Positions 1-64,000 of a DNA stretch of 64,000 bases are shown here, one piece after another. The DNA is from an uncultured Gammaproteobacteria bacterium (lineage in GTDB: Bacteria; Pseudomonadota; Gammaproteobacteria; Steroidobacterales; Steroidobacteraceae). The notes under the pieces were generated by a model. It was given only the letters and a program-made list of their open reading frames with translations, was not told the origin of the DNA and ran no database searches. The DNA lies in contig CAVPJJ010000003.1 of assembly GCA_963705405.1 (NCBI GenBank), forward strand, positions 96,760 to 160,759. The letters run 5' to 3'. The position numbers were made by a program, and so were the translations under genes. Every line of letters begins with the position of its first letter. Within the stretch, counting starts at the first letter, position 1.

Positions 1-533
1 ATATCGAGACTGGCACGTACCCGGACGTCCGTCGCACCTTCGTGCCGGTCAGCTGCATGCACTGCGGCGATCCGCCCTGCATGGACGTCTGCCCGACCCG
101 GGCGACATTCAAGCGTGACGACGGCCTCGTCGGCATCGATTACGGGCTGTGCATCGGCTGCGCCTACTGCGCGGTCGCGTGCCCGTACCAGCAACGCTTC
201 AAGGTGCAGCACCCGGCATTCGCCTATGGCGCCGAACCGAGCCCGGCGGAAGCCGCGCAGTTCGATCCGGCGCGCCTCGGCGTATCGACGAAGTGCAATT
301 TCTGCAGTGACCGCATCGATGCCGCGCGAGGCACCGGGCGAACTCCGGGAATCGACCCGGAAGTGACCCCGGCCTGCGTCAATTCCTGCATTTCGGGCGC
401 GCTGCACTTCGGCGACCGCGACGATCCGCAGAGCAACGTGTCGAGACTGCTGCGCGAAAATGAGTTTTTCCGCATGCATGAGGAGCTCGGCACTGATCCC
501 GGCATGTACTACCTCGTGGACGGCGGGCCATGA
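1..533 (+). CDS. 4Fe-4S ferredoxin-type electron-transfer (beta) subunit of a DMSO-reductase-family molybdoenzyme (DmsB/PadC-like). The 5' end is truncated by the window edge.
   Basis: Track ORF 42..533 stays open upstream to base 3 (IETGTYPDVRRTFVPVSCMHC). It has the Cys clusters CMHCGDPPCMDVCP, CIGCAYCAVACP, CNFCSDR and CVNSC typical of DmsB-type Fe-S subunits. An ATGA stop/start overlap at 530-533 links it to the next ORF. Confidence 0.8.
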   Translation, partial: IETGTYPDVRRTFVPVSCMHCGDPPCMDVCPTRATFKRDDGLVGIDYGLCIGCAYCAVACPYQQRFKVQHPAFAYGAEPSPAEAAQFDPARLGVSTKCNFCSDRIDAARGTGRTPGIDPEVTPACVNSCISGALHFGDRDDPQSNVSRLLRENEFFRMHEELGTDPGMYYLVDGGP

Positions 534-1402
534 GCGCATCGATGTCCGGTTCGGCTGCGCCAGGACGGCAGGGCTTCTGGGATTGGCGGGCGGCCTGCAA
601 CTTCATCTTCGGCGGCGCGGGTGCAGGCACGCTCGTCTGCGCGGCGGTCATGTCAGTCGCCGAGCGCGGGACCGGGCCTGCTCGGCCTCGTACTCGTGTG
701 CTGCGGGCTGCTCTGCGTCTGGTTCGAAATCGGGCGCCCCTGGCGGGCATTGAACGTCTTCCGCCACGCGCGCAGCTCATGGATGTCGCGTGAGTCGATC
801 GTCTGCTGCCGCTATTCGGCGTCGGGCTCGGCGCCGCCTGGTACGGCGGCCGGTGGCTGCCATGGATTACGGCGGCGCTCGCGCTCGCCTATGTCTACAG
901 CCAGGCGCGTATGCTCCAGGGTGCGCGCGGCATCCCGGCGTGGCGCCATCCGCGGGTCGTGCCGCTGATGATCGTGACGGGCCTTGCGGAAGGCACCGGG
1001 CTTTGTATCGTCGCGCAGTTGCTGCTGGATCCGGCAGCGCTGCCGCGCTGGGCGGCGCTGCCGCTGGTCGGCCTGGTGCTGATCCGGGAGCTGGCGTATT
1101 TCACCTATCTGGCGGGTCTGGGTCCCGCCGAGGCACCGATGAAAGCGCGCGCGACGCTTGCGCAGTCTGGACGCTGGCTCATCGGGCTCGATGTGGTTGC
1201 GATCGTCGCCGCGGCGCTCGGAGCGTTCGAACCGCGCTTCGCCTGGGCCGTCGGCCTGGCAGGACTCCTGGCCGCGCTCGCCGGCGCTTGGCTCAAATTG
1301 ACGCTGGTAACCCGCGCGGCATATCACCAGGGCCTCGCGCTCTCGCTCACGCCGGTGCGCGGCTTCGGCACGACGCGGCCGGGCGCCCGGCCGGGCTGGT
1401 AA
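530..1402 (+). pseudogene. DmsC/PadD-like integral-membrane anchor subunit. As written, the frame is broken twice, with compensating shifts near 665 and 800.
   Basis: A hydrophobic DmsC-like sequence runs through ORF 530..793 (MSASMSGSAAPGRQGFWDWRAACNFIFGGAGAGTLV). It continues in the frame of ORF 621..968 (GLLGLVLVCCGLLCVWFEIGRPWRALNVFRHARSSWMSRESIV). It then returns to the first frame, ending as ORF 911..1402 (YVYSQARMLQGARGIPAWRHPRVVPLMIVTGLAEG). The start overlaps the upstream Fe-S gene. Confidence 0.6.
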
Positions 1403-1454
1403 ACAGGATTCACGGAGCGCGGGCCCGCCGCGGGTCGCGCGACCGGAATCGCAT

Positions 1455-4210
1455 TCAGGCAGCAGCGGCTGCGCCCACGCGCCGCACCGCGACACGCACG
1501 AGGTCGGCGCCGGAACCGGTCGCATCGGTCATCTCCAGCGACATCGGCGCGACCGTATTCAGGCTCGGATGGCCCATGTCCTTCGCGTAGGGCGTGGCCC
1601 AGTGGTCAAACTGCCCGACGATGACCAGCGTGTCGGGACGGATCCCCTGCACCGGAATGGCGGGACCGCGCGTCGCTCCGGTGGGCGAGCTGATCTCGAG
1701 CAGGTCGCCGTCGGCGATCCCCAGCCGTTCGGCCGCGGCCGCGTTGATGATGATGCCGCGATGCCCGACGCACGTTGCGCGCGACCTCGTCCATCAACTG
1801 GATCATCGCGTTGCCGCCCGAGTGGTATTGCATGCTCTTGGTCGTGAGCAGCCAGAACGGAAAGTCCTCGGGCCGGTGGCCGCGGCGCACCAGGTCTTCT
1901 TCCCACAGCGCCGGGAAGTCGTGCCATACCGGCAGCGGCCTGGTATTCGCGCAGTTGCCGGTCCCACCAGTGGATGCCGGTTTCGTGCAAGCGAGCGGTG
2001 AGCTCACGGCCGAGCGCGTCAGCCGCTCCTGGTAGGGCAATTCGAAGCGCAGCCCCTGTCGCTTCAGCGTCGGATACAGGTACCAGCCGCTGTGCGGAAC
2101 GGCTCGGTCATCAGCCCGTTTTCCTTGAACCAGTCGAGATCGTGCACTTCCGCGGCCGCCGGTAGATTCGTGGCTGGCCGCCTTGCACACGGCATTCCAG
2201 ATCTCGTCCACTGAGTTGACCCTGGCCGGTGTCCAGCGAAAAATCGCCGCAGTCGCACTCTTCAACCGTACGCCGCAGGCGCCGCGATTGATGGCGGCGT
2301 TGTAGGTCTCGAGCAGCTCGGTGCGCCGCGCAAGTTCGGTCGCGATCCAGGTGAAGTCGCGGGTGTCGCCCTGCGGCGCCACCGCCGGCTGGCGCAGCAC
2401 GAAGCCCTCGTGCAGCCAGAATTGTTCCACGAACTTCGTGCGCCCGAGGCGGATCAGCTGCGTGCTCTCGAGGTCGGTCGCCTCCGGCAGCAGGATGTCC
2501 GCCATGTGATTGGTCTCGTCTGCGTGTAGGCGAAGCAGACCGTGAACGGAAAGGTCGCCATCGTGGCGGCGACCGCGTCGAGTCCCAGAACGAGATGGCG
2601 GGATTGGTGCGATACGCGATCCAGATCTCGGGCTTCGTCGGCCGCTGCCAGTTCTCCGGCACGTCGCTTCTGGAACAGCCAGCCAGGTGCGTCGGGCCCA
2701 GCGCCTGGCTCCAGGCGCCGGCTGCTGCCGCACCAGCGGCACCAGCGTGCGGTGCCCGCTGCGACGTCGGCCTTCTTCAGCCAGGTGTCCTGGTCGGTCG
2801 GGTTGAGGACGTTCTGCATGAAACCGTCGGGGCCCGGTATCGACGCTGGCATGGCGGTTCTCGTGCGGCTTGTTCAGGCGCACCGTCGTGCCCAGCGTTC
2901 CGCCCGGCACTTCGAGCGCGCCGACCAGCACCGCGAGCACGGTGCGCGACCAGCACGCACTCGAACGCGCCCCAGCCGTTGTTGACCGTCTTGCCCAGCG
3001 TCACCGCGACCGGCCGGATACGGCAGCACCTCGCCGTCGATCTCGATCGTCTCGCCGACGCGCGCGTCGTCGAGAAATTCGTCGCGATGCTGCGGATCGT
3101 GGCGGCCGGAACATCGCAGATTCGCCGACGCCCACTCGGGTGGGAACTGCAGCATGTGCACGACCAGGTGCGTAAACGCGGTCTCGGCCACGACGTCGTG
3201 GTGCACCCAGCGCTCGTCGTCGGCGCCGACCTCGATGGCGTGCGCCACCGGCACGCGGCCCTCGAGCAGCGGCACGACATCGGCGTGTCATCGAAGGCCA
3301 CGGCGGCGTCGCGTTCCGGGTCGTCCCACAGCAGCGGCTTGAGGCTGTCGGGATCGCGCAGGTAGTAACCGTGCGGTCCGACGAGGTACGGCGACGAGGT
3401 CGTTCGCGGTCAGGAACTGAGGTCGAGCCGCTCGCGCGGATGCTCGTGCAGCAGACGTGGATCAGCGCGAACATGAAGGCGCCGTCGGTCTTCGGCTTGA
3501 TCGGAACCCACTCGGCGGAGGCGGCCCGGTAGTCGACAGATGCGGCTCGATCTGCACGCGGCGCATGCCGCGCAGCGCGCCGCCGCATGACGCGCCGTGG
3601 CGCCGGCGCCGCCGGTGATCTCGTTGTTGGCGCCGAGCGAGATGTTGAAGTTGCATACGGCGTGTCGGCCGACACGGTGAAGGCGCGGTGCCAGTACTCG
3701 CCGTACAGATGCTCGGAGTGCATGCACTTGACACCCTGGCCGGAGCCGAAGCTGTAGTCCATCGGCCCGAATGCCGAGAGGAACGCCGGGAAGCTGCCCA
3801 TGTAGTGCGCTGGCGTGCCGCCATGGCCGAAGCTGACGGCGACGCGCGGCAGGCCCGGTCTCGTCGCGATGGCCGCGTGCCAGCACGGACTTGAGCTTGT
3901 CCGCCACGGTGTCGAGGGCCTCGTCCCAGGAAATGGGGACGAAGCCGGGATCCTGGTCCCTGCCTTTGCGCGGATTGGTCCGTCTCATCGGCGTCAGGAT
4001 CCGCGCCGGGTGGTAGATCTTCTGGATCAGGCCGTAGGCACGCACACAGGGTTTGCCGTCACCCGGGTGGATGCCGGCGCCCGCGAAGTTCGGCCCGATC
4101 TCGGTGGCGACGCCATCGGTGACCTTGACCGTCAGCAGGTCGGGGCCCGCCACGCAGTTGTAGCAGTAGGTCGGGACCAGTCGCGACGAGGGCGCGGGCG
4201 TTGCTGCCAT
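1455..4210 (-). pseudogene. Molybdopterin oxidoreductase catalytic subunit (DMSO-reductase family, PadB-like), heavily frameshifted.
   Basis: The N-terminus MAATPAPSSRLVPTYCYNCVAGPDLLTVKVTDGVATEIGPNF is preceded by an AGGAGG ribosome-binding site. Enzyme-like segments include VPENWQRPTKPEIWIAYRTNPAISFWDS, FPFWLLTTKSMQYHSGGNAMIQLMDEVARNV and the C-terminal VIVGQFDHWATPYAKDMGHPSLNTV. These segments are scattered over at least nine minus-strand track ORFs in all three frames (3410..4330, 3001..3801, 3462..3824, 2777..3301, 2454..2852, 1606..2940, 2111..2662, 1559..1990, 1455..1652). Confidence 0.7.
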
Positions 4211-4255
4211 GTTCGCCTCCTGTTCCAGAGCGGCCAGGCGTCTGGACTCAAAACA

Positions 4256-4279
4256 GGTAATTCGGTACGATAATACGCC
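4256..4279. promoter_or_regulatory. AT-rich candidate operator GGTAATTCGGTACGATAATACGCC in the divergent region between the Mo-subunit gene and hcrC.
   Basis: It lies in the 170-bp divergent intergenic region 4211..4380. It matches the motif at 10473..10496 at 17 of 24 positions, including 13 of the first 16. It is conspicuously AT-rich against a GC-rich background. Confidence 0.4.
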
Positions 4280-4380
4280 GAGGCCGCGGGCGGGGCAAAC
4301 CCGCCAGGCAGGGAATCTCGACAGCACCATTCGCTACGGGGACCGCCGCGCGGGCGGTCGGCGGCAACCAGGAAGGGAAG

Positions 4381-4875
4381 ATGCGACAGGATCAGCGACC
4401 TCCATCCAGGAAGCGCCTCGTTCGGGTGTGCCTCAATGGTCGCTGGCGCGAGGACGCCGTACCGGATCACCTGCTGCTGGTCGAATACCTGCGCGAGACC
4501 GCCGCGCTTACCGGCACCAAGACGGGTTGCGATGGCGGCGAGTGTGGCGCCTGCATGGTGCTGGTCGACTCGGTGCCCGTACCAGCCTGCATCACGCTCG
4601 CAGTGCGTTGCGACGGGCGCGCGGTGGAGACCATCGAGGGACTCACCGCCGGCGACGGCCTGCACCGGCTGCAGCGCGCCTTCCACGAACACCTTGGCGC
4701 GCAGTGTGGATTCTGCACGCCCGGCATGATCATGTCGGCCGCGGCCTTGCTGCGTCGCAATGCGCGGCCTACCGATGCACAGATCCGCGCGGCGTTGTCC
4801 GGCAACCTGTGCCGCTGCACCGGCTACGTGAAGATCGTCGAGTCCGTGCGCGCTGCTGTGGACGAAGCGCCGTGA
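4381..4875 (+). CDS. hcrC: 4-hydroxybenzoyl-CoA reductase-like small subunit with two [2Fe-2S] centres (xanthine dehydrogenase family).
   Basis: It has the plant-type ferredoxin motif CDGGECGACMV and the second cluster motif CGFCTPG..CRCTGY. A GTGA overlap links it to the large-subunit gene. The order small-large-FAD matches hcrCAB. Confidence 0.8.
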   Translation: MRQDQRPPSRKRLVRVCLNGRWREDAVPDHLLLVEYLRETAALTGTKTGCDGGECGACMVLVDSVPVPACITLAVRCDGRAVETIEGLTAGDGLHRLQRAFHEHLGAQCGFCTPGMIMSAAALLRRNARPTDAQIRAALSGNLCRCTGYVKIVESVRAAVDEAP

Positions 4876-7207
4876 GCGGAAGCGTCTCGTCCCGGGGCTG
4901 GCCACGACCGGGCGTGCCGCTGATCGACGGCATCGACAAGGTCACCGGGCGCGCGTGCTATACGGCCGACCTCGACCATCGCAGGGCGCTGGTCGGGCGG
5001 ATCTTCCGCAGCCCGGTCAGTCATGGAGAAATCCTGCGGCTCGACGTGTCGCGGGCGCGGAGCCTTGAGGGTGTGGTCGCCGTCGTGGTCGGCGAGGACT
5101 GCACGCAAACCTACGGCGTGCTGCCCGTGGCGATGAACGAACATCCGCTCGCGCGCGACAAGGTCCGTTATCGCGGCGAGCCGGTGGCCGCGGTGGCGGC
5201 GGTCGACGCCGAGACCGCGGAGCGGGCGCTCGCGCTGATCGAGTTCGAGGTGCGGAAGTTGCCCGCGCACTATACCGCGGAAGCAGCGCGTGCCGAGAGC
5301 GCCGTGCTCGTTCATGAGAATCGGCCAGGCAACGTGGAACGCGCCGTGCACCACAGCTTCGGCGATCCGGAGGCAGGTTTCGCCGCCGCCGACCTGATCC
5401 GCGACGCGAGCATCGACTGCGCGGAGGTGAACCACGCGCAGATGGAGCCGCACGCAGCCCTCGCGGATTACGATCCTGCGACCGGGCAGCTGACCATGCA
5501 GAGTGTTTCGCAGGTGCCCTTCTACCTGCACATGATGCTGGCACGCTGCTTGCAGATGGACGAGTCGCGGATCCGCGTCATCAAGCCATTCGTCGGCGGC
5601 GGATTCGGAGCACGGGTCGAGGTGCTCAACTTCGAGATCGTCACCGCGCTGCTCGCGCGCGCCGCGCACGGCAAGGTACTGATGCAGCTCACGCGGGAGG
5701 AGAATTTCCTCACGCACCGCGCCCGCCCGCAGACCACGGTGCGGCTCAGGCTGGGAATGCGCCGCGACGGCCGCATCACCGCCTGCGAGTGCGAGGTCGT
5801 GCAGCGCGGCGGCGCCTACGCCGGCTATGGCATCGTCACGATTCTCTATGCCGGCGCCTTGCTGCACGGCTTGTATGCGATTCCGGCAGTCAAGTACGAC
5901 GGCTACCGGGTCTACACGAACCTGCCGCCCTGCGGCGCCATGCGCGGCCATGGCAGCGTCGACACCCGGCATGCGTTCGAAGTGCTGCTCGATCGCATGG
6001 CGCGCGAACTCGGGCTCGATCCGTTTGCCGTTCGCCGCCTCAACCTGCTCCACGCGCCGACCCGCACGCTGAACGACCTGCTGGTCAACAGCTACGGTCT
6101 GCCCGAGTGCCTCGACCGCGTCGAGCGCGCGAGCGGCTGGCGCGAGCGCATCGGACGGCTGCCGCGCGGCAAGGGGCTCGGCATGGCGTGCTCGCACTAC
6201 GTGAGCGGGGCCGCGAAGCCGATTCACTGGACGGGCGAGCCGCATGCAGTCGTGAACCTCAAGCTCGACTGGGACGGCGGCGTGACGGCGTTTACCGGCG
6301 CTCCCGACATCGGCCAGGGGTCCTCGACGATGGTCGCGATCACGGTCGCCGAGACCCTGGGCCTGCCGCTCGAGCGCATTCGCGTCATCGCAGCCGACAG
6401 CGCCATCACGCCCAAGGACAACGGCGCCTATTCCTCGCGCATCACGTTCATGGTCGGCAATGCCGCGATCGATGCCGCGCAGCGCCTCAAGGACCTGCTG
6501 GGCGAAGTGGCCGCGCGCAAGCTGGGCGTGCGGCGCGAGGACGTGTACGCCGCCGCCGGGATGTTCCTCGACCCGCGGCGGCGATTCGACGGCGGTGTCT
6601 TTCGAGGAGATCGCCAGGGCGGCTCTGGTCGGGGAGGGGACACTGACGGTCAAGGGCACGTTCACCTGTCCGCCCGAGTCGCAGGGCGGCAAGCACAAGG
6701 GCGGCGCGGTGGGCGCGACCATGGGCTTCAGCTACGTGGCACAGGTCGTCGAGGCGTCGGTCGATGAGGACACCGGCCAGGTGACGGTCGATCGGGTGTG
6801 GGCCGCGATCGACTGCGGCCACGCGATCAATCCGCTCGCGGTGACTGGCCAGGTCGAGGGCGCGGTGTGGATGGGTATGGGCCAGGCGCTCAGCGAGGAG
6901 ACCTGCTATCTGGACGGGCTGCCGGCGCACGCCAGCCTGCTCGAGTACCGCGTGCCGACCATCATCGAGTCTCCGCCCATCGATGTGCAGATCGTCGAGA
7001 GTCACGATCCACTCGGGCCGTTTCGGCGCCAAGGAAGCGAGCGAAGGGGCGCTGGCCGGCTTCGCGCCGGCGCTCGTGGCGGCTATCGCGAATGCAATTG
7101 GCATCGACCTCGACGAATTGCCGGCCACTCCCGACCGGGTCGTGGAAGCGCTCGTCGCGCGGCGCCGGCGCGGGCGCCTGAAGTCCGCGCAGGAGCCAGC
7201 GCCGTGA
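4872..7207 (+). pseudogene. hcrA: 4-hydroxybenzoyl-CoA reductase-like molybdopterin-binding large subunit. As written, there are two +1 frame breaks near 6580 and 7024.
   Basis: A GTG start at 4872 overlaps the hcrC stop. Xanthine-dehydrogenase-family sequence (GVPLIDGIDKVTGRACYTADL.., ..IKPFVGGGFGARVE..) runs in the frame of ORF 4209..6767. It continues in the frame of ORF 6460..8193 (AVSFEEIARAALVGEGTLTVKGTF..AIDCGHAINP..). It finishes in ORF 6983..7207 (GAKEASEGALAGFAPALVAAIANAIG). The total is about 778 codons. Confidence 0.75.
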
Positions 7208-8193
7208 TCGCCCCTCCCGTGGCGTTTCGGGTCGTCGAGCCCGCGGACATTGACGCGGCGATGGCGGCTCATGCAGGCGAGCCCGGCAGCTGCTACCTGG
7301 GTGGCGGGACCGACCTGCTGGTCAACCTGCGCCGCGGTCTCGGCTCGCCTTCGCTGCTGATCGATCTGCGGGGCATCGCCGAGCTGGACGGGCTGGCCTG
7401 CAAAGCAGGCGCGGCCCGCATCGGTGCGGGCGTCACCCTGGCCCGGATTGCTGCGGATCCGGAGCTTCGTGCGCGCTACCCGGCAATCTGCGAGGCTGCT
7501 GGTGCAGTCGCCGGTCCGGCGCATCGCAACGCTGCGACCGTCGCCGGCAATCTGTGCCTCGACACCCGCTGCATCTACTACAACCAGAGCGAGTGGTGGC
7601 GCAGCGCGAATGCCTACTGCCTGAAGTACCGCGGCGACATGTGTCACGTTGCGCCGCAGGGGCAGCATTGCCACGCCGCCTTCTGCGGCGATCTGGCCCC
7701 GGCGCTGCTAGTGTTCGGCGCCTCGATCGAGGTTGCGGGCCGCGCCGGGCGCCGGCGCATGCCGCTCGCCGAGCTTTACCGGGAAGACGGCCTGGATCAC
7801 CTGACGCTGGCCGCCGGCGAACTCGTGGTCGCGGTGGAATTGCCTGCTGATCCCCCGCATTCCGCCTACGCCAAGCTGCGCGTACGTGGCTCCGTCGACT
7901 TCCCGCTGGCGGGGGTCGCCGTGGCCTTGCGCGCCGAGGAGGGAAAGCTGGCCGCTTTGCGGGTTGCGCTGACCGGCACGAATTCCCGTCCCTTCCTGCT
8001 CGATGGCACTGGCGACCTGCTCGGCCGGCCGCTTGACGCCGATGTGCTGAAACAGCTGGATCGACTTGTGCAGAAGCAGGTCCAGCCAATGCGCACGACC
8101 TTGCTGCAGTCAAATTACCGGCGCGTGGCTGCTGCCGCTCTCGCACGCCGCTTGGCTGTTCGCCTGGCGGCGAACCAGCAAGTTGCACGGTGA
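7204..8193 (+). CDS. hcrB: 4-hydroxybenzoyl-CoA reductase-like FAD-binding medium subunit with an extra Cys-rich ([4Fe-4S]-type) insertion.
   Basis: A GTGA overlap links it to hcrA. It has the FAD-binding GGGTDLLVNLR motif. The insertion CLDTRCIYYNQSEWWRSANAYCLKYRGDMCHVAPQGQHCHAAFCGD follows the NAATVAGNL motif. That position is where only the 4-hydroxybenzoyl-CoA reductase beta subunits of this family carry an Fe-S loop. The second xanthine-dehydrogenase-family FAD subunit at 45298..46165 lacks it. Confidence 0.8.
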   Translation: MIAPPVAFRVVEPADIDAAMAAHAGEPGSCYLGGGTDLLVNLRRGLGSPSLLIDLRGIAELDGLACKAGAARIGAGVTLARIAADPELRARYPAICEAAGAVAGPAHRNAATVAGNLCLDTRCIYYNQSEWWRSANAYCLKYRGDMCHVAPQGQHCHAAFCGDLAPALLVFGASIEVAGRAGRRRMPLAELYREDGLDHLTLAAGELVVAVELPADPPHSAYAKLRVRGSVDFPLAGVAVALRAEEGKLAALRVALTGTNSRPFLLDGTGDLLGRPLDADVLKQLDRLVQKQVQPMRTTLLQSNYRRVAAAALARRLAVRLAANQQVAR

Positions 8194-8459
8194 GCTGCGT
8201 CGGCGGACCTGCGGCTGGCACGCGCAGCTGGACCGCGGCCGACGGGCTGCATCTCGATGTGCGCGGACTCGAATGTCCCCAGCCGCTCGTCGAAGTCCTA
8301 CGTACGATCGACGGCGGCGAGGCCACTACCTTGATCGTGCACTTGGACCAGGAACCGCTGCTGCTGTACCCGGAACTCGAAGATCGCGGATGGAACCATG
8401 AGATGCTGCTCGCAGATTCGGACGGAGTGCAGCTGCGCGTGACCCGCCTGCATCCGTGA
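8190..8459 (+). CDS. DUF2249-domain protein.
   Basis: It is 89 aa and contains LDVRGLECPQPLVEVLRTIDGGEATTLIVHLDQEPLLLYPELEDRGW, which resembles the DUF2249 fold family. The GTG start overlaps the hcrB stop (GTGA). Confidence 0.55.
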   Translation: MSCVGGPAAGTRSWTAADGLHLDVRGLECPQPLVEVLRTIDGGEATTLIVHLDQEPLLLYPELEDRGWNHEMLLADSDGVQLRVTRLHP

Positions 8460-9778
8460 TGCTCGCCGCCCGCCTGATTCGCGGCGCTAGCGGTCGTCTG
8501 CTGCCACCATCGGTGCCGTTACGCTTCTTTGCGATGGCCGTGCTGTCGCACGTCGCGTTCTGGACGGTGCTGTTCGCCATGGGTAAGCAACTCGCTGGCT
8601 TCCGCGGTGGGTTCGCGCCGCTACTCGCCGCCGTCCATCTGTTGACGATCGGCGTGCTGGTGTGTACGGCGATCGGAGCCGCCGTGCAGATTCTTCCCGT
8701 AGTGACGCGTCAGCCGTTGGTCGCGGTCTGGCCCATCCGATTCATATTCTGGCTGTTGTTGCCGGGGCTCGTGCTGCTGGTGGTCGGCTTCTCTGCGATT
8801 CGCCCGGGCCTGGCGAGCGTCGGTGGCGGCATGGTCGCCGCGGGAGTCTGCCTGTTTGCAGTCGTGCTCGCCGACAACCTGCGGCGCACGAAGGATTTGC
8901 CGATCGTGGTGGCCTATGGCTGGGCCGCACTGGTTGCCCTGGTGATCACTGTGCTGCTCGGTGTTGCCCTGACTACCGGTTTCCGCTGGGGTGGAGTGGA
9001 TGATCGCGGTGCGCTGGCGCTCGCGCACCTGATTCTCGGCGGCTTCGGCGGGATGGGACTGTTTGCGCTCGGCTTCAGCCACGTCCTCGTGCCGATGTTT
9101 ACGCTTGCTGCCGTTCCAGATCGTCGGCTCGCGTGGGCCGGATTCGGCACTGCGGTGCTCGCAGTCGCGCTCGGCGCCGCGGGCGCCCTCGGCCGTTCTC
9201 CAGCGTTGCTGTCAGTTGCGGTCGGCTTCGGCCTCGTTGCCAGCGGTATCCACCTGCGGTTGATGCATCAGGCGCGGCGCCTCGGCATGCTGCGGCGCCT
9301 CGGGCTCTCCTTCGTACTGGTGCGCACGGCTTGGGTACTGCTGCCGGCGACGCTGGGTGCAGCGCTGGTCTCCCTGATTTTCGGAAATCCCGCGGTGGGC
9401 CCTCTGCAATTCGGCATCCTGTTGTTTGCGGGCTGGCTGCTGACATTCCTGCTGGGCATCCTGCAGCGGATCCTCCCAATGCTTGTCTCAATGCACGTCG
9501 GACCGGGCTCACGACTGGGACCCGTCTTTGCGGCGGACGGCTTGCGGCGCGTCTCCCTGCGTTTGCACGTCGGATGCCATGCGCTGGCTCTTGCCGGTGT
9601 CATCGCGGGCAGCGCCGCGAATCACGCCCTGCTCGTGCAGGCCGGCTGTGCAATCGGGCTTGTTGGCGCCCTGGCCTACGCCGTGTTCAGCTTTGATGTA
9701 TTGCGCCGGCTCCGGGTGGAAGTCAGTTCGGTTCTCAGATGTACTGTCCCGCATCGACGCGCAGGATCTCCCCGGTGA
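8456..9778 (+). CDS. Polytopic membrane protein of unknown function (about 12 predicted TM helices with His-containing helices, possibly distantly NnrS-like).
   Basis: The 440-aa ORF is hydrophobic throughout. The start (GTG 8456 or ATG 8459) overlaps the DUF2249 stop. The segment LALAHLILGGFGGMGLFALGFSHVLVPMF loosely recalls the HAHEMLFGF region of NnrS. There is no frame break. Confidence 0.55.
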   Translation: MMLAARLIRGASGRLLPPSVPLRFFAMAVLSHVAFWTVLFAMGKQLAGFRGGFAPLLAAVHLLTIGVLVCTAIGAAVQILPVVTRQPLVAVWPIRFIFWLLLPGLVLLVVGFSAIRPGLASVGGGMVAAGVCLFAVVLADNLRRTKDLPIVVAYGWAALVALVITVLLGVALTTGFRWGGVDDRGALALAHLILGGFGGMGLFALGFSHVLVPMFTLAAVPDRRLAWAGFGTAVLAVALGAAGALGRSPALLSVAVGFGLVASGIHLRLMHQARRLGMLRRLGLSFVLVRTAWVLLPATLGAALVSLIFGNPAVGPLQFGILLFAGWLLTFLLGILQRILPMLVSMHVGPGSRLGPVFAADGLRRVSLRLHVGCHALALAGVIAGSAANHALLVQAGCAIGLVGALAYAVFSFDVLRRLRVEVSSVLRCTVPHRRAGSPR

Positions 9779-10460
9779 TGACGCGCGCGCCATCAGACAA
9801 CAGGAACAGCACCGCCTGGGCGATATCGTCGGGCTCGGCGAGCGCCGCCAGCGCGGCTTCGCGGCCGGCCTGGGCGATGACTTCGGCGGGCAGGTTGCGT
9901 GCCATGGCCGTCATCACCATGCCAGGCGCCACTGCGTTGACCGTGACGCCGGCGCGGCCGAACTCCCGCGCCGCCGTCTTCGTCAGCCCGATCAGGCCCG
10001 CTTTGGAGGCTGCGTAATTTCCCTGCCCGAACTTGCCTCGCAGGCCGTTGATGGAGGTGATGTTGACGATGCGGCCGAAGCCCAGGGCCGCCATCCGCGG
10101 CCCGATCGCGCGGATCATGTGAAAGGCGCCGGTCAGGTTGACGGACAGCACGCTCGACCATTCGGCGTCGGACATCTTGGCGAGCGTCCGGTCGCGCGTG
10201 ATACCGGCATTGTTGACGAGCAGGGTGGGCGTACGCGGTAGCGCCGCGACCGCCGCCTCGACGATCGCTGAATCGCTGGCGTCGACCTGGCGGTACTCGA
10301 AGCGCGAATGCCCGGGTGCTTCAATGTCGAAGGCGTACACGATGGCGCCGGCCGCCACCAGCGCGTCCGCAATCGACCCGCCGATGCCGCGCGCGGCGCC
10401 GGTCACGACCGCGAGATGGCCGTGGAAATCATGGTGTACGGGGCAGCGTATCGTTGACAA
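9735..10460 (-). CDS. Short-chain dehydrogenase/reductase (FabG / acetoacetyl-CoA reductase-like).
   Basis: It has the VVTGAARGIGG cofactor motif, NAG, and the catalytic YAASKAG (YxxxK). It is 241 aa with a TTG start. Confidence 0.85.
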   Translation of the reverse strand: MSTIRCPVHHDFHGHLAVVTGAARGIGGSIADALVAAGAIVYAFDIEAPGHSRFEYRQVDASDSAIVEAAVAALPRTPTLLVNNAGITRDRTLAKMSDAEWSSVLSVNLTGAFHMIRAIGPRMAALGFGRIVNITSINGLRGKFGQGNYAASKAGLIGLTKTAAREFGRAGVTVNAVAPGMVMTAMARNLPAEVIAQAGREAALAALAEPDDIAQAVLFLLSDGARVITGEILRVDAGQYI

Positions 10461-10472
10461 GCGCGTTAAAAT

Positions 10473-10496
10473 GGTAATATGGTACTATTATAGTAC
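10473..10496. promoter_or_regulatory. AT-rich candidate operator GGTAATATGGTACTATTATAGTAC containing the 15-bp palindrome GTACTAT-T-ATAGTAC (10482..10496).
   Basis: It lies in the divergent intergenic region between the SDR start (10460) and the hemerythrin gene. The inverted repeat was read directly from the sequence. It is related to the motif at 4256..4279. Confidence 0.45.
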
Positions 10497-10508
10497 TTTT
10501 GAGCCAGG

Positions 10509-11042
10509 GTGACGTCAAGACGTGGCCCGGGAGCGCTACCAGCAATGTTTTCAAGCCGCGTCTGCCAGACTCTGCATGACGAACACCTCGCGACCATCCG
10601 GCTGCTCGAGCGTCTCAGCGCGCTGCTCGATCGGTGCCGTCAGGCACCGCCGGACGGGGCCGACGACCTGGTGGTCCAGCTGCTGCGGGACATCCCGCCC
10701 GCGCTGGAGTCGGAAGTCACGCGCCATTTCGATTTCGAGGAAGCGCATCTCTTCAGTTACCTCGCCGGAATCGGTGACGCCGCGATTGGTGCGCATCTGA
10801 CCGAGGAGCACGAGGCGATGCGGCCGCTCGGCCGGGAACTGGGCGCGCTCGCCCGCGCTGCAGCGGCCGGTGGATTCGACGCGCACAGCTGGCAGGCATT
10901 CCAGCGCGTCGCGGGCGAACTGTGCGATCGGTTGCTGGGCCACGTGCAGAAGGAAGAAATGATGTTGCTGCCGCTGCTCGAGGACAGTCTCGACCCGGCG
11001 GTCGATACTAGTCTGTACGAGGCCTATACCGTCAATGGCTGA
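10509..11042 (+). CDS. Hemerythrin HHE cation-binding domain protein. The ATG at 10545 is a likelier start than the GTG at 10509.
   Basis: It shows the repeated His/Glu pattern LHDEH, HFDFEE, HLTEEHE and HVQKEE characteristic of hemerythrin-like domains. Confidence 0.7.
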   Translation: MTSRRGPGALPAMFSSRVCQTLHDEHLATIRLLERLSALLDRCRQAPPDGADDLVVQLLRDIPPALESEVTRHFDFEEAHLFSYLAGIGDAAIGAHLTEEHEAMRPLGRELGALARAAAAGGFDAHSWQAFQRVAGELCDRLLGHVQKEEMMLLPLLEDSLDPAVDTSLYEAYTVNG

Positions 11043-11087
11043 GGCGGAGCGGCATCGACCCGGCCGCGAAAATTGAACCGAACTTAA

Positions 11088-11702
11088 TCACGCGCCAATG
11101 CGCATCTTTTCCGCCGCAATCCGGCCGGCAGCGAATGCCTGGCGGTTGGCGATGACGAGCGCGGGCTTGCGGACCGCGAAGCGCTCGATAACCAACGACT
11201 CGAGTTCCTCCGCCGGAAACGGCAGGAAGCCGGCCGCGGCGCCGAGCATGACCGTGTTGACCAGCCGCAGATCGTGGAGCGCGCGCGCAATCGCGCCAGC
11301 GTCGATCTCGTGCACGCATATCCCGGCGGCGCGTAACTCGGCGAGTGGATCGTCCGGATAGCGATATAGTCCGAGCGATACGACCGGTGGCGGCAGCCGC
11401 AGCACGTTGACGAGCGCGATGCCGCCACGCTTCAGGTAGGTCGCAGCGCGGAGCGCCTCCGCCAGTTCGAACGCAAGCAGCAGGTCGGCCGCGCCTGGAG
11501 TGATGACCGCGGACAGGACCTTCGCGCCGAAGCGCACCTGCGAAGTCACCACGCCGCCCCGCTGGGAGATGCCGGCGATCTCCGATTTCTTGCAGTCGAA
11601 TCCATGGGCAACCGCCGCCTGCGCAATCAGGTCCGCGGCGGTCATCACGCCCTGGCCCCCCACGCCGCACAGGAACACGTTGAGCGGCGCGGACGTCAGC
11701 AT
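11088..11702 (-). CDS. iorB: Indolepyruvate:ferredoxin oxidoreductase, beta subunit.
   Basis: MLTSAPLNVFLCGVGGQGVMTAADLIAQAA.. is the pyruvate/ketoisovalerate oxidoreductase gamma-type domain. The ATG at 11702 overlaps the iorA stop region. The longer track ORF (to 11987) would overlap iorA. Confidence 0.85.
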   Translation of the reverse strand: MLTSAPLNVFLCGVGGQGVMTAADLIAQAAVAHGFDCKKSEIAGISQRGGVVTSQVRFGAKVLSAVITPGAADLLLAFELAEALRAATYLKRGGIALVNVLRLPPPVVSLGLYRYPDDPLAELRAAGICVHEIDAGAIARALHDLRLVNTVMLGAAAGFLPFPAEELESLVIERFAVRKPALVIANRQAFAAGRIAAEKMRIGA

Positions 11703-13603
11703 CTGGCTCCCGCCGCCGCGTCGGCCGCGCCGCCGTCGGCGGGCGTGGTCGCGACGATCGCCTTCGGTCCGCAGGCCCGTGCGCACAGGCCGCAGCCGGT
11801 ACACGCGATGGAATCGATCACGGCGAACTGGAGCTCGGTGACCGCTCCCGAAGCCAGGGTCTTCTGCTCGGAGCGGCTGAGGTGAATCGCCGGGCAACCG
11901 ACGTTGAAGCAGTTGCTGCAACCGGTGCAGTCTTCGTCGACGACCTGGAAGGGCGGGCTGGCCTGGTAGAAGTCGGACAGTACGCAAGGCCGCTGTGCGA
12001 TCACGACTGATGGCTCGGCGAATTCCGTCTCCTCGCGCACGGTCCTTGCGAGCACTGGCAACTGGTAGGAGTCGACAACGCGGATCCGCTCGGCCCGCAC
12101 GCCGAGTGCCGCCACGAGCTGGGGGAAATCGACACGCGGGGCATCTTCACCATGCACCCCGCGACCCGAACCCGCATTGTCCTGACAGCCGGTCATGGCG
12201 GTCGTGCGGTTGTCAAGAATGATGACCGTTATGTTGCCGCGTTGATAAACGATGTTGAGCAATCCCTGCATGCCCATGTGCAGGAAGGTCGAGTCGCCGA
12301 TCACGGCGATGATCGCCTTGGAGCGGTCGGCATCGCCGCGGGCCTTGTCGAGCCCGAGTGCGATGCCCATCGATGAGCCCATCGCGACCACCGTGTCGAG
12401 CGCGTGCCATGGCGCCCCGGCGCCCAGCGCGTAGCAGCCAATGTCGCCGGAGATCAGGACTTTCTTCCGAAGCCTCGCCAGCACGTAGTAGATGCCCGAG
12501 TGCGGACAGGCGGCGCACAGCGTCGGCGGTCGCGGAAACGTGTTGCCAACCGGATAAGGCGGCAGGGACGGGGCTGGCTCTCCGAGCAATGGTGCCACCG
12601 CCAGCCTGAGGACCTCGGGCGTGAGTTCGCCGGTTCGCGGCAGCACGTCCTTGCCACGCGCCGCGATGCCGCCCGCCCGGATGGCCTGTTCGACAAACGG
12701 CTCGGTCTCTTCGACGACCAGCAGCTCGTCGATCCCGGCCGCGAAACGGCCGACGAGCCCGAGCGGCACCGGATAGCTCAGGCCGAGCTTCAGCACCGGC
12801 AAGTCGGGGAAGCATTCACGGACGTGCAGGTAGGCAGCTCCCGAGGTCACAATGCCGAGACGCCGGTCGGAACCGGGCGCGATGAAGTTCAGCGGCGTCG
12901 CTTCCGAGACCACCGCGAGCGCGCGCTCGCGTTCGGCCTGTGCCGGCAGCTGGCGCCGCGCGTTGATTGGGCTCAGGATCCAGCGCGCTGGATCGCGCTG
13001 GAAGCCCGCCGTATCCCGCTCGACCCTTGCGCCAACGATCACCGGCGCCTTGACGTGGCAGACACGTGTTGTGAGGCGGAGAATCACGGGCGTCGCGTGC
13101 GCCTGCGCCAATTCGAACGCGAACTTCGCCATCTCCAGCGCTTCCTGCGGGTCGGCGGGTTCGAGAACCGGCACGTGCGCGAAGCGCCCCCAGAAGCGCG
13201 AGTCCTGCTCGTTCTGCGACGACGACACGCCCACGTCATCGGCGATCGCGAGCACAAGCCCGCCCGAGATGCCTGCCACCGTGATCGTCATCAGCGCATC
13301 GCTCGCGACGTTCATGCCGACGTGCTTCATCGCGCACAGTGCACGTGCACCCGAGAGACTCGCGCCGATCGCGACTTCCAACGCGACCTTTTCGTTCACC
13401 GACCACTCGGTGTAGACGCCGGGAAACAGGCTGAGCGTCTCGAGGATTTCGGTCGACGGCGTGCCCGGATACGCGGCCGCGAGCCGCAGCCCCGCTTCCC
13501 ATGCGCCGCGCGCGATGGCTTCGTTCCCCGACAGCAGGACGCGCGCACCGGCATCCGCACGCGCAGGATGGCGAGCCTCGAGTGTCGGTTCGATCGCGGA
13601 CAT
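11696..13603 (-). CDS. iorA: Indolepyruvate:ferredoxin oxidoreductase, alpha subunit (TPP and 2x[4Fe-4S]).
   Basis: It starts MSAIEPTLEARHP..LLSGNEAIARGAWEAGL. It has the TPP motif GDSTFLHMG and C-terminal ferredoxin motifs CTGCSNCFNVGCP and CTGCGLCARACGP. It is 635 aa and intact. Confidence 0.9.
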   Translation of the reverse strand: MSAIEPTLEARHPARADAGARVLLSGNEAIARGAWEAGLRLAAAYPGTPSTEILETLSLFPGVYTEWSVNEKVALEVAIGASLSGARALCAMKHVGMNVASDALMTITVAGISGGLVLAIADDVGVSSSQNEQDSRFWGRFAHVPVLEPADPQEALEMAKFAFELAQAHATPVILRLTTRVCHVKAPVIVGARVERDTAGFQRDPARWILSPINARRQLPAQAERERALAVVSEATPLNFIAPGSDRRLGIVTSGAAYLHVRECFPDLPVLKLGLSYPVPLGLVGRFAAGIDELLVVEETEPFVEQAIRAGGIAARGKDVLPRTGELTPEVLRLAVAPLLGEPAPSLPPYPVGNTFPRPPTLCAACPHSGIYYVLARLRKKVLISGDIGCYALGAGAPWHALDTVVAMGSSMGIALGLDKARGDADRSKAIIAVIGDSTFLHMGMQGLLNIVYQRGNITVIILDNRTTAMTGCQDNAGSGRGVHGEDAPRVDFPQLVAALGVRAERIRVVDSYQLPVLARTVREETEFAEPSVVIAQRPCVLSDFYQASPPFQVVDEDCTGCSNCFNVGCPAIHLSRSEQKTLASGAVTELQFAVIDSIACTGCGLCARACGPKAIVATTPADGGAADAAAGARC

Positions 13604-13653
13604 GGTGCGGATCCTCGCCACCAAAGGCCTCAAGTCGTGGAGCGGAACAATTG

Positions 13654-13669
13654 TGGTATCATGATACCA
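13654..13669. promoter_or_regulatory. Perfect 16-bp palindrome TGGTATCATGATACCA, a candidate operator in the iorA / acyl-CoA synthetase divergent promoter region.
   Basis: Read directly from the sequence. The reverse complement is identical. It sits between the iorA start (13603) and the plus-strand gene start (13695/13713), in an AT-rich patch. Confidence 0.55.
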
Positions 13670-13694
13670 ATTCAGCCTGACCAATAATCGATCT

Positions 13695-15830
13695 TTGCGG
13701 GGAGCCCGTTTGATGGTGGGCGTTTCATCGTCTGAACCGGGCAACGCCCGTGCAGACACCTCGGCAGCGGCGATCTTCCGCCAGGCCCAGAGCGACGGGC
13801 GCCGCTCCCTGAATCCCGAGGAACTCCACGTGTTGCTCGCCGGCCTCGGCGTTGGCCTCGGCATGGGCGCTGCGTCGCCCGTGACGCAGCCTGCCGTCGA
13901 GCTGCGATTCCGCCTCGAGAACACGCGCGAATTCGGCCTGGTTATCAGCGCCGGACTCGGCGGCCTGGACGGAGCCCTTGCTGACCACAACCATGGCCAG
14001 GATTGCGCGTGCGTTCACGCCTCGACTGAGCTGACCGATGCGCAGGATTTCCTGCTGCGATTCCGGCGCACGCTGGCCTACCGGAAACTCGCTGCGACCT
14101 CGGGACGTGACGGAGCGTCCCCGCCCGATGCACAGCTTGAAGCCGTGTTCGTGCGTCTGCTGGACCTTGCACGTCGCCAGGCGGTGGGCCATCCGGGTAC
14201 CGAGCCGGTGCTGGAGGTTCTGGAACTCGATCCGGTGCAGGTCGCCGGCGCGGTGACGGCACAGGCGGCGCGCTGCGAGCTCGGCGCGCCGGTCGCCGGC
14301 CGCCTGCCACGCCCGATCCACAAGATCGACAAGCTCGTCCATCCGGCATCGATCGGGCTGATCGGTGTCTCGGCTACGGGCATGAACTTCGGCCGGATCA
14401 TCCTGCGTAACCTGATGGGCAGCGGGTATCCCAGGGAGCAACTCCGGGTCATCCGGCCCGGCGCGACCGAAGTCGACGGCGTGCAATGCGTTGCAGGCTT
14501 GCAGGCGCTCGACCGGAAGCTCGATCTGCTGATCGTCGCGGTCGCCGCCGATTCCGTTTACGGCATAGTCGACGAGATCATCGCGACCGACTCGGCGGAA
14601 GCCGTGATGCTGATCCCCGGCGGCCTCGGCGAGACGGCGGCGAGCCGGGAACCCGCCGCTCTGCTGGCGGCACGCATCAATGCCGCGCACCAGGGACATG
14701 ATGGCGGCCCGATATTCCTCGGCGCGAACTGTCTCGGCGTCGTCTCGCACCCCGGCTCGTACGACTCGTGGTTCATTCCCCTCGAGCGGCTGCCGAAGCC
14801 GAGCAAGAAGCCGGAGCGTAACTCCGTGCTGTTGAGCCAGAGCGGCGCGTTCATGATCACGCGCATCAGCCAGAACCCGTGGCTCGATCCGCGCTACATG
14901 CTGGCGGTCGGCAACCAGATCGACCTCACGCACGGCGACCTGATGGCATATTTTGCAGACCGGCCCGAGATCGAGACCATTGGCGTCTACATCGAAGGCT
15001 TCAGGGACCGTGACGGGCTCGACTTCGTGAAGGCAGTACGCCGCGCGGTCCGCAACGGCAAGCAGGTCGTCGTCTACAAGGCCGGCACGACCGCATCCGG
15101 CGCCGACGCGGTCATGGGCCACACGGCCTCGATTGCCGGCGACCCGGAGCTGTTCGATTCGATAGTGCGCCACGCAGGCGCAATCGTGGCGCCGGATTTC
15201 ACGGCCTTCGACGACCTGCTCTACCTGGCCGGCGCGCTGCATCGCAAGCGGATCGGCGGCCGGCGCCTCGGCGCCATCAGCGGTGCCGGGTTCGAGGCGG
15301 TCGGCATGGCCGATTCCCTCGAAATCGGCGCGTGCTCCATGGAGATGGGAAAGCTCGAGCCCGACACCGTCGGGCGCGTGCTGGAAATCCTGGTCGCGAG
15401 CCGGCTCGACGCGTTGGTGGAAGTGCGCAATCCGATCGACATCAATCCCGGCGCCGACGACGAGGCACACCTGCGGATCGTCGAGGCATTCCTGCAGGAT
15501 CCCAATGTCGATGCCGTGGTGGTCGGGCTGGACCCGACCGCGCCGGCAGTCCGGGCGCTCGCGCAGAGCGAACTTCGCCCGGGCTACGACATCGGCGATC
15601 CGAAGAGCACGGTCCAGCTGATGCCGCTACTCGTTGACCGCTACGACAAGCCGGTCGTCGGGATCGTCGATGCTGGGCAACTGTACGATGCGATGTCCGC
15701 GCGCCTGATGGATCGGGGCGTCTGCGTATTTCGCAACTGCGCGCGCGGCACCCGGGCGCTGGTGCGCTACGTGGACGCGCGTCTCCACGCGGAAGCGCTC
15801 ATGCAACATGGCTCACGCGCGCCGCAATGA
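13695..15830 (+). CDS. ADP-forming acyl-CoA synthetase family protein (CoA-binding and succinyl-CoA-synthetase-like flavodoxin domains). The ATG at 13713, which has a GGGGAG ribosome-binding site, is a likely start.
   Basis: It contains IGLIGVSATGMNFGRIILRNL (CoA-binding Rossmann), LLSQSGAF, and the VMGHTASIAG phosphohistidine-loop-like motif. It is 711 aa and intact. Confidence 0.75.
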   Translation: MRGARLMVGVSSSEPGNARADTSAAAIFRQAQSDGRRSLNPEELHVLLAGLGVGLGMGAASPVTQPAVELRFRLENTREFGLVISAGLGGLDGALADHNHGQDCACVHASTELTDAQDFLLRFRRTLAYRKLAATSGRDGASPPDAQLEAVFVRLLDLARRQAVGHPGTEPVLEVLELDPVQVAGAVTAQAARCELGAPVAGRLPRPIHKIDKLVHPASIGLIGVSATGMNFGRIILRNLMGSGYPREQLRVIRPGATEVDGVQCVAGLQALDRKLDLLIVAVAADSVYGIVDEIIATDSAEAVMLIPGGLGETAASREPAALLAARINAAHQGHDGGPIFLGANCLGVVSHPGSYDSWFIPLERLPKPSKKPERNSVLLSQSGAFMITRISQNPWLDPRYMLAVGNQIDLTHGDLMAYFADRPEIETIGVYIEGFRDRDGLDFVKAVRRAVRNGKQVVVYKAGTTASGADAVMGHTASIAGDPELFDSIVRHAGAIVAPDFTAFDDLLYLAGALHRKRIGGRRLGAISGAGFEAVGMADSLEIGACSMEMGKLEPDTVGRVLEILVASRLDALVEVRNPIDINPGADDEAHLRIVEAFLQDPNVDAVVVGLDPTAPAVRALAQSELRPGYDIGDPKSTVQLMPLLVDRYDKPVVGIVDAGQLYDAMSARLMDRGVCVFRNCARGTRALVRYVDARLHAEALMQHGSRAPQ

Positions 15831-15867
15831 ATCAGTTTTCGGTCTTTACCGCCAAGCGAGGTCAGCG

Positions 15868-16404
15868 ATGAATGAACCACTCCAGCCGGGACTGACGAGA
15901 ACCGAACGCGTCTCGATCGACCGCGATCGCACGATCAGCTTCCTGGGCGACGATTGCCGCGTCTATTCGACGCCGAAGCTGCTGTACGACATCGAGATCG
16001 CCTGCCGCAACCTGCTGCTTGCGCACGGTGAGCCCGGCCGGGATTCGGTCGGCACGCGCATCGAGCTGGATCACCTCGCCGCGACGCTGCTCGGCATGTG
16101 GGCGGAGATCACGGTCAAGCTGACCGCGATCAACGGCAATGCAGTCACCTTCGAATTCTCCGCGCGGGACGCGATTGAGGACATCGCGCGTGGCCGGCAC
16201 AATCGGTTCATCGTGAGCCCGGATAAGACCGCACAACGGCTGCGGGCGAAGCTCGCGAAGGCAAAGGAGCTCGAGGCCGCCAAGGTCCTGAGCGGGCGAA
16301 CCAGTCCGCGCAGCCATTTCGCCGACTTCCTTGCGCGACGCGACCAGCTGGCCGAGAATCCGGCGGCGCGGGCCTTGGAAGAACAGGCCGTTGCCCGAGA
16401 GTGA
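15868..16404 (+). CDS. Hotdog-fold thioesterase-like protein with a charged C-terminal tail.
   Basis: Starting from the ATG at 15868: MNEPLQPGLTRTERVSIDRDRTISFLGDDCRVYSTPKLLYDIEIACRNLL..VTFEFSARD resembles fluoroacetyl-CoA-thioesterase-type hotdog proteins. Confidence 0.55.
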   Translation: MNEPLQPGLTRTERVSIDRDRTISFLGDDCRVYSTPKLLYDIEIACRNLLLAHGEPGRDSVGTRIELDHLAATLLGMWAEITVKLTAINGNAVTFEFSARDAIEDIARGRHNRFIVSPDKTAQRLRAKLAKAKELEAAKVLSGRTSPRSHFADFLARRDQLAENPAARALEEQAVARE

Positions 16405-16410
16405 CTTCAC

Positions 16411-16800
16411 ATGAACCGACGTCGTGGCAGTAGTCCGCCGAGGACTTTCTTCGCGTTCACGCGGCGATATCCGCAGATCGGCGAGGCCTGGGAGCTCCTG
16501 GGCGAGGCCGGCAATGCCGGTCCGCTCGATCCGAAGATGACTCGCCTGGTGAAACTCGGCATCCACATCGCCACGCGTTCCGAGGGCGGCACCCACGCGG
16601 CGGTGCGCAAGGCGCTGCTGGCGGGAGCGCGCCCGGAGGAAATCTACCAGGTGGTGGCGCTGGCAGCGGGCGCCCTGGGCCTGCCGAATGCGGTCGCCGC
16701 CTTTACCTGGGTCGATGAGGAACTGAGGAAGGCCGGCAAGAAGCGCTCCAGGCGCGCGCGCGCCGCATCGCCGCACACGGCGAGCGATGCCCGCTCCTGA
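16411..16800 (+). CDS. Carboxymuconolactone decarboxylase (AhpD-like) family protein.
   Basis: LDPKMTRLVKLGIHIATRSEGGTHAAVRKALLAGARPEEIYQVVALAA is typical of the CMD domain. Confidence 0.7.
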   Translation: MNRRRGSSPPRTFFAFTRRYPQIGEAWELLGEAGNAGPLDPKMTRLVKLGIHIATRSEGGTHAAVRKALLAGARPEEIYQVVALAAGALGLPNAVAAFTWVDEELRKAGKKRSRRARAASPHTASDARS

Positions 16801-17627
16801 TCCGCAATTCGAAACCGGCCGGGCAGACTGATCTGCCGACCAGCGTCGAGGTCCGCGTACAGCGCTGGCGCGATGAGGGAACCGCGCGCGCGACCGATGT
16901 GGTGGCGGAGGAATTGCCGGTCGCGCTGCGCTACCAGGGCACTCCCTACGTCGTGATGCTGGCGACACCGGCCGACCTCGAGGATCTCGCGATTGGTTTT
17001 ACGGTGAGCGAAGCGATCGTCGCCTCACCTGATGAGATCCGTCACGTGCAGCAACAGGCGACGGGCGACGCGTTCGAGGTCCACATCGACATCGCGCCGC
17101 CACGCTTCGCGGAACTGCTGCAGCGCCAGCGCAATCTCACGGGCCGCACCGGTTGCGGCCTGTGCGGCGCCGAGACCGTCGAGGGAGCGATATCGCCGGC
17201 CGCCGCCGGTGCGTGCCGGACTCTCCGTTTCCCTGGCGGCATTGCACGCGGCGCTCCTGGAACTCGCCGCGCGCCAGCCCCTGAACGAGCGCACGGCAGC
17301 GTCCACGCCGCGGCCTGGGTGCTGCCGGATGAGGGCATCCGCATCGTGCGCGAGGATGTCGGGCGCCACAACGCGCTCGACAAGCTGATCGGCGCGCTGA
17401 TCCAAAGTAAGGCCGACATCGCAAGTGGCTACGTCATCATCACCAGTCGCGCGAGCTATGAGATGGTCCAGAAAGCGGCGACCGTAGGTGTGCCGTTGCT
17501 GGTCGCGATTTCTGCGCCGACGGGGCTTGCGGTCCGGCTGGCCGAGACCTGCGGGCTTACGCTCGTAGGCTTTGCCCGCCCTGGCCAGCACGTGGTCTAC
17601 TCACACCCGCACCGGCTGCAAGCCTGA
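16787..17627 (+). pseudogene. fdhD: Formate dehydrogenase accessory sulfurtransferase FdhD. As written, there are three frame breaks near 16825, 17195 and 17298, and the last two compensate.
   Basis: The ATG at 16787 overlaps the CMD gene end (MPAPDPQFETGRAD, then a stop). The sequence continues in the ORF 16899..17627 frame (DLPTSVEVRVQRWRDEG..EELPVALRYQGTPYVVMLATPADLEDLAIGF..GRTGCGLCG..). A roughly 100-nt patch reads correctly only in the frame of ORF 17032..17388 (LSVSLAALHAALLELAARQPLNERT). The conserved EDVGRHNALDKLIGA and SRASYEMVQKAA motifs are present. Confidence 0.75.
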
Positions 17628-17666
17628 GAATTATCATGGCACGAATGGGGGCGGCCCGGACCGAAG

Positions 17667-19348
17667 GTGCTGATGCTCCGTACCTACGAATATCCGAAAT
17701 ACGAGTATCGCCAGCCGCCCGAGCAGAAGAGCGGCAATACCGGGCGCTACCCGGTCGTGGTCGTCGGCGCTGGTCCGGTCGGCCTGGCCGCCGCCATTGA
17801 TCTTGCACAGTCCGGCGTGTCCGTCATCGTGCTCGACGACGATGACACGGTGTCGGTCGGCTCGCGCGGAGTCTGCTATGCGAAGCGCACGCTGGAAATC
17901 CTCGATCGCATCGGCGTGGGCGATGCCAGTGTCGCGAAGGGTGTGAGCTGGAATGTCGGCCGGACCTTCTTTCGCGAGGAAGAAGTCTATAACTTCAAGC
18001 TGCTGTCGCAGCCCGATCACAAGCGACCGGGCATGATCAACCTGCAGCAGTATTACCTCGAGGAGTACGAGGTCAGGCGCGCCCGCGAGCTGGCGAATCT
18101 GGACCTGCGCTTTCGTCAACAAGGTCACGTTGGCGACGCCGCGGGACGACGGCGCGGTCCTGCAGGTCGAGACGCCGGACGGCGGCTACACGCTGCAGGC
18201 CGACTGGTTGATCGTCGCCGACGGCGCGCGCAGCAATATCCGCTGCATGCTGGAACTGGAGGTCGAGGGCAAGGTCTTTACCGACCGTTTTCTGATCGCC
18301 GATGTCCTCATGAAGGCCGATTTCCCGACCGAGAGGCTGGTTCTGGTTCGATCCGCCATTCCATCCGGGCCAGTCCGTGCTGCTGCATCGCCAGGCCGAC
18401 AATGTGTGGCGCATCGATTTCCAGCTCGGCTGGCAGGCGGATCCCGAACAGGAGAGGAAGCCAGAGAAGGTCATTCCGCGGATCAAGGCGATGCTCGGCG
18501 CCGACCGCGAGTTCGAACTTGAATGGGTCAGCGTCTACACGTTTCAGTGCCGCCGCATGGCGGACTTCCGCCATGGTCGCGTGCTGTTCGCCGGCGATGC
18601 CGCGCACCAGGTATCGCCTTTTGGCGCGCGCGGCGCCAATTCCGGCATCCAGGATGCCGACAACCTGTGCTGGAAGCTGAAGCTCGTGATGGAGGGCCGG
18701 GCGCCGGATGCGCTACTCGATACCTACTCGGAAGAACGCGGCATCGCGGCCGACGAGAACATCCTGAATTCCAGCCGTTCGACCGACTTCATGACGCCGA
18801 AGTCAGCGACGTCGCTGACTTTCCGCAACGCCGTGCTGGGACTGGCCGGGGATCACGCCTTCGCGCGCGCACTGGTGAATTCGGGCCGTCTGTCGGTGCC
18901 GTCCTTCCTCACCGGGTCGCGCCTCAACACGCCGGACGTCGCCGCATTCGCCGGCGACATGGAGCCCGGTGCGCCGATGGACGATGCGCCGATCGAGGAG
19001 GATGGCAAGGTCGGCTGGCTGCTGGATCGCGTCGGCAACCGTTTCATGGCGCTGGTATTTGTCGACGACCCGGCAGCCGTCGGGCCGGCCCAGGCGCGCG
19101 CGATGGCTGCACTGGCCGACGCGCCAATCCCGGTTGAGGCCGTGCTCGTGTCACCAATGGGAGGCGCCGGTCCGCAGAAACTGCGAGTGTGGCGGGATCG
19201 CGTTGGCCGCTACGCCGAGCGTTACGACACCCGCACCGGCACGACCTACCTGGTTCGCCCCGACCAGCATGTTGCCGCGAGGTGGCGAGCGTTCGACGCG
19301 CAAGCTGTGCGGGCTTCGCTGGCGCGTGCGACCCGCAACACCGAATAG
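17667..19348 (+). pseudogene. FAD-dependent aromatic-ring monooxygenase (MhpA / PheA-TfdB family). As written, there are two frame breaks near 18120 and 18350.
   Basis: It has the VVVVGAGPVGLAAAIDL (GxGxxG) motif. It continues in ORF 18130..18522 (YTLQADWLIVADGARSNIR) and ORF 18377..19348 (VLFAGDAAHQVSPFGARGANSGIQDADNLCWKL). The total is about 560 codons. Confidence 0.8.
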
Positions 19349-19362
19349 TGAGGAGCAGCGAG

Positions 19363-19587
19363 ATGTCCCTGAAGCTGGAGCCGAATTTCTACGAACCGGG
19401 CAAGCGCTATATCCGCGCCTTCACGCCCGGGGACGACTTCTACGAGAGCCTGATCGAGACTCACCGCGACCTGAGCGACGAACAGAGCGCAATAGTCAAC
19501 GCCCGGCTGATCCTGCTGCTGGCCAATCACATCGGCGACATCGCCGTGCTGCGCGAAGCCATGCAGATCGCCCGCGCCGGCGTTTAA
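19363..19587 (+). CDS. DUF2783-like small protein, a type often found next to MhpA-type monooxygenases.
   Basis: It is 74 aa, starting at the ATG at 19363 with a GAGGAG ribosome-binding site: MSLKLEPNFYEPGKRYIRAFTPGDDFYESLIETHRDLSDEQSAIVNARLILLLANHIGD. Confidence 0.5.
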   Translation: MSLKLEPNFYEPGKRYIRAFTPGDDFYESLIETHRDLSDEQSAIVNARLILLLANHIGDIAVLREAMQIARAGV

Positions 19588-19638
19588 GGCACGCGCGCCG
19601 GATGCACGACGGCAGCTGCGCTGGAGAATAAGAGCTTT

Positions 19639-20880
19639 GTGAAGCCCGCTACTCCGCGACAGCGCTTGACAGCTCCGACACTCAGGCTTGGAGCATTGCT
19701 GACCACGCTGGTCGCGCTCGGGCCGCTCTCCACCGACCTCTACATCCCGTCGCTGCCGACACTGATCGAAGTGTTTCGCACCGATGCGGCGCGCGTCCAG
19801 CTGACGCTGTCCGTATTCCTTGCGGGCTTTGCCGTCGCGCAGCTGGCCTATGGTGCGCTGTCTGATCGCGTCGGGCGACGACCGATCATGCTCGCGGGGC
19901 TCGCGATCTTCTTCCTGGCGTCGGTCGGCTGCGCTTTCGCCACCAGCATCAATCAGCTGATCGTCGCCCGTTTCGCGCAGGCGATCGGCGCCTGTGCCGG
20001 ACCGGTACTTGGGCGCGCGATCGTCCGCGACGTCTGGGGGCCAATCAAGGCGGCCCGTGCCCTGGCCTACCTGGGCGGCGCAATGGCGCTGGCGCCTCTG
20101 GTCGCTCCGGTCCTCGGCGGCGCGCTGACCGTCTGGTTTGGCTGGCAGTCCAACTTCGCGCTGCTGGCGTCGTTCTCCGGTGTGCAACTGGTGGTGGTCT
20201 GGCGTTGGCTGGGCGAGAGCAACGTGTATCCGGATGCGACGGCGACCCGCGTCGGCCGCATGCTGATGAATTTCCGGATCCTGCTGGCAGATCGAGGCTA
20301 TCTCGGCTGTCTTCTGGCGCTGGCGTGGTCGTACAGCGCGCTGTTCGCCTTCATTGCCGGGTCGTCCTTCGTGTTGATCGGGAGGTACGGGCTTTCGCCG
20401 GCCGTCTACGGCATGTGCTTCGGGTTTGTTGTCGCCGGCTACATCGCCGGTACGCAGCTTGCCGGCTGGCTCGTGCCCCGGCGCGGCCCCGACTGGTTGC
20501 TGCGGTCCGGCGCCTGGCTGGGGGCATTCGCCGGGGCGGCGATGCTTGGCCTCGATCTTGCCGGTGTCCGCCATCTCGCCGCAGTGCTGGCGCCGATGTT
20601 CGTCGTCACCGTGTCGATCGGGGTGGTGATGCCGAACGCCACCGCGCGGGCGCTGGCGCCGTACCCGAAGATGACTGGTGCCGCGTCGGCTCTGATGGGC
20701 TTCTCGCAGATGAGCGTAGCGGCTCTGATTGGCATCGTCGTTGGCCATGGCGTCGAGAGCAACGCAACGGTCATGCCGATGACGATCGCAGCGTGTTGCG
20801 CGCTGGTGCCTTGTAGCTATCTTGCGCTGGTTCGCCGCGGTGACTCACATGGCGGCACGGATGCGTATCTCATGCGCTGA
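19639..20880 (+). CDS. MFS transporter, Bcr/CflA subfamily.
   Basis: It has 12-TM hydrophobicity and the motif GALSDRVGRRPIML between TM2 and TM3. It is 413 aa. Confidence 0.85.
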   Translation: MKPATPRQRLTAPTLRLGALLTTLVALGPLSTDLYIPSLPTLIEVFRTDAARVQLTLSVFLAGFAVAQLAYGALSDRVGRRPIMLAGLAIFFLASVGCAFATSINQLIVARFAQAIGACAGPVLGRAIVRDVWGPIKAARALAYLGGAMALAPLVAPVLGGALTVWFGWQSNFALLASFSGVQLVVVWRWLGESNVYPDATATRVGRMLMNFRILLADRGYLGCLLALAWSYSALFAFIAGSSFVLIGRYGLSPAVYGMCFGFVVAGYIAGTQLAGWLVPRRGPDWLLRSGAWLGAFAGAAMLGLDLAGVRHLAAVLAPMFVVTVSIGVVMPNATARALAPYPKMTGAASALMGFSQMSVAALIGIVVGHGVESNATVMPMTIAACCALVPCSYLALVRRGDSHGGTDAYLMR

Positions 20881-21550
20881 CGGCTCCATGCACCGCGCCG
20901 GCGTCGGCCCGCCTGACGGTTGCCAGGTAAACCAGTGCCCGTGCGCAGGCGAACGAGTGACCCGACAGGTTTGCCTTGCGCGGCACAGATCCGAGATCCC
21001 GCGGCCGTCCGGGGGCACGCAGCCGCCACGGGCCGTCGCGTAGCACTTCTCCGAACTCGAGCGCATCGTCGGCCGTGACGGCGTAGACGCCGGGCAACGA
21101 CGCGGGCAACCAGCCGGGCCGGTCGGGCTGCTCCGACGCCACGAGTACGCAGCCCGACTCGATGACGGCAGCGCAGGCAGCGGCCAGCACCTCGTCCCCC
21201 GGGCCCGGAGGAACACCGAGGCTCAGGTTAACGAAGTCGCAGCCCTCGGCTGCGGCCCGCAGGATTCCCCTGGCGACGAGCGAGGGATAGGTGGCCTCTG
21301 CGACGCCGAACACCCGCACCGAAAATATCACCGCGTCGGGAAACGCCTCGCGGATGATTCCGGCCACGGCCGTCCCATGACCAACAGGGTCGGAGAAGTC
21401 CGCGTCCTCGCGAACCAGCCTGTCCGGTCCCAGGTACAGGCGGCAGCCCGTCACGCTTCCCCGCACGTGGGAATGCCATGGATTCACGCCGGTGTCGACG
21501 ATTCCGATGCGACGAGCCGACAGCAAATCCCGACCCAAGCGACGCTCCAT
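20870..21550 (-). CDS. qhpE: Small subtilisin-like (S8) serine protease, QhpE-like leader peptidase of the quinohemoprotein amine dehydrogenase gamma subunit.
   Basis: The catalytic triad context is IVDTGV (Asp), HGTAVAG (His) and SGHSFA (Ser). It is only 226 aa and is the last gene of the qhp operon. Confidence 0.7.
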   Translation of the reverse strand: MERRLGRDLLSARRIGIVDTGVNPWHSHVRGSVTGCRLYLGPDRLVREDADFSDPVGHGTAVAGIIREAFPDAVIFSVRVFGVAEATYPSLVARGILRAAAEGCDFVNLSLGVPPGPGDEVLAAACAAVIESGCVLVASEQPDRPGWLPASLPGVYAVTADDALEFGEVLRDGPWRLRAPGRPRDLGSVPRKANLSGHSFACARALVYLATVRRADAGAVHGAVSA

Positions 21551-21570
21551 TGAAGAATTCTGCGAAATGG

Positions 21571-23343
21571 TCAGTTGCCGCGGTCGATGCCGGGCGTCGC
21601 CGCGAAAGTCGTGACGCCGCGACTAAAATGATCCGGCATCAGCAGCGAGCCGAATTGCTCCGCAGCAACCGCAACAAAGCGGCCTGCATGCAGGAGCATG
21701 AGCCGGTCGAAGTCCGTGAGACCCACAGGCCGGTGGGAGATGACGAGCGCGGTGCAATCAGGAAATGCTTCCCATAGATGCTGTCGGATCCGGGCCTCGG
21801 TCTCCAGGTCGAGACCGGAGAAAGCCTCGTCGAGCACCAGGATCCGGGGCTTGCGCAAGAACAGGCGTGCAAGGCCCAGCCGCTGCCGCTGGCCGTCGGA
21901 GAGCGCGAGCCCACGGCCACCGACGACGGTGGCGTAACCGTCGGGCAGGTTATTGATGAAGGTATCGGCCTCGGCCAGCGCGGCGGCCCGATCGAGGTCG
22001 GCGCGGGTCGTTCCGGGATTGCCGTAACGAAGATTTTCTTCCACGGAGGCGTGCAGCAGGAACGGTTCGGCGCCCGCATACCCGATCAGATCCCGGTCAT
22101 CCACCGAACGCCTGCGGTGCGCTGGCCGGCCGTCGATGTGAACGGAGCCTTCGGTGGGCTGCCGCAGGCCGAAAAGCAGGTGTATCAGCGTGGACTTGCC
22201 TGCACCCGAAGCGCCAAACAGGCCTACGCGCTCGCCCCGATCGATATGGAGGTTCGCACCCCGGAATACCGGCGGCTTCCCCGGGTAGGCAAATGTCAGG
22301 TCGCGCAACACGATGGCGTCATTGTCGGCGGCAGTCATCGCAACATCGACAGCCGGTGCCGCAGCGCTGTCGTCTGGACCGAAGACCTCGACCACCCGGG
22401 CGAAGCTCACCCGCGCCTCCTGGAGATTTCGGACGAGACCGAGTAATCCCTGGGCCGGCGCGAAGAGGCGTCCCTGGTAGAGCACAAAGGCGACGAACGT
22501 GCCGAGGCTGATCGTACCGGCCTCGAGCAGCCTGCCACCGAGGAGGTAGATCCACGCCAGCGCAAGCGTGAGCAGCAGGCCCGGCGCGCCGGTCGACATG
22601 GAGTCGAGCACCTGGAAGCCAACAACCTCGCGGTTAAGCCGTTCGCTCGCGGCAGCGAGTCGTTGCTGCTCCTCGCCCTCGGTGCGGTGAAAGCGAATCG
22701 CGCGCAGTGCGGCGATGCGCTCCGACAGGAAGTGGGAAAGGTCGGCCACAGCCTCGCGCACGCTGCGGCTTCTTTCCTCGATGGAGCGGCGAAATGCGGT
22801 CGTAGCGAGCAGCGCGAGGAGCAGGCCGAGAAAACTCCACAGCGCCAGGGTCGGCGACAGGCTGAAGGTGATGACCGCCGCCACGGCCAGGAAAAGAACG
22901 TTCTGCAGTGCTCCGAGTACGCCGTCGACCAGCAGGGTCTGAATTCGCGGCAGGTCGGTGCCGAAGCGCGTGAGGAGATCCCCGTGGCGGATGGGCTCCA
23001 GCGTCGCGAGCGGCCCGTTCAGGCAGCGCTCAAAAAGCGACGATCGCAGCTCGCCCAACAGGTCCGCCGAAAGGCGCGCGTGGACGCGGCGTGACAGTGT
23101 CGCAAGCAGCAGGTCGAGGACTGCCAGGACCAGCAGTACCGCGGCGATCTTCGGGATCACGGTGAAGTCGCCGCGGCTTGCCACCGCGTCCACGAACGCC
23201 TTGCCCAGCAGCGGTGTAGAGAGCGACACGGCTGCGCCTGCGAGCCCCAGGGCGAGGATGGCGGCGAGGCTGCCCCGCTTGCCTGACAGATGGCGCGCGA
23301 ACCGCAGGAGGTCTTTCAACACGAGCCTGGTTCGCCGGCCCAT
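21571..23343 (-). CDS. qhpF: ABC exporter (fused permease-ATPase), QhpF-like. A GTG at 23322 is an alternative start.
   Basis: It has an N-terminal 6-TM domain, Walker A GASGAGKST, signature LSDGQRQR and Walker B ILVLDEAFSGLD. Its start overlaps the end of the upstream U32 gene. Confidence 0.8.
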   Translation of the reverse strand: MGRRTRLVLKDLLRFARHLSGKRGSLAAILALGLAGAAVSLSTPLLGKAFVDAVASRGDFTVIPKIAAVLLVLAVLDLLLATLSRRVHARLSADLLGELRSSLFERCLNGPLATLEPIRHGDLLTRFGTDLPRIQTLLVDGVLGALQNVLFLAVAAVITFSLSPTLALWSFLGLLLALLATTAFRRSIEERSRSVREAVADLSHFLSERIAALRAIRFHRTEGEEQQRLAAASERLNREVVGFQVLDSMSTGAPGLLLTLALAWIYLLGGRLLEAGTISLGTFVAFVLYQGRLFAPAQGLLGLVRNLQEARVSFARVVEVFGPDDSAAAPAVDVAMTAADNDAIVLRDLTFAYPGKPPVFRGANLHIDRGERVGLFGASGAGKSTLIHLLFGLRQPTEGSVHIDGRPAHRRRSVDDRDLIGYAGAEPFLLHASVEENLRYGNPGTTRADLDRAAALAEADTFINNLPDGYATVVGGRGLALSDGQRQRLGLARLFLRKPRILVLDEAFSGLDLETEARIRQHLWEAFPDCTALVISHRPVGLTDFDRLMLLHAGRFVAVAAEQFGSLLMPDHFSRGVTTFAATPGIDRGN

Positions 23344-24272
23344 ACGTCCGGGTAATAGCAGAGGTGGGCGTTCTCGCAGAGCTCGGGAGCTCCCCGCATG
23401 GACACCACGGACGCACGAATGTCATCGGGGCCGGCACCGCGCTCGGCGTGCTTCAGCACGACGGCGGCCAGCCGCACCGATGCGGTCTTGCGTGCGAGTG
23501 ACGCCTCGCGACCGACCACCTTCAGGCTCGCAACGCCGATGCGAGCCAGGCGGGGCAGGGCGCACAGACCGCAGGGGCCGAGCGTATAGCCCCGGCTCGT
23601 CTGGCAGCCGCAGTTGTTCAAGGTCCACTTCCAGAACTCGTAGCGCCTGTCGAGACGGCCGGATCTTGCCGCGAGGCGGTCGTCCATGCAGAAGGGGCCG
23701 AAGGCATGGGTGGTGGCGCAGATTCCTTCTTCGAAAACGCAGCCGTCGTTCAGCGCGAAAACCTCCCACTCGAGACCGGGAATCGCGGTTTCCTCGATCT
23801 CCCGCAAGGTCATGTGCCGGGGCAGGATCACACGCGACACGCCGAGGCTGCGGTAGAAGGCGGCGGCGCCGGGGTTGCGGCAAGTCGCGAGACTGGAGAC
23901 ATGCAGGCGTGGGCCGAGCCCTTGCTCGCACAGGGCCAGCAGGAGTTCCCATTCGGCGACGATGAGGGCGGCAACGCCGATCTCATCGAGAAGCAGCCTG
24001 CCGAACTCCACCAGGCGGGGCACGGCCCCCGCCGGATAGGAAGGCGAGTTGAGCGTCGCGTAGACCGGTCGTGGCTGCGCCAGGTCCACGATCCGGCGCA
24101 GGTCCTCGAGATCCGGAACGCCGGCGGACCTGGGGTTGCGGCGATGGACCCACGCTTGCCCGAAGGTTTCCTCCCAGCCGGGCGGGGTCAGGCCGCAATA
24201 GAACTCGTGGGCACCCTCGGCGAGGAGCGGCAGGACTTCCTCGGAGCTTCGCAGCGGCGCAAGGATCTTCAT
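23316..24272 (-). CDS. Peptidase-U32 family protein, UbiU-like (putative Fe-S, O2-independent hydroxylase component).
   Basis: MKILAPLRSSEEVLPLLAEGAHEFYCGL.., HVSSLATCRNPGAAAFYRSLGVSRVILPRHMTLREI, WEVFALNDGCVFEEGICA and ASLKVVGREAS parallel the conserved blocks of E. coli UbiU as I recall them. Several conserved Cys are present. An ATGA overlap links it to the upstream U32 gene. Confidence 0.7.
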   Translation of the reverse strand: MKILAPLRSSEEVLPLLAEGAHEFYCGLTPPGWEETFGQAWVHRRNPRSAGVPDLEDLRRIVDLAQPRPVYATLNSPSYPAGAVPRLVEFGRLLLDEIGVAALIVAEWELLLALCEQGLGPRLHVSSLATCRNPGAAAFYRSLGVSRVILPRHMTLREIEETAIPGLEWEVFALNDGCVFEEGICATTHAFGPFCMDDRLAARSGRLDRRYEFWKWTLNNCGCQTSRGYTLGPCGLCALPRLARIGVASLKVVGREASLARKTASVRLAAVVLKHAERGAGPDDIRASVVSMRGAPELCENAHLCYYPDVWAGEPGSC

Positions 24273-25111
24273 GGCGTGGCCGCCTCGTGAAGGACGACGC
24301 GGTCGGTATGAAGCAGCCACGCTTCGGCTGCCTCGGGCGGCAACTCATAGAAAGAGTGTGTTGCCGCCTCTCCACAGGGGCATCGGACAGTCATCGCGTT
24401 GGACCCGAATCGGGCCGGCCCGGCAAGGCCCGGGACAGCGGTCAGCAAGTGTCTTGGAAAAACCGCCACCCTCGGCGTAGAGGCGTGCCTTCAGCGGACA
24501 ACCGCGGCCCGAGGCGGCGAACGTGAAGGGCAGGTGAATGGCCCGGAGAAGTCCCACGCCCGTCTCGTCAGGTCCGTCACCGAGATAGCCGCCGTCGAGA
24601 TCCGCATCGCTTTCGAGCGCCGTGACGCCGAGGTCGGCCAGGAAGCCGCGCAGCCTCGCGTAGCGGGATGCTTCGTGGGTTGCATCGCCGACCGTTCGAT
24701 CGCGATAGGCCCGCGGGTCACGCAGTGACCGGTTCATCAGCCGGCCGGCGCGCCGAGGCAGCGAAGGGTAGAGATCGCGCAGGAGCCCAAGTATCCCCCA
24801 GTCATTGAACACAACCGCCGGTTCCTGGCCGCTCGCCGTGAGTCTGGCCAGCAGCCGACCCACGGTGCGCAGCCCTTCGGGCGTCACGATCGGCGTGAGC
24901 AGCGTGGGTTCGAGCTCAAGGTCGCGCGCCAGCGAGACAAAACGCCTCGGCCTCTTGAAAATCGGAGAGGCGGTCCTCGCAGAATTCCGTGCCGAAGTAC
25001 AGCGCCACGGTCGGAGCCGTCCGGTAGCAGACTGCGCCACGCGGCCGGGCACGCGTCCCGCAGATCGCGGGGCGGTTCGGCGGGGCTCGTCAGGCGAAGT
25101 CCGTATTCCAT
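24269..25111 (-). pseudogene. Peptidase-U32 family protein, UbiV-like. As written, there are three frame breaks near 25010, 24940 and 24352.
   Basis: The ATG at 25111 has a GGAG ribosome-binding site about 10 nt upstream (MEYGLRLTSPAEPPRDL..). It continues in a second frame (VALYFGTEFCEDRLSDFQEAEAF), then in the frame of ORF 24345..25052 (VSLARDLELEPTLLTPIV..AIHLPFTFAASGRGC..CPGPC..PLWRGGNTLF). It ends in ORF 24269..24469 (YELPPEAAEAWLLHTDRVVLHEAATP), whose stop overlaps the next ATG. Two of the breaks sit at A/T homopolymers (AAAA 24939-24942, AAA 24351-24353). Confidence 0.6.
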
Positions 25112-25146
25112 GCGTTTCTTCTCCGGCGGGAAATCGTGCGCCCGGG

Positions 25147-26151
25147 TCAGAAGCTGACCCGGCGGATATCCATGCCGTCAGAGGCCATCTGCAGCACCTT
25201 CAGCGCCTTCAGCGTCTTCGAGTCGTAGACAGTCACTGTGGATCCGCCACCTCCGGCATAGATTTTCTTGCCGTCGCCCGACACGTTGACGGCGTAGCAG
25301 GTGCCCTCCGCGATGGGCATCGACTCCAGGTACGTCTTTTCGACGAGGTCGATGACCGTGAGCTCGTCCATGACCGCGTAGGCCAGCTTCCTGTCGGGCG
25401 ACAACACCACCGAGTACGCCATCACCGGGTCGCCCTTCAGCGGGATTTCGCTGATTTCGCCGGTCTTCTGGTCGACCAGCATGAGTCCCATGAACTCGGG
25501 CGTGTAGTAGTTCATGCTCGCGATGCCGCCGTTGTCGAACGCGTAATCCCAGAACGGCAGGATGTTCATCTTCCTGTCGAACATCGGCACGGTCTCGGCG
25601 ATCTTCAGGTCGCGCCCGGTCGTATCGATCTTGTAGAGGTCCTGCGCGAAAGCGTAGAGCACCGTGCCGCCCTTGACACTGACGAGGTGTGTCACGCCCC
25701 AGGGCACCTCGACACTGCGCAGGAACCTGCCGGTCTCGAGCTCGAACTGGGCGACCACGGGCCCACCGATGATGACCTCTCCCCCGGCCGTCCTGCGGGA
25801 CATGAAGCCGCCATAGGCAGTCTTGCCATCGGGATCGAGCGCGAAGCCGAACATCACCCGGTCCCAGCCGTCATTGCTCAAATCGATTGTGGCCACGACC
25901 CGGTTCTGCGTCAGATCCACGGTGTGCACGAGATGACGGTTGGTGGCGACATACAGGAACTTCCGGTCGGCGCTGAGAGCTACCTCGCGGCTGGCACCGG
26001 TGATGGGAATGTCGGCCACGATGGCGTCGGTGTCGCCGTCGATCACCTGGATGATTTCATAGCCCAGATAGTAGAACCGCTCCCCGGCCGCGGCGCCCCC
26101 GACGTAGAGGATTGCGGCGAGGCCCACGAATAGCAGTGGCTGCCATCGCAT
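25147..26151 (-). CDS. qhpB: Quinohemoprotein amine dehydrogenase beta subunit (7-bladed beta-propeller).
   Basis: It has the signal peptide MRWQPLLFVGLAAILYVGGAAAG, is 334 aa, and shows a repetitive beta-strand pattern. It is positioned directly after qhpC with an AGGAGG ribosome-binding site. Confidence 0.75.
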   Translation of the reverse strand: MRWQPLLFVGLAAILYVGGAAAGERFYYLGYEIIQVIDGDTDAIVADIPITGASREVALSADRKFLYVATNRHLVHTVDLTQNRVVATIDLSNDGWDRVMFGFALDPDGKTAYGGFMSRRTAGGEVIIGGPVVAQFELETGRFLRSVEVPWGVTHLVSVKGGTVLYAFAQDLYKIDTTGRDLKIAETVPMFDRKMNILPFWDYAFDNGGIASMNYYTPEFMGLMLVDQKTGEISEIPLKGDPVMAYSVVLSPDRKLAYAVMDELTVIDLVEKTYLESMPIAEGTCYAVNVSGDGKKIYAGGGGSTVTVYDSKTLKALKVLQMASDGMDIRRVSF

Positions 26152-26160
26152 ATCGTCCTC

Positions 26161-26487
26161 CTATTCGTACTTCAGGTTGCGCCAGTCGCGCGCGATGTTC
26201 GGGCAGGCCACGTCGAAATCCGAATGATTCGTCAGGCCGTCCGGCACCTGGGCGGGCCACCAGCAGTCGCCGGCGCAGCCGTGGAAATCGCGGGCCGACG
26301 ACTGGCAATTGCCGATCGGATAGGTGGGCCGCGGGTTCGTTTCCCAGCCGGTGTCGAAGATCGTGGTGCAGCCCTGCGGCATCGCGGGAGGACCGCCGAG
26401 CGCCTCGGCCGTCTGCTCCTCGCCCTCTGCCAGACGCTCGATGGCGCGCGCCTTTTCGTTCAACGCGTCGATGATCTTCTTCTTCAT
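26161..26487 (-). CDS. qhpC: Quinohemoprotein amine dehydrogenase gamma subunit precursor, which carries the CTQ cofactor and thioether crosslinks.
   Basis: It is 108 aa with a charged leader, then the core GCTTIFDTGWE..CQSSARD..CAGDCWWPAQVPD. Spacings Cys40-Glu49, Cys61-Asp67 and Cys75-Asp83 match the known Cys-to-Asp/Glu thioether pairs. The Cys71/Trp77 pair matches the CTQ pair in the CxxxCWW motif. Confidence 0.9.
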   Translation of the reverse strand: MKKKIIDALNEKARAIERLAEGEEQTAEALGGPPAMPQGCTTIFDTGWETNPRPTYPIGNCQSSARDFHGCAGDCWWPAQVPDGLTNHSDFDVACPNIARDWRNLKYE

Positions 26488-26510
26488 GAGTTGCTCCTGT
26501 GAGGAGGGCC

Positions 26511-27926
26511 TCAGCCGTCAGTCCGTGTCTTCAGGAAGGTGAACACGGGGTTGTCGGGATCGCGGCAAAGGTTTGAATAAGTGCGAACGCCGATTTCCAG
26601 CCACCGCCGGATGAAATCGCACGATCCGCCGGGCGGCAGGCCAAGTTTGGTTTCCCGAAGGTGGTTCTCGTAATGGCAGCCCCCGGCACAGAGGCTGCGC
26701 GCCCAGCAAGCCCTGCACGCCTGCGCGCGAGTTGCCGCCTGGTCCGCGAGGCTCGCCCGGATCTTCGCGTGATCAACGCCAGCGTCCAGACTACCGACCT
26801 GGAACCCATCTTCTCCCGCGAGGCGATGGCACAGGAAGAACCTGCCGTCGGCATCCGCGGCCAGGTACCCGAGACCAGCGCCGCAGGGCGAGTCCTTCAC
26901 GCGGCCGATGTGGAGTCTGGCGAGCAGGTCGAGGAGGTTGGAAAAGGGCAGGACGCGACCCTCGGCGGCTTCTTGCAGAAATCGCCCGGCCAGCAGTGAA
27001 AAGCCGGCGAACAAGGCCTCGTCCTGCTCGGCAGTGGGCAGCAGCCCGGTCGTCACCGGGCTCACCGGTGCGATGCCGACCTCGAGGAATCCCAGGCCAA
27101 GCACGTGTCCGAAGACCTCGGGAATCCGCAGCCATTGCTCGGGCGTCAGGGTCACCCGGGCCGCGGGCGGCCTCAACGCGTGTGCGCGCATCAGCGCAAG
27201 CCCCTCCACGACATCGACGTAACTGCCGCGCCGCGTTCGGCCCGCGTAGCGGCGGTTGGCGTCGTGGATGTCGGGTGGGCCATCGATGCTGATGGTGATC
27301 CCGATACGGTGCTCACGCAGGAAAACGAGCAACGTCGGTGTGAACCGGGTTCCGTTGGTCGTGAGCGAGACGACCAGCTGTTTGCCCGCTTTTCTTGTCG
27401 CGTCCTCCGCTTCCAGAACCGCGGCCCGCAGGGCCGGCAGGTTCAGCAACGGTTCACCGCCGAAGAGGACGAGGGTGACCTGCTGGCGGTCGCCGGACGC
27501 TTCGACCAGGTGTTGCGCCGCTCGCCGCGCCAGTTCGGGGCGCATCAATCGCGATTTGCCGCCATACGAGCCGCCGCCCGCGTAGCAGTAGGTACAGCGC
27601 AGGTTGCACGCCTGGGCCACCTCGAGTACGAGCGTCCCAAGGGGAATATCGGCAGGGTCGATCGGTGCCGGCGCCGGCCGATGTTGCGATGTGGCCGGGA
27701 CCAGCACCAAGGCATCCCGTAACGCCTCGAGGACCTCCCGGTCCGGAGCGGGCGCCTCGCGCAAATCAAGAGTTTCCCGCTCCCGCCACCGCGCCAGGAC
27801 ATCCCGGGTCGACGCATCGAGCGCAAACAGGCTGGCGTGATCCGTGCCGAACAGAAGGGCCTTGCCGCCCGGCTCGGTGGCGGCCTCGAAGATCCGGTGA
27901 CCCGCCCAGGCGTAAATCCCGCTCAT
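26511..27926 (-). CDS. qhpD: Radical SAM/SPASM peptide maturase QhpD, which forms the thioether bonds in QhpC.
   Basis: It has the CNLRCTYC radical SAM motif and the C-terminal SPASM-type Cys cluster CRACWARSLCAGGCHYEN. An ATGA overlap links it to qhpA. It lies directly upstream of qhpC. Confidence 0.9.
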   Translation of the reverse strand: MSGIYAWAGHRIFEAATEPGGKALLFGTDHASLFALDASTRDVLARWRERETLDLREAPAPDREVLEALRDALVLVPATSQHRPAPAPIDPADIPLGTLVLEVAQACNLRCTYCYAGGGSYGGKSRLMRPELARRAAQHLVEASGDRQQVTLVLFGGEPLLNLPALRAAVLEAEDATRKAGKQLVVSLTTNGTRFTPTLLVFLREHRIGITISIDGPPDIHDANRRYAGRTRRGSYVDVVEGLALMRAHALRPPAARVTLTPEQWLRIPEVFGHVLGLGFLEVGIAPVSPVTTGLLPTAEQDEALFAGFSLLAGRFLQEAAEGRVLPFSNLLDLLARLHIGRVKDSPCGAGLGYLAADADGRFFLCHRLAGEDGFQVGSLDAGVDHAKIRASLADQAATRAQACRACWARSLCAGGCHYENHLRETKLGLPPGGSCDFIRRWLEIGVRTYSNLCRDPDNPVFTFLKTRTDG

Positions 27927-29479
27927 CGGATCCGTCCGATGAAGTCAGGCATGGTGATCGCCAGCTGCGCTTCGGCCGTGAAGGATTGTGTCCCCCGCGT
28001 GTACTGTGCCACGACCTTGACGAAGCCGCTGTTCTCGGCCGAGAAATTGCGCAGTGGGTTGGGACCGTAGGTGCCGACAGGCAGGTAGATGCCATTCGGC
28101 AGGATGCCACCGGCCCAGCGCAGGTCATCGTCGTCCACCCGTGTCGTTTCTTCGGCCAGCGTGAAGCTGGCAGGAACCGGCCCGAGGGCCACGCCGTCCG
28201 TGCCATCGTCGCCATTCGCGTAGGCAATCGCCTCGAACTGGACGCCTTCGGCCGGGTAGTGCAGTCCGCCGGACAAGCGCGCACGCCCCATGGCCGGCTT
28301 CACGACAATGCGGTCGATCCGTGACGCGAGTTTCACGGTCCCGGCATCGAGGCCTTTCACCTTCAGCCGGGCTTCGCCGGGCTGCGCAGCGTTGCTCAGG
28401 ACCTCGATGTCGAGCACGTCGGGCGCCACACGCCTGGCGCCGAGCACCTCGACCGATCCGCCGGCGAAGGACACGTCGCGCACCGTGACATCGGGCAGAT
28501 TCAGACCCTCGACGGTCAGCGTAGTCTTCTCGCCGGCGAGCAGAAATCCCGGCAGGATCCTTGCAATGATGGCGCCGTCACCCTTGCGCAGCCATCTGGC
28601 GCTGGAAGTGCGGAAGTTCGGAGCGGGGAAATGATTTTCGCCGCGGATTTCGTCGCCGGAAACCAGGTAAGCGCCATTTGCGGCAAATCCATTGTTCCTG
28701 GTCCGCGTGCGAAGCGCGTACCCGCCATACAGTGTGCCCTCGCCGTCGAAGGTTTCGGAGGTGCCATCGGCATAAGCGAGGTGACCCGTGAGCTTGTACT
28801 CGGCATTGCCGACGTCCGAGATGCGGGCTTCGCCCCGGTAGGTTCCGCGACCCGGCTGGTAGCCGAACACGCCCCACACGCCGTCAAGCCGGACCTTCGG
28901 GGCCGACCACGCCTTGCCGTAAGGCAACTTGCCGTCCAGGTAGCTGAGCACCGCGTCGGCCTCCGAAATCCAGTGCATCTCGCGCATCTGCGCGATGACC
29001 GTGGGCACGACGAAGAGGTGGAAATCCCTGAGCTTCGCCCAGTGTCCCGCGGTCCTCCGGTACGAATAGATCTTGCCCGCGGTGTGGCACCGCACGCAGG
29101 TCGCGAACAGCCGTTCCTCGGCGCTGTCGGCGGGAACTTCCATCTGCTGGGAGTTGTGCCAGAGACTCAGGTAGGACACCTGAGCCTGCTCCTCCGGTGT
29201 GAGGATCTGGGTGGCACAAAGTTCTTTCAGGAGGGTGTCCATGTCTCCCTTCCCAAGAGGCATGCCGTGCAGCCGACTCATCCGGTCGACGATGACCGTC
29301 CATTCCTCTGGCGTCGTTCGCAGGTCCTCCACGCGCGGAATCCTGCCGCTCGCTGCAGGGATATGACAGCCGCTGCACTTCCGCCACACCAGCGAATCCT
29401 GACTGAATGCCTGCACGCTGCCGGCCACGGCCAGCAGCGCCAGGCCGGTGGCGATTCCCATCATCTTGATGTATCGCAT
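27923..29479 (-). CDS. qhpA: Quinohemoprotein amine dehydrogenase alpha subunit (dihaem cytochrome c).
   Basis: Starting from the internal Met codon 11 of track ORF 27923..29509: MRYIKMMGIATGLALLAVAGSVQA is a signal peptide. It has two haem motifs, CSGCH and CVRCH, and a large C-terminal beta-rich region. Confidence 0.88.
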   Translation of the reverse strand: MRYIKMMGIATGLALLAVAGSVQAFSQDSLVWRKCSGCHIPAASGRIPRVEDLRTTPEEWTVIVDRMSRLHGMPLGKGDMDTLLKELCATQILTPEEQAQVSYLSLWHNSQQMEVPADSAEERLFATCVRCHTAGKIYSYRRTAGHWAKLRDFHLFVVPTVIAQMREMHWISEADAVLSYLDGKLPYGKAWSAPKVRLDGVWGVFGYQPGRGTYRGEARISDVGNAEYKLTGHLAYADGTSETFDGEGTLYGGYALRTRTRNNGFAANGAYLVSGDEIRGENHFPAPNFRTSSARWLRKGDGAIIARILPGFLLAGEKTTLTVEGLNLPDVTVRDVSFAGGSVEVLGARRVAPDVLDIEVLSNAAQPGEARLKVKGLDAGTVKLASRIDRIVVKPAMGRARLSGGLHYPAEGVQFEAIAYANGDDGTDGVALGPVPASFTLAEETTRVDDDDLRWAGGILPNGIYLPVGTYGPNPLRNFSAENSGFVKVVAQYTRGTQSFTAEAQLAITMPDFIGRIR

Positions 29480-29505
29480 CGTCGGTCCCTCTGAAGGGTC
29501 GCCAT

Positions 29506-30463
29506 TCACCCCTGCAGCCGTGCCCAGACCTCGCGGTCGCGTTCCATGGTCCAGATGTGAGGCCAGTCGACGCCGTCCAGCTCGTCCCAGAGCCGCTGCA
29601 CGTTGAAGGGCAGGCAGTGCTCGAAGATCGGCCAGCGGCCGAACTTCGGCGCAAGCTTCGCGTGAGTGGCCGCGAATGCGTCGCGCAGCGTCCCCTGCCG
29701 TCCGTGCACAGCGCCGACCTCGTCGATCATCCCGTGCAGGAATTCGCGCGTCTGCTCGATGGCGGCATCGCAGGCGGCGGTGCCCCGTGCGACTGCGCCA
29801 CGCCCGCCGACCAACGCCTCGGCCCGCAGCGCCTTGACCCGGTCGAGCGTGTCGCCCACCCAGTCGCGATGAAATGCATCGCCCGTGTAAAGCGCCGCCT
29901 GCGCCTCGACCAGGTCGCCGGCGAACAGCACCTTGTGCCGGTCGTACCAGGCGACGATGTCACCAGCCGTGTGGCCGCGGCCAAGGAACTGCAACTCGAG
30001 TTGACCGCGATCGCCGCCCAGTTCGATGGTCAGGCGGTCCCTGAAAGTGACTTGCGGCCAGGTGAGTCCCGGTATCGAGTCGGGCTCCTTGAAAAGACGC
30101 GGCATGCGGCCCAGCTCGCTCGCCCAGTCCTGCATTCCGCGTTCGGCGATGAGCCGGCGCGTCATCGCACTGCTGATGATGGTACTGGTGTCGAACGCGC
30201 TCGCGCCGAGCACGCGTACCGCGTGGTAGTGGGTGAGCACGAGATACTTGATCGGTTTGTCGGTGTGCGCGCGCAACTGGGCGATCCATTCGCGCGCGAC
30301 GACGGGTGTCGCCCGTGCCTCAATGCAGACGAGGAAAGTCCTCGCCCTCGATGGCGCCGACGTTGGGATCGCCCTCGGCGGTCAGCGCATAGACGCCGTC
30401 GGCCAGGATCTCGAGTGTCTCGGTCTTCGCCACAAGGTCCGCGGATGACGCGAAGGGCTTCAT
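29506..30463 (-). pseudogene. MBL-fold (metallo-beta-lactamase superfamily) protein. As written, there is one frame break near 30335, and the first metal motif is atypical.
   Basis: The ATG at 30463 gives MKPFASSADLVAKTETLEILADGVYALTAEGDPNVGAIEGEDF. It continues in the frame of ORF 29506..30276 (..VCIEARATPVVAREWIAQLRAHTDKPIKYLVLTHYHAVRVLG..GRGHTAGD..FAGD). THYHAVR replaces the canonical HxHxDH motif. Confidence 0.65.
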
Positions 30464-30478
30464 GCCTATCGTTTCTTG

Positions 30479-31897
30479 CTAGGCGGCGGCATTAATGACC
30501 TTGATGGACGTGAAGGCCTCGAGGCCCTCCTCGCCGAACTCGCGGCCAATGCCGGAACATTTGATGCCACCGAATGGAACGTGCGGCGCGATGTCGGCGT
30601 GCTTGTTGATGTAGACGGTGTCCGGCCTCGAGACGTGCGGCGACCGCGGACAGTTGCGCGCGGTCGGAGCCCCAGCACCGAGGCGGCGAGACCGAAATCA
30701 CCGCGATTGGCGCGTGCAATCGCGTCGTCGACGTCCCGGTAGCGGAGGATTGGCAACACCGGGCCGAACTGCTCTTCGTCCACGAGCCGGGTGCCGTCCT
30801 CGATCTCGGTCATGAGTGTCACGGGATAGAAGTAGCCGGGACCGTCTATCGGCTTCGCCACCGATCAGCGCCCGGGCTCCATGCCGCTTCGCGTCCTCGA
30901 CGAGTTCGACCACCTTGCGATACTGCCGCTCGTTCTGCAGCGGGCCGAGCAGGCTGGTCTCGACCATGCCGTCGCCCACCGGCACCTTGCGGGCGATGTC
31001 GGCCAGCGCGGCGCAGGTGCGATCGAACAGGCTGTCGTGCACGTACAGCCGCTTGAGGGCGGCGCAGGTCTGCCCTGAGTTGATGAACGCGCCCCAGAAC
31101 ATGCCTTCGGCGAGCTGCTCGACATTGGCGTCCGGCAGCACCAGGCCCGGGTCGTTGCCGCCGAGCTCCAGCGTCAGCGGCTTGAGCGTCGGCGCGGCGC
31201 TCGCCATGATTTTCTTGCCGGTCGGGATCGAGCCGGTGAAGATGATCTTGCCGATGCCCGGATGCTGGCTGAGCTTCGCGCCGAGCTCGTCGCCGCCGGC
31301 GATGACGTTGACGACGCCTGGCGGCAGTGCGGCGCTGATCAGCTCGATCATGCGCAGCGTGCTGAGTGGCGTGAATGGCGAGGGCTTGATGACCACCGTG
31401 TTGCCGGTGCGGATGGCTGGCGCGATGTGCCAGATGGCGATCAGCAGGGGCCAGTTCCAGGGCGTGATCGAGCCCACGACGCCGATTGGCACCCGGTGCA
31501 TTTCGATGTGGTTCTTCGGGCTGTCCTCCAGGACCTTGACCGGGAGGGACTGGGTCGCGGTAAATCCGGCCCAGGCCGCGCAACCGCCGAGCTCGAACTC
31601 CGAGCCGAGGCCCTTGAGCGGCTTGCCCTGTTCCTTGGTCAGCAGCACCGCGAGTTCCGGCGCGTTGTCGCCGAGGACCTTGGCGATTGCCTGGCAAGCG
31701 GACGCGCGGGCCGCATCATCCGAATTGCGCCAGCTGGCGAATGCCTTCCGGGCTGCGGCGATGGCCTGCTCGAGGTGGGTTTCGGCGCCCACCGGGCACA
31801 GGCCGACACCGCCGCCGTTGGCGGGGTTCCGGATCTCCTGATAGCTGTCGGCGCCGACTCGGCGCCCGCCGATGGTCATGTCGTACTTTTGGCTCAT
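30479..31897 (-). pseudogene. NAD(P)-dependent aldehyde dehydrogenase. As written, there are three frame breaks near 30864, 30650 and 30606.
   Basis: It starts MSQKYDMTIGGRRV. It has the FTGS motif, ELGGNDP, and the catalytic Cys in GQTCAALKR. The C-terminus can be followed through ORF 30466..30861 (DGPGYFYPVTLMTEIEDGTRLVDEEQFGPVLPILRY) and ORF 30492..30719 (SDRAQLSAVAARLEAG). It ends in a third frame (TVYINKHADIAPHVPFGGIKCSGIGREFGEEGLEAFTSIKVINAAA). Confidence 0.85.
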
Positions 31898-31999
31898 GGA
31901 TGCACTGCCTGTACGTGGTGTTTATGAGATAAGTCAGCGGTCGAATGTTGACATTAGGCAGACCCGGTCAAACAGGGTCTTGGCGCAATGTGCAGCGCG

Positions 32000-32009
32000 C
32001 TTGTACAAG
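32000..32009. promoter_or_regulatory. 10-bp palindrome CTTGTACAAG in the divergent region between the ALDH-qhp operon and the AraC-regulator gene.
   Basis: Read directly from the sequence. A related CTTG-GTA-CAAG occurs at about 33083..33093, upstream of the TonB-dependent receptor gene. An inverted repeat AGACCC-N9-GGGTCT lies at 31960..31980. Confidence 0.3.
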
Positions 32010-32125
32010 AGTGCAGGCACCTTGAAACGAACGCGGCGGACCTTGCCACCGGTAACAGCCGTACGAGCCCCCCGGGCCCGGCCTTAGTTGTCCATGAGCG
32101 CCGCGAGGCGCAAGATCGGGGCGGC

Positions 32126-33076
32126 ATGTACCAGTCCTACGCCATCGCCGACTGCCGCCCTCGTGAGCGGTTCGAGAGCTTCAGGGCGCTCGTCAATGAC
32201 GTGTTCTGTCCGATGGAAGTCGTCAGCGATCGGAGCGTGCGCGATGCTTTCCGCGCGCGCATCGATGCCGTGAATCTCGGTAACGTCAATCTGGTCCGCG
32301 TGTCGACAGACCCGCTGCAGGTCCTCCGGCGGCCGCAGGATCTGGCGCACATCTCATCGCCGCCCTATCTCGTTAAATTCCAGCTCAAGGGTGAAAGCCT
32401 CTGGAGCCAGCGCGGCAGGCAGGTGCATGCCCGTCCGGGGGACTTCGTGATCGCATCCACGGCGGAACCTTATTCGCTCACATTCCGGGGCGACTACGAA
32501 ATGCCGGTGATGGTGATCCCCGACGCCATCATGCGCCGGCTGACCCCCGATCCGGACCAGTTCCTGGGGCGGAGAATGGCCGCCGAGGAAGCGGATTGCG
32601 GGCTCCTGAGCAGCTTCGTCGCGCAGATCGTCGCGCGCATGCACCAGCTGTCGGAGCCGATGGTGCACCGGATCGAGGCAAACGTGCTCGACCTGCTGGG
32701 CGCAGTGCTGAGCGCCCGTGCCAGGTCCGGCCTGCTGACCCACGAGCAATTGCTGGCCCAGGTCCAGGTCTACATTCAGGATCACCTGCATGACCGTGGA
32801 CTGGGGCCGGCGGCAATCGCTGCAGCGTTCGGCATCAGCACACGCTCGGTGCACATGCTGTTCGAGACGGAGCCGACGACGGTCGGCCGCTACATCCGGG
32901 CGCAGCGGATCGCGGCGTGCCGCCGTACGCTCGAATCGGAGCAGCCGGCGCATGCCTCGCTGACCGACGTGGCATTGCAATGGGGTTTCTACGACCTTCC
33001 CCACATGACGCGCTGCTTCCGCGAAGAGTACGGGGAGCCGCCGCGTCGGTTCCTGTCGCTCAAGCGCAACGACTGA
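32126..33076 (+). CDS. AraC-family transcriptional regulator (FeaR/QhpR-like amine-catabolism activator).
   Basis: Starting from the ATG at 32126: MYQSYAIADCRPRERFESFRALVNDVFCPMEV.. is an AraC-binding-like N-domain of the kind seen in FeaR. It has a C-terminal double HTH (..IAAAFGISTRSVHMLF..LTDVALQWGFYDLPHMTRCFREEYG). It is divergent from the ALDH-qhp operon. Confidence 0.8.
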   Translation: MYQSYAIADCRPRERFESFRALVNDVFCPMEVVSDRSVRDAFRARIDAVNLGNVNLVRVSTDPLQVLRRPQDLAHISSPPYLVKFQLKGESLWSQRGRQVHARPGDFVIASTAEPYSLTFRGDYEMPVMVIPDAIMRRLTPDPDQFLGRRMAAEEADCGLLSSFVAQIVARMHQLSEPMVHRIEANVLDLLGAVLSARARSGLLTHEQLLAQVQVYIQDHLHDRGLGPAAIAAAFGISTRSVHMLFETEPTTVGRYIRAQRIAACRRTLESEQPAHASLTDVALQWGFYDLPHMTRCFREEYGEPPRRFLSLKRND

Positions 33077-33196
33077 TTGCAGCTTGGTACAAGCCGGCTG
33101 CGCTTAACGCCAAGACGGGGCGGCTCGGGTTGACTTCAATGACCATGAAGGTGGGCTTTGCCGGCTGATCCTGGTCGGCCGGACTGAGGGGGGGAA

Positions 33197-35425
33197 ATGT
33201 CACAGAAACATCGCTCCAGCGTCCTGCTGGTCAGCACGGGTTTAGTCCTGAGCAGTAACGCCCTGGCACAGGTGACACTCGAGAGCGTAACCGTCACGGC
33301 GCAGAAGCGTGAGGAAAGCCTTCAGGATGTCGGCATATCGGTGGCCGCCATTTCCGCTGCGGAGCTTGGGCAACTGGGCGCCAGCAGGTCGGTCGACATC
33401 GCCCAGCAGGTGCCGGCCATGCAGTACTCGACCTGGACCCCCGCATTCACCACCTTCAGCCTGCGCGGCGTCTCGCAGAACAACTTTCAGGACAACCTCG
33501 AGGCGCCGGTTGCGGTGTACATGGATGGCGCGTACGTCGCCAGCATGAACGCGATCAATGGTCAGATGTTTGACCTCGAGCGCATCGAGGTGCTGCGCGG
33601 CCCCCAGGGGACCCTGTTCGGCCGCAATGCCACGGGCGGCCTGATCCACTTCCTGAGCCACCGGCCCGTCGAAACCGAAACGAACGGCTATATCGAGGCC
33701 GGCGCGGCCGACTTCGGGACCTACAGCTTCGAAGGCGCGATCGGCGGCGCATTCTCGGACCGCGTGCGTGGCCGGATCGCCGGGAGATGGGAGAAATCGG
33801 ATGGCTACCTCAAGGCTGGCACCGCGTTCGGCATTCGGGCAACCGGCCAGACCTCACAGGGTGCCGACGGCTTCGCCCTGCGCGGCATGCTACAGATCGA
33901 TGCGAGCGACGCGGTCAAGGTCGACCTGAGTGCGGCGTACTCCAAGGACGACCATGTTCCCACCGGCCAGTACGTCGTCACCCTGACTGGATTCGACGAA
34001 AACACCGGGCTCGGCGCCTTTACGAACGCATTAGACCCGGCAGACCCCGGCGCCGGCCCGATGGACTTCCCGCGCACGCCGATCACGGGCGACGTGCACC
34101 GTCACTGGTCGAATGAGGATACCTACTTCGACCGCGAGACGACCTCCTTGACCGCGCAGGTCACGGCGCGGCTTGGCGGAGCCGAGTTTGTTTCGATATC
34201 GAACTGGCTGACGCTCGACAAGTTCTACATCGAGGACGCGGCCGGTGGCTTCGGCTTTTTCCCCTACAACACCGTCGCCGCCTTCGACCAGTGGTCGCAG
34301 GAGTTCCGCCTCTCGGGGTCGGCAGAGCGGTCGCGCTGGCAAGTGGGTGCGTATTACCTCGACATGAAGTGGGACACGTTCCAGAGCGTCGAGGGCGCCC
34401 TGATTCTCGGCGGCACCAGCGACGCGCAGAAGATGACCACCCTTGGCCTGGTGAATTCCAAGAACTGGTCGGTGTTTGGCCAGGCCGAGTTCGACCTCGC
34501 GGACCGCTGGACGCTGATCGGAGGGCTGCGCTGGTCGCAGGATGACAAGAACATCGCGATGCGGCGCATTTATGAGGACGCGCTCAACAGCATTCCGCCG
34601 ACCGAGATCTTCAACATCAGCGATGTCGCGATACCTGGCGTCGACAAGATCAATTACGGGGACTATGCGGCGCGCCTGCAGCTCAATTTCAAGCCGGGCA
34701 AGGACACGCTTCTCTATGCCGCCTACAACCGCGGCATCAAGGGCGGCAACTGGTCACTTGACCCGCTGGGCGGCGTCGCGGACGAGAATCTGAAGCACAA
34801 GGAAGAGGTTCTGCAGGCTCTCGAGCTTGGCTGGAAGACCGAGTTCTGGAACGGCGCCGCGAGGTTAAACACCTCGGTGTTCTACTACGACTATGAGGAC
34901 TACCAAGCCTTCTCGCTCGTGGGCCTGACGCCGCAGGTGACGAACTCAAATGCCGATGCCCAGGGTGGCGAGATCGAGCTCACATTGTCGCCCACGCAAG
35001 GCCTCAACCTGATGTTCGGAGCCGCGTTCATCGACTCCACGGTCGATGCCGTCCCCGACGTGTTCGGCGGCACGGTGAAGGCGGAGTTCCCGACCGCACC
35101 GGGCATGAGCCTGAACCTGCTAGCGAGATATGAGTGGCCAGCCTTTGGCGGCAACCTCGCCGTGCAGTTTGACGGCAAGTGGAACGACGACCAGTTCCTC
35201 GAGGGTACGAACTCCGAGGTGTCGTTCGAGCCCGCCTACTCGGTGTGGAATGCGAGTCTCTCGTACGCGGCCAGTGATGGTGGATTCGGCATGTCAGTCT
35301 ACGCGCGCAACCTGTTCGACGAGGAATATCGCTTGTACGACCTCGACCTCGGGCTGATCGGCTTCATCGAACAGGCTTTCGGCCCGCCACGGCAGTTGGG
35401 CGTGACGGTTTCCTACCGATTCTAG
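33197..35425 (+). CDS. TonB-dependent outer-membrane receptor.
   Basis: It has a signal peptide, the plug-domain sequence LESVTVTAQKREESLQDVGISV..IEVLRGPQGTLFGRNATGG, and a long beta-barrel with a terminal aromatic residue (..VTVSYRF). It is 742 aa and intact. Confidence 0.85.
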   Translation: MSQKHRSSVLLVSTGLVLSSNALAQVTLESVTVTAQKREESLQDVGISVAAISAAELGQLGASRSVDIAQQVPAMQYSTWTPAFTTFSLRGVSQNNFQDNLEAPVAVYMDGAYVASMNAINGQMFDLERIEVLRGPQGTLFGRNATGGLIHFLSHRPVETETNGYIEAGAADFGTYSFEGAIGGAFSDRVRGRIAGRWEKSDGYLKAGTAFGIRATGQTSQGADGFALRGMLQIDASDAVKVDLSAAYSKDDHVPTGQYVVTLTGFDENTGLGAFTNALDPADPGAGPMDFPRTPITGDVHRHWSNEDTYFDRETTSLTAQVTARLGGAEFVSISNWLTLDKFYIEDAAGGFGFFPYNTVAAFDQWSQEFRLSGSAERSRWQVGAYYLDMKWDTFQSVEGALILGGTSDAQKMTTLGLVNSKNWSVFGQAEFDLADRWTLIGGLRWSQDDKNIAMRRIYEDALNSIPPTEIFNISDVAIPGVDKINYGDYAARLQLNFKPGKDTLLYAAYNRGIKGGNWSLDPLGGVADENLKHKEEVLQALELGWKTEFWNGAARLNTSVFYYDYEDYQAFSLVGLTPQVTNSNADAQGGEIELTLSPTQGLNLMFGAAFIDSTVDAVPDVFGGTVKAEFPTAPGMSLNLLARYEWPAFGGNLAVQFDGKWNDDQFLEGTNSEVSFEPAYSVWNASLSYAASDGGFGMSVYARNLFDEEYRLYDLDLGLIGFIEQAFGPPRQLGVTVSYRF

Positions 35426-35427
35426 AC

Positions 35428-36714
35428 ATGCAGGCGGCGCTAGCGGAACTCGAGCCGATCGAACGGGCCTCGACCTCGGAGCTTCGCGCCCTGCAACTCG
35501 AACGCCTGCAATGGTCGCTGCGGCATGCGTATGAGAACGTTGTCCACTATCGGCAGGCCTTCGACGCGGCGGGTGTGCATCCCGGCGACCTGCGGTCTCT
35601 CGAGGATCTTGCCCGCTATCCGTTCCTGACCAAGCAGGATTTTCGCGTCAACTACCCGTTCGGCCTGTTTGCAGTACCGCGTGAGCGCGTCGTGCGGATT
35701 CATGCCTCGTCCGGCACGACCGGCAAGCCGACGGTCGTCGGCTACACGGCGCGGGATATCGACATCTGGACAGGGCTCGTCGCCCGCTCGATCCGGGCCG
35801 CCGGGGGGCGGCCGGGCGACATGGTGCACGTGGCTTATGGTTACGGGCTGTTCACTGGCGGTCTCGGCGCACACTACGGCGCCGAGCGCCTCGGCTGCAC
35901 CGTGATCCCGATGTCCGGCGGTGCCACAGAGCGACAGGTTTCGCTGATCCGGGACTTCGGCCCGCGGATCATCATGGTCACTCCCTCGTACATGCTGGCG
36001 ATTGCCGACGAGTTCGAAAGGCAGGGGCTCGACCCACGCCGGTGCTCGCTCGAGATCGGCATCTTCGGTGCCGAACCGTGGACCGAAGGCATGCGCGCGG
36101 TGATCGAGGAGAGGCTCGACCTTTCCGCCGTGGACATCTACGGCCTGTCCGAGGTGATGGGACCGGGTGTCGCGCAGGAGTGCGCCGAGTCCAAGGACGG
36201 CCCCTGTGTCTGGGAGGATCACTTCTACCCGGAGATCATCGATCCTGTGAACGGGGTGGTGCTGCCAGACGGCGAGGAGGGCGAGCTCGTGTTTACGTCC
36301 CTCACCAAGGAAGCCCTGCCGGTAATCCGCTACCGCACCCGGGATCTCACGCGGTTGCTGCCCCCGACGGCGCGCTCAATGCGCCGCATTGCCAAGATCA
36401 CGGGCCGCTCGGACGACATGCTGATCATCCGCGGCGTCAACGTCTTTCCGACCCAGATCGAAGAAGCGATATTGCGCTGCGCCGGTCTTGCGCCCCATTT
36501 TTATCTTGAGGTGACCCGCGACAAGGCGCTGGATGACCTGATGGTCGTTGTTGAGGGCCAGGCTGGCGCCGATGCCGCCAGCGCGGCGCGTGGACTCGCC
36601 CAGTGCGTCAAGACACTGGTCGGTATCACTGTGCGGGTCAATGTGCTTCCGCCGGGCGGCGTCGAGCGATCCCAGGGCAAGGCGAAGCGCATAATCGACC
36701 ACCGCAAGCTATGA
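35428..36714 (+). CDS. paaK: Phenylacetate-CoA ligase.
   Basis: It contains FLTKQDFRVNYPFGLFAVP, the SSGTTGKPT AMP-binding motif, and YGLSEVMGPGVAQEC. It is 428 aa and starts 2 nt after the receptor gene stop. Confidence 0.9.
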   Translation: MQAALAELEPIERASTSELRALQLERLQWSLRHAYENVVHYRQAFDAAGVHPGDLRSLEDLARYPFLTKQDFRVNYPFGLFAVPRERVVRIHASSGTTGKPTVVGYTARDIDIWTGLVARSIRAAGGRPGDMVHVAYGYGLFTGGLGAHYGAERLGCTVIPMSGGATERQVSLIRDFGPRIIMVTPSYMLAIADEFERQGLDPRRCSLEIGIFGAEPWTEGMRAVIEERLDLSAVDIYGLSEVMGPGVAQECAESKDGPCVWEDHFYPEIIDPVNGVVLPDGEEGELVFTSLTKEALPVIRYRTRDLTRLLPPTARSMRRIAKITGRSDDMLIIRGVNVFPTQIEEAILRCAGLAPHFYLEVTRDKALDDLMVVVEGQAGADAASAARGLAQCVKTLVGITVRVNVLPPGGVERSQGKAKRIIDHRKL

Positions 36715-37919
36715 AGGCGATCGCCATGCCGAGTAATCTTCATTCGCGACCCGCTCCGTCGGGTTATTTCCGGCGGCACGAAGGACTTGCTGGTCTGGCG
36801 GTCGCCTTCACGCTCCTGATGACGGGCGGCGCGGCCGAAGCCCAGCTGCAACCCGAACCGCTGGTGCGACAGGACTTGCCGGCAACCGGCAGCGCACATT
36901 GGGTGTGGGTCAACGACATCGTTTTTCATCACATGGCGGACGGCAAGGCGTTCCTGTTCGATGGCGACAGCGGGAACATGCTCGGCATGCTGAGCACTGG
37001 TTTTGGCTTCGGCGGCGTGGTGGTCCCCGGCAATGGTTCCGTAATCGCTTCGCCAGAGACTTATTTCTCGCGCGGGACTCGTGGCACGCGCACTGACGTC
37101 GTAACGCTTTATGATTCGCGAACGCTCGACCCGATCGAGGAGATCGTGATTCCGGCCAAGCGCGCAAGCACCATGCCGATGCGTGCATCTGCGGCGCTTA
37201 CAGACGACGACCGCTTCCTGCTGATCTACAATTTCACGCCCGCACAGTCCGTCACCGTGGTCGACCTGCGCGCGCGCAAGTTTGTCGGCGAGGTGGGCAC
37301 GCCGGGCTGCGCGCTGGTCTATCCGACCGGCCCACGAAGTTTTTTCTCGCTTTGCGGCGACGGTACGGCGCTCGCTATCCAGCTGGACGATGCCGGCCTG
37401 GCCATCGCCATGGAACGCACGCCGAGCTTGTTCGATGCCGAGCAGGATCCGGTGACCGAGAAAGCGGTGCGTGACGGCGAAACCTGGCTGTTTGCTTCGT
37501 TCGCCGGCGACATCGTCCCCGTTGAGACGGTCGAAGGCAGGACGCGCGCCGGGGTGCGTTGGTCGCTGACGACCGCGGAGGAGCGCAAGGAAGGCTGGAA
37601 GCCTGGCGGCTTGCAGCACCTGGCTCTGCATGTGGCGAGCCGGCGCCTCTACAGCCTGATGCACAAAGGAGGGCCGGATTCGCACAAGGACCCCGGCTCG
37701 GAGATCTGGGTGTACGATCTGGCGAGCCGTGAGCGAAAGCAGCGAATCATGCTGGAGGCGCCATTGACGTCCATCGCCGTGACCGGTGACGATGCTCCGT
37801 TGTTGTTCGGCCTCTTCATTGCGGCACCGGAGCTGCGCGTCTTCGACGCCAGGACGGGCGCCGCGCTGCGGACGACGGGCGAGGTCGGCTTTTCGCCGAC
37901 GATCCTCGTCACCTATTAA
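36711..37919 (+). CDS. mauB: TTQ-dependent (methylamine/aromatic) amine dehydrogenase heavy chain (beta-propeller).
   Basis: The ATG at 36711 overlaps the paaK stop (ATGA). It has a signal sequence and the MauB-like sequence WVWVNDIVFHHMADGKAFLFDGDSGNMLGML..ETYFSRGTRGTRTDVVTLYD. Confidence 0.85.
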   Translation: MKAIAMPSNLHSRPAPSGYFRRHEGLAGLAVAFTLLMTGGAAEAQLQPEPLVRQDLPATGSAHWVWVNDIVFHHMADGKAFLFDGDSGNMLGMLSTGFGFGGVVVPGNGSVIASPETYFSRGTRGTRTDVVTLYDSRTLDPIEEIVIPAKRASTMPMRASAALTDDDRFLLIYNFTPAQSVTVVDLRARKFVGEVGTPGCALVYPTGPRSFFSLCGDGTALAIQLDDAGLAIAMERTPSLFDAEQDPVTEKAVRDGETWLFASFAGDIVPVETVEGRTRAGVRWSLTTAEERKEGWKPGGLQHLALHVASRRLYSLMHKGGPDSHKDPGSEIWVYDLASRERKQRIMLEAPLTSIAVTGDDAPLLFGLFIAAPELRVFDARTGAALRTTGEVGFSPTILVTY

Positions 37920-37934
37920 CCGGGAGGTCAATCC

Positions 37935-38468
37935 GTGACGCTCGATCCTGCCGTCTCCTGGCTCCTCGGGCTGGGGCTCGCACTGTTATTCGGCATCGCC
38001 GCAGGTCACAAGCTCGCGGACCGCGAACGGTTCCTGGGGGTGCTCGGGAACTACAGGCTGGTGCCGGAACGGCTGGTGCCATTGGCGGGAGCGGTCATCG
38101 TAGCCGCGGAAGTCGTGGCGGTCCTGCTGCTCGCGCTGCCCCCGGTTCGCACACTCGGCGCGTGTCTTTCGGTGGCGCTGCTCGCAGCCTATGCACTTGC
38201 GATCGCAGTCAATCTGCTGCGGGGGCGGACACGGATCGATTGTGGCTGCTTCGGCTTCGGTCGCCACGACTACATCGCGTGGACTATGGTGATCCGCAAT
38301 CTGGCCCTGGTCGCGCTGGCGCTGGCATTGCTTCTGCCGGAATCGCAGCGCGATCTGGTGGTACTCGATGGGCTGACGGTCGGTGCGAGCCTCGTGGCCA
38401 GCGCCGTGCTGGCGGCCACCTTCGTGCGCCTTGGCGCGCTGCCCGCAGAGCGCGGGGGTGCGCCATGA
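37935..38468 (+). CDS. mauE: MauE-type membrane protein (methylamine utilisation, DoxX-like).
   Basis: It has four TM helices and the conserved RIDCGCFG motif. It is positioned between the heavy-chain gene and mauD. Confidence 0.8.
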   Translation: MTLDPAVSWLLGLGLALLFGIAAGHKLADRERFLGVLGNYRLVPERLVPLAGAVIVAAEVVAVLLLALPPVRTLGACLSVALLAAYALAIAVNLLRGRTRIDCGCFGFGRHDYIAWTMVIRNLALVALALALLLPESQRDLVVLDGLTVGASLVASAVLAATFVRLGALPAERGGAP

Positions 38469-39076
38469 GTGCGGCTGGATGGATTGCCATAAGCGCGCTG
38501 TGGGCGGTCGTGATCGGTCTTGCAATCATGGTGTTCGCGCTGGCACGGCAAATCGGCGTGCTCCACGAGAGGCTCCAGCCGGTCGGCGCGCTGACGCTTG
38601 CCAAGGGCCTGAAAGCCGGGGATCCGGCACCACAGCTTGACGTCGCCACGATGGCCGGGGATACGCTCCACATCGGCGCCCCCGATCCACACGGCAAAGA
38701 CACGCTGGTGATGTTCGTTTCGCCCAGCTGTCCGGTATGCAAGTCGCTGCTGCCAGCACTGCGCTCGATTCATCGGCGTGAGAAGCCGAGGGTCGAGGTC
38801 ATTCTGGCGAGCGATGGACTGCCAGCCGAGCACGGCAGTTTCATTGCAGCCGAGTCATTGCAGGAATTCCCATACGTGCTTTCGGAGCGACTGGGGCTGG
38901 CGTTCGGCGCGGGCCGCCTGCCGCACGCGGTGCTGCTGGATGGTCGTGGGATCGTACGCGCCAGCGGGCTCGTCAATTCGCGCGAACACCTGGACAGCCT
39001 GTTCGAAGCGCGCAAACGTGGCGTGGCGTCGCTGCAGGAATTCCTCGAGCGGAGCGGGCGCCGCCACGTCGCCTGA
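38465..39076 (+). CDS. mauD: MauD-type membrane-anchored thioredoxin-like protein.
   Basis: The ATG at 38465 overlaps the mauE stop (ATGA). It has an N-terminal TM helix and the SPSCPVCK CxxC motif. Confidence 0.8.
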   Translation: MSAAGWIAISALWAVVIGLAIMVFALARQIGVLHERLQPVGALTLAKGLKAGDPAPQLDVATMAGDTLHIGAPDPHGKDTLVMFVSPSCPVCKSLLPALRSIHRREKPRVEVILASDGLPAEHGSFIAAESLQEFPYVLSERLGLAFGAGRLPHAVLLDGRGIVRASGLVNSREHLDSLFEARKRGVASLQEFLERSGRRHVA

Positions 39077-39103
39077 TGGCCATGGAATTAATGAGGGTGT
39101 CCC

Positions 39104-39607
39104 ATGCCGGATTATGACGACATGATCGAACGCATGACGCGGCGACTCGCGAAGACCGTGGCCCGGCGGAGCGTGCTGCGCACGCTCGGCAGCATCATGA
39201 TCGGCGCCGCCGCACTGCCGCTATTGCCGGTGGCGCGCGGGCAGTCCGCCGAGAAGGAATCCGGCGACCCAGCGTCCTGCGACTACTGGCGCTACTGCGC
39301 CATCGATGGTTTCCTGTGTGCTTGCTGCGGTGGCACGGTTAGCGCGTGTCCGCCCGGCACGGAGCCAGCGCCGATCACCTGGATCGGCACCTGCCGCAAC
39401 GCCGCAGACGGACTCGACTACATCGTTTCGTACAACGATTGCTGTGGCAAGAGTTCCTGCGGGCGCTGCCTGTGCAACCGCAACGAGGGCGACCGGCCGC
39501 TTTACATGGCGGGCAGGTCCAACGACTACAACTGGTGCGTGGGGAGCCAGGCCAGCCTGCCGTACCACTGCACCGTCTCGCGCGTCGTCGGCGTCGTCAC
39601 GAAGTGA
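39104..39607 (+). CDS. mauA: TTQ-dependent amine dehydrogenase light chain precursor.
   Basis: It has the Tat-type signal RRSVLRTLG and the Cys-rich core CDYWRYCAIDGFLCACCGG. Trp93 (ITWIGTC, 39380..39382) and Trp144 (YNWCVG, 39533..39535) are spaced 51 residues apart, like the two TTQ-forming Trp of known light chains. Confidence 0.9.
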   Translation: MPDYDDMIERMTRRLAKTVARRSVLRTLGSIMIGAAALPLLPVARGQSAEKESGDPASCDYWRYCAIDGFLCACCGGTVSACPPGTEPAPITWIGTCRNAADGLDYIVSYNDCCGKSSCGRCLCNRNEGDRPLYMAGRSNDYNWCVGSQASLPYHCTVSRVVGVVTK

Positions 39608-40044
39608 TGTGGCACCTGGTGGGCGCGAAGTCACTGCTCTGGTTGGTTCCGTTGTGCGGCCTGGCCGGATCCCCGGGAGCTGTCGCCGACGACAATCGCG
39701 CGCGGCAAAACTACATGATTCACTGCATGGGTTGCCACGGCGCGCAGGGCGAGGGATTCAAGGATCAAGTGCCGAGCATGCGCGGCGCACTCGTCCGGCT
39801 TGCAACCTTGCCGGACGGGCGCTCATTTTTGCTGCGTGTGCCGGGTGTTTCCATGTCCAGTCTCGATGCGGAACTGACGGCCGAAGTGCTCAACTGGACG
39901 CTGCGCGAATTCAGCGCGGCCGAGGCCCTGCGCTCGATTCCTCCATTCACAGCCGATGAGGTGACCGAGGCGCGATCCCGACCCTTGCTCGAGGTCTCGT
40001 CGACGCGCGCCCAGGTACTGCGCGGCGAGGGGCTCCACCAGTAG
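39607..40044 (+). CDS. Monohaem c-type cytochrome, a probable electron acceptor of the amine dehydrogenase.
   Basis: The ATG at 39607 overlaps the mauA stop by 1 nt. It has a signal peptide and a single CMGCH haem motif. It is about 145 aa. Confidence 0.7.
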   Translation: MWHLVGAKSLLWLVPLCGLAGSPGAVADDNRARQNYMIHCMGCHGAQGEGFKDQVPSMRGALVRLATLPDGRSFLLRVPGVSMSSLDAELTAEVLNWTLREFSAAEALRSIPPFTADEVTEARSRPLLEVSSTRAQVLRGEGLHQ

Positions 40045-40079
40045 TCGGGTGACCGCGGGCCGGAATCCGCCGGCTCCTG

Positions 40080-41243
40080 TCATCGTTGGGGCAGACTCGT
40101 GCTGAGCAGCATGTGCCCGTGGCGTGCAAGATAGACGAGGAAGGCGGCCGACCAGAGCAACACCGAGCCGACGAGCGTCCACTCACCCAGATCGGTCACC
40201 GAAAACGCTAGCCGCAGCAGTGAAGCCGTGAACGCCATCAGGAAGGCGACTTGCATCACAGCCGTGGCCTTCAGGGGGCGACCGGTGTGGCGCAACGCAA
40301 CGCGTGTCATCAGGCCGATTTTCAGCATGCCGTAGGCACCGAGCGTGAACGCGTGGATCCACGCGTCACGTGGCACGCCCAGGCTGAATTCGGCAAGCGC
40401 GCGCAGCACGAGCGCGGCGATCAGCCACGCATAGCCGAGATGGATGCACCACAGCAGCGGTTCGCTGACCGTCCGCCAGCCTCGCCAGCGCGCGAATCTC
40501 CAGCCATGCACGATAGCGGCTGTGAGCGCCGCGGCCGCGGTCCAGCCCGGCGGCGCGCCGAGCAGGTCGGCGCAGGCGAAGGCGACCATGGCGAGCGCCG
40601 TCGCGTACTCGAGTTGCGGGAGCATCGAGGCCGCGTGCTCGCCGCGCGCATGCAGCCACCGGCGCGTGAATGCCGCGATGAACAGGCCCCCGTAAAGGGT
40701 GAACAGAAATGCCAGCGCGTGGACCCCGAGTATCAGTGCCCAGCGCGCATCGGGCTCCGAGCCTCGTGCCTGTGCAAAATGAAATGCAATATTTGCGCCG
40801 GCCAGCGCGACCAGCGGCGGCAGCGTCCACCAGAACAGGCGCCGACGCGCCGAGGCGATGGTCCAGAACAACATTGCGCACAGCATCGGCAACAGCGCGC
40901 AATCGATGATCGCGACCAGCGGCCGCGCGATCCACCCCGCCCCCAGCAGCGCCATGCGGCCCGCCAGCCAGAGTACCGCGAGCGCGACGAGCGGCCGGCC
41001 GCGCAACTCGGCTGCGCCGGACCAGCTTGGCAGTGCGGTGAGCAGGACACCGCACACCAGGGCGGTCGCGAAGCCGAACAGCATTTCGTGTGCATGCAGC
41101 AACGGCAGCTCAATCCCTGCACCCGGCGCGTCCCACCATCCTGCCCGTGCCCCGAACCACAGTACGAGCAGCAGCGGGCCATAGGCAGCGGCGCCGAGAA
41201 AAAACGGCCGGAAGCCGCTTGACCAGAGCGCGCGGCCGCTCAA
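40080..41243 (-). CDS. nnrS: NnrS family haem/copper membrane protein.
   Basis: It contains [44 protein letters not shown], and about 12 TM helices. The TTG start at 41243 overlaps the CoA-transferase stop (TTGA). The longer track ORF (to 41660) would run inside the upstream gene. Confidence 0.75.
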
Positions 41244-42433
41244 TCCGGAATCGCCCCGGCCGCCGCCAGCGCGCGGCACTCGTCCTCGGAAAAGCCCGCC
41301 TCGCGCAGCACCGGGCGTGTCTGCTCGCCCCATTTCGGCGGAAACCGGAATTCGCGCGCCGCGCCCGGCAGGTCGACCGCCATCGGCTGCATGCGCACAG
41401 GCTTGCCGTCCGGCATCACGGTAGTGGTGAGGCGCCCGCGCAGCGCTTCCAGCTCGCGCACCGCGGCAATGCCGTTGATCCGCGCATGCGGGATTGTCGC
41501 GGTTCGCAGATCCGCAATCAGCTCCTCGGCGCTCGCCTTTGCCGTCAGCGCGGCGATGTCGCGCTGCAGCTTGCTGCGGTCGCGGATCCGGCCCTCGTTG
41601 GTCAGACGCTCGTCGCTTGCAAGCGAGGCGAAGCGTGTCATCGTGGTAAGTCGCCGCCATTGCCCGTCGCTGCCGATCGCCATGTAAAGGAAACCGTCGC
41701 GCGCCGGAAAGACGTTGGTCGGTACGAATTTGCGGTGCTCGTTGCCGGCGCGCGCGACTTCCCAGGGCTCGCAGCCGAAATCCAGCAGCGGCAACGTGGT
41801 GATCAGCCAGGAAGCCGCCGCCTGCAGCATGGAGACGTGGATCTCGGTGCCGCGGCCGGACTCGGCGCGCTCGGCGAGCGCGAGCATCACGTTCGCGTAC
41901 ACTTCGTCACCCGCCTTCAGGTCGATCACCGGCACGCCACACAGCACCGGGGTGCCGTTCGGATCGCCGGTCAGCTCGACGTAACCGGCCATCGCCTGGA
42001 TCACCGGGTCGTAGCCCGGCACCTCCGGGTATTCGGGCCCGAGCGCCGAGATGCCGGCCCAGATCAGGTCCGGCTTCACCGCCGCGAGCGTCGCGTAGTC
42101 GATGCCGAGTGGTTGGTAACGTCCCGGTGCGGTGTTGCAACAGAACACATCCACATTCAGCCCGCGCACCAGGCGCTTGAGCGCCGTGCGCCCCTCGGCG
42201 CTCTTCAGGTTCAGCGCAATCGCCTCCTTGCCGACGTTGGGCGCGATGAAATAGCTGCGCCGGTCGTCGTCCGCGACGCGCGAGCCAATGTAGCGATTTG
42301 GGTCGCCTGGCAGGCCCCTGTCGGAATCCAGGGCCTCGATGCGGATTACGCGCCAGCCGAGCTGCACGAAGCGCAGCGTCGCATAGGGCATGGAAAGCGC
42401 CTGCTCGAGGCTGAGTACCGTGCGCCGCTTCAC
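41240..42433 (-). CDS. Family III CoA-transferase (CaiB/BaiF family).
   Basis: The GTG at 42433 overlaps the large-subunit stop (GTGA). [56 protein letters not shown] is typical of the family. It is 397 aa. Confidence 0.85.
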
Positions 42434-44832
42434 GCCGCGTCGTTCCAGACGGGCGGCTGCGCCGCGCCGTGCAGCGCGCGGTACACGTTCTCCGGCGTGA
42501 ATGGCAGTGCGGTAATGCGCACGCCGGTGGCGTTGCAGATCGCGTTTGCCACCGCCGCAGCGATGCAGATTGCCGGCGCTTCGCCCACGCCCTTGGCGCC
42601 CTGCGGTCCTTCCCCGTCCATGGTTTCGATGAAACTGACGTCCATTTCCGGGATTTCGGGCGCAGTGACCAGCTTGTAGTCGCGGAAATTCGGGTTGCGC
42701 ACCACGCCGTTCTCGACCATCAGGTTTTCGGTGAGCGCGTAGCCCTGACCCATGACGATGCCGCCCTCGATCTGGCCCTCGATGCCCAGCCGATTGAGCA
42801 CGCGTCCGACGTCGTGCGCGCCGGTCACCTTGAGCAGGCGCACGATGCCGGTCTGGGTATCCACCTCGACCTCGCAGACCTGTGTCGCCCACGCATAGGC
42901 CGCCGAGACGTCGCCCTTGAACAGCTTGTCCTGGTGGTGGCTCGGCGGCTCGTAGTAGAAAGTGGTCATCACGAGCTCGGCGCGATCGGAGAAATGCAGC
43001 CCGCGCAGGAACTTGCCGAGCTCGAAAAGCTTCTCGCCGCCGTCCCTGCACACGATATGGCCGCCGCGGAGCTCGAGCGTGTCTTCGGCATGACCTGTCT
43101 TCGCCGCGGCCGCGCCGAGGATCTTCGCCCTGGCCTTGCGCGCGGCGCCGATCGCCGAGTTGCCGGCGATGAAGGTGGTGCGCGAGGCATGCACGCCCAC
43201 GTCCCAGGGCGTGATATCGGTGTCGTTGTTGACCACCGTAACGGCCGAGAGTGGCAGGCCCAGCTCTTCGCAGACCAGTTGCGCAAGCACCGTTTCCGAG
43301 CCTTGTCCGATTTCCGAGGCGCCGGTGATCAGCGTGAGGTGTGCGAAATCGTCGATCTTGAGGATCGTGCCGCAGCCGTCCGACGGATAGATCTTGGCGC
43401 CGCCGCCGACGTGGAGCATCGAAGCAATGCCGATGCCGCGCTTGATCGGATCCGGATCGTTCCAGCGCGCGCGGTTCTCCGCCTGCTTGCGCAGGTAATC
43501 GCTGCGCGCGGCCGCAGTGCGCAGGCATTCCTTGAAGCCGCAGCTCTTGAAGTGCATGCCCTGCGGCGTGACCTCGCCCGGGTCCTGCGCGTTCTTCAGC
43601 CGGAAGGCGAGCCCGTCCATGCCGACCGCTTCGGCCAGCTTGTCCATGTGCGCTTCCACCGCGAAGGTCGCCTGCAGGTTGCCGTAGCCGCGGAACGAGC
43701 CGGCATACGGGTTGTTGGTGTAGATGGCCTTCGTGTAGTACTTGCAGTGCGGCACGCGGTAGAGCGACGAGATCGTCTGCATCATGACGAACGGCGTGGT
43801 TGCGCCCCAGGAGGTGTAGGCACCGTTGTCGTGCACCGTCTCGACCGTGCGGAAGGTCAGCGCGCCGTCCTTGCGGCATCCCGAGCGCAGCTTCAGGAGC
43901 ACCGGCTGGCGCGTGGGCGAGGCGATGAATTCCTCTTCGCGCGTGAACACCAGCTTCACCGGGCGCCGGGTGATCCTGGCGAGGAAGATGGCGATCGGCT
44001 CGAACGGGTAGATGTCGAGCTTGGAGCCGAAGCCGCCGCCGATCGGCGGCTGGATGATGCGGATGCGCCCTGGATCGATGCCGAGGAGTTCCGCGAACTC
44101 CCGCTTGTGCAGGAACGGCACCTGGGTATTCGAATGGAGCAGCAGGTTACCGCCGGGGTCGAACTCCGCGATCACCCCGGAGACGCCCATGCAGCAGTGG
44201 GTCACGTAGTGCAGCCGGAAGACGTCCTCAACGACGAAGTCGGACTCCGCTTCGCCCTGCACCACGTCGCCCTGCGCGTATTCGAAGGTCATGGCGATGT
44301 TGTCGGGCTTGCCGGCAAAGGCAACTGACGCTCCGGACGTCTTGAGCTGCGGGCCCTCACCGGTGCCGCGCGGCTCGGGGTGAATGAGCGGCGCGCCCGG
44401 CGCGAGCGCCTGCTCAGGCGTGATAACCACCGGCAGCGGATCGTACTCGACACGGATCAGCTTCAGCGCCGCCTCGGCGATCGCCTCGCTGTCGGCGGCG
44501 ACTGCCGCGATCTCGTCGCGCAGGCTGCGCACGCGGTCGGTCTTCAGCGGCAGGTGGTCCTTGGCGACGCCGATCGGCCGCTGCCACGGCACGTCTGCCG
44601 CCGTGATCACTGCGTGCACGCCGGGCAGCGCGCGCGCCGCGCTGGTATCTATGGAGACGATGCGCGCGTGCACCTGCGTCGAGCGCAGTATCTTTGCGTG
44701 CAGCGCGCCCGGCACCTCGAGGTCCTGGATGTAGCGCGTCTTGCCGCTCGCCTTGTCGGGCGCGTCCAGCTTCGGAATGCGCTTGCCGATCAGCGTGTCT
44801 TTCACGATGGGCACCTCAGCGGCTCCCATGTT
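42430..44832 (-). CDS. Xanthine dehydrogenase family molybdopterin-binding large subunit (substrate unknown).
   Basis: It starts [37 protein letters not shown]. It contains ..[15 protein letters not shown].. and ..[21 protein letters not shown]. It is 800 aa and intact. Confidence 0.85.
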
Positions 44833-45314
44833 CGGCTCCCTGCGTCGCGGCATCTGCCGCTGCCGCAATCGCCTCGATGATCTTGCGGTACCCGGTGCAG
44901 CGGCACAGATTGCCCTCGATGCCGCGCCGGATCGCCGCCTCGTCCCTGGCGTGATCGCGCTCGATCAGGTGGCTCGCCTGCACCACCAGACCTGGCGTGC
45001 AGAATCCGCACTGCACCGCACCGCTGGCGACGAAGGCATCGCGCAGGCGCTCGCCCGCCGCGTCTTGCCGCCACGCCCTCGATGGTCACCAGCTCGCGAC
45101 CGTCGCAGTCGGCCGCGAACATGAGGCAGGAATTCACCGTCGCGCCGTCCACGAGGATCGTGCAGGCGCCGCACTCGCCCTCGCCGCAGCCGTACTTGGT
45201 GCCGGTGAGCCCGAGCTGCTCGCGCAGCATCTCGAGCGCGCTCATGTCGGCGGGCACGGTCAGTTCCCTCTTCACCCCGTTCAGGGTGAATGCGATGTCA
45301 CATTTGGCGGACAT
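44816..45314 (-). pseudogene. Xanthine dehydrogenase family [2Fe-2S] small subunit. As written, there is one frame break near 45065.
   Basis: MSAKCDIAFTLNGVKRELTV..CGEGECGACTILVDG..TIEGVA continues in ORF 44816..45016 (VQCGFCTPGLVVQASHL..NLCRCTGYRKIIEAI). Confidence 0.8.
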
Positions 45315-46165
45315 GCGTCAGCACTCTCTTCAGCATGTTGTGGATGAGTTCGCACCGATACCAGTCGCTGGCGCGCACGTCCGAAATCGGATGCACTTCC
45401 TCGAGCGCGGTTCGTGCCGCAGCTTCCAGCGTCGCCGCATCGGAGGGGTCGTCCTTCGAGCGCCGCTTCGGTGCGCGGCGCGCGCACCGGCGTCGGCGCC
45501 ACTGCTCCGAATGCGAGCCGCACATCGCGCAGCACCGCGCCGTCGCGGCGCGCGCCAAGCGCGATCGAGATCGCCGCGATGTCCAGCCCCGGCCGGGTGC
45601 CATGCTTGTAGAACTCGCCCGCGAATCCCACCGGTGGCAGTGGTACCTCGACAGCCGTGAGCAGCTCCGTGGGCGCCCGGCAGCTGCGCCCTGGGCCGAG
45701 GAAGAATTCGGTGAGCGGCACGCGGCGCAGTTGCAGGACGCCATTCGGCTTTGCCACGAGCACGGCGCAGGCATTCAATGCGAGCAGCGGCACCAGAGTG
45801 TCTCCCGCGGGCGAGGCGTTGCAAATATTGCCGCCGATGGTCGCGGCGTTGCGGATCTGGTCGCTCGCAAAGTGGTCGCAGGCCTGCCAGAGCAGGTTGA
45901 GCCGCTCGCGCACCAGTGCGCTTTCCAGCAGCTCGGTGATCGTGACTAGTGCGCCGATGCGCACCACGGCGCCCTGGTCGGCGATGCCCGACAGTTCGGG
46001 CACGCGCCGCACGTTCATCAGCACTGGCTGGAACTGCAGCCGCCCGGCGTGCGTCTGCGGCATGAGATCGGTGCCGCCTGCCAGCACGGTGACATTGCCG
46101 GCGCGCAGGATGCCGGCCGCTTCCTCGAGCGTGGTCGGCGCCACATAGCGTTCAATGCCTGCCAT
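45298..46165 (-). pseudogene. Xanthine dehydrogenase family FAD-binding medium subunit. As written, there is one frame break near 45445. It has no Fe-S insertion.
   Basis: It contains MAGIERYVAPTTLEEAAGILRAGNVTVLAGGTDLMPQ and RNAATIGGNICNASPAGD. The C-terminus continues in the frame of ORF 45298..45774 (SDAATLEAAARTALEEVHPISDVRASDWYRCELIHNMLKRVL). Confidence 0.8.
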
Positions 46166-47782
46166 TCAGAGCCCCACGGGTTCGCGAAATCGGCCGAACA
46201 CGCCCACCAGCACGCTGGTGATCTCGCCGACGCTGGCATAGGCCTTGATCGCCTCGATGATGGCGGGCATCAGGTTCGCACCCGAGCGCGCATCGGTCTG
46301 CACGCGCCCGAGCGCCTCCTGCACGCGCGCCGCGTCGCGCTCGGCACGCACGCGATTGAGCGACTGGACTTGTGCGCGGGCATCCTGCTCGCTGTAGGGA
46401 TGGAATTCCATCTCGGGCACCTTCTCGTCGGTCCGGTAGCAGTTTACGCCCAGCTTGCGAAAGGTCCCGCTCTCGATCTCGCGTTGGTGCCGGTAGGCCT
46501 GCATCGAAACCTTGGCCTGGATGGCGCCCTCGGTCACGAGCTTGACGATGCCACCCTGCGCGTCCACCTCGGCCATGATGGCCTGCATGCGCTCGCGCAT
46601 CTGGTTGGTGAGCGTCTCGACGTAGTACGAACCGCCGAGCGGGTCGACGGTGTCGGTCAGGCCCATTTCCTCGATCAGGAGCTGCATCGTGCGCAGCGAG
46701 ATGCGCTGCGCGTATTCCGAGGGAATGGTGTAGGCCTCGTCGTAGCAGCACAGGGCCATCGTCTGCGCGCCGGAGAGCGCGCAGATCAGCGCGTAATAGG
46801 CACCACGCACGATGTTGAGTTCGGGCTGCTCGAAGGTAAGCCCGCCGCCGCCGCCGCCCGCGAGCATGCGCATCCACATGGATCCCGGCCTGGTCGCGCC
46901 GTATTGCTCCTTCATGATCCTTGCCCAGAGGCTGCGCCCGGCGCGGAATTTCGCGACCTGCTCGAACAGGTTGCCGAAGCAGTTGAAGTTGAACGACAGC
47001 CGTCCGGCGAATTCGTCCACCGGCAGGCCGCGGCGAATCACCTCGTCGGCGTAGGCCCTGGCGATGCAGAAGGCATACGCCATCTCCTGCGCCGGGTCGG
47101 CGCCGGACTCGCGGATGTGATAGCCGCACACCGACACCGGGCTGTATTTCGGCGCGTGCTTCGCGCAGTACTCGATGGTGTCGCCGACCAGCCGGATCGA
47201 AGGTTCCGCCGGGTACACCCAGGTGCCGCGGCCGATGAATTCCTTCAGGATGTCGTTCTGCGCCGTGCCGCGCAGCTTGGTGATGTCGTAGCCGCGCTTC
47301 TCGGCCATCGCCAGGTACATGGCGATCAGAATCGCCGCCGCGCCGTTGATGGTGAGCGAGACGGTGATGCGCTCGAGGTCCACGCCCTCGAAGGCGATCT
47401 CGAAGTCGCGCAGCGTGTCCACGGCCATGCCGACGCGCCCGACTTCGCCCTCGGCCTGCGGGTCGTCGGAATCCATGCCGCACTGCGTCGGCAGGTCGAA
47501 AGCGACATTGAGTCCGGTCTGGCCGTTGGCGATCAGGTAATGGAACCGCTTGTTGGTGTCCGCCGCATTGCCGAAGCCGGTGTACTGGCGCATGGTCCAG
47601 GGCTGCTTGCGGTACATCAGCGGATGGATGCCGCGCGTGAATGGGTACTGCCCCGGCAGCCCGAGCATGCCGTCGCCGCCGCTGGCCTCGACATCGGCCG
47701 CGGTGTAGAGCGGCTTGATCTCGATCCCCGATTCATTGATCACTGGGCGTGTTTCCATTGCCGGCGGGTCCTCTGGTTTCAT
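46166..47782 (-). CDS. Methylmalonyl-CoA mutase family, large substrate-binding subunit (no B12 domain).
   Basis: It contains PGQYPFTRGIHPLMYRKQPWTMRQYTGFG and TAQNDILKEFIGRGTWVYP, giving the Tyr/Arg pattern of the MCM-type active site. It is 538 aa, starting at the ATG at 47782. Confidence 0.85.
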   Translation of the reverse strand: MKPEDPPAMETRPVINESGIEIKPLYTAADVEASGGDGMLGLPGQYPFTRGIHPLMYRKQPWTMRQYTGFGNAADTNKRFHYLIANGQTGLNVAFDLPTQCGMDSDDPQAEGEVGRVGMAVDTLRDFEIAFEGVDLERITVSLTINGAAAILIAMYLAMAEKRGYDITKLRGTAQNDILKEFIGRGTWVYPAEPSIRLVGDTIEYCAKHAPKYSPVSVCGYHIRESGADPAQEMAYAFCIARAYADEVIRRGLPVDEFAGRLSFNFNCFGNLFEQVAKFRAGRSLWARIMKEQYGATRPGSMWMRMLAGGGGGGLTFEQPELNIVRGAYYALICALSGAQTMALCCYDEAYTIPSEYAQRISLRTMQLLIEEMGLTDTVDPLGGSYYVETLTNQMRERMQAIMAEVDAQGGIVKLVTEGAIQAKVSMQAYRHQREIESGTFRKLGVNCYRTDEKVPEMEFHPYSEQDARAQVQSLNRVRAERDAARVQEALGRVQTDARSGANLMPAIIEAIKAYASVGEITSVLVGVFGRFREPVGL

Positions 47783-48177
47783 GGCGCGTGCGCCCGGATG
47801 AAGGCGACGATGTCGTCGAGCCGCGAACTGGACTGGAATACCCCCTTGAAGCCGAGCGCCCGCAGGGCGTCGTGATCCTGCGCGGGCAGGTTGCCGCCGA
47901 TGATCCACAGCTTGCCGCCCAGGCCCGCCTGCTCGAGCAGCGGTTTCAGCTTGCGGCAGATCGGCAGGTGCGAGCCGGCCATGGAGGAGAGCGCGATCAC
48001 GTCCGCGTCCGTGTCGAGCGCGATGCGCACGATCGCCTCGGGTGTCTGGCGCAGCCCCGTGTAGGTCACCTCGAAGCCAGCGTCCGTCAGGGCCCGGGCC
48101 ACCACCTTCGCCCCCTGGTCGTGGCCGTCGAGCCCCGGCTTGGCGAGCACCACTCTGATGCGCTTGGTCGCAGTCAT
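47779..48177 (-). CDS. Methylmalonyl-CoA mutase family, small cobalamin-binding subunit.
   Basis: MTATKRIRVVLAKPGLDGHDQGAKVV contains the DxHxxG B12-binding motif. ATGA overlaps occur on both sides. Confidence 0.85.
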   Translation of the reverse strand: MTATKRIRVVLAKPGLDGHDQGAKVVARALTDAGFEVTYTGLRQTPEAIVRIALDTDADVIALSSMAGSHLPICRKLKPLLEQAGLGGKLWIIGGNLPAQDHDALRALGFKGVFQSSSRLDDIVAFIRAHAP

Positions 48178-49310
48178 GATGCCGTAACTTCTTTGGCGAT
48201 GATGAGCTTCAGGATTTCGCTGGTGCCGCCGCCGATCAGGGTGAAGCGCACGTCGCGCAGGTACCGCTGCACCGGGTACTCCATCGCGTAGCCGTAGGAG
48301 GCGAACACCCGGGCCGCCTGGTCTGCGACGCTTGCTGCGCACTCGCTGGCGAACAGCTTTGCCATCGCCGCCTCCTTGTGGTGCGGCCGGCCCACATCGC
48401 GCAGCCAGGCGGCGCGATAGACCAGCTGAGTGGCCGCCTCGAGCCCGGTCGCCATCTCGGCGAGCTTCATCTGGATCGCCTGGTAGCGGTTGATCGGCCT
48501 GCCGAACTGCTTGCGCTCGCCAGCGTAGCGCACCGCGGCGTCAAGCGCAGCGCGCGCCAGGCCCAGCGCCATCGCCCCGGTGATGATGCGGATCTCGGCG
48601 AGCGTCTTGCGCAGATGCGCTTCGCCATCGCCTTCGGTCTCCGACAGGCGGTGACCGTCGGGCACGAAGCACTCGTCAAACGCCAGTTCCGAAGTGGGCA
48701 GCGCCCAGACGCCCATCTTCTCGATGGCGCGTCCGAGCTTGACGCCTGCGAAGCTGCGCTCGACCAGGAAGATGGTGAGCTTACCTTTCTCGCCGACCCT
48801 GGCGAACACGGTGAAGAAATCCGCGACCGGAGCCGAGGTGACCCAGCTCTTCTGGCCGTTGATCACGTAGCCGCCATCGACCTTGCGCGCGCGCGTCGCG
48901 ATACCATCGAGATCGCTGCCGGCGTCCGGCTCGGTCATGCAGATGGCGCCGATCTTCTCGCCGCGCAGCGCCGGCTTGAACAGCCGCTCCAGGATGTCCG
49001 CGTTGCCGAGCATGTGCAGGAACTTGGTGCCCATCAGCGATTGCATGGCGGCACAACCCGCCAGCGACATCGAGCCGCGCGCGATCTCCTCGAGCGCAAG
49101 GCAGAATTCCGTCAGCCGCATGCCGCTGCCGCCCACGTCCTCCGGATAGCGCATGCCGAAAAGACCCAGGGCGGCCAGTTCACCGAACAGCGCACGCGGG
49201 AACGCGTGCGCCTCGTCGAGCGCCGCGGCCTGCGGCGCGATGCGCTCGTCGGAGAAGCGCGCGAATGAGTCGCGCACCTGTTGCTGCTCGGGGCTCAGCT
49301 CGTAGTCCAT
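48174..49310 (-). CDS. Acyl-CoA dehydrogenase.
   Basis: It is 378 aa. It contains ..ICMTEPDAGSDL.., ..GQKSWVTSA.. and the C-terminal catalytic-base region YAMEYPVQRYLRDVRFTLIGGGTSEI. Confidence 0.9.
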   Translation of the reverse strand: MDYELSPEQQQVRDSFARFSDERIAPQAAALDEAHAFPRALFGELAALGLFGMRYPEDVGGSGMRLTEFCLALEEIARGSMSLAGCAAMQSLMGTKFLHMLGNADILERLFKPALRGEKIGAICMTEPDAGSDLDGIATRARKVDGGYVINGQKSWVTSAPVADFFTVFARVGEKGKLTIFLVERSFAGVKLGRAIEKMGVWALPTSELAFDECFVPDGHRLSETEGDGEAHLRKTLAEIRIITGAMALGLARAALDAAVRYAGERKQFGRPINRYQAIQMKLAEMATGLEAATQLVYRAAWLRDVGRPHHKEAAMAKLFASECAASVADQAARVFASYGYAMEYPVQRYLRDVRFTLIGGGTSEILKLIIAKEVTAS

Positions 49311-49311
49311 G

Positions 49312-49737
49312 TCAGGATTTGCTCCCGAGCTCGCGCCACTGGTAATCGATCAACTCGAGCAGCACGCCATTCACCGCACTTGGATACACGAACGCGAAGT
49401 CACAGTCGCGGAAGCGCCTGAGGCCGCCGATGAACGGATATCCCTTGACCTCGAGCTCCTCTTTCGCCGCACGGGTGTTGTCCACGTTGAGCGACACGAG
49501 CATCACGCCCTCGCCGCGCTTGTCGATGAACCTGGCGACATCGCCATCCGGCGTCAGCGACTCCATCAGTTCGAAGCCGACGCCGCCCACCCAGTACCGG
49601 GCCACGCGAATCTTCTCGGGTTCGTCCACGTAGGCGTCGTCCGGTCCTTCCTTGCCGAGGATCGGCTCCCAGATCTTCTGTGCCTCGGCCAAGTTCCTGA
49701 CGGCGATGCAAATGTGATCGAGCTTGTTGACTTTCAT
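49312..49737 (-). CDS. VOC/glyoxalase-fold protein (methylmalonyl-CoA epimerase-like).
   Basis: It contains MKVNKLDHICIAVRNLAEAQKIW..GFELMESL..GVMLVSLNVDN. It is 141 aa, and an ATGA overlap links it to the upstream ligase gene. Confidence 0.7.
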   Translation of the reverse strand: MKVNKLDHICIAVRNLAEAQKIWEPILGKEGPDDAYVDEPEKIRVARYWVGGVGFELMESLTPDGDVARFIDKRGEGVMLVSLNVDNTRAAKEELEVKGYPFIGGLRRFRDCDFAFVYPSAVNGVLLELIDYQWRELGSKS

Positions 49738-51219
49738 GCCTGCGCTCCGGTGCGCGCTCCGAGCGCCTTCCGCACCGCCTCCCTCTGTACCTTACCCAGT
49801 GCGCTGTGTGGCAGCTCGTCGACGAAGCGGATTTCGCGGGGCCACTTGTAGTGCGCGATGTTTCCCTCGAACAGCGCCAGCGCCTCGGCTTCCGTCAGGC
49901 GGTGGCCGGGTTTCAGCACCACCGCCGCGACGACCGCCTCACCCCAGCGCTGGTCGGGCCTGCCGACGACACATGCCTCCTCGATCGCCGGGCACTTCAA
50001 CAGGACGTTTTCCACTTCCGCCGGGTAGATGTTCTCGCCGCCCGAAATGATCATGTCCTTCTTGCGTGCGACCACCTGCAGGTGGCCTTCGTCGTCGAAA
50101 TGGCCGATGTCGCCCGAGCGAAACCAGCCGTCGGCAAACGCCTGCGCGGTCTCGGCAGGAGCATTCCAGTAGCCCATCGCAACATTGGGCCCGCGCACCA
50201 GGATTTCGCCGTCGCAGCCCGCGGGCAGTCCGGCGCCGTCTTCGTCCACGACCTTCAGCTCGCAGTGCAGCGCGGGCGCGCCCGCCGACCCGGCCTTGCG
50301 CAGGGCATCACTGGCACGCTGGTAGGTCGCGATCGGGCAGGTTTCGGTGGATCCGTACACCTGGATCACCGGCACGCCGCATTCGCTGACCTTGCGAATG
50401 AAGTCTTCGGTAATGATCGTCGAGCCCGTGCTGATCACGCGCAGGCTCGACAGGTCGGTGCGCCTCCAGCGCGGCAGGGCCATCAGCGCCTCGAACTGCG
50501 CCGGTACCAGCACAGTGAGCGTGATGCGCTCGCGCTCGATGGCCTCGAGCGTCGCCTCCGGGTCGAATTTCGCGTGCAGCGTGACGCTCGCGCCGGCGTG
50601 CAGCGCAGGCGTGGTCTGGATGTTCATGCCGCCCACATGAAACAGCGGCAGCGTCGTCAGCACGCGGTCCTGGCTGCTGAGGTCGTGCATGTGCGTGCTG
50701 TTCAGCGCGTTCCACAGGATCGCGCGCTGCGTGACCACCACGCCCTTGGGCGCGCCGGTCGAGCCCGAGGTGTAGCAAAGCAAGCAGCGGCGAGGTCTCG
50801 TCGCCCTCGGGGGCGGGTAGGCGGGCGCAGTCCACGTTCAGCACGGACAGCCCGGTCGCAGAGATCGCACCGTCGATGGTAGCCGCGTGCGCGGCGAAGG
50901 CTGGCTCGACGAACAGGATGCGTGGCGGGCAATCTGCCAGCACCTGCGCATGCTCGCGCGGCGCGAGCCGCCAGTTTAGCGGCACGAACATCGCGCCCTG
51001 GCGCGCGCAGGCGAACAGCAACACCAGCACCAGCGGGTGGTTCAGCCCGAGGTAGGCAACTGCGTCGCCGCGCTTTACTCCGAGCCCGGCGAGTGCCGCC
51101 GCGGCGCGCGCGACACGGCGCGCGAGCTCCGCATAGCTGATGTCCTCGCCGCCGAAGCGGATTGCGACGGCGTCGGGCGAATTCCGCGCGTGTCCCTCGA
51201 TCCAGTGCGACAGATCCAT
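49734..51219 (-). pseudogene. AMP-dependent acyl-CoA synthetase/ligase. As written, there is one frame break near 50785.
   Basis: The N-terminal part is in ORF 50308..51219 (MDLSHWIEGHARNSPDAVAIRFGGEDISYAEL..). The rest is in ORF 49734..50783 (CYTSGSTGAPKG, YGSTETC, GDIGHFDDEGHLQVVARKKDMIISGGENIYPAEVE). Confidence 0.85.
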
Positions 51220-51228
51220 GGTCGGTGC

Positions 51229-52434
51229 CTAGTTCCCGCTCACTTCGAGCACCACGGCCATCGCCGTGTCGCCCGCTGCGCAGCCCGCGAACAGGCCACG
51301 TCCACCGCCGCGCGTCACCAGTTCCTCGATCAGCTCGATGATCGACCGCGTACCCATCGGCGCCTGAGGATGACCCCAGACGAGCGAGCAGCCATAGTTG
51401 TTCATGCGCGCGATGTCGGCGCCGGTGACGCGCGCGAACAGGATGTCGTTGAGCGCGAACGGATTGTGCGTCTTGATCGCATCCATGCGCTCGATCGGGA
51501 GCCCGGCTGCGGTAAGCGCGCGCTGCGCCGCGGGGGCCGTGGCCTCCGGCATGCAGGCGAGTGCCGCGCGTGACTGGCCGAATCCGAGCAGCCGGACGCG
51601 GATCTTCGGATCCTTCGACAGTTCCCTCGCGCGCTCCGGGGTCGCGAGCACGATCGCCGCATTGCCGTCGGCAGGATGCGTCTGGCCGCCGAAGGTCACG
51701 GTGCCGCCCTCCAGCAAGGGCTTGAGTTTCGCGAGTCCCTCTGGCGTGGACGCGGTGATGCCTTCGTCGCCCGGCAGCGTGACCACCACCTTGCGATAGC
51801 TGGGGTCGGGCACCTCGAACGGCAACGTCATGAATCGCCGGTGGAACGCCGCGTCACCGGCGAGTGCATCGCGATACTGCGACTCGCGGCGCAGCACTAC
51901 CTCGTGCTGCTCAGCCGTTCCGATGCCGTGTGTCTTAGCGACGTTCTCCGCGGTCGCAAGCATCGCATGCGGCCCGAGCGGGTCACAGTTGAAATTGTCC
52001 ATCACCCAGTCCTCGTGCACGCCCGTGCCTCCGGGGCCACGCGGATTCGGGTAATAGAGATGCGGTCCGTTCGAGGTGCGGTCGCAGGTGACGGTCAGCG
52101 AGACACACGAGAGCCCGCATTCAATTTCCTGCGCGCCTGCAAGCAGCACGCGGACGCCGGTAGCACAGGCCTGCATCAGCGTCGGGCCGCCAATCTGGCC
52201 GATACCCGCGCGCCCAGCGAGCCACGGCAGGCCGTAAAACGCGTGCTTCTGGGGCACGCTGAGGCCGAGCACGCCGTGATCGAAGCCCTCCGGCGGGATG
52301 CTGCGCCGCGCGAGCTCGGCCCTGACGACGTGCGCCGCGAATTCGATCGAGTGCAGGTTCGAGAGGGCGCCCTGCCAGCGCGCAAACGGTGTGCTCCAAT
52401 AACAGCCGTAAGGAATTTCTGCCTTGTAAGCCAT
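51229..52434 (-). CDS. Thiolase-fold acetyl-CoA acyltransferase-like protein.
   Basis: It is 401 aa. It has the active-site-like QACATG, and C-terminal WGHPQAPMG and GCAAGD motifs. Confidence 0.8.
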   Translation of the reverse strand: MAYKAEIPYGCYWSTPFARWQGALSNLHSIEFAAHVVRAELARRSIPPEGFDHGVLGLSVPQKHAFYGLPWLAGRAGIGQIGGPTLMQACATGVRVLLAGAQEIECGLSCVSLTVTCDRTSNGPHLYYPNPRGPGGTGVHEDWVMDNFNCDPLGPHAMLATAENVAKTHGIGTAEQHEVVLRRESQYRDALAGDAAFHRRFMTLPFEVPDPSYRKVVVTLPGDEGITASTPEGLAKLKPLLEGGTVTFGGQTHPADGNAAIVLATPERARELSKDPKIRVRLLGFGQSRAALACMPEATAPAAQRALTAAGLPIERMDAIKTHNPFALNDILFARVTGADIARMNNYGCSLVWGHPQAPMGTRSIIELIEELVTRGGGRGLFAGCAAGDTAMAVVLEVSGN

Positions 52435-53102
52435 CAGTTCGACTCCGTCATGTCGAGCAGGATGCGCTTCGCGTTGCCAAGGTGCGTGCGCATCGCCTGT
52501 GCCGCGGCTGCACCATCGCCTTTGGAGAGCGCTGCGGCAAGCTGTCTGAGACCTGCCAGGACGAGAACGCGCACTGCGGCAGTGTCGAGCGTGAAGGCGC
52601 GCAGGTAGCGTACGTGATCGGCATAAAGCTGGATCGCGCGGACCAGGCGTTTGTTCGGCACCAGCGCGGTCCAGGCATCGCGAAACCGGTAATTGGCCTC
52701 CATGAAAGCCGCGCCGTCCGCCGCCTGGTTCGCGGCCGCCATGTCCTCAAGCGCAGCGCGCAGCGGCGCGAGTGCCTTACGACCCGGCTGACTCACTGCC
52801 ACGAGCCGCAGCGCCTCCGGCTCGAGCAGGAACCTGAGCGCGTAGATGTCCTCGATGTCACCCATCGAAAGTGATGGCAAGGTGAAGCTGCGGCCATCGG
52901 CGGCCACCAGGCCTTCGCTGGCGAGCCGCGCCAACGCCTCGCGCACCGGCGTGCGGGAGACGCCCAGCTGGGTGGCGAGCACGCCCTCCTGCAACGGCTG
53001 GCCCGCGCGGATGCGGCCCGCGCGCAGGTAATCGCGCAGCGTCGTATAAACGCGCTCGCCGAGCGGCTCGGATCGTTGCAATGTGCGCAGCCTGGCGATC
53101 AT
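52434..53102 (-). CDS. GntR-family transcriptional regulator (FadR/FCD subfamily), embedded in the operon.
   Basis: It has the N-terminal winged HTH (..LATQLGVSRTPVREALARLASEGLV..) and a C-terminal all-helical FCD-like domain. Its stop overlaps the thiolase ATG by 1 nt. Confidence 0.85.
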   Translation of the reverse strand: MIARLRTLQRSEPLGERVYTTLRDYLRAGRIRAGQPLQEGVLATQLGVSRTPVREALARLASEGLVAADGRSFTLPSLSMGDIEDIYALRFLLEPEALRLVAVSQPGRKALAPLRAALEDMAAANQAADGAAFMEANYRFRDAWTALVPNKRLVRAIQLYADHVRYLRAFTLDTAAVRVLVLAGLRQLAAALSKGDGAAAAQAMRTHLGNAKRILLDMTESN

Positions 53103-53116
53103 GTGGCGGCGCCTCC

Positions 53117-55118
53117 CTAACCGGTCCGCGAAAAATCCGGCTTGCGCCGCTCGCGAAAGGCGATGATGCCTTCACGCGCGGCCGCCGTGCAGGCGCTGCG
53201 TCCGAACGCCCGGTAGCCGACATCCAGTGCGGTGGCAAATGTCGGTGCTGCCGCCGCGGTGCGGACCGCGTCCTCGATGATCCCGACCACTTCGCGGCTG
53301 AGTGGTTGCGCGGCAGCCATTGCGTCGAATGGCGCGATCGCGACAGGGTGATCCAGCGGCGCCCGCCGCTTGCCGGCGAGCGCGTGCACGCACGCCACGG
53401 CCTGCCGGATCAACGATGCATAATCGTCGGCGAGTTCCGCGATGATTCCGGCCTCATGCGCCTTGGTCGCGTCGAGCCGCTCGGCGCGGCGCAGCATGCC
53501 GTGAAAAAGCGCCGCCGCCTGCGGCCAGCGTCGATAGGGAACGACCATCGCCCCGATGCCCGGCGCAATTCCCAGCGTGATTTCCGGGAACTGCAGCCAC
53601 GCACCGCGCTGCGCGACGATGGCGTGGCAGCGCATCGCCAGCTCCAGCCCGCCGCCGAGCGCCATGCCGTTCAGCGCCGCGACCACCGGTTTTTCCATCG
53701 CGTCCAGGTGCACGAGCAGCCGCGAGCAGTCGCGCGCGTATTGCGCCGATGCCGCTGCATCGCCGAGCACGCCGGAAAAGCGCCCGACGTCGGCGCCGGC
53801 GCAGAACGCGCGCGTGCCGTAGCCGACTAGGATAAAGCCCTGCACCGCGGGATCCGCCTCATGACGCCGGATGACCTGCCAGATTTCGTCATTGAGTTCA
53901 TCATGCAGTGCGTTCCGCACCTCGGGCCGGCGCAGGGTGATGACGATCACGCCGTCCAGCCTGTCTATCAGTACGCTGCGCTCGAAGCGTTGATATTCGC
54001 CGAGCGCACGCTGCGGCATCGGCATCCCAGGGCGCTCTGCAGCGAAACGCTGCAATACTCGCCGTACCTCGGGCTCGCCCAGCATTCGCATCAACTCGAG
54101 CGGGCCGTGCCGGAAGCCGAGTGCCAGGCGACAGCCCAGATCGAGGTCCGGAGCCTCGCCGATGTCCCGATCGAGGATATCCACGGACTGCGACCACAGC
54201 ACGCCGAGCAGCCGGTCGCGCACCGCGCCGGAGACGTCGGCGGGCACCGGGACGCGCTTGCCGATGGCGCAAGTGGCCCAACTTGCAACTGAGCGGAAGA
54301 TCGGCGCGGGATCGTAATGCCCGCCTTCGGCCCCAGCCTGCAGCGTGTTGGCCTCAGTGATGATCGGGTTTCCGTTCGCGAGGTTCAAAACGCAGAAAGG
54401 GCCCGCATGCACGAATTCCCCGGCCACGCTGTCAATCTGCGCCGCCGTGGCCCGCGTCAGGCAATGCGCGGCGTCATTGCACCAGTTGTCGAATACCCGG
54501 TCGAGCATGAAGCATTCCACGTCCGCGGTAATGAGCGGCACCTTGCCGGTGACGCAGAAGAACCAGTGTAGGTATTCCACGACTTGTGGGTCGGCCTCGC
54601 GCGCGCGTACCACCTCGACTACTGGATTACGCCACGCGGGTGCGAAGAAGTGGGTCACCGTGGCGCGTGCCTTGTGCTTCAGGCCCGAGAACACTCGCGC
54701 CGCCGGCAGGGAACTGGTATTGGAGGTGATGAGGGCATCGGCCGGCACCAGCGTCTCGACCTGCGCGAAGATCTTCTGCTTCAGGGAGAGGTCTTCGGTC
54801 GCGGCCTCGAGGACCCAGTCGGCCCCGCGGATCGCTTCATAATCGGTGCTGCCCCGCACGCCGCGCGTCACCGCGGCAGCGTCGGCCTCGCTCATCTTGC
54901 CGAGTGCGCGGGCTTTGGTCGGCATACTCCCCGAAGCGCGCCAGGGCCCGGTCGATAGCCGGCTGCGCGACATCCACCAGCACCAGGTCCAGGTCCGGGA
55001 GAGCGCTCTTCAGGTAGTAACCGATGTCGGGCCCGATGGTGCCTGCGCCGATCACCGCAACCCGCGAAGGAATCGGCCGCGAGGGAGCCTGGAGCAGGGG
55101 GTTACGGGACCCGGCCAT
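53117..55118 (-). pseudogene. Bifunctional 3-hydroxyacyl-CoA dehydrogenase / enoyl-CoA hydratase (dehydrogenase N-terminal, crotonase C-terminal). As written, there is one frame break near 54930.
   Basis: MAGSRNPLLQAPSRPIPSRVAVIGAGTIGPDIG (Rossmann) is in ORF 54837..55154. It continues in ORF 53117..54973 (..TSNTSSLP..HFFAPAWRNPVVEV.. and the crotonase motifs AFCAGADV and ALNGMALGGGLELAM). Confidence 0.8.
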
Positions 55119-55122
55119 TGCA

Positions 55123-55150
55123 TGTACAGTATACGGTATACCGATATCGG
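55123..55150. promoter_or_regulatory. Cluster of overlapping short palindromes (TGTACA, GTATAC, CGGTATACCG, CCGATATCGG), a candidate operator in a 41-bp divergent intergenic region.
   Basis: Read directly from the sequence at 55119..55159 (TGCATGTACAGTATACGGTATACCGATATCGGGCAAGCCTG). This is the only non-coding DNA between the operon start (55118) and the hyuA start (55160). Confidence 0.5.
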
Positions 55151-55159
55151 GCAAGCCTG

Positions 55160-57261
55160 ATGCGCATCGGAATTGACGTCGGCGGCACGTTCACCGATTT
55201 CGTCCTGCTGGAGGATGCCAGCGGGCGCACTCATACCTACAAGTGCCTGACCACGCCCCGTGACCCGTCGGACGCCATCGAAAAAGGCCTGCGCGCCCTC
55301 GACAAGCCAGATTCCGGGCTGCGTCGCGGGGATGGAAGAAGTGATCCACGGCACGACGCTAGTGATCAACGCCATCATCGAGCGCAAGGGCGCGCGCACC
55401 GGGTTGCTCACCACGCGCGGTTTCCGCGACGTACTCGAGCTCGGCCGCGAGATGCGCTATGCGGCCTATGACGCCTTTGCCCAGATGCCAGAACCGCTGG
55501 TGCCGCGGGAGCGACGGCTGGAGGTGGACGAACGCGTGCGCGCCGACGGCAGCGTGCTTGTGCCACTCGACATGGCGCAGGCGAATGCAGCAGTGCGCGA
55601 ATTGGCCCAGCTTGGCGTCGAGTCGGTCGCCGTGTGCTTGCTGAATTCCTTCGAGAATCCGGTGCACGAACAGGCCCTCAAGCGCCTGCTCGCCAAGGAT
55701 TTCCCGCAGGCCTCGGTTTCCATTTCCTACGATGTACTGCCGCAGATCCGGGAGTACGAACGCACCAGCACCACGGTGACCAATGCCTACGTCAAGCCAC
55801 TCACCGAGACCTATCTGCGGCAGCTGCGCGAGCGCCTGGGCAACCTGGGTTTTCGCGGCCGGTTGTTCATCATGCTTTCTTCCGGCGGCGTCACGTCGGC
55901 CGAGACGGCTGCGGAGTTTCCGGTGCGCATCATCGAATCTGGCCCGACCGCGGCCGTGATCGCCGCTCAGTACTACAGCAATCTGTTCCAGTGCCCCGAG
56001 ATGTTCTGCTTTGACATGGGCGGCACGACCGCAAAGTCCTGCCTCATCCAGGGCGGCATCGCCGGAGTGGTGCCGACCTTCGAGGTCGGGCGCGTGCAGC
56101 GCTTCCAGAAAGGCAGCGGCCTCACCATCCAGGTGCCGGTGGTCGACCTGATGGAAATCGGTGCCGGTGGCGGCAGCATTGCACGCGCTGAGCCGGCTCG
56201 GCACGCTACAGGTCGGCCCGCAGAGCGCTGGCGCCGAGCCCGGACCGATCTGCTACGGACGCGGTGGTGTCGAGCCGACGGTGACCGACGCGGACCTGCT
56301 GCTCGGCTATCTCGATCCTGGCTACTTTCTCGGCGGCACGATGCAGCTGGATGCCGACGCGGCACAGCGCGGCATCGAGGACGCGAGTAGCGCGGCCGCT
56401 CGGCGTGTCCTAGCCTGGAAGCCGTGTGGGGCATCCACGACCTCATCAACGAAACCATGGCAGCCGCGGCAAAGACGCACATCGCCGAGCGCGGCGGCAA
56501 TCCGCAGCTCGTCACGGTGGCGGCGTTTGGCGGCGCCGGGCCCGTGCATGCCTGTGGGCTCGCGCGTAAGCTGGGCGCACCCCGCCTGCTGGTGCCGCCC
56601 AACGCTGGCGTCGGCTCGGCGCTTGGCTTTTTCACTGCACCGCGTGCATTCGACCTGGTGCGCAGCCACAAGGTGCCGCTCACGGCGGCGGATTTCGGGA
56701 AACTGGAGATGCTGTTCCGCGAGCTGGAGGCTGAAGGCGAGCGCACATTGCGCCGGGCCGGCGCCGAAGGGCCGATCGGATTTTCGCGCTCGGTCGAGGC
56801 GCGCTTCATCGGCCAGGGATCGGAGACCGAGCCTCGCCATCGCCGAGCGTGATTTCGGCGCGCTGGATCCCATCGAACTGCGTCGCCGCTTCGACGACAA
56901 CTACGCGCGGCTCTACGGCCGTACCTATCCGGAGTCGCCGGTCGAATTCGTCAACTTCTGCGTGCGCGCCAGCCTGCCGGTGAAGCAGCTTACCCTGCCC
57001 AGGATCGCGCAGCGGGGGCGCACGCAGGATGCCTTCAAGGGCGAGCGCAGGGCCTATTGCGCAAGCGTGCGCGACTTCATCCCGCACGCCGTCTATGACC
57101 GCTATCGACTTTCCCCGGGCGCCGAGCTGTCGGGACCGGCAATCGTCGAGGAGCGCGAGTCCACGGTGATCATCGGCGAGCACGCGCGGGCGCGGGTGGA
57201 CGAGTTCGGCTTCCTGTGGATCGACCTGCCCAAGGAGCGAAGCCGTGGCGACAGGCGTTGA
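55160..57261 (+). pseudogene. Hydantoinase/oxoprolinase family, HyuA-type (ATP-dependent hydantoinase or acetone/acetophenone carboxylase family subunit). As written, there are about four frame breaks.
   Basis: MRIGIDVGGTFTDFVLLEDASGRTHTYKCLTTPRDPSDAIEKGL continues through ORFs 55260..56390, 56161..57261 and 56424..56852, then back to the 56161..57261 frame. The breaks are near 55330, 56195, 56410 and 56830. Confidence 0.8.
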
Positions 57262-58932
57262 GCCGCGCTTTGACCCGATCACACTGGAGATCCTCTGGCG
57301 ACGGCTGATCTCGATCGTCGATGAATCCGACGCGGCGGTCGCACGCACGGCGTTCTCCAGCCTGCTGCGCGACGCGCACGACTACACCTGCATGTTCACG
57401 GACGCGCGCGGGCGGGAACTTGCGCAGGGCACGCTCGCCACGCCCGGCCAGTCGGGCGCGATGGCGCTCGGCATCAAGCAGCTGGTGCAGGGCCTGCCGC
57501 CGGACTCCTTCCGGCCGGGCGACGTGTACATCACCAATGACCCCTGGGCGCTCGCCGGCCACCTGAACGACGTCTGCGTGCTGAGCCCGATCTTCCATCG
57601 CGACCGTCTCGCCGCCTTTACCGCCTGCATCCTGCACCACTCGGACATCGGCGGGCGGGTCGCCTCGGACAACCGCGAGGTATTCGAGGAAGGCCTGTTC
57701 ATCCCGCTGGTCAAGCTCTACGACGCGCGGGCAGCTCAACCAGGGTGTGCTCGACATGATCCGCGCCAACGTGCGCACGCCGGAGCAGGTGAACGGCGAC
57801 ATCCGCTCGCAGATCGCCGCCAACCACGTCTGCGCCGCGCAGGTCGTGCGCATGCTCGAGGAGTACGGGCTCGACGGCCTGGACGATCTGGCCGACGAGA
57901 TCATCGCGCGCAGCGAGAAGAGCATCCGCGCCTCGATCGCGAAGGTGCCGGCGGGCGTCTACCGTTCCGAGGGCGTGATCGAGCAGATGGAAGGGCAGCC
58001 GGAGGTCCTGATCCGCTGCGCGGTCACGATCCAGGGCAGCGACATCACGGTGGACCTGAGCGGCTCTTCGCCGCAGGTGGAGTGGGGCGGCAACGTCGTC
58101 TACAACTTCACCTACGCCTACGTGCACATGGCGGTGAAGAGCATCTTCGACCCGGAGATCCCGAACAACGACGGCATCGCCGCGCCGATCCGCCTCGTCG
58201 CGCCGGAAGGCACGGTCGTCAACTGCCGCCATCCCGGCGGCGGTGGCGGCGCGCATGCAGATCGGGCACTTCATCACCGAGATCATCTACCGCGCGCTCG
58301 CCGGGGCGCTGCCGGATCGCGTGGTCGCCGGCGGCGGCGGCACGCCGGCGACGATGCAGATGTTCTACGGCCGGCACGGCGACGGCCGCCCGTTCCACAC
58401 CGTGCTGATCCGCGGCGGCGGCCTGGGCGCAAGCGCGGGACGCGACGGCGAGGGCAGCTTCATCTTCCCGGCCAACGGCGCCAACACTCCGGTCGAGATT
58501 CTCGAGAGCGACTCGCCCCTCATCGTCGAGCGGCGCGAACTGCTCCCCGATTCGGGCGGCGCCGGCAAGCAGCGCGGCGCGCTCGGCCGGCGCGAGGTGT
58601 TCCGCGTGCCCGACGACGCTTACGCGCCGCAGCCGCCGGTGAGCCTCGCGATCCAGTCAGGGCGGTTTCGCCTGCCGCCCGAGGGCCTGTTCGGCGGCCA
58701 GCCGGGCGCGCTCGCACGTTTCCTCGTCAATGGCAGGCCGGGCGATCCGTACGGGCTGACGCGCCTGCAGCCCGGTGACACGCTGGTCATGGACGCGGCG
58801 GGCGGCGGCGGCTTTGGCGATCCGCGCGAGCGCGACCCCGGGCTGCTTGCGCGCGACCTGCGCGAGGGCAAGGTGAGCGCCGAGAGTGCGCAGCGTGACT
58901 ATGGCGCAGCGAAATCGCCCCGGGAATCCTGA
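57245..58932 (+). pseudogene. Hydantoinase B/oxoprolinase family, HyuB-type subunit. As written, there are two frame breaks near 57735 and 58245.
   Basis: MATGVEPRFDPITLEILWRRLISIVDESDAAVARTAFSSLLRDAHDYTCMFTDARG.. continues in ORF 57747..58778 (MLDMIRANVRTPEQVNGDIRSQIAANHV..) and ORF 58243..58932 (..RGGGLGASAGRDGEGSFIFPANGANTPVEILES..). Confidence 0.8.
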
Positions 58933-58994
58933 TCAGGGAATCTGGTGGCGGGCCGAAGCGGGATGAGTTTTGCATTGACGGCTGACCGGGAGAC

Positions 58995-59591
58995 TCAACC
59001 GCGTGCGCCGTGCTTGCCCGCGTCCCAGCCTGTCGAGCCCAGCGTGCGGCCGGCGACATGGGCCGCGCGCTCCTCGAGGTCGGTCGCCATGGTGTCGTTC
59101 CAGCGGTTCAGATAGCCAAAGAGCGCTATGGTGGCGACGATTTCGACTTGCTCACCGTCATCGAAGTACCTGGCCAGCTCTAAGAAATCCTGCGGGCCGG
59201 TCTCATTCGGAACGATCGCCGCTTTCAGTGCCAGTCGCAGCGCTGCGCGCTCGGCATCGCTGAAAAGCTCGCTGGTCTCGAACTCCCAGACCGCGGCGAT
59301 CTTTGCATCGGAGGCGCGGAAGATGCTGGATAGGTTCGCCATATGCGCCTGGCAGTAGCGGCAGCCGGCGGCCTGGCTGGCGATGAGGCTGACGAGCATC
59401 TTGAGCTCTTCGGGTACCGTGCCTTCGTACAGCACCGCCCGGTTCAGGTCCATGAAGGCCCTGGCGATGGCGGGCCGGCGCGACATCGTGAGGATGCTGT
59501 TAGGCACGAAACCACGAGTGCTTGCGTAGTGGTCGAACCGTTCGCGAAACTCGGGAACGGCTTCCCTGGGAAGCGGAGCGACGTGTGCCAT
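58995..59591 (-). CDS. AhpD-like / carboxymuconolactone decarboxylase family (peroxidase-related) protein.
   Basis: Starting from the ATG at 59591: MAHVAPLPREAVPEFRERFDHYASTRGFVPNSILTMSRRP.., with the AhpD-type CRYCQAHM (CxxC) motif. Confidence 0.75.
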   Translation of the reverse strand: MAHVAPLPREAVPEFRERFDHYASTRGFVPNSILTMSRRPAIARAFMDLNRAVLYEGTVPEELKMLVSLIASQAAGCRYCQAHMANLSSIFRASDAKIAAVWEFETSELFSDAERAALRLALKAAIVPNETGPQDFLELARYFDDGEQVEIVATIALFGYLNRWNDTMATDLEERAAHVAGRTLGSTGWDAGKHGARG

Positions 59592-59748
59592 GGATTCGAT
59601 TCCCCACTGCCTGGCTACGATGGAACCATTTATTGGCGTGCCGGGCAACACCGGGCGACGATGGCCAGGCACGGCGACTTTGGTCGCGCCCGTGACGCGG
59701 CCACTCCCGCCCGCACTCAAGATACCCCGTCTGACTAGCAGAAACGAA

Positions 59749-59766
59749 AGGCCCCTCGCGGGGCCT
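59749..59766 (-). terminator. Probable intrinsic terminator downstream of the prolyl oligopeptidase gene.
   Basis: It is an AGGCCCC-TCGC-GGGGCCT hairpin. On the minus strand it is followed by TTTCGTTTCT. Confidence 0.5.
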
Positions 59767-59912
59767 CACTTATTCAGCGTACTAACGACAGTCGCATCGA
59801 CGGTCAGTCCTCCATCAGGAAACTGCGCAGCTGCTCGCTGCGGCTGGGGTGGCGGAGCTTGCGCAGCGCCCTTGCTGCGCGGGCAGCCGCTCGAACTGCG
59901 CGCGCCAATTCC

Positions 59913-62087
59913 TCAGGGCCGCGGCTGAAACCCCGGATCGCCAAACTGCCACAGCAGAAACGACCATTGGTCGGCGGTTTCGGCGTTGATCTGAGACTTC
60001 GTCGAGCCGATGCCGTGGCCGGCGTCATAGTCGACGCGCAACAGCACGGGCCGGTTGCTCGAAGTCGCTGCCTGCAATCGTGCCGACATCTTCGCTGCCT
60101 CCCAGGAAGCGACGCGCGGATCGTTGACACCCGTGGTCAACAGCACGGCAGGGTAGGGCATTCCCTTGCGCACATGCGTGTACGGGCTCATCGCATAGAG
60201 CCCATGGAACTCGCCCTCGAGCTGGACGGTTCCGAACTCCGGGGTATTCGGCGGCCCGTTCGGCGTTTGCTCGAAGCGCAGCGTGTCGGAAGCGCCGACC
60301 TCGTCGAGGATGGCCGCAAAAAGTTGCGGTCGCAGCGTCAGTGCGCGCCCCACCGTAATGCCGCCCGCGCTGCCGCCCTCGCCGGCAATCTTCGCGGAAC
60401 TCGTGTATCCGTGGTCGATGAGGTACTCGGCGCAGGCGATGAAGTCGTACACCGTATTGAGTTTCGTGCCTTTCTGGCCGGCCGTGTGCCAGTCCTCTCC
60501 ATATTCACCGCCACCCCGCACGTGGCCGACGGCAAAGATGCCACCGCGCTCGAGCCAGGCGAGTAGCATCGGGTTGAATCCCGGGTCCAGGGTGATTCCA
60601 TACGCGCCATAGGCGTTCAGGATCGTCGGGTTGCTGCCGTCGAGCGCCAGCCCCTTTTTCATCACGATCGAAAGCGGTACGAGCGTTCCGTCGTAACTCA
60701 CAATCTTGACCTCGCGCGATTCGATCCCGGAATAGTCGACAGGCGATCGCGGGCGCAGGCCCGTATTGGCCACCGTATTGGCAGCGGGATCGTACGAGTA
60801 CCATAGCTGCGGCTCGGTCCACGAAGTCAGCTTCATCAGCAGCCCCGGGTTCTGCGGATTCACGACGAATTCCCCGATGGCGCCCTCATAGGGGAGTGGG
60901 ATGGGTTTCGTATCTCCATCGCTTCCGAAACCGACTCGCAGCACATGGCCGATGCCGCCGTCGAGCTGCTGCACATAGAGCGCATCCTCGGCAACCCCAA
61001 GATTGGTCAGGACAGCTTGCCCCGCAGGAACAATTACATCGGCCTTGTCGAAATTGGGGCTCGCGAGACTCGTCCGCACGACCTTGTAACGGGACTCACC
61101 CTTGTGCGTCAGGAGGTAGACCATGTCGCCACGCAGGTCGAACTTGGTCACCTCGTCTTCTTCGCCGACAATCTTTGTCCAAGGCGTGTCAGCCCGATCC
61201 ACTGAATCGAGCGGCGCCGCGTAAATCGAAACCTCGTTCTTCACGAACTTAACGACGACGCCGAGCGCCCACGACGAAGCAGGCGACGAAACAACGAAAC
61301 TGACTTCGTCAGGCGCCACCGGCACGCGAGACGAGAAGCCGAAGCCGAACACGGCCAAATCCCCGTCGCCATTTTTGTTGATGCCGAGCGAGTGCTTGTA
61401 GATCCGGCTCTTCAGGTACTTGTCGGTCGGCGGTGCGTCCGCCGCCAGCTTCTGGAGTCGCAAATACAGGAACGAACGACCGTCGGGCTGCCACGAGACG
61501 ACCCCAAACTGGGTTCGATCGATGGCTTCGCCCTGGTCCTTGCCTGTGGCGCTATCCAGTACGTGCAGGACGCTTTCCTCCGAGCCTCCGGGCGAGATTG
61601 CATAGGCCACATAGCGACCGTCCCTGGACGGGACGAAGTAGTCGATCGAGAAATGCGGTTCATTTGCCGGAGTCTTCGTTGGATCTACCAGCAGCCGTTC
61701 TTTGCCGCGCAGGCCTTCCCGGACGTAAAGCTTGCCGTTATCGTCGCCCGGCGCCTGCTTCATGTAGAAGTAGCGGCTCCCCGCCTGAGAGACCTGGTAC
61801 ACCAGTGTCCCGGCCTCGGACAGCGCGGTAACACGATTGAAAAGCGCTTCGCGACCGGGAATCCGACCTAGTATCGAGCGCGTGTAGTCGTCCTGCGCCT
61901 TCATCCAGGCGGCTGCTTCGGCACTGTTGTCTGCCTCCATCCAGCGGTAGGGATCCGCAACCTGCGCGCCAAAGTATTCGTCGGAGACTGGTCGCTCAGG
62001 TGCGAGAGGCGGTGCCACTTGCGCGTGTGCCTGCACGCCAAGCAGGAGAGAGAGAAGAACGAGCGGGGCGAATCGGCGGTGCGTCAT
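59913..62087 (-). CDS. Prolyl oligopeptidase (S9A family), secreted or periplasmic.
   Basis: The ATG at 62087 has a GGAGAC ribosome-binding site. It has the signal peptide MTHRRFAPLVLLSLLLGVQAHA and the N-terminal DPYRWMEADNS motif. It has the catalytic GGSAGG (GxSxGG) motif and the C-terminal DYDAGHG. It is 724 aa and intact. Confidence 0.85.
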   Translation of the reverse strand: MTHRRFAPLVLLSLLLGVQAHAQVAPPLAPERPVSDEYFGAQVADPYRWMEADNSAEAAAWMKAQDDYTRSILGRIPGREALFNRVTALSEAGTLVYQVSQAGSRYFYMKQAPGDDNGKLYVREGLRGKERLLVDPTKTPANEPHFSIDYFVPSRDGRYVAYAISPGGSEESVLHVLDSATGKDQGEAIDRTQFGVVSWQPDGRSFLYLRLQKLAADAPPTDKYLKSRIYKHSLGINKNGDGDLAVFGFGFSSRVPVAPDEVSFVVSSPASSWALGVVVKFVKNEVSIYAAPLDSVDRADTPWTKIVGEEDEVTKFDLRGDMVYLLTHKGESRYKVVRTSLASPNFDKADVIVPAGQAVLTNLGVAEDALYVQQLDGGIGHVLRVGFGSDGDTKPIPLPYEGAIGEFVVNPQNPGLLMKLTSWTEPQLWYSYDPAANTVANTGLRPRSPVDYSGIESREVKIVSYDGTLVPLSIVMKKGLALDGSNPTILNAYGAYGITLDPGFNPMLLAWLERGGIFAVGHVRGGGEYGEDWHTAGQKGTKLNTVYDFIACAEYLIDHGYTSSAKIAGEGGSAGGITVGRALTLRPQLFAAILDEVGASDTLRFEQTPNGPPNTPEFGTVQLEGEFHGLYAMSPYTHVRKGMPYPAVLLTTGVNDPRVASWEAAKMSARLQAATSSNRPVLLRVDYDAGHGIGSTKSQINAETADQWSFLLWQFGDPGFQPRP

Positions 62088-62298
62088 ATCGGTCTCCAAA
62101 GAAGCGCATGTTTCCGGAGCAAGGGGTGATTCAGGGAATCCTACGCCATCCAGCGGCCAGCCAAGAACGGGCATTTTGCGTAAGACCGCGCGTGCATTCG
62201 GCGCATCCTGGCAGGACCGAGCGGATATTTGGTTGAGAACGGGCTTATTAAGTATCGGAAAAAGCGAGGCTTCTCGCCCCGAGTAGAATGAGGGCATT

Positions 62299-63792
62299 AT
62301 GCGCTGGGTTGCCTCTGTGTGTTGCTCCCTGCTGCTTTTTGCGTCGGTCGCAAAGGCCGACTGGCTGGAGGCCAACAGCGATCACTTCGTCATCTACAGC
62401 GATCAGTCCGAGAAATCGCTAAGACTATTCGCCGAACGCCTGGAACTGTTTCACGCGGCCATGGCGCAGGTGCTTCGCAAGCAGCTGACCAAACCCAGTC
62501 CATCCAATCGAGTGACGATTTACGTCGTTTCCAACGAAGGTGAAGTGCGCGAGCTTGTGCGGGCCAACAGTCGATTTCTCGCGGGCGTGTATCTGCCCCG
62601 CGCCGGTTCAACGGTTGCGCTGATCCCGCAGCTGAAAGGGGCAAGGTCGAAACTGCAACTGTCTCCGGAGACGATTCTTTACCACGAGTACGCACATCAC
62701 TTCATGGCGGGAATTACGGTCCGCGCCTACCCGCGCTGGTTCGTCGAGGGGTTCGCCGAGTTCTTCGCGGGTGTCCGGTTCCGTGCGGAGAACGTCGATC
62801 TCGGCATGCCGGCAACTCACCGCGCCCTGGAGCTGGAATTTTCGCGGCGTGTGCCGATACGACAATTGCTCTCATATGATGGTGGCGCGGAAGACCCGAA
62901 GTTCGGGTCCGACGCGTTCTATGGCGAGAGCTGGGCGTTGTTCCATTGCCTTGAGTTTGAACCCGCGCGCGCGGGGCAGCTGACCAAATATCAAGATCTG
63001 CTGGCACAAGGAACTCCCGCGCTGGAGGCGGCCGAGGGCGCTTTTGGCGATCTGGATACGCTCGAGAAGGACGTGCGAGCCTATTGGAGGCGCAGGCTCC
63101 TGAGCTACCTGGTGCTAGACAGAAATACGCTTGTTACTGGCCCGATAAACGTCGTCAGGCTCTCACCGGGATCGGCCGAAATGATGCCGACCGCAATCCG
63201 TTTCAAGGTTGGCGTCACGCCCGAAGAAGCGGTGGCTTTGCTGCCCGAGGCTCGACGAATCGCCGCACAGTATCCCGACGATGCCGCTGTGCTCGCAGAT
63301 TTGGCGAGGGCCGAGTTTGATACTGGCAATGATGATGCCGCGATCGCGGCAGCGGATCGCGCTATTGCAAGCGACCCCAAGCAAATCAATGCCCAAATCC
63401 AGAAGGGGTACGCACTCTTTCATAAGGTTAAGACGGGTGTCCTGCCGAAAGAGTCGTGGGTCGACGTTCGCAGCCAGTTTGTCAAGGCTAACAAGATCGA
63501 GAACGACAACCCGATCCCGCTCGTCGAGTACTACGTCAGCTACCTGGTGCAGGGTGAGCAGCCGACAAAGAATTCAATCGACGGCCTGGCATGGGCGATG
63601 CAGTTGGCGCCGTTCGATTCCTCGGTGCGCTGGTTGGTTGCGCAGCAGTTGATTTCCGACGACCGTTTGGCCGATGCGGCACTGACCCTGGCCCCGCTTG
63701 CGTACAGTCCGCATCGCAACGAGAACACCGAAAGGGCTCTCAAGTTGTTGAAGGACGTGGAAGCGCGAATCGCCGCTGTCGGCGGCACATGA
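62299..63792 (+). CDS. Secreted hypothetical protein with an HExxH zinc-metallopeptidase motif (DUF1570/MA-clan-like) and a helical, TPR-like C-terminal half.
   Basis: It has the signal peptide MRWVASVCCSLLLFASVAKA and the HEYAHH motif followed by WFVEGFAEFF. The C-terminal region is repetitive and helix-prone. It is 497 aa. Confidence 0.5.
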   Translation: MRWVASVCCSLLLFASVAKADWLEANSDHFVIYSDQSEKSLRLFAERLELFHAAMAQVLRKQLTKPSPSNRVTIYVVSNEGEVRELVRANSRFLAGVYLPRAGSTVALIPQLKGARSKLQLSPETILYHEYAHHFMAGITVRAYPRWFVEGFAEFFAGVRFRAENVDLGMPATHRALELEFSRRVPIRQLLSYDGGAEDPKFGSDAFYGESWALFHCLEFEPARAGQLTKYQDLLAQGTPALEAAEGAFGDLDTLEKDVRAYWRRRLLSYLVLDRNTLVTGPINVVRLSPGSAEMMPTAIRFKVGVTPEEAVALLPEARRIAAQYPDDAAVLADLARAEFDTGNDDAAIAAADRAIASDPKQINAQIQKGYALFHKVKTGVLPKESWVDVRSQFVKANKIENDNPIPLVEYYVSYLVQGEQPTKNSIDGLAWAMQLAPFDSSVRWLVAQQLISDDRLADAALTLAPLAYSPHRNENTERALKLLKDVEARIAAVGGT

Positions 63793-64000
63793 GCAGATCC
63801 GGTCAATTTGCGAACGCGATCTGACGGGGTTTCCGAATTACGCGGAAGCGATCTCAGATCGTACGGTGGCAATCATCGGCTATCTAACTCGTCGGCGCCT
63901 TCCAAATCAGCGTATGCCTGTCATCCGGCTGCGGCCTTTCGACACTCGTCGGATGCATCGGGTTCAGCGTCCTTACCCACGCATCATCCCCCAGATGCGG

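Follow-up and report, generated by a model that had tools for sequence, protein, structure and literature searches.

The window analysed here, a stretch of 64,000 nucleotides, carries an amine-catabolic island that we interpret, with moderate confidence, as two independently distributed modules sharing one divergent control region, one of them a U32-type qhp system in which the CTQ cofactor would form without O2. Within this locus, the minus strand carries the CTQ quinohemoprotein amine dehydrogenase (qhp) cluster and the plus strand the TTQ amine dehydrogenase cluster, with a FeaR-like regulator, a TonB-dependent receptor and phenylacetate-CoA ligase (PaaK) between them. Profile searches recovered every gene that the initial annotation had named for the two dehydrogenase systems, at or near the positions originally assigned. 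We propose that the first module is a TTQ island comprising the regulator, the receptor, PaaK, an AADH-like TTQ dehydrogenase and a monohaem cytochrome c, together with an aldehyde dehydrogenase (ALDH) and a metallo-beta-lactamase-fold protein (MBL) across the control region. The second would be an 8.6-kb block, qhpA-D-C-B-U32b-U32a-F-E, predicted to encode a CTQ quinohemoprotein amine dehydrogenase of a deep second lineage.

The TTQ cluster encodes, on the plus strand, a heavy (propeller) subunit (36711..37919; PF06433, 179 bits), a MauE-like membrane protein (37935..38468; PF07291, 101 bits), a MauD-like thiol-disulfide oxidoreductase with an uncertain start codon (38498..39076; TIGR02661, 190.5 versus 188.6), a light subunit with a twin-arginine-like leader (39104..39607; PF02975, 170 bits) and a small periplasmic monohaem c-type cytochrome of 144 amino acids with a signal peptide and a single CMGCH motif (39610..40044). 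The cytochrome matches Cytochrom_C weakly (20.3 bits versus a cut-off of 21.3), and a homolog follows the light-chain gene in 77 of 80 related TTQ loci. The best PDB match of the heavy chain is AADH (2h3x_A, 176 bits versus 161 for MADH), as is that of the light chain (2agl_D, 157 bits versus 123-150 for MADH), whose alignment shows both TTQ tryptophans to be conserved (ITWIGTC, NDYNWCV). In sequence, the enzyme is thus AADH-like, by a small margin over MADH. The AADH of Alcaligenes faecalis (aau cluster; PDB 2AGL, 2H3X) provides the best-scoring solved relatives of both subunits, and in both clusters the genes run heavy chain-E-D-light chain, with a small monohaem cytochrome c next and without mauG, mauF or an amicyanin gene; here, however, the cluster is joined in an operon with the receptor and PaaK. 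The aau gene order is reportedly that described by Chistoserdov in 2001. MauG was not found in the genomes searched, and a 98%-complete same-genus genome holds no CCP/MauG-family gene anywhere.

We infer that the periplasmic TTQ enzyme would oxidize an arylethylamine of the phenylethylamine or tyramine type to the arylacetaldehyde and pass its electrons to the co-encoded cytochrome c, after which ALDH would yield the arylacetate and PaaK its CoA thioester. For the TTQ module, this route from amine through aldehyde and arylacetate to acyl-CoA, already proposed in the initial annotation, gains comparative support. Among 80 related TTQ clusters, with the neighbourhood set at 10 kb, ALDH occurred near 23, PaaK near 11 (64-90% identity), a FeaR-like AraC regulator near 9 and a TonB-dependent receptor near 39; MBL also recurs with TTQ clusters. 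The route is further supported by the best scores of both TTQ chains against A. faecalis AADH and by PaaK (35428..36714, plus strand), which exceeds its equivalog cut-off (TIGR02155, 692 versus 646) and is the sole PaaK-family gene in the genome.

A different substrate is suggested by the genes beyond the cluster. On the opposite strand, 36 nt beyond the cytochrome c gene, begins an iaa-type operon (CoA-transferase, XDH-family enzyme, B12 mutase, ACAD, thiolase), and A. faecalis AADH accepts tryptamine. The TTQ module might then serve tryptamine rather than phenylethylamine, with indole-3-acetate feeding the adjacent anaerobic iaa-type operon and the 'PaaK' acting as an indoleacetate-CoA ligase. 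We regard this as quite unlikely: the iaa-type operon has its own AMP-binding ligase (49734-51219), PaaK passes the phenylacetate-CoA ligase cut-off and recurs with TTQ clusters at loci not seen to carry iaa genes, and the roughly 18 kb holding the iaa operon has no DNA-level match in the related locus L079, where an NnrS homolog (76% protein identity) follows the cytochrome c gene.

The favoured arylethylamine route would depend on genes on both sides of the control region (31898..32125), which separates the ALDH-qhp genes from the regulator gene and contains the palindrome CTTGTACAAG at 32000-32009. It is indel-rich relative to L079, as expected of non-coding DNA. On its minus-strand side lie ALDH, an NAD(P)-dependent enzyme (30479..31897; Aldedh, 325 bits), and the SoxH-like MBL (29506..30463; Lactamase_B, with weak matches to TIGR04558 and TIGR04559). 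On its plus-strand side, the regulator (32126..33076, start approximate; AraC_binding_2 and HTH_18) scores 128 bits with the FeaR model, below the cut-off of 199; its identity as QhpR was rejected (34 bits versus a cut-off of 250). The receptor gene (33197..35425, plus strand; plug and beta-barrel domains) is preceded by 113 nt by the near-palindrome CTTGGTACAAG (33083..33093), which is unique in the window and has a related motif upstream of the receptor genes in L166 and L097. The logic resembles that of the E. coli FeaR-TynA-FeaB system with PaaK/paa, in which periplasmic amine oxidation leads to a cytoplasmic ALDH and phenylacetate-CoA ligase under an AraC-type activator of the FeaR subfamily. 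It differs in that O2-independent quinoprotein dehydrogenases replace the copper amine oxidase, the regulator does not reach the FeaR cut-off, and neither promoter region contains the E. coli FeaR site pattern. No RNA runs contained this stretch.

On the truncated piece, the best NCBIfam matches of ALDH are aminobutyraldehyde dehydrogenase (284 bits) and the phenylacetaldehyde dehydrogenase StyD (256 bits). That the former, and not the latter, is the top match counts against an aromatic-amine reading.

The adjacency of the two systems is lineage-specific, and the pair is not a conserved functional unit. With a neighbourhood of 10 kb in both comparisons, none of the 80 TTQ loci has a qhp gene nearby, and none of about 30 U32-type qhp loci a TTQ gene. 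PaaK, ALDH, AraC, MBL and the receptor were likewise not recurrent at the roughly 30 U32-type qhp loci, where just an unrelated ALDH (39% identity) was seen. ALDH, MBL, the regulator, the receptor and PaaK thus appear to travel with TTQ clusters elsewhere, and not with qhp; receptor homologs also occur near canonical qhp clusters of the same family. A same-genus genome, G035, contains the same island without the 8.6-kb qhp block. Its locus, L079, matches the window at 18431-20898, then at 29510-33230 and then at 35358-40379; it lacks the receptor at the corresponding place, and its MFS transporter gene lies 25 bp from the MBL gene. In the window, this Bcr/CflA-family transporter (19639..20880, plus strand; TIGR00710, 289 bits) forms the left border of the qhp block.

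As the adjacency is not conserved, any functional coupling may be accidental. The qhp-U32 block could be a mobile cassette that landed or survived beside a TTQ aromatic-amine island, with unrelated substrates and regulation; its dehydrogenase (QHNDH) would then act on aliphatic amines such as butylamine, and sharing an ALDH and a regulator would be functionally meaningless. The zero counts above are consistent with this, as are the absence of the block from precisely the same site in G035, with clean borders, and the arrangement in a further genome, G341, where ALDH-MBL-qhpA is contiguous and the TTQ cluster is not within 9 kb of it. Moreover, characterized QHNDHs are induced by butylamine (PMC7876137). 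Against this stands the fine structure of the junction: in G000, G341 and the activated-sludge metagenome X2, the start of qhpA overlaps the MBL stop by 4 nt, with ALDH immediately ahead on the same strand, which argues for co-transcription with the aldehyde dehydrogenase of the TTQ island. The window also holds no separate qhp regulator. We therefore consider accidental neighbours possible, though on the doubtful side. Because the qhp block follows ALDH-MBL immediately and in the same orientation, the two probably form one operon of roughly 11 kb.

As assembled, three genes of this probable operon are broken by seven frameshifts. Single-nucleotide insertions lie at about 24350, 24936 and 25015 in U32b, at about 30338 in MBL, and at about 30625, 30676 and 30855 in ALDH. 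Taken at face value, ALDH, MBL and U32b would be true pseudogenes of a decaying locus, with the aldehyde step and CTQ maturation both dead. Such decay seems extremely improbable, since every insertion is missing from the contigs of other runs (X2 and X3 for MBL and ALDH), including a same-study Illumina-type run that is 99-100% identical elsewhere; the frameshifts are very probably assembly indels. The same type of break occurs in unrelated genes (an FAD monooxygenase and the iaa-operon ligase), and a genome of 11 contigs with an estimated completeness of 53% is typical of an indel-rich long-read consensus. Orthologs are intact in G035 and G341, with MBL at about 318 amino acids and ALDH as a single reading frame of about 472 amino acids in both L079 and L166. 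A chimeric assembly was ruled out at the junctions that could be checked, with contigs of G341, X2 and X1. In X2, two contigs that overlap by about 25 bases within MBL cover the stretch: the first extends from U32b past qhpA into MBL, and the second continues from there over ALDH and AraC as far as the receptor start. An X1 contig spans the AraC-receptor junction.

The qhp genes, all on the minus strand, encode QhpA, the dihaem alpha subunit (27923..29509; TIGR03908, 285 versus a cut-off of 274; PDB 1jmx_A, 1jju_A), with a signal peptide and two CXXCH motifs (CSGCH, CVRCH); QhpD, the radical-SAM/SPASM thioether maturase (26511..27926; best match TIGR03906, 328 bits, below the cut-off of 453); QhpC, the gamma-subunit precursor carrying CTQ (26161..26487; NF037958, 120 bits versus a cut-off of 50); and QhpB, the beta (propeller) subunit (25147..26151; TIGR03907, 109 bits, below 223). 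Beyond the U32 pair follow a QhpF-like ABC exporter with fused permease and ATPase (21571..23343; ABC_membrane and ABC_tran) and a QhpE-like subtilisin protease for removing the gamma-subunit leader (20870..21550; NF049966, 123 bits, below 165; Peptidase_S8). Aligned to 1jju_C and 1jmx_G, QhpC retains the C-x3-C-W-W cofactor motif as well as all three Cys and the Asp/Glu residues with which they pair. The two U32 genes and the MBL gene lie within the CTQ region and were absent from its earlier description.

Compared with qhpADCBEFGR of Paracoccus denitrificans and Pseudomonas putida (PDB 1JJU, 1JMX; PMC7876137), the cluster shares the dihaem alpha and propeller beta subunits, the three Cys-Asp/Glu thioether positions and Cys-Trp CTQ motif of the gamma subunit, the radical-SAM QhpD, the subtilisin-like QhpE and the ABC exporter QhpF, but it lacks QhpG and QhpR and carries U32b/U32a between qhpB and qhpF. 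Hence, the 'complete CTQ system' of the initial annotation is complete only non-canonically, QhpG and QhpR being missing against the published definition. The proteins are just 25-44% identical to canonical ones, with QhpB, QhpD and QhpE below the NCBIfam equivalog cut-offs, and in a QhpD tree the U32-only clade is separate and deep (support 100/100). The order qhpADCB-U32b-U32a-FE is strictly kept in about 30 MAGs; the positions of QhpE and QhpF are conserved in about 28 loci, and that of QhpB is also conserved. U32-type clusters also occur in Desulfuromonadales, Geopsychrobacter and Thermodesulfobacteriota MAGs, and the set is a member of a deep second qhp lineage that includes strict-anaerobe lineages.

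QhpG was not found in the cluster, nor above the cut-off in genome G000, where its absence, like that of MauG, is weak evidence alone at 53% estimated completeness; the argument rests on complete relatives. It was also absent above the cut-off from all five other genomes with U32-type qhp, and within 10 kb of 28 U32-type loci, whereas each of the 15 canonical qhp genomes examined has it. Over 15 canonical and about 28 U32-only clusters, the distributions of QhpG and the U32 pair are complementary, save for two canonical clusters that hold both. An FAD-dependent aromatic-ring monooxygenase (PRK08132/MhpA-like) encoded at 17667..19348 on the plus strand (NF006002, 209 and 471 bits on two pieces; frameshifted as assembled) was rejected as QhpG (28 bits versus a cut-off of 240). 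Its homologs occur at 11 of the 80 TTQ loci, mostly beside MBL, and at none of the 30 U32-type qhp loci, and the gene belongs to the TTQ-island backbone, not to qhp.

U32 proteins were originally named peptidases. U32a (23316..24275, minus strand; PF01136, 88 bits) is homologous to E. coli UbiU (hhalign probability 98.4%, E 7e-15), scoring 50 bits against the UbiU cut-off of 440. Its metagenome homologs number more than 500, of which the best 120 show 72-97% identity; across 31 sequences, there is no variation at the cysteines that align with UbiU C169, C176 and C232, and further invariant cysteines follow the pattern CX6CX9C...CXC...CX2C. U32b (24269..25111, minus strand), intact in relatives at 274-283 amino acids with its stop overlapping the U32a start, has no Pfam match and no similarity to E. 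coli UbiV detectable by hhalign; it matches the U32a profile (E 1.9e-4), and its best PDB fold match is the U32 peptidase 5d88. Four invariant Cys of U32b align with UbiV C39, C180 (offset by one column), C193 and C197, so that both proteins retain the published 4Fe-4S ligand cysteines of UbiU/UbiV.

UbiU-UbiV of E. coli is an O2-independent, prephenate-dependent ubiquinone ring hydroxylase (PMC6747719, PMC10990095). Both pairs are adjacent, translationally coupled U32-type genes, and both take the place of a flavin monooxygenase that needs O2 to hydroxylate an aromatic ring, a role that is putative for the pair described here. The presumed substrate differs, being a peptidyl tryptophan in a crosslinked 8-kDa protein and not a prenylated phenol; the qhp cluster has no UbiT-like gene, and a bona fide UbiU and UbiV are encoded separately in the genome (60% and 42% identical to those of E. 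coli). The pair might instead serve in peptide processing, as a chaperone or in modifying another substrate, with the quinone oxygens supplied by another enzyme, by QhpA haem chemistry or by O2 via an unlinked monooxygenase. The peptidase naming, the strong divergence of U32b and the FAD monooxygenase gene 1.5 kb from qhpE are consistent with such a role, and direct in vitro hydroxylase activity has been shown for no U32 protein (PMC10990095). We consider it rather unlikely, however: none of the other U32-type qhp loci has the FAD gene, QhpE already supplies a leader peptidase, and the complementarity with QhpG, the invariant Fe-S ligand cysteines and the extension of the clade into strict anaerobes all argue for hydroxylation. 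A division of labour between the two dehydrogenases by substrate range or oxygen regime, as suggested in the initial annotation, would be speculative; the oxygen part of it is indirectly favoured for cofactor maturation alone, where the CTQ set has a putative O2-independent hydroxylase pair instead of QhpG.

The host is a nitrate-respiring, UbiUV-carrying betaproteobacterium-like MAG in which narG, UbiU and UbiV were found, and the neighbouring anaerobic aromatic operons likewise point to an anaerobic lifestyle. The cytoplasmic, UbiU/UbiV-like Fe-S pair most likely inserts the two oxygens into the gamma-subunit tryptophan without O2, as the analogy with prephenate-dependent UbiU-UbiV suggests, and cleavage by QhpE and export by QhpF would come after this step. 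The U32 pair thus probably replaces the O2-dependent flavoprotein QhpG, which would allow this second qhp lineage to build CTQ without oxygen.

The minus strand of the window (G+C content, 66%) carries, according to Pfam and NCBIfam scans, a run of genes that leads from an aldehyde dehydrogenase (ALDH; 30479-31897) through a SoxH-like metallo-beta-lactamase (MBL; 29506-30463) into an 8.6-kb qhp block. This block consists of qhpA (27923-29509; TIGR03908, 285 bits against a cut-off of 274), qhpD (26511-27926), qhpC (26161-26487; NF037958, 120 bits against 50), qhpB (25147-26151), a U32-like gene without a Pfam match (U32b; 24269-25111), a Peptidase_U32 gene (U32a; 23316-24275; PF01136, 88 bits), qhpF, encoding an ABC exporter (21571-23343), and the subtilisin-like qhpE (20870-21550). 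As the gaps from the ALDH gene to qhpE are only 0-35 nt, or the genes overlap, this run looks like a single operon of ~11 kb. The plus strand encodes a FeaR-like AraC regulator (about 32126-33076), a TonB-dependent receptor (33197-35425), PaaK (35428-36714) and a TTQ module of heavy chain (36711-37919), MauE, MauD, light chain (39104-39607) and a signal-peptide protein of 144 aa whose single haem motif is CMGCH (39610-40044). The initial annotation was therefore right to place CTQ and TTQ systems, regulator, receptor and PaaK side by side.

Parts of the CTQ system conform to a quinohemoprotein amine dehydrogenase (QHNDH). QhpA is a QHNDH-type dihaem alpha subunit with the Pfam domains Dehyd-heme_bind, Qn_am_d_aII and Qn_am_d_aIV and two CXXCH motifs, and QhpC keeps every thioether and CTQ position when aligned to 1jju_C and 1jmx_G. 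QhpD, QhpE, QhpB and QhpF are each the best match of their family and keep their position; QhpD (328 bits), QhpE (123 bits) and QhpB (109 bits) score below the equivalog cut-offs of 453, 165 and 223. Published qhp operons have the composition qhpABCDEFGR, with every gene required; QhpG, a FAD monooxygenase essential for CTQ, takes both oxygen atoms that enter the CTQ tryptophan from O2 (PMC7876137). A search with NF049967, the QhpG model (cut-off, 240), reaches at best 29 bits in the source genome (2.64 Mb in 11 contigs; estimated completeness, 53%) and at most 60 bits in five further genomes with a U32-type cluster, and tblastn gave no QhpG match within 10 kb in 28 U32-type qhp loci. QhpG was above the cut-off in 15 of 15 canonical qhp genomes examined; genome G052, where a QhpG-like match fell below the cut-off, underlies no claim. 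The sole regulator of the region scores 34 bits against a QhpR cut-off of 250. The system had been described as complete; QhpA and QhpC are indeed present, with QhpD, QhpB, QhpE and QhpF as best assignments, but the cluster differs from canonical qhp in lacking QhpG and QhpR and in carrying the U32b/U32a pair instead.

A FAD monooxygenase gene at 17667-19348 was considered as a hidden QhpG and ruled out. Its product belongs to the PRK08132 family and scores 28 bits on the QhpG model; other U32-type qhp loci lack the gene, and the same-genus genome G035, which has no such block, carries it.

The two U32 proteins resemble the partners of the UbiU-UbiV heterodimer to different degrees. U32a is homologous to Escherichia coli UbiU (hhalign probability, 98.4%; E, 7e-15), with cysteines at UbiU C169, C176 and C232 invariant in 31 sequences and an extra invariant cysteine, nine residues past the second aligned one, in place of UbiU C193. 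Neither a PDB sequence search nor a profile search returned a relative of U32a. An hhalign comparison of the U32b profile with the single E. coli UbiV sequence detected nothing; U32b aligns in register with the U32a profile (E, 1.9e-4; probability, 47%), and its AlphaFold model (pLDDT, 75.6) has as top Foldseek match the U32 peptidase 5d88 (E, 2.8e-5; TM, 0.48-0.54), to our knowledge the only solved U32 protein. Four invariant cysteines of U32b fall on UbiV C39, C180 (one column off), C193 and C197. These UbiU and UbiV cysteines are the mapped [4Fe-4S] ligands of the heterodimer (PMC6747719), and both U32 partners appear to keep the four cysteines expected for a 4Fe-4S cluster each. The U32b stop codon overlaps the U32a start codon in all loci, and both proteins lack a signal peptide.

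The pair is widespread. More than 500 metagenomic homologs of U32a were found, the best 120 being 72-97% identical, and a scan of species-representative genomes yielded ~30 U32-type qhp loci, all with the order qhpA-D-C-B-U32b-U32a-F-E. The MAG labels of the hosts are Casimicrobiaceae, Rubrivivax, Burkholderiales and Rhodocyclaceae, as well as Desulfuromonadales, Geopsychrobacter and Thermodesulfobacteriota. A protein search detected no U32a in 36 other genomes of the genus to which the source genome belongs. Two canonical qhp clusters (L073 in genome G221 and L074 in genome G299), from one genus of the same family, carry QhpG and a U32b/U32a pair together; here the pair directly follows qhpF and qhpE, and the proteins are 30-40% identical to those of the window. 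Clusters thus occur in three states: with QhpG alone, with the U32 pair alone, or with both. The same three-state pattern occurs among UbiIHF/UbiUV genomes, L073 and L074 being the qhp counterpart of genomes with both systems. In a QhpD tree, a very long branch (100/100) separates the U32-only clusters, all of them, from the rest. As the two clusters with both QhpG and U32 genes nest among canonical ones, the pair has entered qhp clusters on more than one occasion.

As deposited, the ALDH, MBL and U32b genes are broken into four, two and four reading frames, respectively, which could be read as gene decay. Relative to the closest relatives there are seven single-base insertions, at ~24350, 24936, 25015, 30338, 30625, 30676 and 30855, and each inserted base is missing from contigs of other public sequencing runs. 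A run from the same study (X1; Nextera adaptor ends), otherwise 99-100% identical, reaches two of the three sites in U32b (24936 and 25012); an activated-sludge run (X2) spans all seven sites and a sediment run (X3) six. The ALDH (~472 aa) and MBL (~318 aa) orthologs in L079, a TTQ locus of G035, and in L166, a locus of the groundwater MAG G341, are uninterrupted, each a single ORF; U32b measures 274-283 aa in ~25 relatives; and comparable breaks occur in unrelated genes, namely the FAD monooxygenase and the ligase of an iaa-type operon. With the bases absent from other runs, the orthologs intact and unrelated genes broken too, the seven frameshifts are very probably consensus indels of the assembly and not pseudogenes.

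What might the U32 pair do? UbiU-UbiV hydroxylates an aromatic ring without O2, with prephenate as the oxygen donor, and a function has been assigned to only a minority of the twelve U32 subfamilies (PMC10990095). We infer that U32a and U32b replace QhpG as a candidate O2-independent peptidyl-tryptophan hydroxylase, a reading that fits all of the observations on the cluster. A more specific proposal, whose chances we judge to be evenly balanced, is that U32b/U32a form a peptidyl-tryptophan dihydroxylase that makes CTQ independently of O2; its oxygen donor would probably be prephenate, as for UbiU-UbiV. Our literature search found no paper linking U32 proteins with tryptophylquinone, CTQ or qhp, and such a link is mentioned neither in the QhpG paper (PMC7876137) nor in the prephenate paper (PMC10990095). 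The genome encodes narG and bona fide UbiU and UbiV, and the operons beside the island are of the anaerobic aromatic type; hence, the host respires nitrate and depends on O2-independent enzymes and cofactor synthesis. Catalysis by amine dehydrogenases, unlike that by amine oxidases, needs no O2, and anaerobes would therefore be expected to favour the dehydrogenases.

The TTQ module resembles aromatic amine dehydrogenase (AADH). The light chain (PF02975, 170 bits) scores 157 bits against the Alcaligenes faecalis aromatic amine dehydrogenase and 150 and 123 bits against two methylamine dehydrogenases (MADHs), the heavy chain (PF06433, 179 bits) scores 176 bits against the A. faecalis enzyme and 161 against MADH, and both TTQ tryptophans are conserved in the light chain aligned to 2agl_D. 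MauE (PF07291, 101 bits) and MauD (TIGR02661, 190.5 against 188.6) lie between the two chains. MADH (amicyanin) proper is marked by equivalog-level subunits and by mauG, mauF and an amicyanin gene in its cluster; here, both subunits fall below equivalog level (TIGR02658, 192 against 454; TIGR02659, 156 against 197), and the cluster ends with a cytochrome c, followed by a convergent gene. More than 560 related TTQ loci were found. Among the best 80, heavy chain-MauE-MauD-light chain is the common order (MauD in 63, MauE in 43) and 77 also have a downstream homolog of the small cytochrome c; within 10 kb lie a TonB-dependent receptor in 39, ALDH in 23, PaaK in 11, a FeaR-like AraC regulator in 9 and MBL in 7. 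Enzymes that resemble AADH and have their own cytochrome c are thus widespread, often accompanied by a TonB-dependent receptor, ALDH and PaaK.

Maturation of this second enzyme may also deviate from the described route. TTQ formation in MADH requires MauG and H2O2 (PMC11951088), and we found no CCP/MauG-family gene in the source genome, in the 98%-complete G035, in G341 or in Pseudomonas sp. BN411, whose genome contains a related TTQ cluster. Because such host genomes lack any detected MauG, a weaker corollary is that the neighbouring TTQ enzyme, too, would have to be matured by an undescribed route, and AADH-like loci in these genomes pose a second maturation problem. The PRK08132/MhpA-like FAD monooxygenase at 17667-19348 (plus strand; frameshifted) has relatives within 10 kb of 11 of the 80 TTQ clusters (including L128, L156, L137, L096, L139 and L079), where it usually adjoins the SoxH-like MBL, and was never found near U32-type qhp clusters. 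This protein may be a catabolic ring hydroxylase or a TTQ maturation factor in genomes without MauG.

Side-by-side location raises the possibility that the two systems form a unit; the comparative evidence suggests that they are not a conserved one. None of the best 80 TTQ loci has a qhp gene nearby, and none of the U32-type qhp loci has a TTQ gene nearby. The closest locus, L079 (light chain, 87% identical), matches window positions 18431-20898, then 29510-33230 and then 35358-40379, giving the layout FAD-MFS, MBL-ALDH and AraC-PaaK-TTQ-cytochrome c without the 8.6-kb qhp block or the receptor; a canonical qhp cluster with QhpG sits elsewhere in that genome. G035 (L159, L162 and L169) also has two TTQ light-chain genes, 88% and 58% identical to that of the window. 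G341 has a contiguous ALDH (93%)-MBL-qhpADCB-U32 arrangement, and its PaaK-TTQ cluster is on other contigs, not within 9 kb of it. In the activated-sludge run, two contigs have ~25 bases within MBL in common: one covers U32b to qhpA and enters MBL, and the other leads from MBL via ALDH and AraC to the start of the receptor. As G035 lacks the block, G341 has the parts split and the sludge contigs match the window, the adjacency is real, and present in a second sample, yet it is a lineage-specific mosaic. The arrangement itself is local and of modest interest. Wherever the qhp block is present, qhpA starts inside the MBL stop codon, behind the ALDH of the island; it is therefore plausible that the ALDH and the divergent promoter region are shared by both modules.

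With regard to control of this region, the regulator does not reach FeaR equivalog level (NF007243, 128 bits against 199), and neither promoter region contains TGNCA-N8-AAA, the operator pattern of E. coli FeaR. A palindrome, CTTGTACAAG, occurs at 32000-32009 between the ALDH and regulator genes and a near-copy, CTTGGTACAAG, at 33083-33093, 113 nt upstream of the receptor gene, each unique in the window; as a weak lead, they are a candidate common operator. The same palindrome core with a GCAC flank recurs in G341 (L166:3228), ~120 nt upstream of a TonB-dependent receptor gene, and near such a gene in a TTQ locus (L097:831). A TonB-dependent receptor gene also adjoins canonical qhp in seven of seven examined genomes of the same family (L072-L078). 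These seven genomes and 39 of the 80 TTQ loci unexpectedly connect active transport across the outer membrane with periplasmic amine dehydrogenases.

The best reading of the TTQ module is use of aromatic amines. PaaK (TIGR02155, 692 bits against 646, with full-length coverage) is the only PaaK-family gene in the genome. The initial annotation is supported in part: its route from arylalkylamine to acyl-CoA holds for the TTQ module, as PaaK, ALDH and AraC genes recur with TTQ loci; a functional pairing of the two systems is putative, and the CTQ system that it called complete is non-canonical. It is possible that tryptamine feeds the adjacent iaa-type operon, although the operon, having a ligase of its own, does not depend on it. 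For the same reason, paaK as the missing indoleacetate-CoA ligase of the operon was ruled out. This AMP-binding CoA ligase (49734-51219, minus strand) is split into two overlapping ORFs, probably by an assembly frameshift. The ~18 kb at 40379-58339, which include the iaa-type operon, have no counterpart in L079, which runs from window position ~40379 straight to its match of 58339-58937; this direct junction suggests that the NnrS-like ends may flank an insertion or duplication. At 11088-15830, an IorAB-like 2-oxoacid:ferredoxin oxidoreductase, which has TPP and POR domains, and an ADP-forming acyl-CoA synthetase are neighbours, a pair that fits anaerobic arylpyruvate/arylacetate metabolism nearby.

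In summary, we regard the replacement of QhpG by U32 proteins as the most valuable content of this region and the lack of detectable MauG in the TTQ genomes searched as the second. The described routes to tryptophylquinones all use O2 or H2O2: QhpG, LodB and GoxB for CTQ and MauG for TTQ (PMC7876137, PMC11951088). Fe-S U32 proteins in the QhpG slot of a conserved qhp lineage offer a testable answer to the problem of O2-free cofactor synthesis. If the proposed role is true, it would give protein-derived quinone cofactors their first oxygen-independent route and the U32 family its first protein substrate; the prephenate-dependent U32 hydroxylases, a newly recognised group, would then act on proteins as well as on lipids and RNA. 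It would also account for active QHNDH in nitrate respirers and strict anaerobes.

Follow-up and report, generated by a model that had tools for sequence, protein, structure and literature searches.

Dedicated maturases that oxygenate peptidyl tryptophan to cysteine tryptophylquinone (CTQ) or TTQ include the flavoproteins LodB and GoxB, which are relatives of QhpG, and the dihaem enzyme MauG; these enzymes need O2 or H2O2. In the maturation of quinohemoprotein amine dehydrogenase (QHNDH), tryptophan is dihydroxylated by the flavoprotein QhpG, which depends on O2 and works in a complex with QhpC and QhpD (PMC7876137). Proteins of the U32 type are tied to hydroxylations that are independent of O2: UbiU and UbiV stand in anaerobically for the flavin hydroxylases UbiI, UbiH, and UbiF, with prephenate as the oxygen donor, and two other U32 proteins, TrhP and RlhA, are needed for the hydroxylation of tRNA U34 and 23S rRNA C2501 (PMC10990095). 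The title of Schmitt 2019 suggests that CTQ can form without O2 somewhere in nature. We found no literature that connects U32 proteins with QHNDH or CTQ.

The window, which is the whole 64-kb stretch of DNA analysed here, contains a qhp operon on its minus strand. Between qhpB (25147–26151) and qhpF (21571–23343) lie the two genes of a U32-type pair, where the initial annotation had placed them. The V-like gene (24269..25111) encodes a 279-residue cysteine-rich protein once frame-corrected, and the U32 gene (23316..24272) encodes a protein of 318 residues starting with MKILAPL. The stop codon of the V-like gene overlaps the start codon of the U32 gene in the ATGA at 24269–24272, and the start of qhpF overlaps the 3' end of the U32 gene, both as previously described. 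The four-base overlap, a sign that the two genes of the pair are translationally coupled, recurs across many lineages. The GGAG proposed as a ribosome-binding site before 25111 is present, but the window carries an extra G there compared to a related locus (L001), so the site is uncertain.

The genes flanking the pair are identified as qhp genes by their NCBIfam matches. The dihaem alpha subunit QhpA (27923..29509), which contains two CxxCH motifs, matches TIGR03908 (QH_alpha) with 285 bits (cut-off 274), and the gamma-subunit precursor QhpC (26161..26487), the proposed substrate of the pair, matches QH_gamma with 120 bits (cut-off 50) as well as Pfam QH-AmDH_gamma. The top matches of three other proteins are below the cut-offs: the radical SAM/SPASM thioether maturase QhpD (26511..27926; TIGR03906, 328 bits, cut-off 453; Pfam Radical_SAM), the beta-propeller subunit QhpB (TIGR03907, QH_beta, 109 bits), and the subtilisin-like leader peptidase QhpE (20870..21550; NF049966, 123 bits, cut-off 165; Peptidase_S8). 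The ABC exporter QhpF contains ABC_membrane and ABC_tran domains, and the position of its gene is kept in all relatives. The upstream part of the operon encodes an MBL-fold hydrolase (from 29506; Lactamase_B and SoxH-related matches) with one frame break and an aldehyde dehydrogenase (~30466–31897) with three; their orthologues at L001 are intact, with 318 and 471 residues, respectively. A divergently transcribed FeaR-like AraC gene on the plus strand (31988..33076; NF007243 FeaR, 128 bits, under the cut-off of 199) probably encodes the regulator by which the operon responds to amines, and an AraC-family gene (HTH_AraC/HTH_18) occupies the equivalent place at another locus (L003). The CTQ tryptophan of QhpC is W77 (codon 26257–26259) and its partner cysteine is C71. 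In an alignment of 20 diverse QhpC sequences, D67, C75, W77, and D83 are invariant, and C61 and C71 nearly so. Since QhpC keeps the CTQ residues W77, C71, C75, and D83, the hydroxylation step is still required.

No QhpG-like open reading frame was found in the operon, in agreement with the initial annotation, or elsewhere in the 64 kb. The sole gene of the window resembling an FAD monooxygenase is a frame-broken FAD-dependent oxidoreductase on the plus strand (~17628–19345), outside the qhp system. It was rejected as qhpG, as its orthologue at L001 belongs to PRK08132 (855 bits), and QhpG is not among the 25 best families of that orthologue, of which the weakest listed has 63 bits. The oxidoreductase adjoins qhp genes only in the window and at two related loci (L001 and L002).

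The product of the U32 gene matches Pfam Peptidase_U32 (PF01136) with an E-value of 5e-25 (88.6 bits, cut-off 22.4), and an hhalign comparison of its family with E. coli UbiU extends over the full length (99.6% probability, E 5e-24). UbiU is also its top NCBIfam match, yet the score of 50 bits is far from the equivalog cut-off of 440, and therefore the protein is not a UbiU orthologue. The second-best NCBIfam match, TrhP, has 37 bits and is far under the cut-off of that family. The cysteines C178, C185, C195, C234, and C237, together with C26, C299, and C305, are invariant in the U32 family. The cluster ligands of UbiU are C169, C176, C193, and C232. Compared to these, the arrangement C178-x6-C185-x9-C195-x38-C234 has equal first and last spacings and a different middle one. 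An AF2 model of the protein (pLDDT 79) matched the U32 peptidase 5d88 and CutC barrels in a Foldseek search. The PF01136 match, the full-length homology to UbiU, and the conserved cluster cysteines bear out the earlier description of the gene as UbiU-like, and its product is a putative Fe-S subunit.

The V-like protein had no match in Pfam and NCBIfam, including the U32 models, even at an E-value of 10, and the same holds for its family of at least 363 proteins. Profile–profile alignment with hhalign connected the V-like family to that of its U32 partner with an E-value of 3.5e-6 across 151 columns, whereas six control alignments gave values of 0.045–0.78. Four cysteines, and no others, are invariant throughout the family: C44...C204-x20-C225-x3-C229. 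This 1+3 layout resembles that of the UbiV cluster cysteines (C39, C180, C193, and C197), and the last spacing is identical. The profile–profile match to the partner family and the cysteine pattern are the basis for relating the V-like gene to U32 proteins; as judged from sequence profiles, its product is a remote homologue of the U32 partner and not a family member by curated models. Comparison of the V-like family with the single E. coli UbiV sequence in hhalign gave no significant match, and the bona fide U32 partner family fails likewise. The AF2 model was poor (pLDDT 43), and a fold search returned no significant match. The earlier claim that the gene is UbiV-like thus holds with regard to remote U32 homology and the 1+3 cysteines, but not to a match with U32 or UbiV models. 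The sequence blocks quoted for it, VALYFGTEFCEDRL, HLPFTFAASGRGC, and CPGPC, are present and lie in regions that are among the best conserved in the family.

The distribution of the pair was analysed in 80 species-level GTDB loci closest in QhpC, covering approximately 10 kb to the left and to the right of qhpC. A complete pair is present in 21 of the loci and a QhpG-like gene in 29, and none contains both (Fisher p 1.3e-5, in which independence is overstated, since the loci are phylogenetically related). One further locus is truncated within the V-like gene. The remaining ~30 loci, many of which are short or split clusters, carry neither the pair nor a QhpG-like gene near qhpC, which indicates that maturation genes can lie elsewhere; genomes with the pair may therefore carry a distant qhpG. 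On a QhpD tree, the two states are separated by four to six parsimony switches, a result that was stable in 30 bootstraps. Operons with the gene order ADCB-F-E-V-U (L024, L078, and L083) are collinear with one of the order ADCB-F-E-G (L080), so that the pair is located at the place of qhpG. When contigs were looked up starting from the U32 protein, the pair was also within qhp operons in all nine of them; L090 among these harbours a maturation-only module, qhpD-V-U-qhpF-qhpE. The mutual exclusivity and the synteny that the initial annotation proposed to test were both observed, the latter in every relative examined, from Beta-, Gamma-, Delta-, and Alphaproteobacteria and Acidobacteriota. The pair tends to occur in anaerobic lineages, but this association is no more than a tendency and is not universal: the hosts include Desulfobacteraceae, Deferrisomatales, Magnetospirillaceae, and Terasakiella, but also Blastocatellia and Acetobacteraceae metagenome-assembled genomes (MAGs), which we take to be from typically aerobic groups.

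The sequence of the V-like gene as given is split over three frames, which leaves the greater part of it out of frame, and could be read as a true pseudogene with three real frameshifts, which would make the pair non-functional in this genome. DNA alignment with intact 279-residue orthologues (L001 and L002) shows that the window has one extra base at each of exactly three sites, close to 25013, 24936, and 24351. The insertions are absent from every relative, in all of which the gene is intact. The frame-corrected gene has no stops and a dN/dS of 0.25, similar to those of qhpF (0.25) and qhpE (0.21). Uncompensated one-base indels of the same kind break five other genes within 18 kb, those of the aldehyde dehydrogenase (three), the MBL hydrolase (one), the FAD oxidoreductase (two), FdhD (three), and FlK (one), and related MAG loci of the MFD series (L006, L007, and L010) have similarly split or truncated open reading frames, consistent with assembly errors. 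Because the insertions are unique to the window, the neighbouring genes are similarly hit, and the corrected gene is stop-free with a low dN/dS of 0.25, the frame breaks are most likely assembly errors and the locus should be read as functional; a pseudogene appears unlikely.

Based on these comparisons, we consider it probable that the pair is a U32-type Fe-S heterodimer that replaces QhpG as the O2-independent hydroxylase of Trp77 of QhpC. The previous suggestion of an anaerobic substitute for QhpG is supported, at the level of genes and alignments, by the exclusion, the repeated switching, the collinearity, the synteny, and the UbiU-like cysteines; the 4-hydroxybenzoyl-CoA reductase and PaaK also encoded in the window are counted as context for a reading without O2. 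The pair might instead be a genuine qhp maturation factor with another role, such as a scaffold or chaperone for QhpC and QhpD, an electron relay to the QhpD clusters, proteolysis, or formation of the Cys-Trp link, with the oxygens coming from an unlinked enzyme or a later periplasmic step. QhpG itself has a non-catalytic function, as it promotes cross-linking by QhpD in the ternary complex (PMC7876137). Furthermore, the family bears the name of a peptidase, the U32 protein differs from UbiU in four conserved cysteines beyond the ligand set, and the ~30 loci with neither gene nearby indicate that unlinked factors exist. However, the strict exclusion of QhpG, together with the fact that the pair can occupy its place in the operon, argues for one shared pathway step, the leader peptidase QhpE is already present in most of the same clusters, and the three U32 systems characterised to date, UbiU/UbiV, RlhA, and TrhP, are all tied to O2-independent hydroxylation, with no proteolytic role among them (PMC10990095). 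We regard such a different role as rather improbable. That ordinary genes of anaerobic ubiquinone biosynthesis, ubiU and ubiV, adjoin the qhp genes by chance could be argued from UbiU being the top NCBIfam match, but its low score, the order V then U, which is the reverse of E. coli ubiU-ubiV, and the failure to find a homologue of the lipid-binding partner UbiT in the window speak against it. Given that nine of nine subfamily members looked up and all 21 complete GTDB pairs are inside qhp clusters, the chance arrangement is effectively refuted by synteny and we give it almost no credence.

A mechanism for the preferred hydroxylase reading can be proposed. The UbiU-like catalytic subunit and its divergent UbiV-like partner would form a cytoplasmic heterodimer that takes the place of QhpG as a maturation factor of QHNDH. 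Its substrate would be the QhpC precursor, probably at the stage when QhpD holds and cross-links it; export through QhpF and cleavage of the leader by QhpE would come afterwards. By analogy with UbiU/UbiV, [4Fe-4S] clusters may draw electrons from the indole ring, and two oxygen atoms, donated by prephenate, would be introduced into Trp77 for CTQ without O2.

The qhp pair shares operon context and, in some operons, relative position with QhpG (NF049967), and presumably serves the same cytoplasmic step before export. Its two putative Fe-S-type TIM-barrel subunits are unrelated in fold and cofactor to the single O2-using flavoprotein (PMC7876137). Like LodB/GoxB and MauG, the pair would be a dedicated tryptophan maturase; it has no sequence relationship to them. 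TrhP and RlhA are, to our knowledge, single proteins and not dedicated pairs. They belong to the same superfamily and have macromolecular substrates (PMC10990095), RNA as opposed to the protein proposed here. As in E. coli UbiU/UbiV (YhbU/YhbV), two U32-type genes are adjacent. UbiU/UbiV take over from flavin monooxygenases that act at several positions of an aromatic ring (PMC10990095), and a substitution of this type is proposed for the qhp proteins. Unlike in UbiU/UbiV, the U32 protein has a conserved C-terminal LCYYPDVW block, and the qhp pair is proposed to act on peptidyl tryptophan instead of a prenylated phenol. The presence of the pair in the operon place of QhpG points to an undescribed O2-free route to a quinone cofactor.

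The minus strand of the window encodes a single long operon that runs from an aldehyde dehydrogenase gene (about 30466-31897) through an MBL-fold hydrolase gene (from 29506), qhpA (27923-29509), qhpD (26511-27926), qhpC (26161-26487), qhpB (25147-26151), the V-like gene (24269-25111), the U32 gene (23316-24272) and qhpF (21571-23343) to qhpE (20870-21550). All genes expected of a quinohemoprotein amine dehydrogenase (QHNDH) operon are present: those for the three subunits (alpha, beta and gamma) and those for the radical SAM maturase, the S8 peptidase and the ABC exporter. Subunits alpha and gamma exceed their NCBIfam cut-offs, whereas QhpD, QH_beta and QhpE are the best matches yet fall below theirs. 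Therefore, the operon represents a divergent branch of the QHNDH system. Residues W77, C71, C75 and D83 are fully or almost fully conserved among 20 QhpC sequences with identities down to 27%; as judged from this alignment, QhpC retains the residues needed for cysteine tryptophylquinone (CTQ).

The operon was initially described as lacking qhpG, and the absence extends further, since no QhpG-like ORF is present anywhere in the 64-kb window. QhpG was defined by a score of at least 240 bits to the NCBIfam model NF049967, with a protein from the related locus L067 as the positive control (255 bits). The only FAD monooxygenase-type gene of the window, on the opposite strand (17628-19345), was weighed as a possible hidden qhpG and rejected; its orthologue is of the PRK08132 type (855 bits to that family), and the gene adjoins the qhp operon in the closest relatives only. 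An iterated QhpG HMM drifted onto this gene, and QhpG calls were therefore checked independently against NCBIfam. In many Acidobacteriaceae qhp clusters (L022, L057 and others), the QhpG-like proteins are short, with about 347 residues. The one from L057 (5664-6707) scores 59 bits to NF049967, with a cut-off of 240, has no match in Pfam and apparently misses the canonical N-terminal GxGxxG motif.

The 318-residue product of the U32 gene matches the Pfam family Peptidase_U32 (PF01136) with an E-value of 5e-25 and 88.6 bits, compared to a gathering score of 22.4, and the same domain is carried by 120 of the 120 homologues among the matches listed for it. Its best NCBIfam matches are UbiU (50.2 bits; the equivalog cut-off of NF047963 is 440), confined to residues 97-186, and then TrhP (37 bits). 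Because of these low scores, the protein is a U32 member but orthologous to none of the curated families. An alignment of 47 sequences from its family matched Escherichia coli UbiU from end to end (hhalign probability 99.6%, E 5e-24). The cysteines C178, C185, C195, C234 and C237 are invariant in this alignment, and C26, C299 and C305 are nearly so. The [4Fe-4S] ligands of E. coli UbiU, which we take to be C169, C176, C193 and C232, have first and last spacings that are reproduced by C178-x6-C185 and C195-x38-C234. The family carries the four-cysteine set of UbiU for a putative [4Fe-4S] cluster. The initial designation of this gene as UbiU-like is thus upheld by the full-length homology and the four cysteines, but not at the level of the equivalog.

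The qhp-linked U32 subfamily also conserves four cysteines beyond the UbiU-type set (C26, C237, C299 and C305) and the block LCYYPDVW at the C-terminus. These features hint at a second site for a metal or cluster, which UbiU lacks. An AlphaFold2 model of the U32 protein (pLDDT 79, pTM 0.81), with low confidence in the cysteine-rich segment 177-213, was compared to solved structures using Foldseek. The U32 peptidase Mk0906 (5d88) ranked second, with an E-value of 6.5e-6, amid CutC and other barrels, and the protein is predicted to adopt the TIM-barrel-like fold of solved U32 proteins. Its current labels are 'putative protease' or 'collagenase-like'.

The V-like protein is more difficult to place. 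Scans of Pfam and NCBIfam with the corrected window sequence and with 26 and 5 family members gave no match at E-values up to 10. The family includes at least 363 clusters without a precomputed Pfam domain, and those named by their source are called hypothetical proteins. Its invariant cysteines C44, C204, C225 and C229 are arranged in a 1+3 layout, as are the cluster ligands of UbiV, presumably C39, C180, C193 and C197, and the last spacing is identical. When deep alignments of the V-like family and its partner U32 family were compared using hhalign, they matched over 151 columns with a probability of 87.6% and an E-value of 3.5e-6, whereas six controls with reversed or unrelated families reached E-values of 0.045-0.78. 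The signal arose only with the deeper alignments built from genome loci; earlier shallow alignments (Neff 1.8) gave a probability of 1.7%. Comparison to the single sequence of E. coli UbiV is powerless, as the V-like family scored E 0.15 and the bona fide U32 partner family E 0.14. Profiles of both families of the pair, searched against PDB sequences, returned chance matches only (beta-glucosidases, alanine racemase) and no U32 entry. The AlphaFold2 model of the V-like protein, computed from a 26-sequence alignment, was poor (pLDDT 43), and the Foldseek search with it returned only barrel fragments, none below E 0.1. The label UbiV-like given in the initial annotation is a reasonable description in view of the cysteine layout and the remote match to the U32 family, although it falls short of demonstrated family membership.

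The V-like region reads in three frames. Relative to intact orthologues on two metagenome contigs with 89% identical DNA, the window gene contains three single-base insertions, near positions 25013, 24936 and 24351, and their removal yields an ORF of 279 codons with zero stops. The dN/dS of the corrected gene relative to the orthologue from the close relative L001 is 0.25, compared to 0.25 for qhpF, 0.21 for qhpE and 0.19 for qhpB. Within 18 kb, single-base indels are also found in the genes for the aldehyde dehydrogenase (3), MBL hydrolase (1), FAD oxidoreductase (2), FdhD (3) and FlK (1), in addition to the three in the V-like gene, and qhpA, qhpD, qhpC, qhpB, qhpF, qhpE and the U32 gene are free of them. 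In two genes the number of +1 insertions is exactly three, so that the frame is restored at the C-terminus, and split ORFs of a similar sort occur in several related loci from metagenome-assembled genomes (MAGs) of the MFD series. The frame breaks of the V-like gene are probably assembly errors and not a sign of gene death. Between positions 13300 and 31900, uncompensated single-base indels, about 13 in number and almost all insertions, distinguish the window from the 89%-identical L001. A GGAG ribosome-binding site had been noted ahead of the V-like gene. The motif is there, but the window (GCCGGAGAAG) has an extra G at this site, position 25121, relative to L001 (GCCGGAAAG), and the motif may be an assembly artefact.

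The U32 gene directly follows the V-like gene inside a qhp cluster in all nine contigs that were looked up, in which the U32 protein is 97% to about 41% identical to that of the window. The synteny of the pair with qhp genes thus holds in relatives, and the possibility that ubiUV genes lie beside qhp by chance is excluded by the qhp context in every case. A scan with a QhpC profile of one genome per GTDB species identified more than 599 loci, and the 80 closest were analysed together with 10-kb flanks. A complete pair is present in 21 of these loci and a QhpG-like gene, calibrated against NF049967, in 29, and none of the 80 contains both. One more locus, L009, is truncated inside the V-like gene. 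The other 29 have neither, and many of these lie on short contigs or in clusters from which qhpE and qhpF are missing as well; in a frameshift-tolerant rescan, L009 alone proved to be a truncated locus of the pair type. The mutual exclusivity put forward for testing in the initial annotation is therefore borne out among these loci (Fisher p 1.3e-5 with L009 counted as neither, a value to be discounted for relatedness). The pair and QhpG states are interleaved on the QhpD tree, and each of the 30 bootstraps gives 4-6 parsimony changes. Two operon layouts occur, ADCB-V-U-F-E in the window, Blastocatellia and others, and ADCB-F-E-V-U in three Alphaproteobacteria-type loci, the latter collinear with ADCB-F-E-G. 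A further arrangement is seen at locus L090 (6563-12502), where a maturation-only module qhpD-V-U-qhpF-qhpE without adjacent qhpA, qhpB and qhpC is adjoined by a large NRPS/PKS gene.

The pair occurs in hundreds of metagenomic clusters, and among cultured bacteria it is carried at least by Terasakiella sp. PR1. Its carriers also include Desulfobacteraceae, Deferrisomatales and Magnetospirillaceae, as well as Blastocatellia and Acetobacteraceae MAGs, and hosts of the QhpG type include Methyloversatilis, Leisingera and many Acidobacteriaceae. On this host range, the expected link of the pair to an anaerobic lifestyle stands as a tendency and not as a rule. Aromatoleum was absent among the best 120 matches of a homologue search with a diverse profile, and the U32 protein had no match in the 72,556 plasmids searched by tblastn.

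Divergent from the qhp operon, the plus strand encodes a FeaR-like AraC regulator (31988-33076), a TonB-dependent receptor (33197-35425) and the phenylacetate-CoA ligase PaaK (35428-36714; 692 bits). These neighbours suggest that the enzyme oxidises an aromatic amine, for example 2-phenylethylamine, and the substrate of the window's QHNDH is likely an aromatic amine that feeds phenylacetyl-CoA metabolism. A parallel is offered by the QHNDHs of Aromatoleum aromaticum, reportedly described by Schmitt in 2019; in that work, QHNDHs are said to start anaerobic amine degradation in a denitrifier. Benzoyl-CoA-reductase-type genes adjoin the qhp operon in the relative L003. The 4-hydroxybenzoyl-CoA reductase genes reported earlier in the window were confirmed as hcrA and hcrB, encoding the alpha and beta subunits (4209-8193, plus strand); hcrA falls into two ORFs, apparently owing to a further frame break. 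Directly past paaK lies a second tryptophylquinone enzyme cluster (36603-40041, plus strand). It contains genes for a methylamine/aromatic-amine dehydrogenase heavy-subunit-like protein (36603-37919; TIGR02658, 192 bits, below the cut-off), MauD (38162-39076; 190.5 bits, above the cut-off) and a TTQ small-subunit-like protein (39104-39607; 156 bits, below the cut-off), followed by a mono-haem CxxCH ORF (39343-40041). No dihaem MauG-like ORF was found anywhere in the window.

Inside a QhpC-D-G complex, the flavoprotein QhpG uses O2 to dihydroxylate the tryptophan of cross-linked QhpC that is the precursor of CTQ (PMC7876137). A replacement of flavin enzymes by U32 proteins has been described in ubiquinone synthesis, where the Fe-S proteins UbiU/UbiV carry out three O2-free ring hydroxylations instead of the flavin hydroxylases UbiI/H/F; their oxygen source is prephenate, and O2-free prephenate-dependent hydroxylation is known for UbiU/V only (PMC10990095). 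The U32 proteins RlhA and TrhP are tied to O2-independent RNA hydroxylation (PMC10990095). The pair differs from the UbiU/UbiV/UbiT system in that the window has no homologue of UbiT (SCP2) at E 1, and its context is always qhp and not ubiquinone.

Given that the pair and QhpG exclude each other and can take the same operon position, and given the family identity, the simplest reading is that the pair performs the step of QhpG. The main rival, in which the pair has another role in maturation, is unlikely in our estimate. The pair probably carries out the QhpG step on Trp77 without O2, and would do so as a U32 iron-sulfur heterodimer; we infer that the two proteins form such a dimer, and likewise its substrate, its chemistry and its oxygen donor. 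Its site of action would be the cytoplasm, ahead of export by QhpF, and by eye the N-termini of the two proteins (MEYGLRL and MKILAPL) do not have the look of signal peptides. We lean slightly towards the fuller proposal that such a heterodimer hydroxylates the tryptophan of the ribosomal peptide QhpC without O2 and that QhpG displaced it, or was displaced by it, at least four times in bacterial evolution.

The biogenesis of the tryptophylquinone cofactors CTQ and TTQ is thought to need O2 or H2O2. To our knowledge, most U32 subfamilies are uncharacterised, and we know of no U32 member for which hydroxylase activity has been shown in vitro. Full-text literature searches for U32 together with QhpG, QHNDH or tryptophylquinone, and recent papers on U32 proteins, revealed no link between them; Schmitt 2019 was not covered, so an earlier passing mention is possible. 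No treatment of an O2-free origin of the two tryptophan oxygens in CTQ was found in the literature, and a 2025 review of cofactors derived from proteins gives no CTQ entries other than QhpG and QhpA. QhpE and QhpG have NCBIfam models, and neither gene of the pair has one. The annotation gap includes a whole family of 279-residue V-like proteins that has no Pfam or NCBIfam model and is called hypothetical where named.

The pair is a concrete candidate for O2-free tryptophan oxygenation, small and encoded in the operon. Mass spectrometry can follow QhpC, a short and defined peptide, and the system could thereby be tractable for the study of U32 chemistry. There is a reasonable probability that the pair is an O2-independent U32 hydroxylase with a new class of substrate in a new pathway. 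If true, a protein-derived quinone cofactor would for the first time have an oxygen-independent route, and the U32 hydroxylase family, the role of which would widen from lipids and RNA to proteins, would gain its first protein substrate.

Follow-up and report, generated by a model that had tools for sequence, protein, structure and literature searches.

A gene cluster designated iaaABCDEFGHIJKLMPQR is reportedly carried by both Aromatoleum aromaticum EbN1 and Aromatoleum evansii KB740. The iaa operon of Aromatoleum encodes the anaerobic degradation of indoleacetate (PMC8360864; PMC9613470; PMC5214803; for the cluster, see also Schuhle et al. 2021, PMC8360864). The hydantoinase-type Iaa enzymes are called 2-oxoindoleacetyl-CoA gamma-lactamases (PMC5214803), and the IaaF subclass of acyl-CoA dehydrogenases is defined by a GGG motif that replaces the YEG catalytic motif (PMC8360864). 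IaaF acts enantiospecifically; the other benzylmalonyl-CoA enantiomer becomes usable through a methylmalonyl-CoA epimerase (PMC8360864). The first half of the A. aromaticum locus consists of genes for a GntR regulator, a thiolase, a ligase, HyuA, a 68-amino-acid open reading frame, HyuB, and an acyl-CoA dehydrogenase, and the second half consists of genes for a B12 subunit, a mutase, the FAD, FeS, and Mo subunits of a molybdenum enzyme, a CoA-transferase, and a binding protein. This order matches the letters iaaA to iaaM and is consistent with the assignments published for B, D, F, GH, L, and M; from gene order, we infer which genes bear the letters A, C, E, I, J, K, and P.

The window analyzed here is a 64,000-nucleotide stretch of the genome of an uncultured gammaproteobacterium. 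It contains 13 genes at 40080..55118, all on the minus strand, which appear to constitute a variant iaa operon for the oxygen-independent catabolism of the plant hormone indole-3-acetate (auxin); from the sequence comparisons described below, we estimate the probability of this reading at roughly 87%. Pfam and NCBIfam scans bore out the gene functions, order, and strand given in the original prediction. For ten of the genes, the A. aromaticum locus has an ortholog in the corresponding position (iaaA, B, F, G, H, I, J, K, and L and the GntR gene), with protein identities of 52 to 80%.

The operon begins with a gene (53117..55118) for a FadB'-like protein with an N-terminal 3-hydroxyacyl-CoA dehydrogenase and a C-terminal enoyl-CoA hydratase (Pfam 3HCDH_N, 3HCDH, and ECH_1), which is 67% identical to a divergent FadB-like gene at the A. 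buckelii iaa locus and is probably the counterpart of iaaP, acting in the beta-oxidation of 2-aminocinnamoyl-CoA. A GntR/FCD transcriptional regulator (52434..53102; Pfam GntR and FCD) follows as the counterpart of the GntR-type iaa regulator and is 52% identical to the A. aromaticum protein encoded at the same position. Next are an iaaA-type thiolase (51229..52434; Pfam Thiolase_N/C; 72% identity to IaaA over 398 amino acids) and an iaaB-type indoleacetate-CoA ligase (49734..51219) whose AMP-binding domain extends over two frames that are 52 to 61% identical to IaaB. The gene for a VOC-fold methylmalonyl-CoA-epimerase-like protein (49312..49737; Pfam Glyoxalase_4) precedes iaaF (48174..49310), which encodes a predicted decarboxylating (2-amino)benzylmalonyl-CoA dehydrogenase. 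Directly downstream, as in A. aromaticum, are iaaG, encoding the B12-binding small mutase subunit (47779..48177; Pfam B12-binding and TIGR00640; 76% identity), and iaaH, encoding the large subunit (46166..47782; PF01642, 630 bits; 78% identity).

Also at the position that it has in A. aromaticum, between the mutase and the CoA-transferase, is a three-subunit molybdenum dehydrogenase of the xanthine dehydrogenase family, the putative indoleacetyl-CoA hydroxylase. It is composed of the FAD subunit IaaI (45298..46165; Pfam FAD_binding_5 and CO_deh_flav_C; 62 to 65% identity in two frames), the [2Fe-2S] subunit IaaJ (44816..45314; Fer2 in the N-terminal half, with the C-terminal half in another frame; 62 to 75% identity), and the molybdopterin subunit IaaK (42430..44829; Pfam Ald_Xan_dh_C, MoCoBD_1, and MoCoBD_2; 80% identity over 790 amino acids). 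Candidate starts for iaaK are ATG at 44829, which has an AGGGAG motif upstream, and GTG at 44814 or 44805. The last two genes are iaaL (41240..42433; PF02515), for a family III CoA-transferase predicted to act on (2-amino)phenylsuccinyl-CoA (67% identity over 395 amino acids), and nnrS (40080..41243; PF05940, 284 bits), for a haem/copper membrane protein. Genome-wide, the best matches of the Aromatoleum Iaa proteins all fell inside this cluster, with the exception of the hydantoinase subunits. About 8 kb before the window, the same genome has a gene for the B subunit of a class I benzoyl-CoA reductase (839 bits, exceeding the cutoff).

When the junctions were read codon by codon, ATGA overlaps were found at 49737/49734, 48177/48174, and 47782/47779, a GTGA overlap at 42433/42430, a TTGA overlap at 41243/41240, and a 1-nt overlap at 52434, and the remaining gaps were 14, 9, 1, and 0 nt. 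The FAD and FeS genes overlap by 17 nt (45298 to 45314), which is visible only after reading through a frameshift in the FAD gene. The predicted tight packing (overlaps of 1, 4, or 17 nt or gaps of at most 14 nt) was therefore correct. The arrangement is far from a chance one, since the same gene order recurs in dozens of other genomes; the cluster is widespread, the Mo subunit having 355 relatives and being 77 to 93% identical in 80 other genomes.

The window and Aromatoleum share the order thiolase, ligase, acyl-CoA dehydrogenase, B12 subunit, mutase, FAD, FeS, and Mo subunits, and CoA-transferase; both also have a GntR regulator upstream of these genes and a FadB'-like gene next to them. 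The gene set is thus already known as the iaa operon, and its variant parts are another lactamase pair, the VOC gene, and nnrS. Whereas iaaC, iaaD, and iaaE lie inside the Aromatoleum operon, the window operon is devoid of them and is accompanied instead by a divergent hydantoinase A/B pair, and the VOC gene occupies the iaaC-E position preceding iaaF. The FadB'-like gene is codirectional and first in the window operon but divergent in Aromatoleum, and, unlike the Aromatoleum cluster, the window operon has no TetR gene. Downstream of iaaL, nnrS stands where Aromatoleum has iaaM, the gene for a periplasmic binding protein; no IaaM match was found in the window at an E value of ≤1e-8, and only some of the related loci contain IaaM-like genes. 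The absence from the window of two named reference components, an IaaC/E ortholog and IaaM, counts against the iaa assignment. The nnrS gene is translationally coupled to iaaL and follows it, at 55% identity or more, in 24 of 80 related loci.

The scheme for the pathway follows the Aromatoleum model; the orthology and collinearity on which it draws were established here, and the reactions catalyzed by IaaB, IaaL, and IaaF, like the identification of IaaGH as the mutase, are taken from the literature. IaaB would convert indoleacetate to indoleacetyl-CoA, and the xanthine dehydrogenase-family enzyme IaaIJK would use water to hydroxylate the pyrrole ring at C2, which yields 2-oxoindoleacetyl-CoA. 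An ATP-dependent hydantoinase-type lactamase would then open the lactam to yield (2-aminophenyl)succinyl-CoA, whose CoA may be moved by IaaL between the two carboxyls or exchanged with succinate. Rearrangement by the split B12 mutase IaaGH would produce (2-aminobenzyl)malonyl-CoA, which IaaF would oxidize and decarboxylate to 2-aminocinnamoyl-CoA. The final steps would fall to the FadB'-like enzyme and the IaaA thiolase, the latter presumably cleaving 2-aminobenzoylacetyl-CoA, and would deliver acetyl-CoA and 2-aminobenzoyl-CoA, which would enter the benzoyl-CoA pathway. The general chemistry originally predicted for the operon (CoA activation, Mo-dependent hydroxylation, B12-dependent carbon-skeleton rearrangement, and then beta-oxidation) was correct and fits this pathway.

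The ring-opening step is the one at which the locus departs most visibly from the reference. The original prediction left out the divergent pair that belongs to the same system, which is separated from the operon by 41 bp. On the plus strand, a hydantoinase/oxoprolinase A-type subunit (55160..57261; Pfam Hydant_A_N and Hydantoinase_A) and a hydantoinase B-type subunit (57245..58932; 67 to 82% identical to the HyuB of a related locus, in three frames) are encoded, which we propose as the candidate alpha and beta subunits, respectively, of the lactamase. The identities of hydantoinase A to IaaC (26 to 33%) and of hydantoinase B to IaaE (28 to 36%), taken over the main aligned pieces, are low, and similarly low identities were obtained with paralogs on other contigs of this genome. 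In a 97%-complete genome of the same genus that carries the variant cluster, no IaaC homolog exceeds 38% identity. Across 80 related loci, the two lactamase types showed a complementary distribution. The gap between the ligase and the acyl-CoA dehydrogenase was either 3.7 to 4.5 kb, with IaaC/E-type genes 70 to 91% identical to those of Aromatoleum, or 9 to 467 nt. In all 12 of the related loci that have a window-type hydantoinase A gene (79 to 89% identical), it lies upstream on the opposite strand, an IaaC-type gene is present in 0 of these 12, and the divergent placement held for all related loci without iaaC/E that include the upstream flank. It is this position and distribution that suggest that the divergent pair replaces IaaC/E as the 2-oxoindoleacetyl-CoA lactamase. 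Both hydantoinase types best matched caprolactamase subunits rather than carboxylases in NCBIfam: an intact ortholog of the window pair scored 526 and 214 bits against CapA and CapB, which were the best matches of IaaC/E too. Caprolactamase CapAB belongs to the same family, which contains ATP-dependent lactam hydrolases. However, these scores fall far below the CapAB equivalog cutoff of 1,000 bits, and the surrounding genes belong to an aromatic CoA-ester pathway rather than to caprolactam catabolism.

The acyl-CoA dehydrogenase of the window is 80% identical (302/377, no gaps) to the characterized A. aromaticum IaaF (WP_011236983) and has the GGG motif at residues 360 to 362 (IGGGTSEI) in place of YEG. 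The enantiospecificity of IaaF and its rescue by an epimerase (PMC8360864) give a clear role to the VOC gene that adjoins iaaF, and the encoded protein is a candidate (2-aminobenzyl)malonyl-CoA epimerase. It matches TIGR03081 over its full length, with 65 bits against a cutoff of 115, and has distant matches in the PDB that include human MCEE (E = 1.6e-6); some sources name members of its 90%-identity cluster "methylmalonyl-CoA/ethylmalonyl-CoA epimerase." In 10 related loci the VOC gene fills a ligase-to-acyl-CoA dehydrogenase gap of 406 to 467 nt.

It had been suggested in the original prediction that the gene set matches no described pathway, in which case a Mo hydroxylase, CoA-transferase, B12 mutase, and beta-oxidation enzymes would act together on an unknown substrate. 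None of the ten cluster proteins scanned has an equivalog-level NCBIfam name, with only the two mutase subunits passing NCBIfam cutoffs (for domain or subfamily models), and a generic literature query returned no match. That suggestion is nevertheless refuted by the gene-for-gene collinearity with the iaa operon and by the 80% identity to an IaaF that has been characterized biochemically (PMC8360864), and the A. aromaticum locus has the same gene set in a characterized pathway; we regard a wholly undescribed pathway as scarcely credible. Somewhat closer to the iaa assignment is the idea that iaa-like enzymology serves a related aryl- or heteroaryl-acetate, such as another indole-3-alkanoate, an oxindole derivative, or a synthetic auxin analogue, in which case that substrate would account for the different ring-opening enzyme and the additional epimerase. 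The divergence of the hydantoinase pair from IaaC/E would agree with this, as would the presence of VOC and NnrS genes, for which the reference operon has no equivalent, and the modest identity of the ligase to IaaB leaves room for a shifted substrate range. However, the enzymes that would encounter the ring system, or products derived from it, are highly conserved with A. aromaticum (IaaK, 80%; IaaF, 80%; IaaH, 78%). One type of Mo enzyme is found with both lactamase types, which argues for one substrate and two interchangeable lactamases, and a different substrate is improbable.

A further alternative to a working iaa operon is that the operon is decaying in this strain and that the pathway is nonfunctional. 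The domains, order, and junctions given for the gene set in the original prediction stood, but the reading frame is broken in 4 of the 13 genes, which had gone unnoticed. In total, eight +1 frameshifts occur in about 19 kb, in the four operon genes and in both hydantoinase genes; the operon was compared with an intact contig from the same genus (L013) and with metagenome contigs, and the hydantoinases were compared with the intact orthologs of a related locus (L056). Relative to L013, in which the ligase ortholog is intact at 490 amino acids, an extra base is present near 54921 (FadB-like), 50782 (ligase), 45442 to 45449 (FAD), and 45063 (FeS). The hydantoinase A and B genes each span three frames relative to the L056 orthologs, with two +1 frameshifts apiece. 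If these were real mutations, their number would point to decay, and the mutase ortholog is retained in only one (G024) of 24 other genomes of the genus, which makes the cluster an accessory one that a strain could lose. In addition, three of the four operon sites lie outside the contigs of the likely source sequencing run (X1); the runs found were all DNA metagenomes. However, contigs from another run (X3), about 93% identical, are one base shorter at 45063, 45442, 50782, and 54921, and the single near-identical X1 contig that covers one of the sites (FAD; 238 nt, 3 mismatches) has a single-base gap, the exact position of which is not listed. The alignments of the frameshifted genes contain no premature stop or deletion. 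The genome (2.64 Mb) is assembled into only 11 long contigs, yet its marker completeness is only 53%. All eight changes are single-base insertions, which is the signature of systematic long-read assembly error rather than of random decay. Because intact relatives and metagenome contigs do not have the extra bases, the frameshifts are probably assembly errors in a long-contig metagenome-assembled genome, and decay of the operon appears unlikely.

Within the variant iaa operon, the mutase and the Mo enzyme each resemble other characterized enzymes. The mutase motifs RQYTGFG and IGRGTW align with Tyr89 and Arg207 of methylmalonyl-CoA mutase, in agreement with the pattern predicted for it, whereas in 2-hydroxyisobutyryl-CoA mutase (HcmA) the equivalent positions are occupied by Ile and Gln. 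The Tyr and Arg residues, which the window mutase has in common with methylmalonyl-CoA mutase, bind the substrate carboxylate and thus fit an arylsuccinyl- or arylmalonyl-CoA substrate. The two-subunit architecture is shared with HcmAB, the best PDB match (4R3U, 515 bits). Assignment as a methylmalonyl-CoA mutase equivalog was rejected (NF006944, 511 bits versus a cutoff of 876), and a canonical fused methylmalonyl-CoA mutase is encoded elsewhere in the genome (contig C4; 779 bits versus PF01642). Like the window enzyme, 4-hydroxybenzoyl-CoA reductase (HcrABC) is a three-subunit member of the xanthine dehydrogenase family whose genes adjoin a CoA ligase. This identity was also rejected for the window Mo enzyme: TIGR03194, the top NCBIfam match of the Mo subunit, gave 587 bits (cutoff, 995), TIGR03193 gave 78 (cutoff, 258), and TIGR03195 gave 87 (cutoff, 405), with the FAD subunit (about 290 amino acids) matching only positions 7 to 116 of the 321 in the profile. 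A separate hcrCAB-like operon is present at window positions 4405 to 7153, and its products are only 34 to 44% identical to IaaJ and IaaK.

The operon on the minus strand at 40080-55118 was originally predicted to hold thirteen gene families in the order FadB-like hydroxyacyl-CoA dehydrogenase/hydratase, GntR regulator, thiolase, acyl-CoA ligase, VOC protein, acyl-CoA dehydrogenase (ACAD), B12-binding and large mutase subunits, FAD, [2Fe-2S] (FeS) and Mo subunits of a xanthine dehydrogenase (XDH)-family enzyme, family III CoA-transferase, and NnrS, and Pfam and NCBIfam scans of the open reading frames recovered them in that order. Reading of the start and stop codons bore out the tight junctions as well: ATGA overlaps at 49737/49734, 48177/48174, and 47782/47779, a GTGA overlap at 42433/42430, a TTGA overlap at 41243/41240, a 1-nt overlap at 52434, a 17-nt overlap between the FAD and FeS genes, and gaps of 14, 9, 1, and 0 nt. 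A scan of the operon returned zero promoter-like sites, and terminator-like sites were no more numerous than in shuffled sequence, which speaks neither for nor against a single transcription unit. The mutase carries the predicted Tyr/Arg active-site pattern (RQYTGFG and IGRGTW) of the methylmalonyl-CoA mutase type; the best alignment of its large subunit was to the split 2-hydroxyisobutyryl-CoA mutase HcmA (4R3U), which has Ile/Gln at those positions.

The claim that this gene set corresponds to no described pathway fails, as the iaa operon of Aromatoleum, which serves anaerobic indole-3-acetate degradation, has the same gene set and order. Given this match, the chemical logic put forward for the operon (a CoA-activated substrate undergoing Mo-dependent chemistry and a carbon-skeleton rearrangement) was correct. 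Among the cluster proteins, only the mutase subunits pass NCBIfam cut-offs (domain-level models only), and clusters like this one therefore seem novel to a reader working from sequence alone. 4-Hydroxybenzoyl-CoA reductase, xanthine dehydrogenase, and a propionate module (canonical methylmalonyl-CoA mutase and its epimerase) were considered and dropped, all with scores under the NCBIfam cut-offs. For the furoyl-CoA and thiophene-carbonyl-CoA hydroxylases and for nicotinate catabolism, we know of no described pathway that includes an acyl-CoA mutase.

The lead to iaa came from a conserved hydantoinase neighbor in related loci and then from the indoleacetate literature. The pathway encoded by iaaABCDEFGHIJKLMPQR ends in 2-aminobenzoyl-CoA (PMC9613470). 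IaaB is an indoleacetate-CoA ligase, IaaL a phenylsuccinyl-CoA transferase, and IaaGH a mutase; iaaM encodes a binding protein, and iaaD is truncated (PMC8360864). Benzylmalonyl-CoA is oxidized and decarboxylated by the dehydrogenase IaaF, which belongs to a subclass in which the motif GGG replaces YEG (PMC8360864). The window cluster was recognized as iaa because hydantoinase, Mo hydroxylase, CoA ligase, family III CoA-transferase, split B12 mutase, ACAD, and beta-oxidation enzymes together make up the iaa composition, and its ACAD has GGG at residues 360-362. When the published EbN1 iaaF primer was searched in genome contigs, it matched an Aromatoleum buckelii locus and 28 unrelated ACAD genes and did not match A. 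aromaticum in the contigs searched. The characterized A. aromaticum IaaF (WP_011236983) and its locus (L128) were reached via the 90%-identity cluster of the A. buckelii protein. The window ACAD is 80% identical to WP_011236983 across all 377 residues. L128 runs GntR, thiolase, ligase, HyuA, a 68-amino-acid open reading frame, HyuB, ACAD, B12 subunit, mutase, FAD, FeS, Mo, CoA-transferase, and binding protein, which is exactly the alphabetical order A to M. Identities between the window and L128 were 72% for IaaA, 52 to 61% for IaaB, 80% for IaaF, 76% for IaaG, 78% for IaaH, 62 to 65% for IaaI, 62 to 75% for IaaJ, 80% for IaaK, 67% for IaaL, and 52% for GntR, and the best matches of the Aromatoleum Iaa proteins across the entire source assembly all fell in this cluster, the hydantoinase subunits excepted. 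The locus represents an already described pathway, found here in a new host and with a recurrent variant architecture. Its genes are orthologs of Aromatoleum iaa, and from their sequences we infer the same function in this organism.

By this orthology, IaaB would activate indoleacetate, IaaIJK would add a hydroxyl at C2 using water, the resulting lactam would be opened in an ATP-dependent step, and IaaL would move the CoA. IaaGH would then convert (2-aminophenyl)succinyl-CoA to (2-aminobenzyl)malonyl-CoA, IaaF would oxidize and decarboxylate the latter, and the FadB'-like enzyme and IaaA would complete beta-oxidation, yielding 2-aminobenzoyl-CoA and acetyl-CoA. For IaaB, IaaL, and IaaF the activities have been published, and those of the mutase, Mo enzyme, and lactamase were assigned from context (PMC8360864, PMC9613470). 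About 8 kb before the window, on the same contig (G000:C3:87849-89084), lies a gene for the B subunit of a class I (ATP-dependent) benzoyl-CoA reductase. Its score of 839 bits exceeds the TIGR02260 cut-off, and its presence accords with the further breakdown expected for 2-aminobenzoyl-CoA. A search of the assembly for BoxB gave no match, an absence that carries no weight at a completeness score of 53%. From the reductase subunit, the organism likely degrades aromatic compounds anaerobically or under denitrifying conditions, with the window forming part of a larger aromatic-CoA island.

The main departure from Aromatoleum concerns the lactamase. In Aromatoleum, iaaC, iaaD, and iaaE lie inside the operon, whereas the window operon is without them, and the hydantoinase A/B pair found beyond a 41-bp divergent region is only 26 to 36% identical to IaaC and IaaE over the main aligned pieces. 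Among the best 80 of 355 loci related by the Mo subunit, two mutually exclusive arrangements were present. Type A loci have a ligase-to-ACAD gap of 3.7 to 4.5 kb, filled by IaaC/E-type genes that are 70 to 91% identical to those of Aromatoleum; in type B the gap is 9 to 41 nt (B1) or 406 to 467 nt with a VOC gene inside (B2), and the window and its congener G024 both belong to B2. Twelve related loci carry a window-type hydantoinase A gene (79 to 89% identical), and in all 12 it lies upstream on the opposite strand, an IaaC-type gene is absent, and the ligase-to-ACAD gap is short wherever measurable. A search of a 97%-complete congener carrying the variant cluster gave thirteen hydantoinase A matches, all at most 38% identical to IaaC, and caprolactamase subunits are the best match of both hydantoinase types. 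Together, the exclusive arrangements, the low identity to IaaC/E, the congener without a close IaaC, and the caprolactamase matches suggest that the lactamase was swapped by non-orthologous replacement. A carboxymuconolactone-decarboxylase-family gene (PF02627) at 58995-59720 on the minus strand runs toward hyuB, which leaves the two hydantoinase genes as the only members of the divergent unit in the window; no malonyl-CoA decarboxylase gene follows them.

The VOC protein is a distant relative of methylmalonyl-CoA epimerase. Because IaaF takes only one enantiomer of benzylmalonyl-CoA and methylmalonyl-CoA epimerase rescues the other (PMC8360864), the obvious reading by analogy is that the VOC protein would be a dedicated epimerase for the IaaF substrate; its gene must be dispensable, since it is absent from types B1 and A. 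The nnrS gene lies 3' of iaaL in 24 of the best 80 related loci (at least 55% identity). As the physiological electron acceptor of IaaF is not yet known (PMC8360864), it is conceivable, if speculative, that NnrS, a translationally coupled membrane heme/copper protein, serves as an electron outlet for IaaF or the Mo enzyme. We tentatively propose, with a probability of roughly 0.3, that three features constitute a distinct, recurrent type B form of iaa: the divergent, paralogous caprolactamase-like pair taking over from IaaC/E as 2-oxoindoleacetyl-CoA lactamase, the epimerase-like protein providing IaaF with the right enantiomer of (2-aminobenzyl)malonyl-CoA, and the NnrS outlet, which is the most speculative part. 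This solution is not described in the Aromatoleum accounts (PMC8360864, PMC9613470).

Four operon genes (ligase, FadB-like, FAD subunit, and FeS subunit) are each split between two frames, a feature absent from the original prediction. In a 10-kb contig from the same genus (L013), which is collinear with 43340-53501 at 78% nucleotide identity, the ligase, FAD, and FeS genes are intact, and the window departs from them by single inserted bases; this contig stops within the FadB-like gene, before the frameshift site. Contigs from a metagenome run (X3) that are approximately 93% identical have one base fewer at 45063, 45442, 50782, and 54921. In the likely source run, from soil (X1), a contig aligned over the FAD site for 238 nt with 3 mismatches and one single-base gap; contigs from this run cover one of the four operon sites, so the question of error versus mutation is settled only indirectly. 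Upstream, hyuA and hyuB (55160-58932, plus strand) each pass through three frames (2 to 3 to 1) when aligned with intact orthologs in a related locus (L056), giving four +1 shifts in 3.8 kb, a denser set than the four in 15 kb of the iaa operon. All eight changes are +1 insertions, no alignment contains a premature stop, and the assembly consists of 11 long contigs with a marker completeness of just 53%. We read the eight frameshifts as long-read assembly errors, with real decay of the operon as a minor alternative.

Auxin turnover in soil and sediment bacteria shapes plant-microbe signaling, and to our knowledge the biochemistry of the oxygen-independent route has been studied in Aromatoleum only. 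A scan of the Mo subunit against 185,579 species genomes found the 355 relatives. The best 80, at 77 to 93% identity, belong to Burkholderiales, Rhodocyclales, Rubrivivax, Xanthobacteraceae, and Bradyrhizobium metagenome-assembled genomes and to "Ca. Desulfobacillus denitrificans"; none of the conclusions drawn here depends on the unpublished genome G011. The run from ligase through ACAD, mutase small and large subunits, FAD, FeS, and Mo subunits to CoA-transferase is collinear in most of these 80 loci, and thiolase, GntR, and FadB-like genes lie near it in related loci. Clustering of the remaining open reading frames placed a hydantoinase B gene beside the cluster in 44 of the 80 loci; about 30 have a LIV-type ABC transporter as a neighbor. 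With the window locus, these relatives show how broadly the pathway is distributed among uncultured Burkholderiales, Rhodocyclales, and Xanthobacteraceae, and the variant offers three testable leads: on the enzymes able to cleave the oxindole lactam, on whether benzylmalonyl-CoA epimerization is important in vivo, and on what reoxidizes IaaF. Within the genus the cluster is accessory, since an ortholog of the iaa mutase is present in only 1 of 24 other genomes (G024, 85% identity); the remainder have only distant mutase paralogs (at most 47% identical), such as an IcmF-like fused mutase of about 1,150 amino acids.

A fused gene resembling indolepyruvate:ferredoxin oxidoreductase (TPP_enzyme_C, POR, DUF6537) neighbors 19 of the 80 loci (L014 to L093), which hints that tryptophan-derived indolepyruvate also feeds some clusters. 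Six loci from Xanthobacteraceae and Bradyrhizobium (L032, L040, L042, L047, L058, and L078) keep GntR, thiolase, ligase, IaaC/E, Mo enzyme, and CoA-transferase, with no ACAD or mutase at 50% identity or more within 10-kb flanks; their lower pathway may be either encoded elsewhere or replaced. Nine Iaa proteins (B, C, E-H, and L) of A. buckelii U120 (L126/L127, G041:C2:116000-154000) are 95 to 99% identical to those of A. aromaticum L128, whereas the Mo-enzyme subunits IaaI, IaaJ, and IaaK are only 53 to 55% identical, which looks like a swap of the XDH-family hydroxylase cassette inside otherwise near-identical operons. The A. aromaticum type of Mo enzyme is the widespread one and is 80% identical to that of the window. 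A second XDH-family operon in the window, an hcrCAB-like set at 4405-7153 on the plus strand with FeS and Mo subunits 34 to 44% identical to A. aromaticum IaaJ and IaaK, is a paralog outside the iaa system.
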